NCBI GenBank assembly: GCA_964016885.1
Contig: OZ024742.1
Location: forward strand, 59,830,001 to 59,894,000
DNA: 64,000 nucleotides
From: Eledone cirrhosa
Taxonomy: Eukaryota
Direction: 5' to 3'
The notes under the pieces: model-generated
What the model was told of the DNA's origin: nothing
Seen by the model: only the letters and a program-made list of their open reading frames with translations
Databases searched by the model: none
Translations under genes and position numbers: made by a program
Shown here: positions 1-64,000 of the stretch, in pieces
Numbering within the stretch: position 1 is the stretch's first letter
Layout of the letters: every line of letters starts with the position of its first letter

Positions 1-2116
1 GACGGACTGCTTCGGCTCTCGACGACCGCAGCACAGTGTTGCGAAAACCAATAACAGCCGGTGAAAGCGATGGCTAACTGCACGAGGGGTAAATCGCCAA
101 GTTTGGATGGTCTGCCCTACGAGCTTTATGCATTTATGCCAGACTTGTTCGGTGACCTCTTGGCAAACGTCTACTGCAACTGGCAGCAGAACGGGGGCAT
201 TCCCAGTTTTGTGAGCTGGGCAGCGGTGGCGCTGCTGAGAAAAGACCCGAACAAGGGGGATATTATCGAAAATTTCAGGCCCATAATCCTGCTAAACGCA
301 GAGCTCAAGATTTTGGCCAAGGTGTTAGCAACGAGGTTGGCCCTTGTCGTCAAGGGTCTGGTGGGCGAGGCGCAAACATGCGCCATTCCGGACAGATCCA
401 TACACGACAAACTCCACCCATGCGATACATCATAGAGAGGGTGGTTAAGGAACCTGGCACGGGGCGGCCCCACATCAACTTGGATCAATCCAAAGCATTC
501 TATAGGGTTGACCATCGATACCTGGCGGCGGTCCTCGAGGCAGCCGGTTTCGGGCCCGTTTTCAGGGGTTGGATCGCTGCGATGTACAGCGACATCTGCT
601 CAGTAGTGAGGGTGAACGGTCACCTGTGGCAGCCGTTCAGCATCATGCGCTAGGGTCCGCTCTCGTCCCTCTTGTACGTATTGGCTCTCGAGCCAGCCGT
701 TACTGCACAAACTGGGGGCGTTGACGGGCGTCCCACGCGAACTAGGATGCGGGAAATCCGAGTCGGTTTATGCCGACGACGTCACTCTTGTGGTGTCGAG
801 CACCAGACACGTCCAGATGCTCGGCACCGCTCTCAAGGAATACGAAGCGGTGACAGGAGCAAAGATAAAGCAGGAAAAGTCGGTGGGCTTGCAGCTCGGC
901 ACCTGGAGAGGCAAGTCCATGCCCTCCGACAGCATCGTGGGGCGTTGGACGGATGGACCGGTTAAATTGCTCGGGGTCTGGTTTCGGACCGGACCTCCAG
1001 ATGGAGAAAAACTGGAACGAAGTGACAAGCAAAGTGGCCTCCCTCACCCAGAAATGGGCCGAGAGGAAGCTGTCCCTTAAAGGCCGGGCGGAGTTGGCGA
1101 ATGCGTACATCGCATCCGTCATCTGCTACTGCCTCACCATCGTCCCTTGCCCCGGCCCAACTCTCACCAAAATGGAGTGCCTCCTCTTCCGCTTTTTGTG
1201 GAAGGGACGCGTTCCCATGGTCAGACGATCCATCTGCTGTCAACACCCATTACGTGGAGGACTGGGCATGCCATGGCTGATGATGCACAAACATGCGCTG
1301 AGGCTACAACATCTCTGGTGCTTCCTTGATAGTGAACAGTTGTGGTCACCGTTCGCCAGGCACGTTTTCCCATAGCACGTCTCCTTGAGACCGAGGGATA
1401 GCGCTTGGAAACTGGAATGTCTCCAAGTGCTCACTGCCCTCTGCCAGCTGGGCAACTGTATCGGTGGAACATCCACCTCGGCGTTCTATAGAGGACTAGC
1501 GGAGGGTAATTGCGACGATGTTCTCGGAGAGATCCTGGGCGTCGAAGAAGATCAGCTGTTTGCTCTCTTCCGGAGAACTTTCAGCCCAGGGCCTATGGAT
1601 AACTTCCAAAAATCCCTGGCCTGGCAGTGCTACCGGGGAGCTTGCCGGTTCGAGATAAGCTCTACAGGCACGGAAGTGCCGTCAGTCGAGCCTGTCCGAG
1701 ATGCGCGCAGAGCGACGAAACCGTCGTGCACGCACTCGTTCAGTGCCCGAGCATTGCTGACTTGTCGAGCTATGTCGAACAGTTGCTGTCGCGTGTAGGA
1801 CTGATCCGGTTATCGACTGAGTCCATTGTGAAGATGGTCTCGCCGTCTTCCTTCGAGGAGGAAGGGCAGGCGGTTTTCATCTGCCTGGTGGCCATGGCGA
1901 AAGAGATTGTGTGGTGGACAAGGTTGAAAGGGTTAAAGACAGATACTTTCTTCTTCGGTGAATCCCTAATTAACTGTTTCAAGTTACACTTGAAGAGGAA
2001 AATCAAGGTAGAGAGGCAAGTGCTGCATATTTACACGCACAAAACCCACATGGCACCGCCCTGTGCCGTCTGTAATGTTTTTCTTGATGTCAGCCCTTGT
2101 GGCCAATAAAGAAATC
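1..2116 (+). mobile_element. Tx1/L1-clade LINE, degenerate ORF2 (RT + C-terminal CCHC) and 3' end; 5' part lies outside the window
   Basis: Frameshifted ORFs with KSPSLDG, NFRPIILLN, LDQSKAF, YADD and CPRC..ETVVHALVQC; ends AATAAAGAAATC+(ATT)n; diverged from the copy at 11298-17130. Confidence 0.93.
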
Positions 2117-2152
2117 ATTATTATTATTATTATTAGTAGTAGTAGTAGTAGT
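2117..2152. repeat. (ATT)n/(AGT)n microsatellite, tail/target of the LINE
   Basis: Direct reading. Confidence 0.95.
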
Positions 2153-2353
2153 AAAGGGCGTTGAATTGGCAGTATCGGTAGAAGGTTGGACGCCATGTTT
2201 TCTAGCATAGTTACGTCCCTTTACAGTCTGAGTTCAAATCCCGCCGAGGTTAACTTTGCCTTGCATCCTTACGGGATCGATAAAATAAAGTACCAGTAAT
2301 GTACTGGGTTATTGCTGGCCTTGTGCCTAAACTAAAAATAATTATTATTATTA
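2153..2353 (+). mobile_element. tRNA-derived SINE (abundant octopus-type family) with (ATT)n tail
   Basis: A-box-like TGGCAGTATCGG, B-box GAGTTCAAATCCC, core ..TTTGCCTTGCATCCTTACGGGATCGATAAAATAAAGTACCAGT; related copies at 36757, 47564, 39870 and 62935. Confidence 0.82.
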
Positions 2354-2355
2354 AT

Positions 2356-5300
2356 GACGACCTACGTAGTAAATCGTATTATCGTGAACTCCGCAAAGTT
2401 TTGTTATTTTCAGTTGTTTAAAATTGCCATTATTGGAAATTTTTTATTGTTAACCGTATATAAGTGCACATACATTGTTTTCTGAAAAGGATCCTCAAAA
2501 AGATTGGGGCCTTGAGCCCAAAATTTAAACTTTTATAATTATCAAACAAAGATTTTTCTTTGAAAAATCATGGACGACTCAGGGTCACACCTTCCTCACA
2601 AACTAACACCTCACATCGACACCACCATTGTAAATATTACTACGTTTGCCAACACTAAAAATATAAGCAGTAGCAATATTTTAAATTTGTCTCAGGCAGA
2701 CATTCATTTCCCGCCATTACCAATGACTGCAGGTGTTGAAGCCACCACCCCCACCACCACGACAGCGACAACAGAAACGAATTCGGCCAAAATGAACTCT
2801 TCCACACCGAACACCACTGACGCCACCACCACCACCACAACTGAAACTAAAATTGACAATAACAAAAATAACGATAACAACAAAAGCAACAATGAAATTA
2901 AGAAAACAACCCTGTCTTTTGCCAGAATAGCAAAAAAGTGCGAAGCGATTCAGTTAACTCAGGAGGAATTAGAAGAGGCCCAAAAAATGGTAAAGAAAGA
3001 TGGGTACAGGGTCAGGATCCCCCCCGCCACACCTAATAAAATGGAGCATCAGCGCCTATGCACAGTGTCTTATCGGACAATTAACATAAAATCGCGCCGA
3101 GTGGAACGAGCATCCGAGTCCTAAATCCCAAAAGCTTTGGGACATGTGTGGGCAAAAAAACCCCACATCAGACGTGGGCAGAGATATGGAATCTTGGACG
3201 TGTTCTTTGAAACACCACAGGAGGCCAGAGAACACTCCATGGCTCCATTAAGAAGTGACGACTTCACACTCGTCCCAAGCTATTGTGGCCAGAGACTCGT
3301 GAAGATCAGGGTGACCTACGTTCCACCGGCCATCGAATTTCCCTGGCTAATGGCTGCCGTCCGCGCCGGCATCGAAGCCAACACCCAGATAATGGAAATA
3401 GCGAAAGAAAAGCAGGAGAACTGGTCCGGATCTGGGATGGCGCTCCTGATACAAGCGGACCAAAAAAGCATTGAGGAGATCCAAGAGGTAATAGACCTCA
3501 TTGACGGCAGCAATCTCACCGTAATTATCGAGGGCAGAAGGCCTAGGTGTGTCGTTTGTGGTGAAGGAACCCACCTAAGGGCTTTCTGCCCTCAGGGTAA
3601 AAGGTTGAGGCCACATCTCCTACCCATCCCAGTGACTCAACCATCAACACCACCAGCAACAAAGATAGCAGCAACGACAGAAGCAACTGTAACAGCAACA
3701 ACCCCAGCAACAGTAGCAAAACCAACACCACCACGACCCAACGCACCAGAACTAGCACCAGCGCCTACACCATCCACCACGCCACAACCAAAACTAACAC
3801 CTGTGGAGGATTTTCCACTCCCCGACCTATCACAACTGGAGACAGATTGTGACGACTAGGAGTGGGAAACGGTATCAGGAAAAAAGAAAAAAAGAACCCC
3901 AAAAAGAAAAAAGGATGTACCCTCTCGTCCCTCTTCTACGTATTGACTATCGAGCCATTACTGCACAAACTGGAGACGATGAGGGTGGTCCCGCGCGAAC
4001 TAGGATGCGGAAGATCCGTGTCAGCATATGCGGACGATGTCACCGTAGTGGTGTCGAACGCCAAACTCATCGAGGCGATCGGCACTACACTAAGAGAATA
4101 CGAAGCGGTGATAGGAGCAATGATGAACCAGGAAAAGTCAGTGGGCCTGAAGCTCGGCACCTGGAGAGGCAGGTTCATGCCGTCCAACAGCGTCGTCGGA
4201 CGCCGGACGGGCGAACCGGTTAAATTGCTAGGGGTCTGGTTCGGTCCGGACATCCAGACGGACAAAAACTGGGACGAGGTGACGAGCAGGTGGCTTCTCT
4301 CACCTAGAAATGGGTGGGGAGGAAGCTATCCCTGAAAGGTCGAGCGGAGGTGGCTAACGCGTACATCGCGTCCGTCATCTACTACCGCCTGACCGTCGTA
4401 CCTTGTCCTAAGCCCAGCCTGACTGCGCTGGAGCGTTTCCTCTTTCGCTTTTTGTGGAAGGGACGCTCTCCGATGGTCAGGCGGTCCATCTGCTGTCAAC
4501 ACCCACTACGTGGAGGGCTGGGCATGCCGTAGCTGATGATGCGCAGACACGCGCTCAGGCTACGACATCTCCACCTCTTCCTCGACGGTGATCAGGTGTG
4601 GTCGCCGTTTTCTAGACACGCCTTTCCCCAGCTCGTCTCATTGACGGAGCTGCAGTCCTGGGTCAAGCGAAGACCGAGAGGGAGCGCTTGGAGACTGGAG
4701 TGTCTTCAGGCGCTCACAGCCCTCGACCAATCGGGCAATGTGATCGGTGGAAACTCCACCTTGGCGTTCTATAGAGGATTAGTGGAGGGGAAGAGCCACG
4801 ACGTAGTTGGAGAAAATCTAGGCATCGATGAAAATCAACTAGCCAATCTCTTCGGAAGGACTTTCGGGCCGGGGCCTATGGCCTACTTCCAGAAATCCCT
4901 GGCCTGGCAGTGCTACCGAGGAGCTTTGCCAGTTCGGGATAAACTCTACAGGCATGGAGGTGCCGTCAGCCGGGCACGTCCGAGATGCGCGCAGGGCGAC
5001 GAAACCGTCCTGCACGTACTCATCCAGTGTCCGAGTATTGCTGACTTGTGGGTTTATGTCGAACACCTGCTGTCACGTGTAGGACGGATCCATCTATCAG
5101 CTGAGTCCATCGTGAGGATAGCGCCGCCCTCTTCCTTTAGCCGAGAAGGGCAGGCAGTTTTTATCTGTCTGGTTGCCATGGCGAAAGAGATAGTATGGTG
5201 GACACGTTTGAAAGGGCTGAGGACGAGCACTTACCTCTTCGGTGATGCCCTGATTAACTTTTTCAAATTTCATTTGAAAAGGAAAATCAGGGTAGAGAGA

Positions 5301-5500
5301 GAAGTGCTCTCTGCCCAGCATTTTGTTGAAAGATGGGTTGAGAGAAGCAAGTATGGCCCGAGTGAATGGGCCTACTCTGAGTATGTGTCTGTAAATTAAA
5401 GGTGGAAAACTGGGAGAGGGCACTTGCCCTGGTGGTCAGGGCCACTGTGGTCTTTTAATGGGCTTTCTCCACAAATGTCCCTTGGAAGTCTCCCCCCTAT
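2356..5500 (+). mobile_element. Tx1-clade LINE copy A: intact 5' end, ORF1, ~2.5 kb internal deletion (APE and N-half of RT missing), 3' tail displaced by inversion
   Basis: Colinear with 11298-17130 except for a jump at ~3911 from the ORF1 A-rich tract to RT motif B (aaggatgt.ccctctcg); starts right after (TTA)n. Confidence 0.92.
2570..3859 (+). pseudogene. Tx1 ORF1 (RRM-like region + CCHC zinc knuckle, Thr/Pro-rich), with nonsense stops
   Basis: CVVCGEGTHLRAFC (CX2CX4HX4C); stops at 3122-3124 and 3857-3859; homologous to 11449-13433. Confidence 0.85.
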
Positions 5501-5568
5501 TTTTAAACAAACGGAAATAACAAACCTTTGCGGAGCTCACGATAATACGATTTCCTACGTAGGTCGCC
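5501..5568 (-). mobile_element. Inverted 5' head (~68 bp) of a Tx1 element, the piece missing from copy B
   Basis: Reverse complement matches 2356-2420; copy B at ~11305 begins where this head ends. Confidence 0.88.

Positions 5569-5605
<37 letters not shown>
5569..5605. repeat. (TAA)n tract shared by a Tx1 5' end and a Dong-A 5' end (head to head)
   Basis: Direct reading. Confidence 0.95.
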
Positions 5606-7164
5606 GGAAAGCTGCTGAAGAGTTCAGACATTAATCTTGATCGGGGGAACGTGATAAGAGAACTTGATCAAGAAAAAACTTACAAATATCTAGGTGTTTG
5701 TGAAGGAGACGGAATCAAGCACTCGACAATGAGGGAAAGGATAAGGAAGGAATGTTACCGCAGAGTAAGAGCAATCTTAAGAACGGAATTGAATGCAAGG
5801 AATAGGATCGATGCCATAAACACGCTTGCCATACCAGTAGTAACCTACAGTTACAATGTCATCAACTGGTCAAGCACAGAGATCCGTAGGCTCGATACAA
5901 AAAATCGAAAATTCTTAACCATGCACAGAATGCATCACCCTAAGGCAGATACTGATAGAATATATCTCCCTAGGAATGAAAGAGAACGTGGGTTAATCCA
6001 GTTAGATATTGCGTTGAAAACTGCAACAATTGGATTATCTACATATCTAAGGGAATCACATGATTGGATGATCAAACTCGTTTTGAAACACGAAAGCATC
6101 AAAAGATCATATTCCATTACAAAAGATGCACAAAGATACAGTAATGGACTACAAATTTCAGAAGTCCCATTTACTGCTGAAATGGAAAACACAGAAAAAG
6201 CAAAGCAGGTAAACGTAACTGCAAAGAAAGAACTGCTACAGAAACTGGCTAAGAAATGGCAAGAATAGCCTCTGTATGGAAAATACCCAGACCGAGCTAA
6301 CAATCCTGATGTTGACAAATTTTTAACCCATCAGTGGTTGGCATCCTCTGGACTGAAATCGGAGACTGAAGGACTGATTATATCGGCACAAGATCAGTGT
6401 CTGCCAACAAAAAATTACCAAGCCAACATAATAAAAAATGGGTGCAGCTCATTATGCCGTTTATGCAAAAAACAACCAGAGACCATTGACCATATAATTT
6501 CAACGTGCAGCCCTATAGCTCCAACCGAATACCTAAACAGGCATGACAGAGTTGCACAATACATATATTGGATAATGTGTAAGCATTTTGACCTGCCACA
6601 TCAAAAGAATTGGTGGGAGCATCAACCACATCCCATACTTGAAAAAGATCACATCTCAATCTTGTGGAACTTCTGCATCCAAACAGACCGAAAAATAGAT
6701 GCAAATAGACCTGATATAATATTGAAGGACTTTCAAAAGAGGGTATGCCTGCTAATTGATATGTCTGTTCCAATAGACAAGAATGTATCTATAAAAACAT
6801 TTGAAAAATTGAGCAATTATAAGGACCTGGAGATAGAAATTGGAAAATTGTGGAAATTGAGAACTAAAACAATACCAGTGGTTGTAGGCGCTCTGGGAAT
6901 GATACCTAGGGGGTCTAATGATTACTTATCGCAAATCCCAGGAAACCCGCGTATAGGAGAAATACAAAAGATAGTACTAATGGGAACTGCCCATATACTA
7001 AGGAAGATTCTGTCAATATAAGTACATCACAAGTCTAAACACTAATGATGCATGTGTGAGTATGTATGTTCTTTCTTGAACATGGCGGACCTTGTTGTCT
7101 CTTGAGGTCACTGGTTGTGACTTGGTGATAACTCGTATGAACATAAAGCAAGATAAATGCAACT

Positions 7165-7165
<1 letters not shown>
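5606..7165 (+). mobile_element. R4/Dong-clade RLE non-LTR element, family Dong-A, 5'-truncated (copy 1)
   Basis: YKYLG thumb region, CRLC..ETIDHIISTC, RHD, RPD..LIDMSVP..EKLSNY restriction-like endonuclease; 3'UTR ends AACTG+(TAA)n; one nonsense stop at 6266-6268. Confidence 0.92.
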
Positions 7166-7213
<48 letters not shown>

Positions 7214-7227
7214 TAATAATAATAATA
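7166..7227. repeat. (TAA)n spacer between tandem Dong-A copies
   Basis: Direct reading. Confidence 0.95.
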
Positions 7228-8195
7228 AAGCAAAGCAGGTAAAAGTAACTGCAAAGAAAGAACTGCTACAGAAACTGGCTAAGAAATGGCAAGAAAAGCC
7301 TCTGTATGGAAAATACCCAGACCGAGCTAACAATCCTGATGTTGACAAAACTTTAACCCATCAGTGGATGGCATCCTCTGGACTGAAATCGGAGACTGAA
7401 GGACTGATTATATCAGCACAAGATCAGTGTCTGCCAACAAAAAATTACGAAGCCAACATAATAAAAATTGGGTGCAGCCCATTATGCCATGTATGCAAAA
7501 AACAACCAGAGACCATTGACCATATAATTTCAATGTGCAGTCCTATAGCTCCAACCGAATACCTAAACAGGCATGACAGAGCTGCACAATACATACATTG
7601 GATAATGTGTAAGCATTTTGACCTGCCCCATCAAAAGAATTGGTAGGAGCATCAACCACCTCCCATACTTGAAAAAGATCACATCTCAATCGTGTGGAAC
7701 TTTAGCATCCAAACAGACCGAAAAATAGATGCAAATAGACCTGATATAATATTGAAGGACTTTCAAAAGAGGGTATGCCTGCTAATTGATATGTCTGTTC
7801 CAATAGACAAGAATGTATCTATAAAAACATTTGAAAAATTGAGCAATTATAAGGACCTGGAGATAGAAATTGGAAAAATGTGGAAATTGAGAACTAAAAC
7901 AATACCAGTGGTTGTAGGCGCTCTGGGAATGATACCTAAGGGGTCTAATGACTACTTATCGCAAATCCCAGGAAACCCGCGTATAGGAGAAATACAAAAG
8001 ATAGTACTAATGGGAACTGCCCATATACTAAGGAAGATTCTGTCAATATAAGTACATCACAAGTCTAAACACTAAAGATGTATGTGTGAATATGTATGTT
8101 CTTTCTTGAACATGGCGGACCTTGTTGTCTCTTGAGGTCACTGCTTGTGACTTGGTGATAACTCGTATGAACATAAAGCAAGATAAATGCAACTG
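7228..8195 (+). mobile_element. Dong-A RLE element, 5'-truncated (copy 2)
   Basis: Near-identical to 6197-7165; flanked by (TAA)n on both sides. Confidence 0.92.
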
Positions 8196-8209
8196 TAATA
8201 ATAATAATA

Positions 8210-10712
8210 GGGAAGATACGCACATGATGGATAGAATATTATGGAATCGCTCCCGTAGGTTTTTGATATTTTACATATTTAAAACAATCATGATAGAATA
8301 ATTCTTATTACAAATGGAACATACGATGCCAGTCTTTTACTCTCAGGAAGTGACAACGCATCACATTACGGCATAGGGCTCCAATATTTAACATTTAATT
8401 TTGTATCAGAAATGTTATAGTCAAAAATGAAAATGGTTACGAACAACTACCAAATAATTTCACCACCAACACCACCACCACCGCCGACCATCACCACTAC
8501 CACAAAATATCTAGCCAGGCTGCAGCAACACCATCACAATAGTACTACTATCCCATCACCACCACCACCACTGCATCATCGCTACCACCTCTATTCCCTC
8601 ACTACCTCCTGTTAAGAGAGGGATGGTAGTAGTGCCACTACACATGAATAAGCGAGGAAGGCATCAAAAGACATAAATAGACTTATTTAGTGACCCGGTC
8701 AAACACCTAACAATAACAACAACACCAAAATAATTATTCTTGTTGTATCTCTAAACTCTAAACTCTCTCAAAATGTTTAGTTTAAACGATGTCAAATCTA
8801 AACTATAATATAATAATTAATAATAAGCAACAAATCGAAAGATTATAGAACAGAAAACAGACAAAAACAAATTTCAAACGTTTTGAACGCAACAACGCCT
8901 ACTTCCCACGTAGCTAAAATCAAAAACAGCAGCAGCAGCAGCAGCAACAACAACAACACTAGTAACCGATGTTACTGGCCTTGAAAAATGAAAAACGTAA
9001 AGGAAAAAAAAAAAAAAAAAAACTAAGTCAGACATTCAAACATTACAATAAAACTTATGCTTATTTTTTTAAGTTTTTATCTATTTGTTTATTTATTTAT
9101 GTTCGTCTACAGCGTGATGGTGCCACGCTAAAATCACCTATGCTTATGTAACCTTACATTCACCAATCCTCGATATGAGTGTTTAAATGCTGAAACTAAA
9201 TAGTTCGAATAACGGTGAAAAGGAGACTGGAACGCCATGTGACAGACTCTCGCCCACCAAGTGCCCCCTCGCCCAGCAGCAGGGACCTGGCTGTCATCCA
9301 AATACTGCTGGTGTTGGAGGAAGAAGAAGAAGGAAAGTGACAAGAACCAACTGGACGAAAGAATTGAATAGAACTGTCATGGAATGTTACCTGAAGAGTA
9401 ACCCCTAGGAAAAAGGCTATAGGAAACGGGTGCATAACATCTGGAACGAGATTGGACTATTTAAATTGGATGAACAAAAATTGGCCGGGCAGGCTCGAGT
9501 AATAAGAACTAATGGATGGATAAGAGAGTTGGAACTGGAGGAACTGAGCAGAGAGATTAGGTTAGGAATGGAGAGTGGAGTATGCCAGACAAACGAGCCA
9601 GTGGGAAATGAAGGTGAAGAGATTGAGAGACCGGGGAAAGTATCCGAAGCAAACAATGATCTGAATGCTGAAATAAATAACATTTGGAACAAAGATACGA
9701 CTATTGAGGAAATGAATGCTGACGGGCTAGGACAAGATTTGGTTGATATCCTGAACTTAGTGGTAGATGAAATGAACAATGATAGTGGAAAACCTATGAA
9801 CCTAAGATTTGTAGACAGGAAAAAGTTAAAAGAAACAACAGCTACGGTAAACAAAGTCATCCCATACCTTGAGGCGAGAAACCTTCAGCAATGCAACAAT
9901 ATCCTCAAAGCAACCGCAAATGCGGTGAGGAAATTACTTGGCATAAAAGCGAGAGGAAACAACAAACAAGAAAGATCAGAACCTTGATGGAAGAAACGAC
10001 TGAATGGTCAAATCAAGGAAATGAGAAAAGACATTGGAAAACTTGAGTCCTTAATGAATGGGACAGTACAAAACATAGACACTAAAGATAGATTGGAAAT
10101 AAAATACAAATCTAGGGGTGGGTGGGGGAGCTAAATATTATCATAGAGGAAATGAAGCAACGCATTGTAGCAAAAAGTGCAAAGATTAGGCGGTCTGAGA
10201 ACAGAGTCAGTCAGTATAGACAGAAGCGCATGTTTGACAACAACCAGAGTCGGTAATAGAAAACGACCATGTGAAGGTGCTATGGGATTTTAGGATACAG
10301 ACGGACAGTAAATTATAACACAATAGGCCTGACCTGGAGGTTTTGGACAAGGAAAAAAGATCGTGCCTGATGTAGCCTGCCCATTTGACACGAGAGTGCA
10401 AGAAAAGAAGAAGTAGAAAATTAACCGATACCAGGATTTAAAGTGGGAGTTAAAAAGGATTTGGAACTGCCACTAAATCAAGGTCGTCCCGATTGTCATA
10501 GGCGCACTAGGTACTATCACAAAGAGTTTCCAATGATGGTTAAAGAAGATAAGTCCAGCCCCGTATTTTGGAACACTTAAAAAGGCATGCTTGCTGGGAA
10601 CAGTAAGAACCTTCCGATACGTCCTTAATATCTGAGGCTGCAGGTAGCGGCTTGATATTCATTTCAACAAACTTTCCCGTTAAATTACTTCAATGACTGT
10701 GTCTCAAAGAAC
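8210..10712 (+). mobile_element. Dong-B RLE element, older diverged copy with both termini and an internal deletion removing the RT
   Basis: 5' GGGAAGA..AATCGCTCCCGTA and ORF N-terminus (RTNWTKELNRTVMECYLKSNP) match 27118-31677; jump at ~10243 to the RLE region; (TAA)n on both sides. Confidence 0.88.

Positions 10713-10763
<51 letters not shown>
10713..10763. repeat. (TAA)n tract shared tail to tail by Dong-B (+) and a Tx1 3' end (-)
   Basis: Direct reading. Confidence 0.95.
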
Positions 10764-10764
<1 letters not shown>

Positions 10765-11297
10765 TTTTCTTTATTAACCAGAAGGGTTTACATAAAGTAG
10801 ACATTAAGGACAGTACAGGACAATACAGGACGGTACAAATGGGCATTTCTGCGTGTAAAAAAACAGAGGATGAAATAAAATAACAAAGAAAAATTCCCCA
10901 ATAGGGGGGAGACTTCCGAGGGACATTTGTGGAGAAAGCTCATTAAAAGAACACAGTGGCCCTGACCACCAGGGCAAGTGCCCTCTCCCAGTTTTCCACC
11001 TTTAATTTACAGACACATACTCAGAGTAGGCCCATTCACTCGGGCCATACTTGCTTCTCTCAACCCATCTTTCAACAAAATGCTGGGCAGAGAGCACTTC
11101 TCTCTCTACCCTGGTTTTCCTTTTCAAATGAAATTTGAAAAAGTTAATCAGGGCATCACCGAAGAGGTAAGTGCTCGTCCTCAGCCCTTTCAAACGTGTC
11201 CACCATACTATCTCTTTCGCCATGGCAACCAGACAGATAAAAACTGCCTGCCCTTCTCGGCTAAAGGAAGAGGGCGGCGCTATCCTCACGATGGACT
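10764..11297 (-). mobile_element. Inverted 3' end of Tx1 copy A, including an inverted duplicate of 5104-5501
   Basis: Carries copy-A diagnostic variants (SSFSREG, GLRTS, VLSAQH, extra T in GGGTTGAGAG); ends AATAAAGAAAAC+(ATT)n on the minus strand. Confidence 0.9.
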
Positions 11298-11448
11298 TTT
11301 ATGGAAAATTGCCATTTATGGAAAATTTTATTGTAAACTGTTTATAAGCACACATACATTGTTTTCCGAAAAGGACACCCAAAAAGATTGGGGCCTTGTG
11401 CCCAAAATTTTAACTTTTATTATTATCCAAAAATTTCTTTGAAAAAAA

Positions 11449-13433
11449 GTGGCTAATTCCTCTCTGCACGAAGCAGCTGAAAGCCTTCCTCACAAAATAA
11501 CACCTCACACCGACACCACCATTGTAAATGTTACTACGTTTGCCAACACAAAAAAAAATATAAGCAGTAGCAATATTTTAAATTTGTCTCAGGCAGACAT
11601 TCATTTCCCGCCATTACCAATGACTGCAGGTGTTAAAGCCTCCACCACCACCACCACCGCGACAACCACCACCACCACCACCACGGCGACAACAGAAACA
11701 AAAGAAGAAAAAAATAAATTAACTCGTGACGTCGAAATGAAATCAAGCAAAATGGACTCTTCCCCATCAAAGACGACTGACGTCACCACCACCACAACTG
11801 AAAATAAAATTAATATTAACGATAGCAACAACAACAACAATGACATTATAAAACCGACCCTCAGTTTCGCCAGAGTAGCAAAACAATTCGAAGCGTTCAC
11901 GGTAACTCAAGAAGATTTAGAAAATGCCAAACAAATGGTAAAGAAAGATGGGTACAGGGTCAGCCTCACCCCCCCACCTAATAAAATGGAGCATCGGCGC
12001 CTGTGCACCGTGTCGTATAGAACAATAAATGTAAAATCGCGCCGAGTGGAACGGGCATCCGAGTCCCAAATCCAAAAAGCTTTGGGACATGTGTGGGCAA
12101 GAAAAACCCATATCAGACGTGGGCAAAAGTATGGAACCGTGGATGTGTTCTTTGAAACACCAGAGGAGGCTAGAGAACACTCCATGGCCCCATTAAAAAG
12201 TGACGACCTCACACTCGTCCCAAGCTATTGTGGCCAGAGACTCGTAAAGATCAGGGTGACCCACGTTCCACCGGCCATCGAAATTCCCTGTCTAATAGCG
12301 GCTGTCCTCGCCGGCATCGAAGCCAACACGAAAATAATAGCAGTAGCAAAAGAAAAGCAGGAAAACTGGTCCGGATCTGGGATGGAGCTCCTGATCCAAG
12401 CGGACCAAAAAAGCATTGAGGAGATCCCAGAGGTAATAGACCTCACTGACGGCAGCCACCTCACGGTAATTGTCGAGGGCAGAAGACCTAGGTGTGTCGT
12501 TTGTGGTGAAGGAACCCACCTAAGGGCTTTCTGCCCTCAGGCTAAAAGGTTGAGGCCACCTCTCCTACCCACCCCAGTGACACAACCATCAACACCACCA
12601 GTAGCAGAGATGGCAGCAACAACTGTAGCAGCAACAACAGAAGCAACTATAACAGCAACAACCCCAGCAACAGTAGCAAAACCAACACCACTACCACCAC
12701 CAGCAAAACCAACACCACCACCACCCAACGCTTCAGAACTAGCACCAGCGCCTACACCATCCACCACACCACAACAAAAACTAACGGCTGTGGAGGATTT
12801 TGCACTCCCCGGCCTATCACAACTGGAGACAGATTGTGACGACGAGGAGTGGGAAACGATATCCGGAAAAAAAAAAGAAACCAAAAAAGAAAAAATTCTC
12901 TTCCTTCCCCCTCCAAAAACAAAATACAGAGGGAAACAAATAAACTAAAAAACAAAAAAGTTAGGACCGATATGCCACCATCCACACCAGCATCACCAAC
13001 CCCATCAACCCAAACACCAACACCATCACCATCATTATCCCCAGCACCACCATCACCTACACCACAAAAGTCACCAAAATGCGAAACAGAAACAAACCCA
13101 CAACAAACGCAAACAAAACAAAACAACCAAAACGATACACACTACACAGCATTAAATTTGAACAACAAGCAATGATTACACTACATCCAACACAACACCA
13201 GCATCACAGAAAAAGACTACACAACAACCCCAAAATTCACACCACCTCCACACATACAAATCACTCGCATCACACAGAAAACGTACATGACACTAAAACA
13301 AAAATTCCCCAAAGACATCGGAGACTTCCGACAAGCACTCTCCAGGAGGATTTATAAGAACATCCTTCCTGAGGAGGCCACAAGCAGTGAAAAGGATGGA
13401 AAAGCCGTCCTTCCCCTACGAGAAGTAAGGTAA
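11449..13433 (+). pseudogene. Tx1 ORF1 (nucleic-acid-binding, CCHC knuckle); frameshift in the A-run at ~12870 and a stop at 13173-13175; native stop TAA at 13431-13433
   Basis: ORFs 11449-12948 and 12849-13175, then open reading to ...VLPLREVR*. Confidence 0.8.
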
Positions 13434-13467
13434 GTGGTCTTTCCCATCTTTTCCACTCCTTTTCAAC

Positions 13468-16400
13468 ATGACCTCACTCAGAATAGGCAGCATAAATGCG
13501 CGTGGCTTGGGGTCGTCATGGAAGCAGGGCCACCTGCTCAACGACCTCAGGTCACTAAACATAGATGTAGTGGCCATCAGCGAGACCAGAATCTCCGAAG
13601 AACAGGCTTTCGCACCGATCTTCGGCGGCTACGATGTGTACGCATCTCCCAGCCGTCCGGGATCGGGGGGAGGAGTTGCTGTGCTTTTTCGGAGAGGTTT
13701 GGATCTTGCCATACGGGCCATCTTCCTGGACCCAGAAGGTAAGTTGGTGGTGCTGGACGTGACCAGCGGAGACGGGCAAGCTTTCAGGTTAGTGGCCGTC
13801 TATGCCCCGACAGGAGCAGGGCGGCCTGATTTCTTCCGGCGTCTGGAGACCTTTCTTGGAACGTCCCGCTCTTTAGTGTTAGTGGGCGACTGGAACGGGA
13901 TCTTAGATGCACGCTGGGATTGTGTGGGATTAGTGGATAGGGAAGGAGGGTGCAAGAGTCTCACCAACCTGCTCAGACGTTTTGAACTGTCTGACAGGTA
14001 CCGAATGGATTTCCCGAATGTACCAATGTGGACTTGGACAAATCGCATAGGGTCATCCAGATCATAGCTAGATAGAGTATTTTGTAGGGAAATACATAGG
14101 TCTAGCATAGGCTGTCCACAATTCAAGATAGTCAGCTACACGGACCACAAATTCGTGATCTGTGTGCTTGACTTAGATAGGCTTCATAGATGAGGACCCG
14201 GCTACTGGAAGCTAAACGCGTCCTTACCAGCGCGCAAGGCCTACAGAGACCGGATTAGCGAACTAGTTAAGCGGGCGTTGACGGGGGCCATCGTCAACAA
14301 CAAGTGGTGGTTTGCTCTGAAAAGAGCAATTAGAATAGAGTCCATTAGGTTTAGTAAGACTTTAGCAATAGAGAAAAATAGAGCAGAGGGAGAATTAGTT
14401 AGAAAATTAGATGAGGCGCTTAGCAAAGGCATCGCGACCGACGTACTTGCGGCGAAATTGGCCCTTGACCAATTCTTCAATGCAAAGCACGAAGGCTGCG
14501 TTGTCAGAGCAAGGGTGCGTGCTCTCAGACACGAGGGGACGAAAGCCGTTCAATGGGCCCGAGTGGCGGAGGTGCGTCGTGGCAACAAAGGCACGATCCG
14601 GTCTTTGGTGGACCACGACGGGCGCATGCTACTCGATCCCGAGCAAATGTGTGAAGCTTTTCAGCGACACTTCGCTCAACTGTTCGGGGGCAGTGGCGGG
14701 CCGGATCGAGGGATGGACTTTAGTGTCTACCTCGACGGACTGCCGCGGCTTTCGGCCACTGAGGCGGAGTGTTGCGAAAAGCCGATAACAACCGCTGAAG
14801 TACGGGATGCAATGACTAGTTGCACAAGGGGTAAATCGCCTGGTTTGGATGGCCTGCCCTATGAACATTACGTACAAATGCCAAACTTGTTGGGAGGCCT
14901 CTTGGCGGACGTCTACTGCAACTGGCAACAGAACGGGAGAATTCCCAGCTCTGTGAGCCGAGGAGCGGTGGCGCTGCTGAGAAAGGATCCGAACAAGGGG
15001 GATAACATAGATAATTTTAGGCCCATAACTCTGCTAAACACAGAGTTCAAGATTTTGGCCAAGGTGCTAGCAAAGAGGTTGGCGCTTGTCGTTGATGGTC
15101 TGGCGGGAGAGGCACAGACATGCGCCATTCCCGACAGATCCATTCACGACAACCTCCACCTCATGCGATACATCGTAGAGTGGGTAGCTAGGGAACCTGG
15201 CACGGGTGGGTCTTTGATCAATTTAGATCAGTCGAAAGCCTTCGATAGGGTCGACCATCGTTACCTAACGGCAGTCCTGAGGGCGGCTGGCTTTGGGCCC
15301 GTCTTCAGAGGCTGGATCGCTGCCATGCACAGCGACATCTGCTCTGTAGTGAGAGTGAACGGTCACCTTTCGGAACCGTTCAACATCATGCGCTCGGTCC
15401 GCCAAGGATGTCCCCTCTCGTCCCTATTGTACGTATTGACTCTCGAGCCATTACTGCACAAGCTGGAGACGTTGAGGGGGGTCCCGCGCGAACTAGGATG
15501 CGGAAGATCCGCGTCAGCATATGCCGACGATGTCACCGTAGTGGTGTCGAACGCCAAACACATCGAGGCGATCGGCACTACACTAAGAGAATACGAAGCG
15601 GTGACAGGAGCAATGATCAACCAGGAAAAGTCAGTGGGCCTGCAGCTCGGCACCTGGAGAGGCAGGTCTATGCCGTCCAACAGCGTCATCGAGCGCTGGA
15701 CGGACGGACCGGTTAAATTGCTAGCGGTCTGGTTCGGTCCAGACCTCCAGACGGACAAAAACTGGGACGAGGTGACGAGCAGGGTGGCTTCTCTCACCCA
15801 GAAATGGGCCGAGAGGAAGCTATCCCTGAAAGGTCGAGCGGAGGTGGCGAATGCGTACATCGCATCCGTCATCTACTACCGCCTGACCGTCGTACCTTGT
15901 CCTAAGCCCCGCCCGACTGCGCTGGAGCGTTTGCTCTTTCGCTTCTTGTGGAAGGGACGCGCTCTGATGGTCAGGCGGTCCATCTGCTGTCAACACCCGC
16001 TGCGTGGAGGGCTGGGCATGCCGTGGCTGATGATGCGCAGACACGCGCTCAGGCTACGACATCTCCACCTCTTCCTCGACGGTGATCAGGTGTGGTCGCC
16101 GTTTGCAAGACACGTTTTTCCCCAGCTCGTCTCCTTGACGGAGCTGCAGTCCTGGGTCAAGCGAAGACCGAGAGGGAGCGCTTGGAGACTGGAATGTCTT
16201 CAGGCGCTCACAGCTCTCGACCAATCGGACAATGTGATCGGTGGAAACTCCACCTTGGTGTTCTATAGGGGATTAGTGGAGGGGAAGAGCGACGACGTAC
16301 TTGGAGAAACTCTAGGCGTCGACGAAAATCAACTAGCCAATCTCTTCGGAAGGACTTTCGGGCCGGGGCCTATGGACAACTTCCAGAAATCCCTGGCCTG

Positions 16401-16887
16401 GCAGTGCTACCGAGGAGCTTTGCCAGTTTTGGATAAACTCTACAGGCATGGAGGTGCCGTCAGCCGGGCATGTCCGAGATGCGCGCAGGGCGACGAAACC
16501 GTCCTGCACGCACTCGTCCAGTGTCCGAGCATTGCTGACTTGTGGGTTTATGTCGAACACCTGCTGTCACGTGTAGGACGGATCCAGCTATCAGCTGAGT
16601 CCATCGTGAGGATTGCCCCGCCCCCTTCCTTTAGCCTGGAAGGGCAGGCAGTTTTTATCTGTCTGGTGGCCATGGCGAAAGAGATAGTATGGTGGACACG
16701 TTTGAAAGGGCTGAAGACGAGCACTTACCTCTTCGGTGATGCCCTGATTAACTTTTTCAAATTTCATTTGAAAAGGAAAATCAGGGTAGAGAGGGAAGTG
16801 CTCTCTTCCCAGCATTTTGTTGAAAGATGGGTGAGAGAAGCAAGTATGGCCCGAATGAATGGGCCTTCTCTGAGTATGTGTCTGTAA
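13468..16887 (+). pseudogene. Tx1 ORF2: APE endonuclease + reverse transcriptase + CCHC; single frame of 1140 codons with two nonsense stops
   Basis: APE motifs SINARGL, ISET, GGGVAVLF, VYAP, LVGDWN, LDRVF, TDH; RT KSPGLDG, LDQSKAFDRV, VRQGCPLS, YADD; stops at 14065-14067 and 14191-14193. Confidence 0.93.
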
Positions 16888-17129
16888 ATTAAAGGTGGAA
16901 AACTGGGAGAGGGCACTTGCCCTGGTGGTCAGGGCCACTGTGGTCTTTTAATGGGCTTTCTCCACAAATGTCCCTTGGAAGTCTCCCTCCTATTGGGGAA
17001 TTTTTCTTTGTTATTTTATTTCAACCTCTGTTTTTTTACACGCAGAAAAGCCCATTTGTACCGTCCTGTATTGTCCTGTACTGTCCTTAATGTCTACTTT
17101 ATGTGAACCCTTGTGGTTAATAAAGAAAA

Positions 17130-17130
<1 letters not shown>

Positions 17131-17163
<33 letters not shown>
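17131..17163. repeat. (ATT)n tract shared tail to tail by Tx1 copy B (+) and Dong-B (-)
   Basis: Direct reading. Confidence 0.95.
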
Positions 17164-20100
17164 GTTCTTAGAGTCTCAGTCATTGATGTTAGTTAACTGG
17201 AAAGTTTGTTGAAATGAATATCAAGCCACTACCTGCAGCCTCAGATATTCAGGACATATCGGAGGGTTCTTGCTGTTCCCAGCAAGCATGCCTTTTGAAA
17301 TGTTCCAAAAAGAGGGGTGGGGCCAATTTTCTTTAACCATCCCTGGAAACTTTTGGAGATAGTACCTAGTGCGCCTATGACAATCGGCACCACTTTGATC
17401 TCATGGCAGTTCCAAATCCATTTTACCTCCCACTTTAAGTTCTGGTATCGGTTAATTTTCTCCCTCTCCTTCTCTTGCACTCTAGTGTCAAATGGGCAGG
17501 CCACATCCACAATCAGGCGCGATCTTTTTTCCATGTCCAAAACCACCAGCTCAGGTCTATTGTGTTCCAGTTTCTTGTCCGTCTGTATCCTAAAATCCCA
17601 TAGCACCTTCACTTGATCGTTTTCTATCACCGACTCTGGCTTATGCTCATACCACTTCTCAGAATGTGGTAAATGTTTACTTTGCATAGGTGCCAGTGGA
17701 TCACCCTGCCCATCATATCATGTCTCCAGCCTTTATAGTATGTCTGGGCTAGGTGGTTACACTTGGATACAAGTTGAGTCACAGTCTCCTCCCTTTCCTC
17801 TCTCTACAGATCCTGCAAGTGGGCTAGCCTCCTCCTTGTAAATATGGTGTTTCAGCCACTTCGTTTTGAGGGCTTGCTCTTGCGCAGCCATTAGCATTCC
17901 TTCTGTAGCCTTTTTAAGGTCTCCTCTTTTCAACCAGTTCCATGTCTGTGGATCTGTGAATTCAGTTTTCTCAAAGAAGGTACTATGAAGGGATTTTTCC
18001 TGAAGGCTGCTCTTTCCCCTTGCTGTTATTTCCTCCTTGGACATGCCCTGGTCTATTGTCCTCTCCTTCAGTACAATTCTGAGCATTGGCTCCTTACTAT
18101 CAGTCACGTATTTGTGTAGGTTGTTTTTCTCCATCTGAACACAGTCCTCTATGCTGATAAGACCTCTTTCACCTTCTGATCTCCTTAAGTAGAGTCTATC
18201 GACATCACTCATTTTGTGGAACATGTTGTAGATAGTCAATAGCTTCCTAGTCTTCCTATCCATTTCTTTTTGTTCAGCAACATTCCATCTCAGAATTCCC
18301 GCACTGTACCTAATAATAGACACAGCTCGGGAATTTACTGCACTTATGGCATTCCTACTGTTCAGATGTGACTTTAATACGCTCCTTGCTCTCCGAATGT
18401 ATTCAGATCTTATCAATTCCTTCATCTTTTTGCTCTTGATGTCATCAGCCTCCAGAACACCCTAATACTTGTATCTCTCTTCAGTGTCAATATCCTTTAT
18501 CATCTCACCTGTTGGTACCTTGATTACGTTGCTTCTGCTCAATTCACCCCTCTTCATCACAGGGACTCTACACTTACTAATACCAAATTGCATACATATA
18601 TCATTGCTGAAAATACGGACAGTGTCAACAAGCACATCCAACTCCTTCTCACTCTTCCCGAAGAGCTTAAGATCGTCCATGAAGAGGAGGTGATTGATGG
18701 TAAGCTCTCCTTTTCCCAACTTGTATCCTGCTCTCACCTTTCACAGTATAATGGTAAGGGGCATCAGGGCAAGGACAAACAACAGAGGGGACAGACTATC
18801 TCCCTGGAAGATACCTCTCTTGAACTTCACGCCTCCCAAGGATTCTCCAGCTGATGTTAACTCTGTTTTCTCGGACTTCATACTTTTGCTCAACAACTGT
18901 CTGATGTTATCTGCCACCTTGAAGATCTCTAGGCTTTTGGTGATTCAGGAATGAGGCACCATGTCAAATGCCTTTTTGTAGTCTATCCATCCCATGGCAA
19001 GACCAGTGTGTCTCCTCTTACAATTCCTCATTACCATCTTATCAATAAGTAACTGGTCCTTTGTACCACGGGACTTCTTTCGGTATCCTTTCTGTTCGTC
19101 CGGTAACAAGTTGTTGGTGTTGAGGTGATGGTAGATTTCCTCAGACACAATGCTTGTCAACAGTTTCCACATTACGGACAGACATGTGATAGGTCTATAG
19201 TTGGTAACATCATTACCCTTGATTCGGTCCTTCATTACCAGAACTGTTTTACCTTTACTCAACCACCATGGTAGCTCACCTGACATCAAGCAGTCATTGA
19301 ACATGGTTGTCAGTTTCGGGTGGAGGGATGTTATATTTTTAATTCAATACCCCTGCACACCAGCTGGGACTGGTGATTTCCAGTTGGTTAGTTTTTTGGC
19401 CTGCCCCTTAAGAGTTTCAACTGTGATACTCAAATCAGTTTGTTGGCTTGCCTGTTCACTAATCTCCTTTTGTACTGTCTCAATCCACACTGCCTGGTCA
19501 TTATGTTTAACATCCTGCTCCCATATTCCTCTCCAGAATGTCTTAGTTTGTTCCGCCTCTGGGATCAAGTCGTTGCCTCTTTCTTTCCCTTCAAGCTGTC
19601 CAAACAACATCTGGTTGTTGTCAAACATGCGGTTCTGTCTATACTGACTGACTCTGTTCTCGTATCGCCTGATTTTTGCACTCTTTGCTACAATGCATTG
19701 CTTCAGTTCCTCTATGATAATATTTAGCTTTTTTCTCCTAGTTTTGTACTTTATTTCCAGTCTATTTTTAGTGTCTATGTTTTTTAGTGTCCCATTCAGT
19801 AGTGACTCAAGCTTTCCAATGTCATTTCTCATTTCCCTGATTTGACCACTCAGTCGTTTCTTCCACCAAGGCTCTGCTCTTTCTTGTCTGTTGTTTCCTC
19901 TCGCTTTTATACCAAGTAGTTTCCTCACCGTATTTGCTGTTGCTTTGAGGATATTGTTGCACTGGTGAAGGCTCCTCGCCTCTAGGTATGGGATGACTTT
20001 GTTTACCTTAGCTGTTGTTTCTTTTAACTTTTTCCTGTCTACAAATCTTAAGTTCATAGGTCTCCCACTATCATTGTTCAATTCATCTACCACTAAGTTT

Positions 20101-20440
20101 AGGATATCAACCAAATCTTGTCCTAGCCCGTCAGCATTCATCTCCTCAGTGGCCACTGTCCTCTGTTCCAGGTACTATTTATCTAAGCATTCAGATCATT
20201 GTCTGCTTCGGGTGGTTCCTCCGTTCTCTCGACCTCTTCACCTTCCTTTCCCACTGGCTCGTTTGCCTGGCATACTCCACTCTCCATCTCCAAGCTAATC
20301 TCTCTGCCCAGTTCCTCCAGTTCCAGCTCGCTTATCCACCCATTAGTTCTTATTACCCGAGCCTGCCCGGCCAATTTTTGTTCATCTAATTTAAATAGAC
20401 CAATCTCGTTCCAGATGTTATGCATCCGTTTCCTATAGCC
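17164..20440 (-). mobile_element. Dong-B RLE element (copy C), 3' end intact, 5' ~1.4 kb missing, several frameshifts
   Basis: NYRPITCL, WIDYKKAFD, QGDSLSP, LFMDDLK, RHD, NRP(E)..IVDVACPFD..KEREK. Confidence 0.92.
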
Positions 20441-23400
20441 TTTGCACATGTGCCAGTGGATCACCCTGCCCATCACATCATGTCTCCAGCCCTTATAGTG
20501 GGTCTGGGCTAGGTGTTTACACTCGGATACAATGTGAGCCACAGTCTCCTCTCTCTCTCCACAGATCCTGCACAGTGGGCTAGCCTCCTCCTTGTAAATA
20601 TGGTGTTTCAACCACTTCGTTTTGAGGGCCTGCCCCTGCGCAGCCATTAACATTCCTTCTGTAGCCTGTTTAAGGTCTCCTCTTCTCAACCAGTTCCATG
20701 TCTGTGGATCTCTAAATTCAGTTTTCTCAAAGAAGGTACTATGAAGGGATTTTTCCTGAAGGCTGCTCTTTCTCCTTGATGTTATTTCCTCCTTGGACAT
20801 CCCCTGGCCTATTGACCCCTCCTTCAGTACAGTTCTGAGCATTGGCCCCTTACTATCAGTCACGTATTTGTGTAGGTTGTTTTTCTCCATCTGAACACAG
20901 TCCTCTATGCTGATAAGACCTCTTTCACCTTCTGATCTCCTTAAGTAGAGTCTATCGACATCACTCATTTTGTGGAACATGTTGTAGATAGTCAATAGCT
21001 TCCTAGTCTTCCTATCCATTTCTTTTTGTTCAGCAACATTCCATCTCAGAATTCCCGCACTGTACCTAATAATAGACACAGCTCGGGAATTTACTGCGCT
21101 TATGGCATTTCTGCTGTTCAGATGTGACTTCTATACGCTCCTTACTCTCCGAATGTATTCAGTTCTTAACAATTCCTTCATTTTTTTGTTCTTTATGCCA
21201 TCAGCCTCCAGAACGCACACATACTTGTATCCTTCCTCAGAGTCAATTTCCCTTATCATCTCACCTGTTGGTATCTGGATTCCGTTATTTCTGCTCAACC
21301 TACCCATCCTCATCACAATGACTCCACACTTACTAATACCAAACTGCATACATATATCACTACTGAAAATACGGACAGTGTCAACAAGCACATCTAACTC
21401 CTTCTCACTCTTCCCGAAGAGCTTAAGATCGTCCATGAAGAGGAGGTGATTGATGGTAAGCCCTCCCTTTCCCAACCCGTATCCTGCTCTCACATTTCGC
21501 AGTACACTAGCCAGGGGCATCAGGGGAAGGACAAACAACAGAGGGGACAGGCTATCTCGCTGGAAGATACCTCTTTTGATCTTCACGCTTCCCAAGGATT
21601 CTCCAGTTGATGTCAACTCTGTTTCCCAGGACCTCGTACTCTTGCCCAACAACTGTCTGATGTTATCTGCCACCTTGAAGATCTCCAGGCTTTTGGTGAT
21701 CCAAGAATGAGGCACCATGTCAAATGCCTTTCTGTAGTCTATCCATCCCATGGCAAGATCAGTGTGTCTCCGCCGGCAATTCCCCATTACCACCTTATCA
21801 ATAAGTAACTGGTCCTTTGTACCACGTGACTGCTTTCGGCATCCTTTCTGTTCGTCCGGTAACAAGTTGTTTGTGTGGAGGTGATGGTAGATTTCCTCAG
21901 ACACAATGCTCGTCAACAGTTTCCACATTATGGACAGACATGTGATAGGTCTATAGTTGGTAACATCATTACCCTTGATTCGGTCTTTCATTATCAGAAC
22001 TGTGGTACCTTTTGTCAACCACTCTGGTACCCCACCTGACATCAAGCAGTCATTGAACATGGTTGTCAGTTTCGGGTGGAGGGATGTTATATTTTTAATC
22101 CAATACCCCTGCACACCATCTGGGCCTGGTGATTTCCAGTTGGTTAATTTTTTGGCCTGCCCCTTAAGAGTTTCAACTGTGATACTCAAATCAGTTTGTT
22201 GGTGTGCCTGCTCACCGATCTCTCTCTGTACTGTCCCAATTCACACTGCCTGGTCATTATGTCTAACATCCTGCTCCCATATTCCTCTCAAGAATGTTTT
22301 AGTTTGTTCCGCCTCAGGGATCAAGTCGTTGCCTCTTTCTTTCCCCTCAAGCTGTCCAAACAGCATCTTCTGGTTGTTGTCGAACATGCGGTTCTGTTTA
22401 TACTGACTGACTCTGTTCTCGTATAGCCTGATTTTTGCACTCTTTGCTACAATGCGTTGCTTCAGTTCCTCTATGATAATATTTAGCTTTTTTCTCCTAG
22501 TTTTGTACTTTATTTCCAGTCTATTTTTAGTGTCTATGTTTTTTAGTGTCCCATTCAGTAGTGACTCAAGCTTTCCAATGTCATTTCTCATTTCCCTGAT
22601 TTGACCACTCAGTCGTTTCTTCCACCAAGGCTCTGCTCTTTCTTGTCTGTTGTTTCCTCTCGCTTTTATACCAAGTAGTTTCCTCGCCGTATTTGCTGTT
22701 GCTTTGAGGATATTGTTGCACTGGTGAAGGCTCCTCGCCTCAAGGTATGGGATGACTTCGTTTACCTTAGCTGTTGTTTCTTTTAACTTTTTCCTGTCTA
22801 CAAATCTTAGGTTCATAGGTCTCCCACTATCATTGTTCAATTCATCTACCACTAAGTTTAGGATATCAACCAAATCTTGTCCTAGCCCGTCAGCATTCAT
22901 CTCCTCAGTGGCCGTATCTCTGTTCCAGGTATTATTTATCTCAGTATTCAGATTATTGTATGCTTCGGGTGGTTCCTCCGTTCTCTCGACCTCTTCACCT
23001 TCATTTCCCACTGGCTCGTTTGCCTGGCATACTCCACCCTCCATCTCCAAGCTAATCTCTCTGCTCAGTTCCTCCAGTTCCAGCTCGCTTATCCACCCAT
23101 TAGTTCTTATTACCCGAGCCTGCCCGGCCAATTTTTGTTTATCTAATTTAAATAGACCAATCTCGTTCCAGATGTTATGCATCCGTCTCCTATAGCCCCT
23201 CTCCTTGGGGTTACTTTTCAGGTAACATTGCATAACAGTTCTATTCAATTCTTTCGTCCAGTTGGTTCTGGTCCATTTCCTTCTTCTTCTTCCTCCGACA
23301 CCAGCAGTATTTGGTTGACAGCCAGGTCCCTGCTGCTGAGCCAGGGAGCACCTGTTGGGTGAGAGTCTGTCACATGACGTTCTAGTCTCCATTTCACCGT

Positions 23401-24566
23401 TATTCGAACTGTTTAGGTTCGATATTTAAACACTCTTATCGAGGATTGGCGAATGTATGGTTACATAGCAATCTGTGGATTCACTTGGCTCTTGTGTGGA
23501 ATTATCACCATTCTGTAGACGAACACAAATAAACAAACAAACAAACAGGCAGAAAAAAACCCAAAAATGAATAAGCATAAGTTTCATTGTAATGTAGTGT
23601 TCGAATGTCTGACTTAGTTTTTCCCTTCTCTTCTCTGTCCGTCTGCTTGTTTCTCTCTTCATTCTTATTTTCTTTACGTTTTTTTGTTTTTGTTTTTCTC
23701 TGTTTGTTTTGTTGTTGTTGTTGCTGTGCTGCTTTGGTTTTGATTTTTGTTTTTTCTTTTGAGTCTATCTATATATTTTGATGCCTTCCTCTTTTTTAGT
23801 AGGAATTCTATAATGTGGTGGCAGTGCTGTGCTAGCAGAAACCAACAGGAAGCAATGGGAGAGAATAGCGGCGGTAGCGATACTGAGGCAGTGGTGGTGG
23901 TGATGTGATCGTATTACTGTAGTGATGGTGTTGTAGCGGTGGTAGCAATGAAGGAGTCATTGATGGGATAGTGGTAGTAATAATGGATGGGCGGCGGCGG
24001 CGGTGACTGTAATGATGGCATTGTCGTCACTGATGTCCGTTCGGTGAATCTATGGGGTTAGTCGCGTACATGTGTTGACATAAATTCCCTTAATGTTGGA
24101 ATTAAACGTTTTGTTAAAACTTGGGACAATAATAATAGTATTTATTATTATCATTATTATGTTAAGATTGGTTGTGGTGGTGGTGAAGTTGCCGTTATCT
24201 GGCTGTTGTGTTTAGTGTACACAGAGAGGTGATGGGGTAGGTGGTGTATCTAGTTTCTGGTGTTGGTGAGATTGGTGTTGTTTGGCTGTTCTATATAGTG
24301 TAGACAGAGGAGGGGGGGTCTTCTTCTTCCATTTATAGCCATTTTCTTTTTTGAATATACAATGTACAATACAAAGTTGAATATTTGAATATTTGAGCCT
24401 TATAACAATATATTTTGGGTCCGAATTTTTTGTGGCTCAAGCCGGATGCTTTACGTAACATTTGTACTAAGAGTTGTTATTTCACAAATGATTTAAATAT
24501 GTTAAAAATTCAAAACTTACGGGAGCGATTTCACGACCTTCTATCCGCCACGTGCGTCTTCTCCCT
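20441..24566 (-). mobile_element. Dong-B RLE element (copy D), 5' end intact with ~1.15 kb leader, 3' nuclease region missing (fused to copy C)
   Basis: ORFs 22241-23392, 21131-22189 and 20183-21079; 5' end GGGAGAAGACGCAC right after (TAA)n. Confidence 0.92.
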
Positions 24567-24569
24567 TTA

Positions 24570-24623
<54 letters not shown>
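24567..24623. repeat. (TTA)n spacer
   Basis: Direct reading. Confidence 0.95.
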
Positions 24624-24624
<1 letters not shown>

Positions 24625-25520
24625 AGTTGCATTTATCTTGCTTTATGCTCATACGAGTTATCACCAAGTCACAACCAGTGACCTCAAGAGACAACAAGGT
24701 CCGCCATGTTCAAGAAAGAACATACATATTCACACATGCATCTTTAGTGTTTAGACTTGTGATGTACTTATATTGACAGAATCTTCCTTAGTATATGGGC
24801 AGTTCCCATTAGTACTATCTTTTTTGCTTGACCAGTTGATGACATTGAAACTGTAGGTTACTACTGGTATGGCAAGCGTGTTTATGGCATCGATCCTATT
24901 CCTTGCATTCAATTCCGTTTTTTAGATTGCTCTCACTCTGCGGTAACGTTCCTTCCTTATCCTTTCCCTCATTGTCGAGTGCTTGATTCCGTCTCCTTCA
25001 CAAACACCTAGATATTTGTAAGTTTTTTCTTGATCAAGTTCTCTTATCACGTTCCCCCGATCAAGATTAATGTCTGAACTCTTCAGCAGCTTTCCTCTGG
25101 TGAACGTTGCTTTGGCGCATTTATCTAGTCCAAACTCCATTTTAATGTCATCACTGAACTGCTTCACAGTGGATAATAGCCCTTGCAATTGTTCATCATT
25201 TTTTGCAAATAGTTTCAGGTCATCCATGTAGAACAGGTGATTAATGGTTTTGTCATAGACTTTATATCCATGTTTTGTTTCATTGAGCATTTTACTTAAT
25301 GGTAAAAGTGCGATGCAGAATAAAAGCGGTGATAAAGAGTCACCCTGAAAAATTCCACACTTAATATTAACTTCTCCAGCTTCCAGTGATTTTGTTTCAC
25401 TATTCAAAAGGAGTGTCGTTTTCCATGTCTTCATACTGAATGACAAAAACCTCCTGACAACGGGGGATACTTTGAAAATCTCTAAACATTTTTCAACTGT
25501 GTGGTAAACTATCAAATGCT
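24624..25520 (-). mobile_element. Dong-A copy 3: 5'-truncated within RT, ~1.1 kb internal deletion at ~24826
   Basis: KAFD, GIFQGDSLSP, LFYMDDLK; 3'UTR matches 7020-7165. Confidence 0.9.
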
Positions 25521-25532
25521 TATTATTATTAT

Positions 25533-27090
25533 TTGCATTTATCTTGCTTTATGTTTATACTAGTTATCACCAAGTCACAACCAGTGACCTCAAGAGACAA
25601 CAAGGTCCGCCATGTTCAAGAAAGAACATACATATTCACACATGCATCCTTAGTGTTTAGACTTGTGATGTACTTATATTGACAGGATCTTCCTTAGTAT
25701 ATGGGCAGTTCCCATTAGTACTATCTTTTGTATTTCTCCTATACACGGGTTTCCTGGGATTTGCGATAAGTAGTCGTTAGAACCCTTAGGTATCATTCCC
25801 AGAGCGCCTACAACCACTGGTATTGTTTTAGTTCTCAATTTCCACATTTTTCCAATTTCTATCTCCAGGTCCTTATACTTGCTCAATTTTTCAAATGTTT
25901 TTATAGATACATTCTTGTCTATTGGAACAGACATATCAATTAGCAGGCATACCCTCCTTTGAAAGTCCTTCAATATTATATCAGGTCTATTTGCATCTAT
26001 TTTTCGGTCTGTTTGGATGCTAAAGTTCCACAAGATTGAGATGTGATCTTTTTCAAGTATGGGAGGTGGTTGATGCTCCCACCAATTCTTTTGATGGGGC
26101 AGGTCAAAATGCTTACACATTATCCAATGTATGTATTGTGCAGCTCTGTCATGCCTGTTTAGGTATTCGTTTGGAGCTATAGGACTGCACATTGAAATTA
26201 TATGGTCAATGGTCTCTGGTTGTTTTTTGCATACACGGCATAATGGGCTGCACCCATTTTTTATAATGTTGGATTGGTAATTTTTTGTTGGCAGACACTG
26301 ATCTTGTGCCGATATAATCAGTCCTTCAGTCTCCGATTTCAGTCTAGAGGATGCCAACCACTGATGGGTTAAAGTTTTGTCAACATCTGGATTGTTAGCT
26401 CGCTCTGGGTATTTTCCATACAGAGGCTTTTCTTGCCATTTCTTAGCCAGTTTCTGTAGCAGTTCTTTCTTTGCAGTTACTTTTACCTGCTTTGCTATTT
26501 CTGTGTTTTCCATTTCAGCAGTAAATGGGACTTCTGAAATTTGTAGTCCATTACTGTATCTTTGTGCATCTTTTGTAATGGAATATGATCTTTTGATGCT
26601 TTCGTGTTTCAAAACGAGTTTGATCATCCAATCATGTGATTCCCTTAGATATGTAGATAATCCAATTGTTGCAGTTTTCAACGCAATATCTAACTGGATT
26701 AACCCACGTCCTCCTTCTTTCCTAGGGAGATATATTCTATCAGTATCTGCCTTAGGGTGATGCATTCTGTGCATGGTTAAGAATTTTCGAATGTTTGTAT
26801 CGAGCCTACGGATCTCTGTGCTTGACCAGTTGATGACATTGTAACTGTAGGTTACTACTGGTATGGCAAGCGTGTTTATGGCATCGATCCTATTCCTTGC
26901 ATTCAATTCCGTTCTTAAGATTGCTCTTACTCTGCGGTAACATTCCTTCCTTATCCTTTCCCTCATTGTCGAGTGCTTGATTCCGTCTCCTTCACAAACA
27001 CCTAGATATTTGTAAGTTTTTTCTTGATCAAGTTCTCTTATCACGTTCCCCCGATCAAGATTAATGTCTGAACTCTTCAGCAGCTTTCCT
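25533..27090 (-). mobile_element. Dong-A copy 4, 5'-truncated, uninterrupted ORF to the stop at 25674
   Basis: ORF 25674-27143 with thumb, CCHC, RHD and PD-(D/E)xK-like RLE motifs; flanked by (TTA)n. Confidence 0.93.
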
Positions 27091-27117
27091 ATTATTATTA
27101 TTATTATTATTATTATT
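27091..27117. repeat. (TTA)n spacer
   Basis: Direct reading. Confidence 0.95.
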
Positions 27118-30100
27118 GTTGTTATTCCTTGAATCTCAGTCATTGATGTTGGTTAACTGGAAAGTCCGTTGGAATGAATATCAAGCCACTACCTGCAGCC
27201 TCAGATATTCAGGACGTATCGGAGGGTTCTTGCTGTTCCAAGCAAGCATGCCTTTTGAAGCGTTCCAAAAAGCGTGAAGGGGCCGATTTTCTTTAACCAT
27301 CCCTGGAAACTTTTGGAGATAGTCCCCAGTGCGCCTATGACAATCGGGATCACTTTGACTTCATGGCAGTTCCAAATCCTTTTCACCTCCCACTTTAGGT
27401 CCTGGTATCGGTTAATTTTCTCCCTCTCCTTCTCTTGCACTCTCGTGTCGAACGGGCAGGCCACATCCACAATCAGACATGATCTTTTTTCTTTGTCCAC
27501 AACCACCAGGTCAGGTCTATTGTGTTCCAGTTTTTTGTCCGTCTGTATCCTAAAATCCCACAGCACCTTCACCTGATTGTTCTCCATCACCGCATCCGGC
27601 CTATGCTCATACCATTTCTCAGAGTGTGGTAAATTGTTTACTTTGCACAGGTGCCAGTGGATCACCCTGCCCATCACATCGTGTCTCCAGCCCTTATAGT
27701 AGGTCTGGGCTAGGTGTTTACACTCGGACACAATGTGAGCCACAGTCTCCTCTCTCTCTCCACAGATCCTGCACAGTGGGCTAGCCTCCTCCTTGTAAAT
27801 ATGGTGCTTCAACCACTTCGTTTTGAGGGCCTGCTCCTGCGCAGCCATTATCATTCCTTCTGTAGCCCTTTTGAGGTCTCCTCTTCTCAACCAGTTCCAT
27901 GTCTGTGGATCTCTAAATTCCGTTTTCTCAAAGAAGGTACTATGAAGGGATTTTCCCTTAAGGCTGCTCTTCCTCCTTGATGTTATTTCCATCTTGGACA
28001 TCCCCTGGCCTACTGTCCCCTCCTTCAGTACAGTTTTGAGCATTGGCTCCTTACTATAGGTCACGTATTTGTATAGCTTGTTTTTCTCCATCTGAACACA
28101 GTCCTCTATGCTGATAAGACCTCTTCCACCCTCAGATCTCCTTAGGTAGAGTCTATCAACATCACTCCTCTTGTGGAACATGTTGTAGATAGTCAATAGC
28201 TTCCTAGTCTTCCTATCCATTTCTTTTTGTTCAGCAACATTCCATCTCAGAATTCCCGCACTGTACCTAATAATAGACACAGCTCGGGAATTTACTGCGC
28301 TTATGGCATTTCTGCTGTTCAGATGTGACTTCAATACGCTCCTTACTCTCCGAATGTATTCAGTTCTTAACAATTCCTTCATTTTTTTGTTCTTTATGCC
28401 ATCAGCCTCCAGAACGCCCAAATACTTGTATCCTTCCTCAGAGTCAATTTCCTTTATCATCTCACCTGTTGGTATCTGGATCCCGCTACTTCTGCTCAAC
28501 CTACCCCTCCTCATCACAATGACTCCACATTTACCAATACCAAACTGCATACATATATCACTGCTGAAAATACGGACAGTGTCAACAAGCACATCCAACT
28601 CCTTCTCACTTTTCCCGAAGAGCTTAAGATCGTCCATGAAGAGGAGGTGATTGATGGTAAGCTCTCCTCTTCCCAACTTGTATCCTGCTCTCACTTTTCG
28701 CAGTACACTAGTCAGGGGCATCAGGGCAAGGACAAAGAACAGAGGGGACAGGCTATCTCCCTGGAAGATACCTCTCTTGATCTTCACGCTTCCCAAGGAT
28801 ACTCCAGTTGATGTCAACTCTGTCTCCCAGGACCCCATACTCCTGCCCAGCAACTGTCTGATGTTATCTGCCACCCTGAAGATCTCCAGGCTTTTGGTGA
28901 TCCAAGAATGAGGCACCATGTCAAATGCCTTTCTGTAGTCTATCCATCCCATGGCAAGATCAGTGTGTCTCCTCCTGCAATTCCCCCATTACCATCTTAT
29001 CAATAAGTAACTGGTCCGTTGTAGCACGTGATTTCTTTCGGCATCCTTTCTGTTCGTCCGGTAACAAGTTGTTTGTGTGGAGGTGATGGTAGATTTCCTC
29101 AGACACAATGCTCGTCAACAGTTTCCACATTACGGACAGACATGTGATAGGTCTATAGTTGGTAACATCATTACCCTTGATTCGGTCTTTCATTATCAGA
29201 ACTGTGGTACCTTTTGTCAACCACTCTGGCACCTCACCCGACACCAAGCAGTCATTGAACATGGCCGTCAGCTTCGGGTAGAGGGATGTTAAATGATTAA
29301 TCCAATACCCCTGCACACCATCTGGGCCTGGTGATTTCCAGTTGGTTAGTTTTTTGGCCTGCCCCTTAAGAGTTTCAACTGTGATACTCAAATCAGTTTG
29401 TTGTTGTGCCTGCTCACCGATCTCCCTCTGTACTGTCTCAATCCACCCTGCCTGGGCATTATGTCTAACATCCTGCTCCCATATTCCTCTCCAGAATGTT
29501 TTAGTTTGTTCCGCCCCAGGGATCAAGTCGTTGCCTCTTTCTTTCCCCTCAAGCTGTCCAAACAGCATCTTCTGGTTGTTGTCGAACATGCGGTTCTGTT
29601 TATACTGACTGACTCTGTTCTCGTATCGCCTGATTTTTGCACTCTTTGCTACAATGCATTGCTTCAGTTCCTCTATGATAATATTTAGCTTTTTTCTCCT
29701 AGTTTTGTACTTTATTTCCAGTCTATTTTTAGTGCCTATGTTTTTTAGTGTCCCATTCAGTAGTGACTCAAGCTTTCCTATGTCATTTCTCATTTCCCCG
29801 ATTTGCCCACTCAGTCGCTTCTTTCACCACGGCTCTGCTCTTTCTCGTCTGTTGTTTCCTCTCGCTTTTATACCAAGTAGTTTCCTCACCGTATTTGCTG
29901 TTGCTTTGAGGATATTGTTGCACTGGTGAAGGCTCCTCGCCTCAAGGTATGGGATGACTTTGTTTACCTTAGCTGTTGTTTCTTTTAACTTTTTCCTGTC
30001 TACAAATCTTAGGTTCATAGGTCTCCCACTATCATTGTTCAATTCATCTACCACTAAATTTAGGATGTCAACCGAATCTTGTCCTAGCCCGTCAGCATTC

Positions 30101-31677
30101 ATCTCCTCAGTGGCCGTATCTCTGTTCCAGGTATTATTTATCTCAGTATTCAGATCATTGTCTGCTTCGGGTGGTTCCTCCATTCTCAGGACCTCTTCAC
30201 CTTCATTTCCCACTGGCTCGCTTGTCTGGCATACTACACCCGCCATCTCCAAGCCATTCTCTCTGCTCAGTTCCTCCAGTTCCAGCTCGCTTATCCACCC
30301 ATTAGTTCTTATTACCCGAGCCTGCCCGGCCAATTTTTGTTCATCTAATTTAAATAAACCAATCTCGTTCCAGATGTTATGCATCCGTCTCCTGTAGCCC
30401 CTCTCCTTGGGGTTACTTTTCAGGTAGCATTGCATAACAGTTCTATTCAATTCTTTCGTCCAGTTGGTTCTGGCCCCTTTCCTTCTTCTTCTTCCTCCAA
30501 CATCAGCAGTATTTGGTTGACAGTCAGGTTCCTGCTGCTGAGCCAGGGGGCACCTGTTGGGTGAGAGTCTGTCACATGACGTTCTAGTCTCAATTTCACC
30601 GTTATTCGAACTGTTTATGTTCGATATTTAAACACTCTTATCGAGGATTGGCGAATGTATGGTTACATAGCCATCTGTGGATCCGCCATCCCACTTGGCC
30701 CTTGTGTGGCATTATCACTACGCTGTATACGAACACACATAAACAAACAAACACACAGGCAGAAAGGGCCCCAAAAATGAATAAGCATAAGTTTCATTGT
30801 AATGTAGTGTTCGAATGTCTGACTTAGTTTTTGTTTTTTAAGTTTTAGTTCCCCCCCCCCCTCTTCTCTGTCCGTCCGCCTGCTTCTCTCTTCATTCTTA
30901 TTTTCTTTACGTTTTTGGGGTTTCTTTTTTTGTTTTTGTTTTTCTCTGTTTGTTTTTCTCGTTTTTGCTGTTGTTGCTGTGCTGCTTTGGTTTTGTTGTT
31001 TGTTTTTTCTTTTTTCTTTTGAGTCTATCTATATATTTTGATGCCTTCCTCTTTGTTAGTAGTAGGAATTCTATAATGTGGAAGTAGCAGCCAGCAGGGA
31101 GAAGTGGGAGACTGGCGGCGGTAGCGATACTGAGACAGTGGTGGTGGTGATGTCGATACCGAGGCAGTGGTGGCGGTGATGTGACCGTATTACTGTAGTG
31201 GTGGTGCTGTAGCGGTGGCAGCAGTGAAGGAGTGAAGGGGTGGTGGCGGCGGTGATGGGATAGTGGTGGTAATGATGGCCGTAGTGAGCGGTGGTGGTGA
31301 AGGTGAAAATGCCGTTATCTGGCTGTTGTGTTTAGTGTACACCGATGATGGGGTGGGTGGTGTATCTAGTTTCTGGTGTTGGTGAGTTTGGCTGTCCTAT
31401 ATAGTGTAGACAGAGGAGAGGAGGGGGGGGGGGTTCTTCTTCCATTTATAGCCATTTTCTTTTTTGGATATACAGTGTACAATACAAAGTTGAATATTTG
31501 AATATTTGAGCCTTATAACAATATATTTTGGGTCCGAATTTTTTGGGGCTCAAGCCGGGTGCTTTACGTAGCATTTGTACTAAGAGTTGTTATTTCACAA
31601 ATGATTTAAATATGTTAAAAATTCAAAACTTACGGGAGCGATTTCATGACCTCCGTCACCTCGTGCGTCTTCTTCCC
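27118..31677 (-). mobile_element. Dong-B RLE element, full length (~4.56 kb; copy E)
   Basis: Both termini in (TAA)n; ~1.1 kb leader, single long ORF, ~80 bp 3'UTR. Confidence 0.95.
27201..30593 (-). pseudogene. Dong-B ORF: N-terminal domain + RT + CCHC + restriction-like endonuclease, frameshifts near 29820 and 28980
   Basis: KSPGPDG, NYRPITCL, EQKGC, WIDYRKAFD, QGDSLSP, FMDD, YKYLG, CRICGEREETVAHIVSEC, RHD, NRPD..IVDVACPFD..EK..Y. Confidence 0.9.

Positions 31678-31721
<44 letters not shown>
31678..31721. repeat. (TTA)n spacer
   Basis: Direct reading. Confidence 0.95.
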
Positions 31722-32369
31722 GTTCTTAGAGTCTCAGTCATTGATGTTAGTTAACTGGAAAGTTTGTTGAAATGAATATCAAGCCACTACCTGCAGCCTC
31801 AGATATTCAGGACATATCGGAGGGTTCTTGCTGTTCCCAGCAAGCATGCCTTTTGAAATGTTCCAAAAAGAGGGGTGGGGCCAATTTTCTTTAACCATCC
31901 CTGGAAACTTTTGGAGATAGTACCTAGTGCGCCTATGACAATCGGCACCACTTTGATCTCATGGCAGTTCCAAATCCATTTTACCTCCCACTTTAAGTTC
32001 TGGTATCGGTTAATTTTCTCCCTCTCCTTCTCTTGCACTCTAGTGTCAAATGGGCACGTCCTCCTTCTTTCCTAGGGAGATATATTCTATCTATATCTGC
32101 CTTAGGGTGATGAATTCTGTGCATGGTTAAGAATTTTCGAATTTTTGTATCGAGCCTACGGATCTCTGTGCTTCACCAGTTGATGACATTGTAACTGTAG
32201 GTTACTACTGGTATGGCAAGCGTGTTTATGGCATCGATCCTATTCCTTGCATTCAATACCGTTCTTAAGATTGCTCTTACTCTGCGGTAACATTCATTCC
32301 TTATCCTTTCCCTCATTGTCGAGTGCTTGATTCCGTCTCCTTCACAAACACCTAGATATTTGTAAGTTT
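31722..32369 (-). mobile_element. Chimeric RLE fragment: Dong-A internal piece (32055-32369) joined to a Dong-B 3' end (31722-32056)
   Basis: 31722-32056 reads the same as 17164-17498; 32055-32369 matches 26705-27019; 2-nt CA overlap at the junction. Confidence 0.88.
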
Positions 32370-32405
32370 CTTCTTCTTCTTCTTCTTCTTCTTCTTCTTC
32401 TTCTT

Positions 32406-32479
<74 letters not shown>

Positions 32480-32530
32480 TGTTGTTGTTGTTGTCAATAA
32501 AGAAAACATTATTGTTGTTGTTGTTGTTGT
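32368..32530. repeat. Compound microsatellite (TTC)n(TTA)n(TTG)n, right boundary of the young array
   Basis: Direct reading. Confidence 0.95.
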
Positions 32531-32639
32531 ACTTTCTTCACCGACACATGTACGCTCTCGTAAATGTGTTGTTTTTTCATTGTTATCCAACCTATTTTGT
32601 TGAATATTTCATATCATTTTACTGTAAAACTAAACAGTA

Positions 32640-35600
32640 TTCTACATGAGCTGGTTAGGTCATCTTTACCTATAGGCCTTAGGGGCTAGACATTTTTTTC
32701 TTTTCCATACACGCCCCACGATGCTTTTCAAAATTAAGTTGTGGCAAAGGTTTTTACTACCGCAACATAGAAAAGCGTGCTGTCCACAAGATAGAGTAGC
32801 CAAATTTCAAAAAACAACGACAGCAGAAGCAGGAACAACAACGACAACTCTGTACGAGAAAACTATAAAGCGATTAAAAATGCAATTCTGTCACCACCTC
32901 AAGAACAACAAAATACAATGACAACAAAAATAAACAACATCACTAACACAAATCCTGCTATCACCAAACCACCACCGGTACCATCCCCTCCACCGTCACA
33001 ACAACAACGAGCACAGAAAAAAATAACTAATGCAGACAGCACAATGACAACACAAATATCAATAACAACTACAATAACAACGGCAATAACAAAAATAACA
33101 ACACTTACGACAAGAAAAACAATAACAACAATACATTTGCAGTGACGGCTGCCAATGTCACAGAAATGTTTAATATGAAAATTTTAGGAAAATAATCCTG
33201 TTTGGCTCAAACGGCTTAACTGATCAAACTACAAAAATCATGGTCTGTGATAGCCATCCCACTCCTAGGTGTTGGCAAAAGCTAAAATATATCGTAATCT
33301 ATAAAAGTGTCTCACCAAATATGAAACAGCCGGAGCTAGGGAATCTGATTGATATAGATAGAGCATTGAAAGAGATAATTCCCGACATACAGCACCTCGC
33401 AAGTTCCAGGCAGTATGCATGTATTTCAGTGATCTTTGGTCGTTAAATACTCTGTGGTTCCCTGTCGAAGCGAGAGGTATGTTATCTACCCATGTTATCT
33501 AGAAAGGGATCTCACATCTAACCAGATAAAATCTACAAGATCCAAGACCTCTGGAATGTGTTAGGTTAGCACATTACGGTTAACGGATGAAAACCCTGTT
33601 GACGTTTGTGTGTGAAGATTGGTTACTTTAGATCTTTCCACCTTCAAAAGAAAACAAGGAACCCCAAGGTCCAATTGCTGCCAACAACAGAACCACCAAG
33701 CCACCACAACAACATCAACAGAAAAGCCAACGACCGCAACAGCTGTACAAACACCAGAAACAACAGCAACATCACCACCAATAACACGAGGAGAAGCTTG
33801 ACAACAACCACTAAAAGCTGGAAGAAAATCAACAAACAAAGTGAAAAGCAACCAAGTTGTTTCCCAAGCTCTCTCCTATATCTATCTTCATCCATATGCG
33901 AAAAAGATTCCTCAGACACATATACCACCCCAACTAAAAAAAAGAAGAAAATCACCTTGCCTCACAATTGTACACAGCAGAAAACCCAGAGAACACATCC
34001 ACAACAAATGCAGACATATCTACAACACTAACACCACAAACGAAAAGACAACCAACATCATGAGCACAACAACAACCACAACTACCCACATAAAGAAAAG
34101 ACACACAACAACGAAAACCAATCACACAGACACTAAACTTCATGCCAATAAAGAAGTCTAACGAAGAACTGATGGCCATCATAGCATAAATTGAATATAG
34201 TGAGTGAGGAAGCGCAATTTGTGGTACCGGCACTTTTAAAGAGCTACACAATTTAATGAAGGCATACGTGCCTCTTGAGACTTACAAAAACCTTTGCGAG
34301 AGGTTCCCCTAGATGTAGGAAACACTAATACAAAATCTACCAATATGTTTTTAAAGGGTGACCAAGCAACCCCAACCAGATATGGGGATCGAAACACCTG
34401 ATCACCAAATGCTCTTGAGGGTAAGTAGCTCCCTTTTTTCTTAACACTTCGAGGCCAACATCCAATTTTAAGATTAGGTTGCATAAATGTACGTGGGCTG
34501 GGGCCGTCCTGGAAGCAAGTTCGCTTGCTCAGAATTTCCGACACGCAGGCACTAGCTTCTAGTTTTGACGACCTTGAGATTTACGCATTATTTAGTTGGC
34601 TTTGAATGGGAGGTGGGGTGGCAGTGTTGTTTAGGAAATGCCTGGATGTCGATGCACAGACGATCTTCCTTGACTCAGACAGTAAGTTGGTGGTCTGCTA
34701 TGTGAGTAATAGCGGAGGTGGTGTTTTTAAATTGGTGACCATCTGTGCGTCAACTGGGTTAGGATGGTTGGAAATTTCGAACATCTGGAACCCTTTTGGG
34801 AACGTCTCGCCCTTTACTCTTAACAGGGAACTGGAACAGCATCTTCATAGGGACTGTGAGGGAGTAGCTGATATTAGCGGAGGGTGAAAATGCCTCATAA
34901 ACCTGATCAGACAATTACAAATGTCGGACAGGTACCGACAAGTTTTTCCGAATGCGCCAATTGTTGACCTGGGCCATCTCTTAAGGTCATCTAGATCGTA
35001 TTTAGATATGTCTCCCATTAGTTGAGCAAATAAGGATAATATAGAGTTTACACAAATATAAACGGTCCCCAATTCAGACCAGAGATTTGTGATAGGCTTG
35101 GTCGACTTAGATATCACATTTAGAAATTGATCCGGTTATTGAAAGCTTGACGCATTTCCCGGCGTGTAAAGCCTATATAAACCGGATAGCACATTAGTTA
35201 ATCAGCATTTGACAGGGGCAATCGTCAGTATCAGTTGTTGGGAAGTGCTCAGGAGAGCAATTAGAGTAGAAGCAATAGTTTGTAGTAAAAAAAAATAGAA
35301 AAAAAAGAGTGCGTAGGGGGAGTTAGTAGCTCAACTAGAAGAGCCGATGAGGAGTGATATTGCAGCCAATGTGAGAATGGCACTAAGCCATTTCTTCGTT
35401 GAGAAACACCAAGTGTGCATGTCAGAATTATTCCACGTACTCTCTGTCACGAAATAACGAAAGTGGTTTGGTGGAATAAAATGTCAGAGGCGCATCGTGT
35501 CTATAAATATACAATTCAGTCTTTTATGCACCGAAATGGGTGCGATCAGTTCGATTTTTAGTAGATGTGTGCAGTTTTCCAGTGACACTTTGCAAAACTC

Positions 35601-36756
35601 TTTGGAGCATGCGTGGGTACGGGAATAAGGCCACTCGATAGTTCTTACCTTAACTACCAGCCATGGCTCTTGGTGGAAGATGCTGCAAAAAGCCGAAAAC
35701 AGCATTCAAGACACACACCTAAGCAGCTGCACGATGCACAAATAACTCGCAGTTTGGATTGTCTACCTTAAGAGTTTTATTAATACAAACCAGATCTGTT
35801 ATCCCATGTCCTCAAAGCTGTCTGCTTCAAATGGCAGCTGATTGGGAGAATTCCCAGCTCTGTAAATCAGGATGTGGTAATGCTCATGAGGAAATATGAG
35901 AAGATGTGGGACATTATTGATAATTTACGGCACCTAACTCTGCTCAACGCAGGTTTTCAGATTTAGGCCAACGTGCTAGCAACGGGTTGACACAGGTCAA
36001 GTGTCTGGTTGGAAAATCGCAAACGTGCGCATCCTGACAAGCTTTATACACGACAACATCCTCCTCATGCGATACATTATAAAGAGTGTAGGAAGTAAAC
36101 CTGGCTTTGATCAACTTAGATGAATCGAAAGCTTTTGAGATGATCTAACATCAACAACTGGAGGCTGTCGTCAAAACAGCGACATGTATGACGGATCCGT
36201 CTATTTGTTAACACCAACTTAAAGGTCGCCCCGCAACTGTCTTTTTGGGGCTGAAAAAAACAGGCTGTTTCTTCTCTTTGGAGGTTGTAACGAAAGAGGT
36301 TGTGTCACACGACTGAAAGTAATGAAGACTGACACTTTCTTCTGCGGCCAAGCCTTCATCAAGTCTTTTCAGGTTCCACTTGAAAAAGAATGTGAGGGTG
36401 GAGAGCAAAGTGCTTCCACCCAGTACATTTGTTAAAAGGCGGGTGAATGTAGCGAGTATGGCCTGAGTAAATGGGCTTCATCGTAACATGCGCCTATGGA
36501 CTGGGAGTTTAGTGAGGAGAACGATCCCTTCCCATGGTGTTCTTGGAGTTTAGGATTGTTTAGTATTGGTGGATTTCCTAAGTTACCCTTTAGCGTTATT
36601 CTCCTCTATTGGGGAATTTCATTGTTATTAATTTGTTGTTAATTGTTACCTGTTACCCTTTTTTTACACGTTTATAAAACTATTTGTAAATCCTCACTGT
36701 CCCCGTTTTTTGAATTGTTATCAATGTTTCGGCACTTGTGCCCAATAAAAAAATAA
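32640..36756 (+). mobile_element. Old, heavily degraded Tx1-clade LINE (related subfamily), with the RT 3' half largely deleted; 5' boundary uncertain
   Basis: Thr-rich ORF1 relic; LRLGCINVRGLGPSWKQ (~34468), GGGVAVLFRK, RSSRSYLD, GRIPSSV, NLRHLTLLN; 3'UTR CTATTGGGGAATTT...CTTGTGCCCAATAAA. Confidence 0.8.
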
Positions 36757-36900
36757 TTGTTTCTACTTTTGGTACAAGGCTAGCAATTACACAGTACATT
36801 ACTGGTACTTTATTTTATCGACCCCTTAAGGATAAAAGGCAAAGTTAACCTCAGCGGGATTTGAACTCAGTCCATAAAGGGACGTAACTCTGCGCTGCAA
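36757..36900 (-). mobile_element. SINE (same family as 2153-2353)
   Basis: ACTGGTACTTTATTTTATCGACCCC...GGCAAAGTTAACCTC.GCGGGATTTGAACTCAG is the reverse complement of the SINE core. Confidence 0.82.
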
Positions 36901-39869
36901 AGCATGGCGAACGACCCTGCTAGTAGTAGCACTTACTTTCGGTTTAACCCATCTTTTCAAATTGCTTGTTTCTGACAAGAATTTTAATAAGAAAAAAAGG
37001 AAATAATAATAATGGTGATAATAATGATAAGTAGAAGAAGAAGAAGAAGAAAAACAATCAAATTCAACACATATAGTTCTTTGTATGTATATCTCAGTAG
37101 TTACATGTAATGACATGTTATTCTCGCAATAATGACATATTGAAATGTATTCTAGGACTTCGTTACAAATAAAATCATATAAAATATATATAACAATGAG
37201 AAAAGTAAACAATAGGGTGAGAATTAAAGAAATAAATAAACGTGTGTGTATAAATATATCTGTATATATAATATATATATATATGTGTGTGTGAATGTAT
37301 GTGTGTAAATGTGCATCTATCAATATATAAATATACATGCACACACAGATTATATGCATATGCATTATATGTATATCTATATACAGATGTATGCGTACAG
37401 ACAAACATAACGTACAGATGAGAGAAAAATAACACCTACCTTCCTCTCAAAGTTTATGAAATATTTTGAAGAAATATCTGTCGACAATATATATTATGAT
37501 TTTGTCTAATTTTTTTGCTAAGGTTTCATTAATCAGTGGTTTATATTGTAGAATGTGTCTTGACATTCTAAGTACAACTTTTGTTACAGAATAAAAGAGG
37601 GGAGCAAACTACACAAACTCCACGTGAGAAAATAACACAGTTAATAAAATGTGTATGTTTCAAGGGGAAATGAAATAAAATGGAGGTTTCTAAAAAATAT
37701 GATGAAAAATACATTGAACAGAACATGTAAGGAAGTATAAAATTAAATATGAAAATATCGAAATAATATGACGAGTATATTCATGTAAGTACGCAATGAA
37801 TGGAAATAATTCCCCAACTATCGTTTTCTTCTGAAACTAATTCTATATGAATTTTGAATCAATTTCAAGAGAAAGTAATAGGTGAGGAATTGTGCAGAAA
37901 TAATCTAATAAATGGACTATGGGGCGGGAAAGGATGAAGTATGTATGGATGTTTTTAATAATGAAATAAGATTAACCCTTTTCATATCAAACTGCCTCAA
38001 AGTACCTAATTTTAAATGGTTTGTATTTATCTACATACCTCCCATCTTAATTTTATGTCATGTAGCAAATACCAACTTAATAATGAATAAAAATGTAATT
38101 ATGATACAGAATTCCACAAAATACTTAATTATTTTGATTATTAATAATATTTTGTGAAGAAATGTCTCTCATTAATATGATAAAAAAGGGTTATATATGA
38201 TTAAAAAGTGTTTAAACGTATTTCTTGAACTCAGAGACTCACTAGGCATTCCCGTGGGCAGGATATCTTTCTGTTGCATTGTTAACCCTCAGTTGTCGAT
38301 ATTTTCAGCTGAAAGGAATGGAATAACGTGAAAGGGAATAAATTATTTACACACAGAAGCACAGAAGTTCAGTGGGTAGGAAACAGTCGATTACATCAAT
38401 TCAATGACACAAACTCTGTTGGAGAACATGTCATTAATTACGTAAGCTTAGCCTACAACAACTTACATTTATTGTTCATTTAAATCTGATCAACATTTAG
38501 TGAGACACATGTACATCAACTTTCCATATTAGAGGTCAATCTTAAATTCCCAGGGCACGAAGATGTCTGATGTAGTGTTGCTATGGCTCATCGCTACTAC
38601 TTCGTTTATATTCTACAATTAATATTCTAAGTAAAATGGGCTTTTTTCTTCGCCAGTATCTCCACAAGTTAGTGCATGCATATGTATGAGAGTGTTGCCG
38701 TTCTTTTTGTTGCTGATCTATTGCAATTGACAAGTGAGGAAGCATATCCTCGTCGGTTCTCAAAATGCCTAAATTCATTTATTTCGAAAGATATGTATAT
38801 ATGTGCGAATTATTCGTGTTTATATTCTTACTTTTTGTTCCATACTTGTAGAGATATTTAGATTTTTCGATGAAGGAGCATAATCTGCCTCCGTAATATG
38901 ATGTTTTCGCTAAAAAGGCAGCGTGTGTGGAACTAGCAAAAGTCCTAATATTAGAATATTTTGCCTGACACACGCCTCAAGAAATAGCAAAAACAAAAAT
39001 ATATATATATTTTTTGCAAACCTGTGCACATGAATTGCATGAAATCAACAAAATAATGAAGTTCGATAAATCCCTGTAGTCATCGGAACTCTACGTCACA
39101 CGAAGAAGGGATTTCAAAACTTCACCATTCATGTCCAAGGTAAGATAAACCTCTAGTCAGTCTAGAAATCCACCATATATGGAAGGGTTCCCGTAATACG
39201 GAGAGTATTGACAATCAAGATAAATTTCAGAGTTGTATCCTGTGAAACTGTCATAATAATAGAATTATTAGTAATATCAACCACTCAATACAATGAGATA
39301 AAACATACAGTAATAATGTTGTTGATGGATGATAGTGGTTATGTTGATGACAGCTAAAACTAAACCTATCGTAGTTAAGTGCTATTCTCTGAGTTATCTC
39401 CCCTACTATCTGTCGCTGTCGCTATCACACCTATCTTTATGTTTCACGCTCTGTCTCATTGATTTTTATCTTACACTAGGCACCCTCTAATAATCATAAT
39501 CTTTGGAAATGCTACACACTAAGACAACATTGGATAATAACATGGATTCTTAGCCATTGTACTATTGTACTCATTCATTTGAGTGACAACCAGCTTGTAT
39601 ACATTAGTATGTCTAAGAAATTATGGACAGACTTTTGGATTTCTCGAGCTGTCATATTCACATTTAAATGATAGTCAGATATTATTCTTTCGTTTCACAA
39701 CGAAAGTAATCACTTAGGTCTTCCAATATTAGACGCCTTGTCTTTTTCTATGGATAACAAACAAACTATATAATATGAAAAGAAATGAATTCTGAGCGCC
39801 CTTAGTTCACATTCAGCCGACGACAAAATTTACTTAGCATCACTTCAGGATCGATAAAGTGCAGCTTGC

Positions 39870-39995
39870 GAGTATTGGGAATGGCAGAACTGTTAAAGAT
39901 ATATCTGTTCCTAATCTTTGTGTTCTGAGTTGAAATTCCATCGTCACTAAATTTGATTTTCAGCGATTTGGAGACAATATATAAAGTAGTAGGAA
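39870..39995 (+). mobile_element. Degraded SINE copy
   Basis: TGGCAGAACTG..GTTCTGAGTTGAAATTCC..TTTGATTTTCA resembles 2165-2295. Confidence 0.5.
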
Positions 39996-42104
39996 GGTTG
40001 ATGGATTGCCGGAATTAAAGCGATGCCTAATCTGGCTTTTGTGACTGTATTTCAAGTTCCACATAGGTGCAGATTACAAAGACTAAGACAAATCATTCTA
40101 ACAGAAGATTACCTCATTCAACATGTAATTGGGGGGGGGGGGGGCGATATAGTGGCCTAAAAAACAACATAGATACTAGAGATTCTTTCAACAGTGGATC
40201 GAAAATCGATGGGTGGAATAATTCATAATGTATTATTGTTTAAAAGGAAAACACACAATATGGGAAAGGTTCTCTATGAGAAAACTAGGTAGATGTATTT
40301 TAAGATACAAGAGATTTGTATAAAGTTAAGTCCCACTAAAAGCTTCTAATATACACCATGGAGCAAAAGTAGTGCACCAATAAAATAACACTTTGCTCTA
40401 TCTTCATGTGTTTGTTTTGTGTGTAAGCATGTTAGATGTACTTATTTCTCGTGATTAGGCTGTTGCGTGACTTTTGCCCCACCCTATATATGATAGACCC
40501 TTCCATCGTATATTGAGATATGAGGGTGTAGCAGCCTCATAAAACTGCAATTGGCAAAGCGTGGTGAGTACGGGTACACCCTTGATATGACGAAAAGCAA
40601 ACAGAAAGAGTCGAAAGTCAACTAGGTGTTGGTCCTCCAACAGGAATGAGAAGGCTCTGGATCGGATTGGAATATGTACGTGCGTGTATCTGTTTGGATA
40701 GGTATGCTTTCCCACCCACCTACTTAAGTATTGACAAACTTTTGTTTTAATTAAAAGATAACGTGCACTAAATATATAAATAACATACAATCTTATATCC
40801 AATTTCTAGTTTTACTCATATACTTCGGTCTGCTGTCTGGTACTAATTTATTTATATTCTTAATTCGTCGAATAATTACTTTGCGGAGAATAAACAAACA
40901 TTAAACACGTGTGCGCATGTTTGCGTGTGTGTGTGCATATTGATTATAAATATACTCATGGTAGTGAAGTCTTATTTCAATGAATATAAACATAAGAGAG
41001 TATTGAAGTTTGCTTGAAGCATTGTGGAATAATAAGGTAAATTTCTTTAAGACGTTTGGAAGCCTCGACAATGCAAATGGGTAAATCTACGGGTAACAAG
41101 ATCCGGTGGTGGAGAGAGAGATGTAAGTGGGTGTACGTTGAGATGCGTGGCGTGTATAAGACGTATAGAGGAATGAAGTAAAGAGCATAAAGGATATAAA
41201 GAATATAAACATGTTTTTGTTCAAAGCTAAAATGTGTTTCTTCAGAAATAAACATTTTACTCATTTGAAGGAAAATGTCTCCAGCGAATAACAATGAAAA
41301 ATATTTGTTCGTAATTGCTCTAATATGGAACGTGGTAATCAACAGTAGTTGTTGAAGAAAAACCCCTAGCGGCTATCATATCTGTAAATAGAGGAAATTA
41401 TTGTTTATATAGTTTTTTACGCAAGTCAATAATTTTGCAGGTAATGACACGAGTTTATTATGCAGATTACAAGCAGTTTTGTTAATGAGAGCAGCGTAAT
41501 AAAACCCAAATCTAAAACAAAAAGCATATGTATTTTAATTGGAAATGCAAGTTAGTGAATTCAGAGAATTTCGATAAGTATTGCAGTTAATGAGCTGTTT
41601 ATGGAAACATAGGATTCCACGATCGATTCCATTGTAGTGCGTAAAATATATTCTGGGGAGATAAGTGAGGTTAGGGATGAAAATACGACGAAACCATTAT
41701 ATATATATATGCAGAGGTTACATTTAATATTAAATGGGTGTTACGTGTGTGTGGGAGTATGGTTAGCATGTTAAGATGAAGAGAATATATATTTTGTGTG
41801 TGTGTGTGTAGGGAAATGATTCCGTAAGTAGGAATATTTTTGAATGAACATATTTTCCTTACTTATATATATATATATGCAGAGGTTACATTTAATTTGT
41901 TGGGATTCAACAAGATTAAACATTTTTATAACTAATATAAAGCACTCAACAATTTAGTGGAGTAAATAAACAATATATTAATAAATGGAAACTATATTTA
42001 TAAAACCATATTTATTTTATTATATATAATTCAAGGGCAACCTAGGCAAATTATGGTGTGCTTTCATCAGATAAAATACAGATTTGTTTTATAAATAAAT
42101 ATTG

Positions 42105-42194
42105 ACATACCCGGAAAAAAGACAATCGGTTGGAGCTTCCTGGATAGCTTCCAGGAAGCTCCAACCGTTAAGGTTGTCTTTTTTCCGGGTATGT
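42105..42194. repeat. Fold-back inverted repeat (~40 bp arms)
   Basis: ACATACCCGGAAAAAAGACAA..CGGTTGGAGCTTCCTGGA / TCCAGGAAGCTCCAACCG..TTGTCTTTTTTCCGGGTATGT. Confidence 0.9.
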
Positions 42195-42232
42195 TTTTTT
42201 CATATATGAGTGTTTGAATTTCTTTTTACTTA

Positions 42233-42533
42233 AAAAAGGGGGCTCACGAAGGCTTTTTTTTAAAATGTAATTTGATTGGTTATAAATGAAATTATGGCTG
42301 TCACGTGAACAAGTTCATTAAAAATCGCGCCCGTATTTGGGAATTTATTTTGTAGCCTTTTAGAGAATTTTATGACAATAAAAAAAGTGGCACACGAAGG
42401 CTTTTTTTTTTTTTTTTAAATGTAATTTGATTGGTTATAAATGAAATTATGGCTGTCACGTGAACAAGTTCATTAAATTTCGCACCCGTATTTGGGAATT
42501 TATTTTGTAGCCTTTTAGAGAATTTTATGACAA
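42233..42533. repeat. Tandem duplication, two units of ~150 bp
   Basis: CACGAAGGCTTTT...GAGAATTTTATGACAA occurs twice. Confidence 0.9.
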
Positions 42534-43230
42534 GCAAAAGAATGGTCAAGAGAAATGGGATGGGAGAATTGTTCTGGTTCGGTGAATATGGCTAGTTCGC
42601 TGGGGTGTCAGAGTTCAGATTTTCTATTGAAATAAAGAAAGTAGACATATGTATGTTTATTTGTATGTTTGTGTGTGTGTGTGTATAGGAAGATGATTCT
42701 ATTGGTAGAAATGGGGGAGGGAGTTGTGTGTGTGTGTGTGTGTGTGTATGGGTGTTATGTGTGTGTCTGTGGGAGTATGTTAAGATGAAGAGAATATATA
42801 TATTTTGTGTGTGTGTGTGTAGGAAAGTGATTCTATTAGTAGAAATGGGGGAGGGAGTTGTGTGTGTGGGTGGGTGGGGTGTGTTATGTGTGTGTGTATG
42901 GGTGTTATGTGTGTGTGGGAGTATGGTTAGCATGTTAAGATGAAGAGAATATATATTTTGTGTGTGTGTGTGTAGGGAAATGATTCCGTAAGTAGGAATA
43001 TTTTTGAATGAACATATTTTCCTTACTTATTCGTATTTGTTCTGTTGCATTGCAAGCGCAAACGTATGTTAAGGTTTATTTAGTTCGGGTTTTTATGTTC
43101 TAAAGTAGAAGGTGTTATGTGTGTGTGTATACATATATACACACACAGACAAATAAACATACACAAACACACATGCACACACAGGCACATACAGACACAC
43201 ACATATACAAATATACACACACATATACAA

Positions 43231-43278
<48 letters not shown>

Positions 43279-43372
43279 TATATATATATTATAGTAGAAA
43301 CTTGGTATAAATATCGTAAGGTTTATAGCACTCAGTCCAAGGAACGGATAATGCATAATCAGTTATAGCAGT

Positions 43373-43424
43373 GGCATATGAAGAGACCTTCGTTGGGTTA
43401 TTCCCACAACTCATTCAGTTTGCC
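43373..43424 (-). ncRNA. Degenerate hammerhead-like motif downstream of a PLE endonuclease fragment
   Basis: Minus strand GGCAAA-CUGAAUGA-GUUG..CAAC-GAAG-GUCUC-UUC-AUAUGCC. Confidence 0.45.
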
Positions 43425-43581
43425 ATATTGTGATGGAGTACTTCTGGGAAGATTCCTGCTAAGATAGGAGAGTTCTATGGGCAGGGAATACTAAACAATT
43501 TCAATTACTTATATAAACAAATTATGGAAAAGTGAGATAATACTAACAAAATGAGGGGAACAAAAGTTAATTCGAAGATAT

Positions 43582-43900
43582 TTAGTATGGCCAGGACAAT
43601 CTTTCAGAACACAATTTGATTCGTGAGGGCATCGATTGAGAAATCCAGTCGCGTAATACAGTCATTTTATATGACAGTTGTGAGATCATCTGCCACTTTT
43701 TCGCGCTGCATAACTGACAATATTTCGTTCTATTGATATAGGTGTGGATTTTTATCAATATCCTCCATTTTATGGAGAACTCTGTGCCGTTTTGTTTGAG
43801 GTCCCACAAGTGGTTTGCGAGCTGAGTGCGAGCTGAGTGGTCCCACAAGTGGTTTGCGAGCTGAGGATACCAGAAAAGTTTTTCATATTTCAGGAAAGGC
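43582..43900 (-). mobile_element. Penelope-like element (Naiad-like) GIY-YIG C-terminal fragment
   Basis: TQLANHLWDLK..FSIKWRIL..CQLC matches the homologous region of 49875-50285 (TALANNVGEFK..YTIDWSIL..SLC). Confidence 0.7.
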
Positions 43901-44827
43901 TTTTGAAATAGTTCTGTGACATACCTACACGAGTCCAGGTATCTGTGGTTAAGTCTAAATTTACGTCGTAGGAAATTTGCTTTAGTATGATTTGTAACAA
44001 CGGTAATTTTAATTCTTAGTGCAGTAAAATTATGAATTAATTTTTTACGGAATCTGTCCAGGTTCTGTCCGCTACAAACCTGGTTTACAAAAGACCATCG
44101 TCATGGTATATACCAAAGGTGGGGTTGGGAAATTTAGACTTTAGCCTATAAAACATGTATAAGCCGATAAGTTTACAAATATCAGCACTGTCATAGTACT
44201 GTCACGCGAGGGCATAAAAAGAATCATCAGGGTCAGATTTTATCAAACAAGATAACAGTTAATAAACAGGGTGTTATATGGGCGTGGGAAATGAAGTCAT
44301 ATTCCATGTATATATAAGAAATAAAGAGCAAATTCTAAATTGTGTGAATTTAGTCCTGTTCTTCCCTTTTCACACCTACACAATAAAATTCAATTGCTAT
44401 ACTAATCTACCCCAAAGCGTAATACGTATTACCATCTCTATTTTACATTCCACCAGATAATACAATACTTCTGCTATACTACACAACAACTAACACGTCA
44501 ACGATCACTCCTTTCAAATTTATATTTTCGAGATATTTCCCAATGTTATAATACGTACTTTCGTAAACTAGTGTTTTTCGTATGCATTACATTTAACGGT
44601 ATCTTATAAACTCGTATATGCGCCTGAGGTTAGGTCACAATTTTGATGCATTTTGTATTCTTGAGGTGTGGTCAATATTTGGCCTTGAAACCTTGGGTAG
44701 CGCATTGTTACGTGGTGGAAAATAATTAGATAATATATTTCTGGTCTCTTCTTGATAGAGCACCCTTTTCCATTTTACTTTTCACACCTACGGATATTGC
44801 TACACACATACACACCTCAGATCCAAG

Positions 44828-46674
<1,847 letters not shown>

Positions 46675-46722
46675 TAAGAAAGTAAAACAAAGAAGCCTTC
46701 AATACATCAAAAGTCTTTATTA

Positions 46723-46760
46723 GCCGACAATGTTTCGTCCTATTAAGGACTCATCAGGGC
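46723..46760 (-). ncRNA. Minimal type I hammerhead ribozyme
   Basis: GCC-CUGAUGA-GUCC(UUAAUA)GGAC-GAAA-CAUUG-UC-GGC; complete catalytic core. Confidence 0.88.
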
Positions 46761-47563
46761 AAATAAAACAACAAGAAGTATTATCGGCCAATACAAGCCG
46801 GAAACTCCGAAGAATATGGAGTGTACATACACTAAAGTATTGCAAGATTATGGGTAAAAATATATAATAAAAATAATAAAAATATATAATAAAAATTACT
46901 AAGGAGGTGTATAACATTAAGAACCATATTACAAATATAGTCCAAAGCAAAAAAACCCTAGAGCTAAACAAAGGTGGTTATATAGAGCAGGAATTATATA
47001 TAATACAATGTAATATAATATAATATACCTTTACCAATATTAAAATTACAATAAAAATTAAAAGGTACAATATACATATGTATATATGTACGCACACGTA
47101 CGCACACATACACATACATCAATACACATATCCATCTTCAACTGCACAAATTAAACCTTATTAAGAGTTTAAATATAAAAATAAGCATGATAGGAATGAA
47201 AATAATAATAATAATAATAATACATATACCCAATATACATGAGGTAATAATATGATATTATTATAATAAGTAGCACATATAATAAATAATAAACTATACA
47301 ATTATATACTATATAATATAATATAATAGAATAGATAATCTCCGGTTAATTTACACAAACAATATAGATGTCGCAATAATACTATAATAATAATATACTA
47401 ACATTTATAATATACAATATATAATGGCATGCAAGTTAACAAATCAATTCATATAGAGTTACAGAGTAGGTGAGGAAAAATGAATTGTACAATACCCAAA
47501 AATTATGATGGTACAAAGAAATATATAAACATCTTACATGATATATAAAGTTTAACATATCAT

Positions 47564-47657
47564 AATTGTTTCTACGTTAGACACAAGGCCAGCAAATATC
47601 CAGTGTATTACTGGTACTTTATTTTATCGACCCCGTAAGGATGAAAGGCAAAGTTAT
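47564..47657 (-). mobile_element. SINE 3' half
   Basis: Matches 36757-36850. Confidence 0.78.
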
Positions 47658-48385
47658 AATTAACGGTAAGTAATAAGGATCGATATTACAATAACAAATA
47701 CAATAAATATAATATATTATATATAAAATAATTAACATAATATAATATATAATTACATATAATTACAAGGTTGGTAAACAGACATGTATGTGGATGAGTG
47801 AGTAAGGACCAGACAGTAAATATAATGCACAGTAGTATTACAAATAAAATATAAAATATAAAATATAGAATAAAATAAATAAATAGAATCAACCGGAAAT
47901 TAAAAAACAAAAACAAAAGTATACATTTAGGTCTCACATGCAGTTAAGTAAAAACTAAGGAAATAACCCCGGTAAATGACTCGAAAACCCTATTTTATAA
48001 ATTAATATTAAAAATATTTAAAATATCCAATAAGGCAGTATAATATTAGCTATAGTTTAAGTAATTAAAGTTTATAAACGTTAATATTTCGTTACAAATG
48101 TTTACAAAAAGGAATGAAATGTTTTACTATCATATACATAACGATATCTAAAAAACTGACTTAAGCAGAATTATGGTAGGCTAATAGGGACAGAATTGAA
48201 GAAATATATGGAGGATACAAAGGGGCATAAAATCATAGTCAGTATACTATATAAAATAATAGAAAGGAGCGTAAAAGAGGAGGGGGGGATTAAATATAAT
48301 CATAGTCTATTTGGGGGGGGGGGGTTTGACAATAAGTTTATATTTATATTTGTATTGGCCAATAATACTTCTTGTTGTTTTAATT

Positions 48386-48423
48386 GCCCTGATGAGTCCT
48401 TATTAGGACGAAACATTGTCGGC
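48386..48423 (+). ncRNA. Minimal type I hammerhead ribozyme
   Basis: GCC-CUGAUGA-GUCC(UUAUUA)GGAC-GAAA-CAUUG-UC-GGC. Confidence 0.88.
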
Positions 48424-48580
48424 TAATAAAGACTTTTGATGTATTGAAGGCTTCTTTGTTTTACTTTCTTAATTCTTCGGCTCTGTTTAACTATATTGAG
48501 CTATACCTTTTACTGTCATTTCTATAATACGAAGAGGGTGTCTAACTCCAACACGCTCCAGTATTTTAACCCTTACATAT

Positions 48581-48647
<67 letters not shown>

Positions 48648-48823
48648 TAGATAGATAGATAGGTAAATATACACGGGTGTGTATGATTGTGTATAGAAGA
48701 TTATATTAATAAGAGGAATTCCAACTTTGTCTGATTTATTCGTTTTATTTACAATCCTTTAAAATATATATAATGGTATTATAATGAAATAGTATGATAG
48801 AATATTAAATTCTAAGTGTTAAT

Positions 48824-48862
48824 TGAACAAGTACTTTCATGCTTTCGCAATCTTCAGGTTCA
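48824..48862 (-). ncRNA. Minimal hammerhead ribozyme (left arm of the palindrome)
   Basis: Reverse complement of 48933-48971. Confidence 0.75.
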
Positions 48863-48932
48863 TGATATGTGGTGACAGTCGAGTTTGCAATTTTCAACTG
48901 AAAATTGCAAACTCGACTGTCACCACATATCA

Positions 48933-48971
48933 TGAACCTGAAGATTGCGAAAGCATGAAAGTACTTGTTCA
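48933..48971 (+). ncRNA. Minimal hammerhead ribozyme with palindromic stem III
   Basis: UGAAC-CUGAAGA-UUGC(GAAA)GCAU-GAAA-GUAC-UU-GUUCA. Confidence 0.75.
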
Positions 48972-49085
48972 ATTAACACTTAGAATTTAATATTCTATCA
49001 TACTATTTCATTATAATACCATTATATATATTTTAAAGGATTGTAAATAAAACGAGTAAATCAGACAAAGTTGGAATTCCTCTTA

Positions 49086-49139
<54 letters not shown>

Positions 49140-49142
<3 letters not shown>

Positions 49143-49235
49143 GGAGAAGGGATATTCAATTTGTTGGAAATCCGACAAATATAAATATATATGTTTATAA
49201 CAGATTTAGAGCACTCAACGGTATCCTGGAGTAAA
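49140..49235. repeat. ~100 bp dispersed repeat next to (TA)n; other copies at ~41895-41965 (same orientation) and ~63347-63435 (inverted)
   Basis: Shared AATTTGTTGG..ACAA..TTTATAAC..AGCACTCAAC..TGGAGTA. Confidence 0.7.
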
Positions 49236-49264
49236 TATTCAATGATATTAAATATTTAATATCT

Positions 49265-49691
<427 letters not shown>

Positions 49692-49874
49692 ATAAGAGGT
49701 GGGTGTGTAAGGTAGAAAGTAGGGGCAATATAAGTCAACAGAAATATAAATATCATACGGAAAAAATATAAATATAAGAGATGAGGAAGAAAAATAATAT
49801 ATGGGTAAAGAATGTGAGTTCAGAGAGTAATAATAATCGTAGTGGATGTAAGGCGTAATGAGTAAAAAAGACGT

Positions 49875-51780
49875 TTAATGTGGTTGAGTCATCGTAGGAA
49901 TGTCAATCCAGTTACAAAGTAGATGCGATTTCAGGTGAGGACAACATCTGAAGATCTCGGTCTTAGAGTTAAGGCAAGTCGAAGTGGCTTTCAAATTTTG
50001 GAGAATTCTAAATTTTTCCGTGGTGCACAAAGAATAATTCTGTGTGCCCCTTTGGTATTCTCTTGAATGGTCTAAAATAGACCAATCGATAGTGTACGGA
50101 ATGTTTTTGTCTTTGAATTCTCCCACATTATTTGCGAGAGCCGTTGCTGTTCTTTTTTCAAGGTGTTTAAAAGATGCGACATGTGCATAATACCTGGTTT
50201 TGAACCTGTCTTGATTCATGCTAACATATCCTTTACTCCTGTCTGGCTGGTTGTTAATCAACGGTGTCAATTTGGCCTCATGCACAATGGATTTAGTATT
50301 ACATTTGCCCTGTAATGGGCATTCTTCCGGGCTTCCTGCAACTGCATCCTGGATTTACTCTCGTACGATTAGGGTTAGTAATTTTAGTTTTCATTGATGG
50401 ACAGCAAGAGTAACTGATTATGACTACATTTCTATTAAATATCTTATAATATCTATGATTAGGTGGAAAGTTTTGTCTAGGAGGTCGAGGAATTTCCTTC
50501 CTCGACATTCTTCCTTTGACAGTTAGAGAGAAGGGGTGTGTGAACCAAATAATTTTTTCTTTTCCTGTTATTGGGTTTAGTTTTAGAGGGAGGAGTAGGT
50601 AAATATTTAATATGTTCAGTAAAGCCGCTGTTATTGAGGGCCTTATTATAATAAGGGGCAGCTTTGTTAAAAATGTCTAGAGACGAAGATATGGTAGAAA
50701 TCCTACGGCTAATGTTAGGAATAAGATTTTTAAAAACTATAGGGGGATGGCAAGATTCTTTGTGTATATATCTTAGATTCTCGTTAGGTTTATGATAAGG
50801 TTTAAAAGCGGCAGTAAGTAGATCAAGATTAATATTAAGAATGTTAGCATTAGTAAGGTTCGTAACTATAGTAATTTTAAGTTTTAGGTTAGCAAAGGTA
50901 TTGATTAAATCTTTACGGAATTTATCAAGGTTATGGCCGTTGGTGGTATGAGAAACTGTCAATCCGTCGTCTCGGTACAAACCGATATTATGGGAAGGAA
51001 ATTTATCTTTAAGGGTGTGGAGTTGGAATAATCCTACTAAGTCGCACACATCAGCACTGTCATCGCAACATCAAAAGAGTTTTCAGGGCTTGACTTTTTA
51101 ACCCAAATACTTTCATTAGCAAAGAGTAGAGTTTTCGTAGCATGAAAGATAACGTCTTCTTCTAATTTAGAAATATTAATGAAAGGTCTTTTAAAATCTA
51201 AGGCTTTTGTTAATAAGTAAAGAGTAATAGAGGGGTAAAAATCAACAATATCAAATTGGGTAACGCTACACTTATTTTTACCTTGTATATTATTAAACCA
51301 AGAAATAATAGAGGATGCATTTAACCATTGTGATAAGTCAGTCTTAGTTCTAATTTGGAGTATTATTTTTCTTAAGATGTTTTTACTTGCAAGGCCAACT
51401 TCAGATTTAGCAGGGTTAATTAGTTTACAGCTAGGTCGATTAGTGAAGTCTGATTTATGGTCTTTAAGGATAATATATGCTTTACGTTTAGCTAGGCTTT
51501 CAATCCGGTTGTCTATTTTTAAAATACTAGCTAGGTCTTTGCTTCTTTATTAATGGTATTGTAGTTGTTATTGTTAGCTAATTGATATTTGGTGGTGATA
51601 CTATCTGTTAAAAGTTGGTTATACAAAATACTATTTACGTCAAAGAGATTTTTAGTTTTATCGGAAAGAACAAAAGTGTTTGGAGAATGTTTAAAATTAG
51701 AAAGATCGTTAGAAAGTTTAGTTTGAAAGTTATTGTTGTACTTACGAAATTTGATTTCACTAATTAAATTAACAAGGTCT
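49875..51780 (-). mobile_element. Penelope-like element, Naiad-like, degraded RT + GIY-YIG
   Basis: SDKTKN, LKDHK..CKLINPAKSEVG, QFDIVDFYPSI, GLYRDDGL, YHKP..YIHKESCHP, CSCRK linker, FKTRYYAH..SLCTTEK..CPH; 5' end abuts (TA)n. Confidence 0.85.
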
Positions 51781-51809
51781 ATATATATACATACATATAT
51801 ATATCTTGG

Positions 51810-52870
51810 ATCAGTGATGGAGAAGTAGCTCAGGGACAAGAAGTATGGATTCAGAAGGGGAGAGCAACTGTTTGTTGTATCCTGATTTTGAGGAGGATTA
51901 TAGATGGAGTTAGAGCAAATAGTCGTCCTGTTGTCATGGTATTTCATTGGCTTCAGGAAGGCGTTTGCTTCTGAGGACCAAGAAGAGAGTGGATCTGATA
52001 TCCCTGTTCTACACCAACACCAGAGAACAAGTTATCACATCTGATAGGATGATGGAGTTCTTTGAGTATTCTATTTTATGTGACTTGCACTAGAGAAACA
52101 CCAGGATCCGGGCTTAATTGCAACACTAGCTTAAAGCAAGAGAGTAAAGGCTAAAACAATATCAAATGCTGAATTTGCTGACGGTATGGCTCTGGTGACA
52201 AACAGAGTGAAGGAAGCAGAGAAGTTGATGCGAGAGGTTAAGGCTGTGTCGATGAGTGTGGGACTGAGAATGCATGAGAATAAGACGAAGTATATAGTGG
52301 AAAACCTCAAGGAGCTAGAGAGGATTATGAATGTGGGTGGGAAGCTGCTAGAGTTGGTTGAAGAGATTAGGAACACAGAAGAGCATGTAATGGAGAGGAA
52401 GAGCGAAGCGTGGGTGACGTGTCACATATCTAGATTGGTGTGGAAGTCGAACGGACCTACGTAAAGACCTAAAATCCATCTCGTCATCGGTACAGTGGTG
52501 CCCGGGCTGCTGTACGCGTCTGAGACTTGGGAACTGACCAAGAGAATTACTCAGATGGTGACTTGGTGCTACACGATAATACTGAGGATGGTGTTGAACA
52601 TTACCCATAGGCTCTTAGGATGAAGAACTCAGAGCTGTGTGTGAGCCTTCCAAATGTCAGCTCGAAAGTGATAAAGAGGAGACTGACTTTCTCTGGACAT
52701 GTTCACCGACATCCAGAGTTGAGACTGAACTCAGTCCTCGTCTGGGAGCCCCTACACAGAGACACTGGAAGAGGAGAGCAAGAATGACATATGTTGAGGC
52801 CCTAAGGACAATCACTGGGTTCCGAGATACGCGGGACTTAGCGGCAATGATGAAGGACAGAGATCGCTGA
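51810..52870 (+). mobile_element. Degraded RTE-type LINE RT fragment
   Basis: FIGFRKAF, AEFADGMAL..VGLRMHENKTK, LLYASETW..MLNI. Confidence 0.7.
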
Positions 52871-53051
52871 AGATTATGCCTTCGTGATGTGTGTAAGTGC
52901 GTTTCTTCAGGTTAGGGATTAACTTTATTTGGCACGAGAAGCGTCTGCGAAAACAGCCAGCCTATTGACTTCATGCGCCTTTCCGATATTAAAAATTAAA
53001 ATTGCACCGACTAAACTTGTCTAATATCCACAATTAAATTTTATTGCCTAT

Positions 53052-53099
53052 GTATTATACGTATAATACTATCATACGTGTATGATAGTATTATACGTA
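53052..53099. repeat. Short overlapping palindromes
   Basis: TACGTATAATACTATCATAC-GT-GTATGATAGTATTATACGTA. Confidence 0.88.
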
Positions 53100-53754
53100 C
53101 GATGTATGCAATGTTTACGTTTGCTATATTTGTTAGTGTAAGTGAATACCTTTAATTCCGTTCCTCTCACTCGCTATTTCTTGTAATCTATAAAATTGCT
53201 AAACGTGTCTAATTGTGTCTTAGATTCATCAGATTCACACTGTTGTCTAAGTTCGTTAATTTCCCACTCTTATTGACTCGATTGTTTCTACGCATGTTTA
53301 TTTAAATTTTGTTCAACACATAAATTCATAGACACACATATACACACAGATTCCTTGCTATTTTCCACGTTTTGTATCGTTTATATCTCCTCTTTCCATC
53401 TTTGTATTTAAAGTTCAAGAATGTAACTTTAATCATTGTTTGTTGTATTGACGACTTTAGTTATGTATTATTTATTTATTTATATTCGATGTACGGCTCA
53501 GACGAGATGTCTACTACTGAAGTACATCAAGAGAATACAATTTTATAAACCCAATGCCTGAAAGCATATAGATTAAACAATAACATAGACCGTTATTAGT
53601 AAAATGTATATAGCACTTCTTAATCGAGAATGTGTTTAAAACACCTTAAAGTCTCATATCGCTGTTACTCGGATATTATTGACAATTATTGAAGGAAAGC
53701 AATTTTGTTTACTCACACACACACAAACACACACACGCACATATATAAATGAAT

Positions 53755-53788
<34 letters not shown>

Positions 53789-54318
53789 ATATAGTTATAC
53801 TTGGGGAGGGTCATATTTGTGTAATATTGCCAGAATTAATAACAGAACACACTCACCGTTTGGTTGGTTTTCGCTTTTCGCTTCTGTGTCTTGTATATCG
53901 GTAATCTAATTTATTCGGTCCTCAATGTTGCCATTGACTGACCAACGGTCAAAAATAATACAGATACAATATAGACACAAACACATATATATAGTTTATC
54001 AAAGTTCTTTCGTTGCACATCTGCAACACGTCAGTGGTGCTATTGTTTCCTCCCGTTACATTGTATGTCTACGCCATCTTTATTTAGTCTGTTTATATAT
54101 TTATTTATTTATTTATTTGTTTGTTTGTTTATTTTATTTTGTCTTCTTTGCGCATGCGTTTACGTGTGTGTATAGTGTTTTGTTTGATGTGTGTTCGTGA
54201 TTGGGTGACTGTGTATCGGTTAATGCATTCTATCTTTACTAGTGTGTGTTTATATGTTTTTGTTGTTATTGTGCATGTGTATGTATTTATTTATTTATCT
54301 ATTTATTTATTTATTTAT

Positions 54319-55547
54319 TTATACTTCTCTTAGGTCAGTGTTGTTTGTTTGGGTGTTGTTGTTATTCCATTCATTCTTTCTGTTTAGTCTTGACCTTCTA
54401 AGTTCTATTTCACTGGCCTCTCTGATTTGCCTATCTGCTGGGTCATTTCTATGTTTAGATATTATTCTAATTTCTATGTTGTCTATGTTACCGTCGTGTT
54501 GTTGTCTGGCATGTTCGTATAGTACTGAACCGTTTTTTCGTCCTTTTAGTTCCCCCCAGTGTTGGTCTATCCTTTCACCTATGCTACGAGCTGTCTCGCC
54601 TATGTATGTTGTTGTCATGTTTCTGCAAGTACCCTCTGTACATCTTATGCTTTAGACTACGTTTCTAGTTTTACAGTTTATCCGGGCGTTTACCTTACAT
54701 ATGATACATTCCCTATTAGTACAGTGGGTTTTCTTAAAAGGGTAGGTTTTGCTGATCAGGGATTTTATGGTGGTTCCTGGCTTTTCTACCACCTTAATCT
54801 TTAAGTGGGTCTTTCTCAGGGCCTTCCTACACTGGTTAGCTAATTTCCCTCCAGGGATAGCGTCCACAAACATCACACTCTGGTATTTCTGGTTGTCGTA
54901 CCGTGAGGTGGCTTTCCCTATCTTATGTCTAGCCCTATCTAAGTATTCCATAATTTGCTCCTGTATAATGGGCAAATTCCTTTCATGTCCAGTTCTGTGA
55001 GGGTCTTATACTTCTCCATGGCTCCTTCGTATACTCTGACTCTGTCTCTTTGGTTGTAGCCAGAGAACTGCATGCGGTTGATGAAGTATTGGATGTGTCT
55101 TTCCATTTCTGTTGGGTCGCACATGCGGGACACATTCTTCATCACTCGTACCAAATCTGCGATCAGAATATTAAACTTAGCACTACTGGACATTGCTGAG
55201 TTTTTGAGTATCAGGTATTTGGAGGCCATGGGTTTAGCATAGTGTGAGTGGAGAATTTGGGCTCTCTCGTCTATCGTGTTAATCCAGACTTCCGTGTCTA
55301 ATACAGGTAGTCTATTATTAGGGTGTTTGGAAGGGTAGTCGATAGTTACAGTTATACTCTGGTGTATGGAATTAGCTATCTGCTGGATGCTTTCCATTGT
55401 GCTACGTTCTAAATCAAACTTGTTAGTGCTCTCTAGTGGGGATATTCTTATAACTATATTGATATCGTCTACGTAACGAGAGTACATGATGAGGTCTATG
55501 GAGCTCTCATTAAGGAGATCTTTAAGTCTCCTTTCCCACCATACCAT
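54319..55547 (-). mobile_element. Penelope-like element (Neptune-like), 5'-truncated RT + Cys-rich linker + GIY-YIG
   Basis: SRYVDDI, LPVLD, YAKP, FSGY, CTNRECIIC..NC, NVV.SIRC..C..YIGETARSIGERIDQH..H..H..REASEI..LN. Confidence 0.85.
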
Positions 55548-55653
55548 AAAAAGAAATACCTGACATAGTAACTACTTTAAAACTGATAGCGTATGGTCTT
55601 CTAACTATTTAAAATTAAACATACGGTATATTGCCAAATATACTATACATGCA

Positions 55654-55708
<55 letters not shown>

Positions 55709-55840
55709 GTTATTCCGGGTTGAATCGAAGGTAACCACAGTAAGTAAGGTACTCAATACATAGCAGAGTATAACAGTTTTAATATAGATGAGATTCTACA
55801 GGACTAGAACTGTTTCATTCATTAGAATTCATTCATTAGT

Positions 55841-55879
55841 GATTCCTGATGATTTCTAATGAATGAAACAGTTCTAGTC
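55841..55879 (+). ncRNA. Hammerhead-like motif with imperfect stems
   Basis: GAUUC-CUGAUGA-UUUC(UAAU)GAAU-GAAA-CAGU-UC-UAGUC. Confidence 0.5.
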
Positions 55880-55892
55880 CTGTAGAATCTCA

Positions 55893-55930
<38 letters not shown>

Positions 55931-56055
55931 TGCATATATAGTATATATTGCAATATACCGTATGTTTAATTAAAAATAGTTAGAAGACCATACGCTATCA
56001 GTTTTAAAATAGTTACTATGTCAGGTATTTCTTTTCGGCAAAAGAAGGGAGAGAA

Positions 56056-56095
56056 GCTGTCAGTCCGTTTTACGCTGGTTGGCGTTCATCAGAGC
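56056..56095 (-). ncRNA. Degenerate hammerhead of the 55.5-57.9 kb pseudo-LTR family
   Basis: GCU-CUGAUGA-ACGC(CAACCA)GCGU-aAAA-CGGACUG-aC-AGC; the consensus with the 57725 and 57778 copies is canonical. Confidence 0.6.
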
Positions 56096-56989
56096 CACGT
56101 ACTCGCCTGCTTTCGCCGAAAATTATGGAAGCTCGATTCTTATAGAATTCCAGATTCATACATACATATATACATGAAAAAAACTCATCGCTTGAACAGC
56201 CGTTAAAACAGGTAAATGCTGTCAAAGACAAACATGCCCCAGAGAAGACAGACCAGTGGGCAGGGGTCAACAGAGAGACGATGCACAATGTGGGTGACAG
56301 GCAGATGACATACAGAAAAGAAGGAAAGAGGAGGGGAGGAGGACAAGGAGAATACTTTTGGTGCATAGAATTCATTGGAAAAAGGAAATAAAGAAAAACG
56401 ATGTACAAGACAATGTTACATCTTCACACTCATCAACTCTCAAACCAGCAAAATGTTTCGCGCTATTTAATTAAGAGTACCATTTTAAAATTTTGGATCG
56501 TCAAACAGAAAAATTAAGATTTCTGCAGATATGACGTGAGGGTGTGATAAGAAAAATGTGCAACGATAGAAAAACGAAAGTAATCAAAGAAAAGAAAATA
56601 ACGGGATAGTGGACCTCAAGATGTAGTGCTTATCTTCAATAGAAAGCTAATCATAGCTATGATGAATTTAAATGAAAAAAACTATATTGTATTGAGTGTA
56701 TTTGAATACATATGAAAAGGAAAAAAAACTCCTCGCTTCAACAACCGTTAAAAAAACTAGAGGCTGTCAAGTACAACGAAGAGCAAAAATGCCTCAGAAA
56801 ACTGAGACCACCGTCCTGTGGTCAACAGAGAGACAATCTGTTGGGTGACAGGCAAATGAAATATATAACAGGTTTTCTCCTTGTCCTCCGCCTCTTTCAA
56901 TCTTTACTATATTTCATCTGCCTGTCAACTAAATTGTGGATTGCCTGTCTGTTAATAACTTGTCGCTGGTCTCTGTCCTCTGAGGCATT

Positions 56990-57280
56990 TCTCTCGACTT
57001 CACTGCAGGTAACAGAGCTTTACTCTTTTCAGCCTCACTCAGTAGCTCCTCTCGTCCATTGAGACAATCCCCTTGGTGTAGTTTCGTTGGACTGTTTAAG
57101 GTTCTGTCGGGTGACCACAGCTGAGAGCAATAGTCGAGTCGGCTGAGGAAAAAATATCCTACAGAGCAGCAGCATGGTTTACCGGTCACTTGTCCTGAAA
57201 GTCCTCAGAACCTAACTTGCCAATTGTCATAACATAGACATCATTCTGCGTTGTGTGCATGAAATAATGCATCATTGCTC
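56990..57280 (-). mobile_element. CR1/L2-type LINE RT C-terminal fragment
   Basis: LSRLDYCSQLWSP motif. Confidence 0.6.
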
Positions 57281-57309
57281 ATATACATTAGAAGGTTCCG
57301 TAATTATAT

Positions 57310-57560
<251 letters not shown>

Positions 57561-57615
57561 TAGAGTGTTGGTGTTCTGAAATAGCGATGTATACATGAAT
57601 GTATGTATAGTATAG

Positions 57616-57912
57616 TTGGCAAAATACCGTATGTTTAATTTAAAACATTTAGAAGACCATATGTTATCAGTTTTAAAGTAGTGACTATGTCACTTACTTC
57701 TTTTCGGCGAAAGAAGGGGGGGAAGCTGAGAGTCTGTTTCACGCTGATTGGCGTTCATCACAGCCACACACTCAGACACGCCAATCAGCCTGAAACAGAC
57801 TGTCGGCTTCTCTCCCTTCTTTCGCCGAAAAGAAGTGACATAGTCACTACTTTAAAATTGATAGCGTATGGTCTTCTAAATGTTTTTAATTAAACGTACG
57901 GTATATTGCCAA
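57616..57912. repeat. Imperfect fold-back (arms 57616-57754 / 57778-57912) of the same pseudo-LTR family, with a degenerate hammerhead at 57725-57764 (-)
   Basis: Homologous to 55945-56097; GCU-gUGAUGA-ACGC..GCGU-GAAA-CAGACUC-UC-AGC. Confidence 0.85.
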
Positions 57913-57946
57913 ACACACACACACACACAAACATTATTATATATAA

Positions 57947-58140
<194 letters not shown>

Positions 58141-58297
58141 ATAAATTTATATATAATAATGTATATATATCTGTTATTTTAATAAATATTTGCTCTACGG
58201 TTCTTATATATTTGATATATATTTATACTTATCGAGCCCTCTTTGGTTTTTAGTCTTCAAATTTATTATTATTAGTATATATATATATATATGGTGT

Positions 58298-59020
58298 GTA
58301 TATATTATCAAATGATTCTATGGACATTCTTTATAGTATATTGCTCTGATTATTTAATTTATTAATTCATCATTGAGCCACATCGTGATATGCCAAAACA
58401 TATATATCTGTGACTTAGTCTAGTTTGTGTATATGTAAATCTTTATATTTGATAATCTCCCTTAAGTTTGAGATGCAATTTGGGCAATATTGCGCTGCGC
58501 TTTCTAGCAACCAGCCCACTCACCGTAAGCCACCAATCACATTCTTTCTGACTTGACCACTGCCACGTCACAGTTCTTAGCCATTTTGAATTCGTTTCTG
58601 GCGGGGATCATTTAAGAAATATCTTTGTCCAAGTGAATTTGTTTCCTGATGAGTTCGCAGCTCAAGAATTTATCCTTGATAGGATATTTCTGAAAGCGAA
58701 CGAACCCTAAGGGTAGAAACGTAATGCTGCTATGTGTGTATGCATTTTTTCTTCTAACTTTAATTTTATAACTAATTGTGTATGGTGGACGATATATTTA
58801 ATCGATTTCCACGTGCTATTGAAATGTTGGGTAAATATTCTATAGCGGTTCATCGCGAATAAATTGGTGTCGTTTATTTATTTACTATTTCTTCATAGGT
58901 GCCTTTTAATCTTATAGCCTGGTTTAATTGTTTTTTTTTTGTGGTTGATTATGCTAATTGGGAGAGGAAATAGTATATATATATTATCAAATGATTCTAT
59001 GGACATATTTTATAGTATAT
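58298..59020 (+). mobile_element. Non-coding ~720 bp element with ~43 bp terminal direct repeats and an internal hammerhead (solo pLTR or retrozyme-like)
   Basis: TATATTATCAAATGATTCTATGGACAT..TTTATAGTATAT at 58298-58341 and 58977-59020. Confidence 0.55.
58641..58720 (+). ncRNA. Type I hammerhead with extended stem II, one core A missing
   Basis: GUUUC-CUGAUGA-GUUCGC...GCGAAC-GAA-CCC(UAA)GGG-UA-GAAAC. Confidence 0.7.
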
Positions 59021-59652
59021 ATATATATATATATGTATTATATATATAAATGTGTATTACAGGCAAACATGATAGTCGAAATTCAGAACGGCATGACGGT
59101 TGAACGAGTGAATGTGATGTATAGTTTCAGATGCAAGCACAGATTTAAATTTGAACAACATTAAAAAGATGGTATATTAATGCAGACACACTCCCATATA
59201 CATACGCCCCCGCCCCCCACACACACAAATACACATACACACACACACCTTCATATACACACACAAATACATGCATGTATGCAGCGGCCTTCTTTAAAGA
59301 TTGCGTCTTCAAAATTCTACTAACATGTTATCGGTCAATCTGAGACTATAAATGAAAACACGCAGATAGGATGTTGCGCAGTCAGGCTGAACTTTAACCT
59401 ATGCTGTTGCAAAGCGAACACCTTAACCACATTGATTTGCTGGCGTCTAGTTGTTTAGTTATCTCTAACGTTAAACTAAGAGTAAACTGCACAGATAATA
59501 TGACTAGAAAGATTTCTCTACACAACTATAGTAATATAAAACAACAAAGGTTCTATTTAAGCACTTAGTTTCATATATGTACATTAATACGCATTATAAA
59601 AGCCAAGATTCAACAAACAAAATGTTAATTCAGCACATACTGACAGACAGAT

Positions 59653-59785
<133 letters not shown>

Positions 59786-59909
59786 TATAAACACCGAATC
59801 TATGTACATACGAAAATCACACATACATAGACACACAATATATGTTCTTATACATATATGTGTATGTGTGTATGTGTGTGTGTGTGCGTGTGTATATATA
59901 TATATATAT

Positions 59910-59953
59910 GCTTTTTCGTCTGGTATATATATATATATACCAGACGAAAAAGC
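59910..59953. repeat. Perfect palindrome centred on (TA)n
   Basis: GCTTTTTCGTCTGG-(TA)n-CCAGACGAAAAAGC. Confidence 0.9.
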
Positions 59954-60420
59954 AAACAACCGTAAATTGAAGTAACCTACATATGACGATTAGATATTGC
60001 TTGCTGGACTCAATAATACTGAAGGGACGGTTAATGTTTAGTAAAATTGAAGGGTGCTGGCTTTTGTTGAAGAATTACGAAATTAATTGCAGCATTGGTT
60101 GTTTTAGACAATACAATCAGTTTATATGTGATAGGTTCTTTTTAGTTGATTTATTACATTGTCTTTGATTTGTCAGAACACATAACAAACATAAAAATTA
60201 CTATTAAAAGCTTAAAACGCAAATGAAAACTAAATAGAAAAATATGTGAGGAATCAAAATCAACAAAAATCGCTATTTTTAAAAGAAGATAATACTTTCA
60301 GTAACCTCATATTCAATGTACATAAATAGACATATAGAAGAATGATTTATATCTACGTAAATAAGTGTAGATTAATATTTGCATGTATATATATATATAT
60401 ATGCGAATTTAATCTCTCTC

Positions 60421-60506
<86 letters not shown>

Positions 60507-62934
60507 CATACATATGAATATTTATATATACACACACACGCACACATACACATACCTGCACGCACCCAAGTACGCATACATACTTTACACTTTTTCACAG
60601 TTTGTACAGTCCTTTAATCACACACACGTACATAGGCATAGCCGTATGCTGAAAGATGTCTCTTCACACGTTCTCTTCAGGCAGTTTCGGTTATGTCATA
60701 CTCACGGATAAGTTAAATGTATTCCATTACCGACATATCGAAACTTGTGTTAGGAGGTTAAATTTGAACACAACCGCCCAAACATTTACGGCTAGGCAAC
60801 ACCTCTGGCACTCTAGCCATATTACAATTCCGATCCATTGACTTGTATCTTATTTACAGGCCCGGAAATATTCAGAAATTAAAGACTAAATTGGATTTGA
60901 ACTCAGATCGAAGTTTACAAAAACAATTACCTCCACGAGTTCTATCTGACTCCCCAACTATTGTGTTATCGTATCGCCTTAAATATATACATTAATTCTC
61001 AACATATAAATGTTTAGAACTCAGTCTTTTGGTTTTATATTCGTGTCAGCGCTGCTGGTCAGATTGGATGTTGGACAAGGAGAGTCAGTTGGGCTGTGTC
61101 TACGATTTTCAGGAATTCTTCCCGCCTCAAATTCTTGTTCATTTATTATGTTGGGTTATATGTTAGTATATCACCTATATTCTATGTGCATATTTATGCA
61201 CCACACATAAATCATATGAATTCAGCATTGATTACTGAAATATTGAGACTGGTTTGACATGGTACTTATATTTCATATCTGGTCGTGGACTATTATCAGC
61301 CTTAGGTGGGCGGATAGACATTTAACATCTGGCTTGAAACTATTCCAAGATTTGGGGAGTCTACATTTCACCTCTGGCCTTGGAAGCTTACCACATTTGA
61401 AAGTCTTTCTTTTACATCTGGCTAGCTTTGTATAGGCATGAAAACATAAACAATTAGAAAACTCACGGGAACTTAGATAAAATTATCTGCAGGTATCTCA
61501 CAAGCAAAAAAAAAAAAAATGAAGTAGTTCAGTGAATTAGTGGTCATATTATAAAGTGATACATGTTGCAAGGAACTACTAATACATGGTATATTCCGAA
61601 TGAAACCTGACTTTGCTGTTTGCCTCATTAAGTTGGAGGTTATTCTGGTTTCAAGTAGCGTTAAGAGACTAAGAATTACAAGACACACATTGTAAGGAAA
61701 ACATTCAAATATTGGTACACATTTCCACCATGTGGATCTGAGCAACGTCAAATATATCGCTTTGCTCAAGGACGCAACATGACACCCCGCTTAACCTTGA
61801 TATTCTGAGACCGTCAGCATCCTAAATACTAGGTCAAGCACTTTTACTGCAGTCATTACAGACGAAGTAAGTAAGGTTTGCCAAAATAGATATATTTTTA
61901 ATCAATAGTAAAAATAACCAGAATAATTCTCACACCAATTAGCATTAAATGAGATATTGATTATATGTGTCTCAGATATTTAAAGGTTATTCATAACCAT
62001 ATGATCATTTACATGTTTTCAAGTGTAAAATATGGAAAATGTTATTGTATTATATAAAATGTTTTGTATTTGTCTATATGTTATTGTTGAAGTTGAATTG
62101 ATTCTTTTAATATATTTAATGTACTTAAAACGTTATAATCTGTTTTGCTAGGTGTAATCTGTAACAAACATCAAAGACATACATGAACAGCGTTTTTAAA
62201 TAAAGAAATATTCGATATTAGTTCATGAATAATTAAATGTTTTGGTATAAATTTACATTCAACACAAATTTCAATTGTCGAAATTTGACAATGGAATCCG
62301 AAAGATTGTTTGCAAGTGATGGCCAAAGTTCGATAACTACGAAGAAATATTGGTCAAACAATTGTTTTGCGCGACTGCAGCAAATCATATTATATTAAAG
62401 TATTTAAATATTTGCTTGCAATATGTTGGCATTTCACATAAAGCAGACAAACATATGGGTAGGCAAGGTGGTTCTACACATTAATTGCATCTTCTGGAAA
62501 TAACAGCTGCCAAAACTTTATTTCAATTGCATTCTAGCGTCTTAATAAAATAGGGAAAATCACCAGCAACTAACATCAAAAGAGATTTTTCTTTCAATCG
62601 AATTCTGTTGAGAATTCCTTTCATTCAATTCTTTACGAGGAGGAAACAAGCGAAAACAATGACACCACAATCACAACTCAAAATAACAAATATCATTTTT
62701 AGCGGAATCTATTTCGAAGAAATTTGATTTTGACTGCCATTGGATAAAATATTAACATATAGTTGTGAAATATTTCACGTTATTTATCAGTGTAAATATA
62801 CAGTAATAGAAATGAAGGCAATTCACTTCAAAGTAGATTGGCAGTGACGTGCGAAGTTGTTGGTTGTATTGCTTCGTAAAAGGGCTGGTGGAGATCTTTT
62901 AACAGAGCTTGGCGCTTGAGAATTTTTTCCATAA

Positions 62935-63050
62935 GATTTCTTGAATTGTAGGTTTGGTTAGGGCTTCGGTATTTTTACTGTCTCACTGTGTTCTAAGTTC
63001 AAATAGTGCTGTGGTTGTCATTGACTTTCATCCTTCTGGAGTCGTAAAAC
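62935..63050 (+). mobile_element. Degraded SINE copy
   Basis: GTTCTAAGTTCAAAT...TTGACTTTCATCCTTCTGGAGTCG. Confidence 0.55.
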
Positions 63051-63262
63051 AGGATCAATCAAGAGAACGGTAGATAGAGGAACAGTTAGTGTCTCGATAT
63101 TTGATCTTTCGCTAAGCATTCCTGGCTCATATCAGGCTATTTTTGCCAGCAGGCTCCTTTTCATATTTAAAGCAAGCTCAGGCAACAGGGAATTCTGTTA
63201 AAAATCTGCTTATATCAATGTTTTAAACAGTATATATTTAAAATCAGAATTAATTAAACTGT

Positions 63263-63347
<85 letters not shown>

Positions 63348-63429
63348 CTCCAGTAACTTGTTGAGTGCTCTAAATCAGTTATAAACATTTATGTTTGTCG
63401 GACTTCCAACAAATTAAATACAACTTCTA

Positions 63430-63468
<39 letters not shown>

Positions 63469-63624
63469 ACATATATATCAACATATATATGACCATGATC
63501 ACCTTGACCGACCAGTCTGTCGAGCCTCCATTCGGCGCCGCTGGTCACAGCACGCCGTCTGGACCGTGCTTTCCTCATCCATGTAGTCCCAATCGTATTC
63601 CTGAAATCGTAACTCCACCAACAT

Positions 63625-63654
<30 letters not shown>

Positions 63655-63655
<1 letters not shown>

Positions 63656-63757
63656 GTAACAATAATAAATTTGAAGACTAAAATCCAAAGAGGGCTAGAT
63701 AAGGATAAATATATATCAAATATATAAGAACCGTAGAGCAAGTATTTATTAACAGAT
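63655..63757. repeat. Inverted homologue of 58169-58278
   Basis: AATAATAAATTTGAAGACTAAAA..CAAAGAGGGCT..ATATATCAAATATATAAGAACCGTAGAGCAA. Confidence 0.8.
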
Positions 63758-64000
63758 TAAAGTTTAAACAAAGAATCGCTGCTTTCACCCTTAACGACCT
63801 CATTTATACCGTACTCGTGGTTTTCTCTTTGTTTGTAATTGTTTTCACCGGTCCAAATAATGACGTATTATCTTCGTTTTTTTTCCGTTCTTTGCTAGGG
63901 AACGTTTCCACGAACCAAAGTGTCGTCTTCTTGTCTTCCTTCGGTTGCAACGTTTTTCGAAATATATACTTCTGCGTTCACAGATTGATTTTTTTTAGTT

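What the first reader, a model, noticed from the sequence alone, without database searches (positions are those of the whole stretch)
1..32530. Polarised >32 kb array built by two unrelated retrotransposon classes sharing one (TTA)n/(TAA)n microsatellite from opposite strands
Seen: about a dozen elements sit end to end with no host DNA between them. Nearly every intact terminus lies in a TTA/TAA tract (2117, 2341, 5569, 7166, 8196, 10713, 17131, 24567, 25520, 27091, 31678, 32434). Read in their own sense, Tx1 (APE nuclease) copies are flanked by (ATT)n, while Dong-A/B (RLE nuclease) copies are flanked by (TAA)n. They therefore meet tail to tail or head to head on a shared tract. After undoing the 5501-11297 inversion, all Tx1 are + and all RLE are -. 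Known: Dong and Rex6 (R4 clade) target TAA repeats, and TRAS/SART insert in opposite orientations into silkworm (TTAGG)n. Inference: this is a self-propagating landing pad where each insertion leaves or regenerates target for both classes. It is a TRAS/SART-like two-strand partition, but between an APE and an RLE element at a simple microsatellite, and it might mark a structural (subtelomeric, centromeric or piRNA-cluster-like) locus.
Basis: partly seen in the sequence, partly recalled or inferred. Interest (0 to 1): 0.85.

Follow-up and report, generated by a model that had tools for sequence, protein, structure and literature searches.

The report
Two retrotransposon classes share one microsatellite
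Across this genome two unrelated kinds of jumping gene sit in the same three-letter repeat but face opposite ways, likely because each insertion leaves fresh target for both, so they pile into long mixed arrays, and this window is one large example rather than a special chromosome landmark.

Summary
Three LINE families build the array: T (5.9 kb, two ORFs, APE-RT, Tx1-like) and A and B (4.5 and 4.9 kb, one ORF, RT-CCHC-RLE, R4/Dong-like). In the whole genome 2090 of 2240 exact T 5' ends follow (ATT)3 in one register and none follows (TAA)3; 686 of 1154 A/B 5' ends follow (TAA)3 and 2 follow (TTA)3. Outside the window, 38 of 40 T-RLE neighbours across a tract are opposite. The array lies at 59.8 Mb of a 379 Mb contig, starts 5.3 kb before the window, and has peers of 21-31 kb. 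Sampled contig ends are nearly free of these families. Part of its length comes from local duplication and an inversion. Dong-TAA targeting, Tx1 microsatellite targeting and TRAS/SART polarity are each known; an (ATT)n-targeting Tx1-like lineage sharing Dong's target from the other strand was not found in ten literature searches. New variant of a known kind.

The parts
1..2116 (+). Older T copy (Tx1-like LINE), 3' part; RT and zf-RVT remnants; continues about 770 bases upstream of the window
   Evidence: 80.7% to natural full-length T; Pfam RVT_1, zf-RVT; upstream part
2117..2153 (+). (ATT)6 tract followed by (AGT)n
2154..2340 (+). High-copy SINE-like repeat, co-oriented with T, tract on both sides
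   Evidence: 2.4% of 60 random stretches; when a tract flanks it, it is ATT-type; SINE label is from size and copy number, not tested
2341..5500 (+). (ATT)4 then chimeric T: 5' UTR and ORF1 of an 81% copy fused at 3911 to the 3' part of ORF2 of a 95.5% copy; cut by the left inversion breakpoint
5501..11297 (-). Inverted segment. Left junction has short microhomology; right junction has a 7-base filler copied from adjacent T sequence; 398 bases are duplicated in inverted orientation (5104-5500 versus 10901-11297, 99.0%)
5499..5604 (-). First 70 bases of the T whose body starts at 11305, with its 5' tract (5569-5604)
   Evidence: 100% to T 1-70
5605..8207 (+). Two 5'-truncated B copies (5605-7162, 7227-8192) with (TAA)n tracts at 7166-7226 and 8196-8207
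   Evidence: 97-98% to natural full-length B
8208..10763 (+). Older A copy with internal deletion at 10244-10248 and (TAA)17 tract at 10713-10763
   Evidence: 80-84% to A
10764..11297 (-). T 3' end, tail to tail with the older A
   Evidence: 95.9% to T 5368-5900
11305..17130 (+). Near full-length T: ORF1 with zinc knuckle, ORF2 with APE (13429-14067) and RT plus zf-RVT (14194-16887); ORF2 interrupted by stops
   Evidence: 98.3% to T; Pfam; ORFs
17131..17163 (.). (ATT)11 tract shared tail to tail by T and A
17164..24566 (-). Two A copies fused at 20440 without a tract; 5' end at about 24566
   Evidence: 88-92% to A; RVT_1
24567..27126 (-). Tract 24567-24623, internally deleted B (24627-25524), tract 25520-25531, 5'-truncated B (25533-27090), tract 27090-27126
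   Evidence: the 5' junction of the 25533-27090 copy occurs twice in the genome, both in this window
27127..31677 (-). Full-length A; ORF broken into three open stretches
   Evidence: 97.5% to A 1-4547; ORFs
31678..32530 (-). Terminal module: tract, A 3' end (31729-32056, identical to 17171-17498) fused to a B fragment (32055-32375), then (TTC)n, (TTA)n, (GTT)n and a 15-base remnant like the T 3' end
32531..36757 (+). Old, degenerate T-like LINE abutting the array in T polarity
   Evidence: about 40% amino-acid identity to T ORF2

Best explanation
The array is one of many interstitial clusters in which a Tx1-like APE LINE (T) and two R4/Dong-like RLE LINEs (A, B) lie on opposite strands of the same (TAA)n/(TTA)n microsatellite, likely because both insert into it by target-primed reverse transcription and each insertion leaves tract on both sides for the next. 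Shown: strand-specific tracts at both ends, opposite orientation of T and RLE neighbours, dispersal, local duplications and an inversion here. Inferred from how TPRT works: T is primed from a nick in the (TAA)n strand and A/B from a nick in the (TTA)n strand; each RNA's 3' repeat pairs with the freed primer; one tract becomes two, so a site gains targets and grows. T into an A/B tail, or the reverse, gives tail-to-tail joins; insertion into a 5' tract gives head-to-head joins. This array was then lengthened by local duplication and rearranged by a repair-type inversion. No host function is needed to explain it.
For: Whole-genome counts: 2090 of 2240 exact T 5' ends directly follow ATTATTATT, 0 follow (TAA)3; 686 of 1154 A/B 5' ends follow (TAA)3 within 0-2 bases, 2 follow (TTA)3. 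In 108 non-window search loci, pairs across a tract: T-RLE 38 of 40 opposite, RLE-RLE 41 of 41 same, T-T 14 of 14 same; the two exceptions are reversed 5' pieces of RLE copies whose bodies are opposite to T in one case and whose main remnant is opposite in the other (L192, L193). T 5' ends lie next to other elements' ends: 10 of 29 next to an intact T 3' end and 9 of 29 next to an A/B 5' end, 2 next to those reversed pieces, 8 unclassified, as expected if they enter existing tracts. Two further T subfamilies with different 5' UTR and ORF1 (about 53% and 33% amino-acid identity) also start after (ATT)n, at all 10 and all 3 distinct places found. Other arrays of 20.9, 30.6 and at least 21 kb. 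Dong elements are reported to target TAA repeats, including DongBg in a snail (PMC3812793, passages).
Against: No empty (pre-insertion) site was seen, so a pre-existing tract is inferred, not shown; target-site duplications cannot be measured inside a repeat. 468 of 1154 A/B 5' ends did not match the strict pattern (in the 30 read by eye such ends had altered last bases or (GAA)n in between, but the rest were not read). Many 5'-truncated alignment ends have no tract (A 30 of 51, B 16 of 33, T 12 of 17 among young copies); those inspected are often internal deletions or duplications, but not all were classified. Independent reads did not confirm the window's own junctions. No endonuclease assay exists.
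Confidence: 0.8

Rival explanations
1. Self-made tracts: the elements insert at short AT-rich sites and write the tracts themselves (3' by slippage, 5' because the RNA starts within upstream repeat); polarity follows from the RNA ends alone and neither nuclease reads the microsatellite.
For: T 5' junctions are in one fixed register (2090 of 2240), as if the repeat were part of the RNA; one A body is interrupted by a tract at an AT-rich spot (L087). Tails as a source of microsatellites are well known (PMC3812793, passages).
Against: Element bodies make up about 6% of random sequence yet none of 29 T 5' ends interrupts an element body, while 21 of 29 abut a known element's end. 5'-truncated copies, which lack the RNA start, often have the same strand-specific tract (A 21, B 17, T 5 cases, none of the opposite type among young copies). 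A softer form, nicks on both strands with polarity set by RNA-primer pairing, is not excluded.
Confidence: 0.12
2. The array marks a structural or silencing locus (subtelomere, centromere, piRNA cluster) that selects for it.
For: It is the longest of the arrays measured (about 38 kb against 21-31 kb). A transcript across it would be antisense to one class (inference).
Against: Position 59.8 Mb of 378.9 Mb; no TTAGGG dimer in the window; 20 stretches at or near ends of contigs C1-C6 hold 0.02% T and no A/B against 4.9%, 0.9% and 0.5% in 60 interstitial stretches (only two of the 12 sampled ends reach telomeric repeat); arrays are scattered and point both ways, including small mirror-polarity clusters 55-70 kb upstream; no long satellite in the window.
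Confidence: 0.05
3. Assembly artefact: copies joined through their microsatellite ends.
For: Laid reads and contigs gave no record spanning the stretch or showing its unique junctions, and the runs may not be from this species (best share of words 0.37).
Against: No N in the window; neighbours differ by 2-20% and include 12-base tracts too short to drive a join; 5' ends with tracts number in the thousands; the inversion has a templated filler and a 398-base duplicate with 4 mismatches.
Confidence: 0.03

Closest known systems
Dong (R4 clade; Bombyx mori Dong, DongAg, snail DongBg)
   Same: TAA microsatellite target (PMC3812793, passages); R4 lineage (PMC3774820, passages). A and B have one ORF with RT, CCHC region, RHD and PD..D..K RLE motifs and (TAA)n at both ends. 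Dong-R4 is abundant and recently active in Octopus vulgaris (PMC13282606).
   Different: Two co-existing families only 39% identical; no Rfam ribozyme match at the A 5' end, whereas B. mori Dong self-cleaves there; they share the target with an APE element.
Microsatellite-targeting Tx1 elements (Kibi, Koshi, crocodilian Tx1) and telomeric Tx1-1_ACar
   Same: Two ORFs, APE-RT-zinc finger, strong target preference for a simple repeat (PMC4494074, passages and section 15; PMC10088271, passages).
   Different: Reported microsatellite targets are (TC)n, (TTC)n, (TTCC)n and (TTTC)n; T uses (ATT)n. Figure 3 and the supplements of PMC4494074, which list more targets, and Repbase could not be seen.
TRAS and SART of Bombyx mori
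   Same: Two families insert into one tandem repeat in opposite orientations and form mixed arrays (PMC10088271, passages).
   Different: TRAS and SART are both R1-clade elements at telomeric repeats; here the partners are an APE and an RLE element from distant branches, the target is an interstitial trinucleotide microsatellite, and sampled chromosome ends are depleted.

Membership tests
R4/Dong clade (A, B) | Single ORF with non-LTR RT and no APE domain | tested here: met
   Intact ORFs of 1148 and 1052 aa; RVT_1 only, no Exo_endo_phos
R4/Dong clade (A, B) | C-terminal CCHC region plus PD-(D/E)xK restriction-like endonuclease | tested here: met
   RHD and RPD..D..K..Y motifs; CxxC..H..C read in the translations (my regex for it missed); best solved-structure hits are R2 proteins, aligned into the RLE region
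R4/Dong clade (A, B) | Insertion in (TAA)n | tested here: met
   686 versus 2; 29 of 30 scored, 30 of 30 by eye
R4/Dong clade (A, B) | RT phylogeny grouping with named Dong or R4 | not testable with these tools
   No named Dong/R4 protein was returned; the tree has no such reference
R4/Dong clade (A, B) | 5' HDV-like ribozyme (reported for B. mori Dong) | tested here: inconclusive
   No Rfam ribozyme hit; folding no better than shuffles; pseudoknots are not modelled
Tx1 clade (T) | ORF1 plus ORF2 with APE, RT and C-terminal zinc finger (L1 group) | tested here: met
   Pfam Exo_endo_phos, RVT_1, zf-RVT; best solved hit human L1 ORF2, E 1.5e-51; ORF1 knuckle
Tx1 clade (T) | RT phylogeny placing it in Tx1 rather than L1 | tested here: inconclusive
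   One hit named 'Transposon TX1 uncharacterized 149 kDa protein' at 38%; it falls in the same unresolved 21-row branch as T, with no L1 reference in the tree
Tx1 clade (T) | Target-sequence preference (over 20% of flanks, the criterion in PMC4494074) | tested here: met
   93% of 5' ends (2090 of 2240)
TRAS/SART telomeric system | Opposite-orientation insertion into one repeat | tested here: met
TRAS/SART telomeric system | R1-clade elements at telomeric repeats near chromosome ends | tested here: not met
   Interstitial; ends depleted; partners are L1-group and RLE elements
piRNA cluster or centromere | Small-RNA production or CENP-A occupancy | not testable with these tools
   No RNA holder listed

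The most novel reading that the evidence does not exclude
An undescribed (ATT)n-specific Tx1-like lineage (at least three subfamilies, with a co-oriented SINE) and the Dong lineage form a cross-clade two-strand partnership: each class renews target for the other, together building polarised arrays over about 6% of an octopod genome, with strand choice set by RNA-tail pairing to the primer rather than by the nuclease, and with read-through across tail-to-tail joins making each class the antisense of the other.
Probability: 0.3. Interest if true: 0.7.

Novelty: new variant of a known kind. Interest (0 to 1): 0.47.

Why it matters
It gives thousands of natural insertions in which two unrelated endonuclease types use one symmetric-access target from opposite strands, so one can ask directly whether the nuclease or RNA-primer pairing sets orientation in target-primed reverse transcription. 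It offers a simple sequence rule for where a large share of young LINE DNA accumulates in an octopod genome; the O. vulgaris annotation I read reports active Dong-R4 and L1-Tx1 and TE hotspots without discussing target sites in the parts seen (PMC13282606, parts 1-2 of 3). A strongly microsatellite-specific APE element is also of interest as a targeted-insertion tool. The window itself is not a landmark.

Tried and rejected
Subtelomeric reading: rejected. Ribozyme at T or A 5' ends: no Rfam ribozyme match, folds no better than shuffles; not excluded. Shared 5' UTR between T and A/B, suggested by eye: not significant (79 and 102 of 500 shuffles scored as well; one older copy 12 of 500). SINE 3' end derived from T 3' end: weak (282 and 25 of 500). 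Read support: no RNA holder listed; four runs laid on 2000-5568 showed T and the SINE at very high depth but no record resolving the window's junctions, inconclusive. A end 3' DNA search returned nothing because common words are skipped, so A 3' ends were scored only as neighbours. A whole-genome count of tail-to-tail joins was not obtained; that figure rests on sampled loci. Relatives of T in metagenome contigs were distant (25-42% to the query) and showed no (ATT)n ends; the closest, L275, ends in (AT)n. Cluster look-ups and the Atlas gave no clade names. Earlier scan findings: none.

Full report
Setting. The window is G000:C3:59,830,001-59,894,000 in a 2.996 Gb assembly; C3 is 378.9 Mb long. 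The closest named relative of the T protein is from Argonauta hians at 70% identity, so the host is likely an octopod cephalopod (inference).

Anatomy. Using natural full-length copies from elsewhere in the genome as references, 31,334 of bases 1-32,530 are T, A, B, SINE or tract. T is 5.9 kb with ORF1 (zinc knuckle) and ORF2 (APE, RT, zf-RVT); its best solved-structure match is human L1 ORF2. A (4.55 kb) and B (4.9 kb) have one ORF with RT, a CCHC region and RLE motifs, and match R2 proteins best; they are 39% identical over 920 residues. The longest window copies have interrupted ORFs; intact ORFs exist elsewhere. The array begins 5.3 kb upstream with a B copy and is followed by an old T-like copy, about 38 kb without it and 42 kb with it.

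Genome-wide rule. Exact-pattern counts over the whole assembly: 2240 T 5' ends, of which 2090 directly follow ATTATTATT and none follows (TAA)3; 1154 A/B 5' ends, of which 686 follow (TAA)3 within 0-2 bases and 2 follow (TTA)3. Reversed-pattern controls were 0. These patterns see only copies with the exact terminus. In 108 non-window loci from four DNA searches (the top 30 of 40 scored hits for three, mostly on C1, and all 21 for B; three window loci dropped), neighbours across a tract were opposite in 38 of 40 T-RLE pairs and alike in 41 of 41 RLE-RLE and 14 of 14 T-T pairs; RLE-SINE pairs were opposite in 9 of 9 (a few junctions may be counted twice where loci overlap). Counting one focal end per locus: of 29 T 3' ends, 16 face an A/B in opposite orientation, 2 a T and 2 a SINE in the same, 9 unclassified; of 30 A 5' ends, 21 follow an A/B 3' end, 1 a T 5' end, 8 unclassified, and four of those eight proved to be heads of other T subfamilies. 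The two same-orientation T-A cases are reversed 5' pieces of RLE copies. In 60 evenly spaced 10-kb stretches T, A, B and SINE cover 4.9%, 0.9%, 0.5% and 2.4%, and 12 of 29 TAA/TTA tract clusters touch T/A/B against 5 of 674 other microsatellite clusters.

Not a special locus. Three other regions, chosen because hits clustered there or because a random stretch fell in an array, hold blocks of 20.9, 30.6, at least 21.2, and 12.6 plus 9.2 kb; so the window's array is the longest seen but of the same kind, and this sample is biased towards large arrays. Twenty stretches at or within 0.5 Mb of the ends of C1-C6 hold 0.02% T and no A or B; only two of the 12 ends reach telomeric repeat. Centromere and piRNA roles were not testable.

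Local history. The 5' junction of the B copy at 5605 occurs exactly twice in the genome, here and at 27090; their first 586 bases are 99.1% alike against 98.1% for the best outside copy, though their 3' parts differ more (34 of 39 mismatches). 17171-17498 equals 31729-32056 exactly, against 94.8% for the best of the other hits. The inversion carries a 398-base inverted duplicate (99.0% against 97.5%) and a short templated filler at the right junction, which fits a repair event (inference). So the dozen elements are not a dozen independent insertions.

Mechanism. From established TPRT chemistry, the primer strand is the one complementary to the element's sense, so T would be primed on the (TAA)n strand and A/B on the (TTA)n strand (inferred). 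Full-length T copies carry tract on both sides (16 of 16 printed), so each insertion would turn one target into two, usable by either class. That the tract pre-exists is inferred from T 5' ends abutting other elements' ends rather than interrupting bodies and from truncated copies having the same strand-specific tract; no empty allele was seen. Whether nuclease or RNA-primer pairing sets polarity is open.

Comparison. Dong targeting of TAA, including in a snail, is listed in PMC3812793 (passages; that review calls Dong APE-type, while PMC3774820 places it in the R4 lineage, passages, and PMC4640811 lists R4 among RLE clades, passages). Tx1 elements target (TC)n, (TTC)n, (TTCC)n and (TTTC)n (PMC4494074, passages and section 15; figure 3 and supplements not seen) and telomeric repeats (PMC10088271, passages), which also describes TRAS/SART polarity. 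Dong-R4 and L1-Tx1 are known as abundant in cephalopods (PMC13282606, parts 1-2 of 3; PMC8967140 and PMC10294476, passages). Ten searches found no report of an (ATT)n-targeting Tx1 or of an APE/RLE pair sharing a microsatellite; the library lacks most subscription papers and Repbase, so this is weak evidence of novelty. Clade names are provisional because no reference Tx1, L1, Dong or R4 sequence was in the tree.

Verdict. Real, strong and genome-wide; works like TRAS/SART but is not a member of that system; the locus is ordinary for this genome. New variant of a known kind, interest 0.47.

Noticed in passing
window 49875-52031 (-): Run of broken reading frames that by eye resemble a degenerate Penelope-like element (RT followed by a GIY-YIG-like end); label recalled, no Pfam hit.
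   Followed up: partly
L195:7512-9800 and L206:7121-9300: Two further T subfamilies with different 5' UTR and ORF1 joined to T-like ORF2; the first switches to near identity with T at about base 2155, suggesting a 5' module swap.
   Followed up: partly
window 2154-2340 and genome-wide: The SINE follows T polarity whenever a tract flanks it, but most copies in random stretches have no tract; it may be moved by T. The copy at 36760-36909 is opposite to the old T-like element and has no tract between them.
   Followed up: partly
L131:6330-6718 versus window 31300-31677: A and B share a similar 5' UTR (74-80%) although their proteins are 39% identical.
   Followed up: no
window 32368-32435; L044, L047, L053, L054, L131: (GAA)n runs often lie between the (TAA)n tract and an A or B 5' end, perhaps from slippage on the GAAGAAGA start.
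   Followed up: no
L192, L193, L122: Copies with reversed 5' pieces, like twin-priming products, in both RLE and T elements.
   Followed up: partly
L316 (G000:C3:100001-110000): Telomeric-repeat block about 100 kb inside the start of C3, while the first 20 kb have none.
   Followed up: no
L275 3' end: A metagenome relative of T (41% over the RT) ends in a long (AT)n run, hinting at a related microsatellite preference.
   Followed up: no
window 42254-42533 and 55549-58230: A 155-base tandem duplicate and long (AT)n-centred inverted repeats in the AT-rich flank.
   Followed up: no
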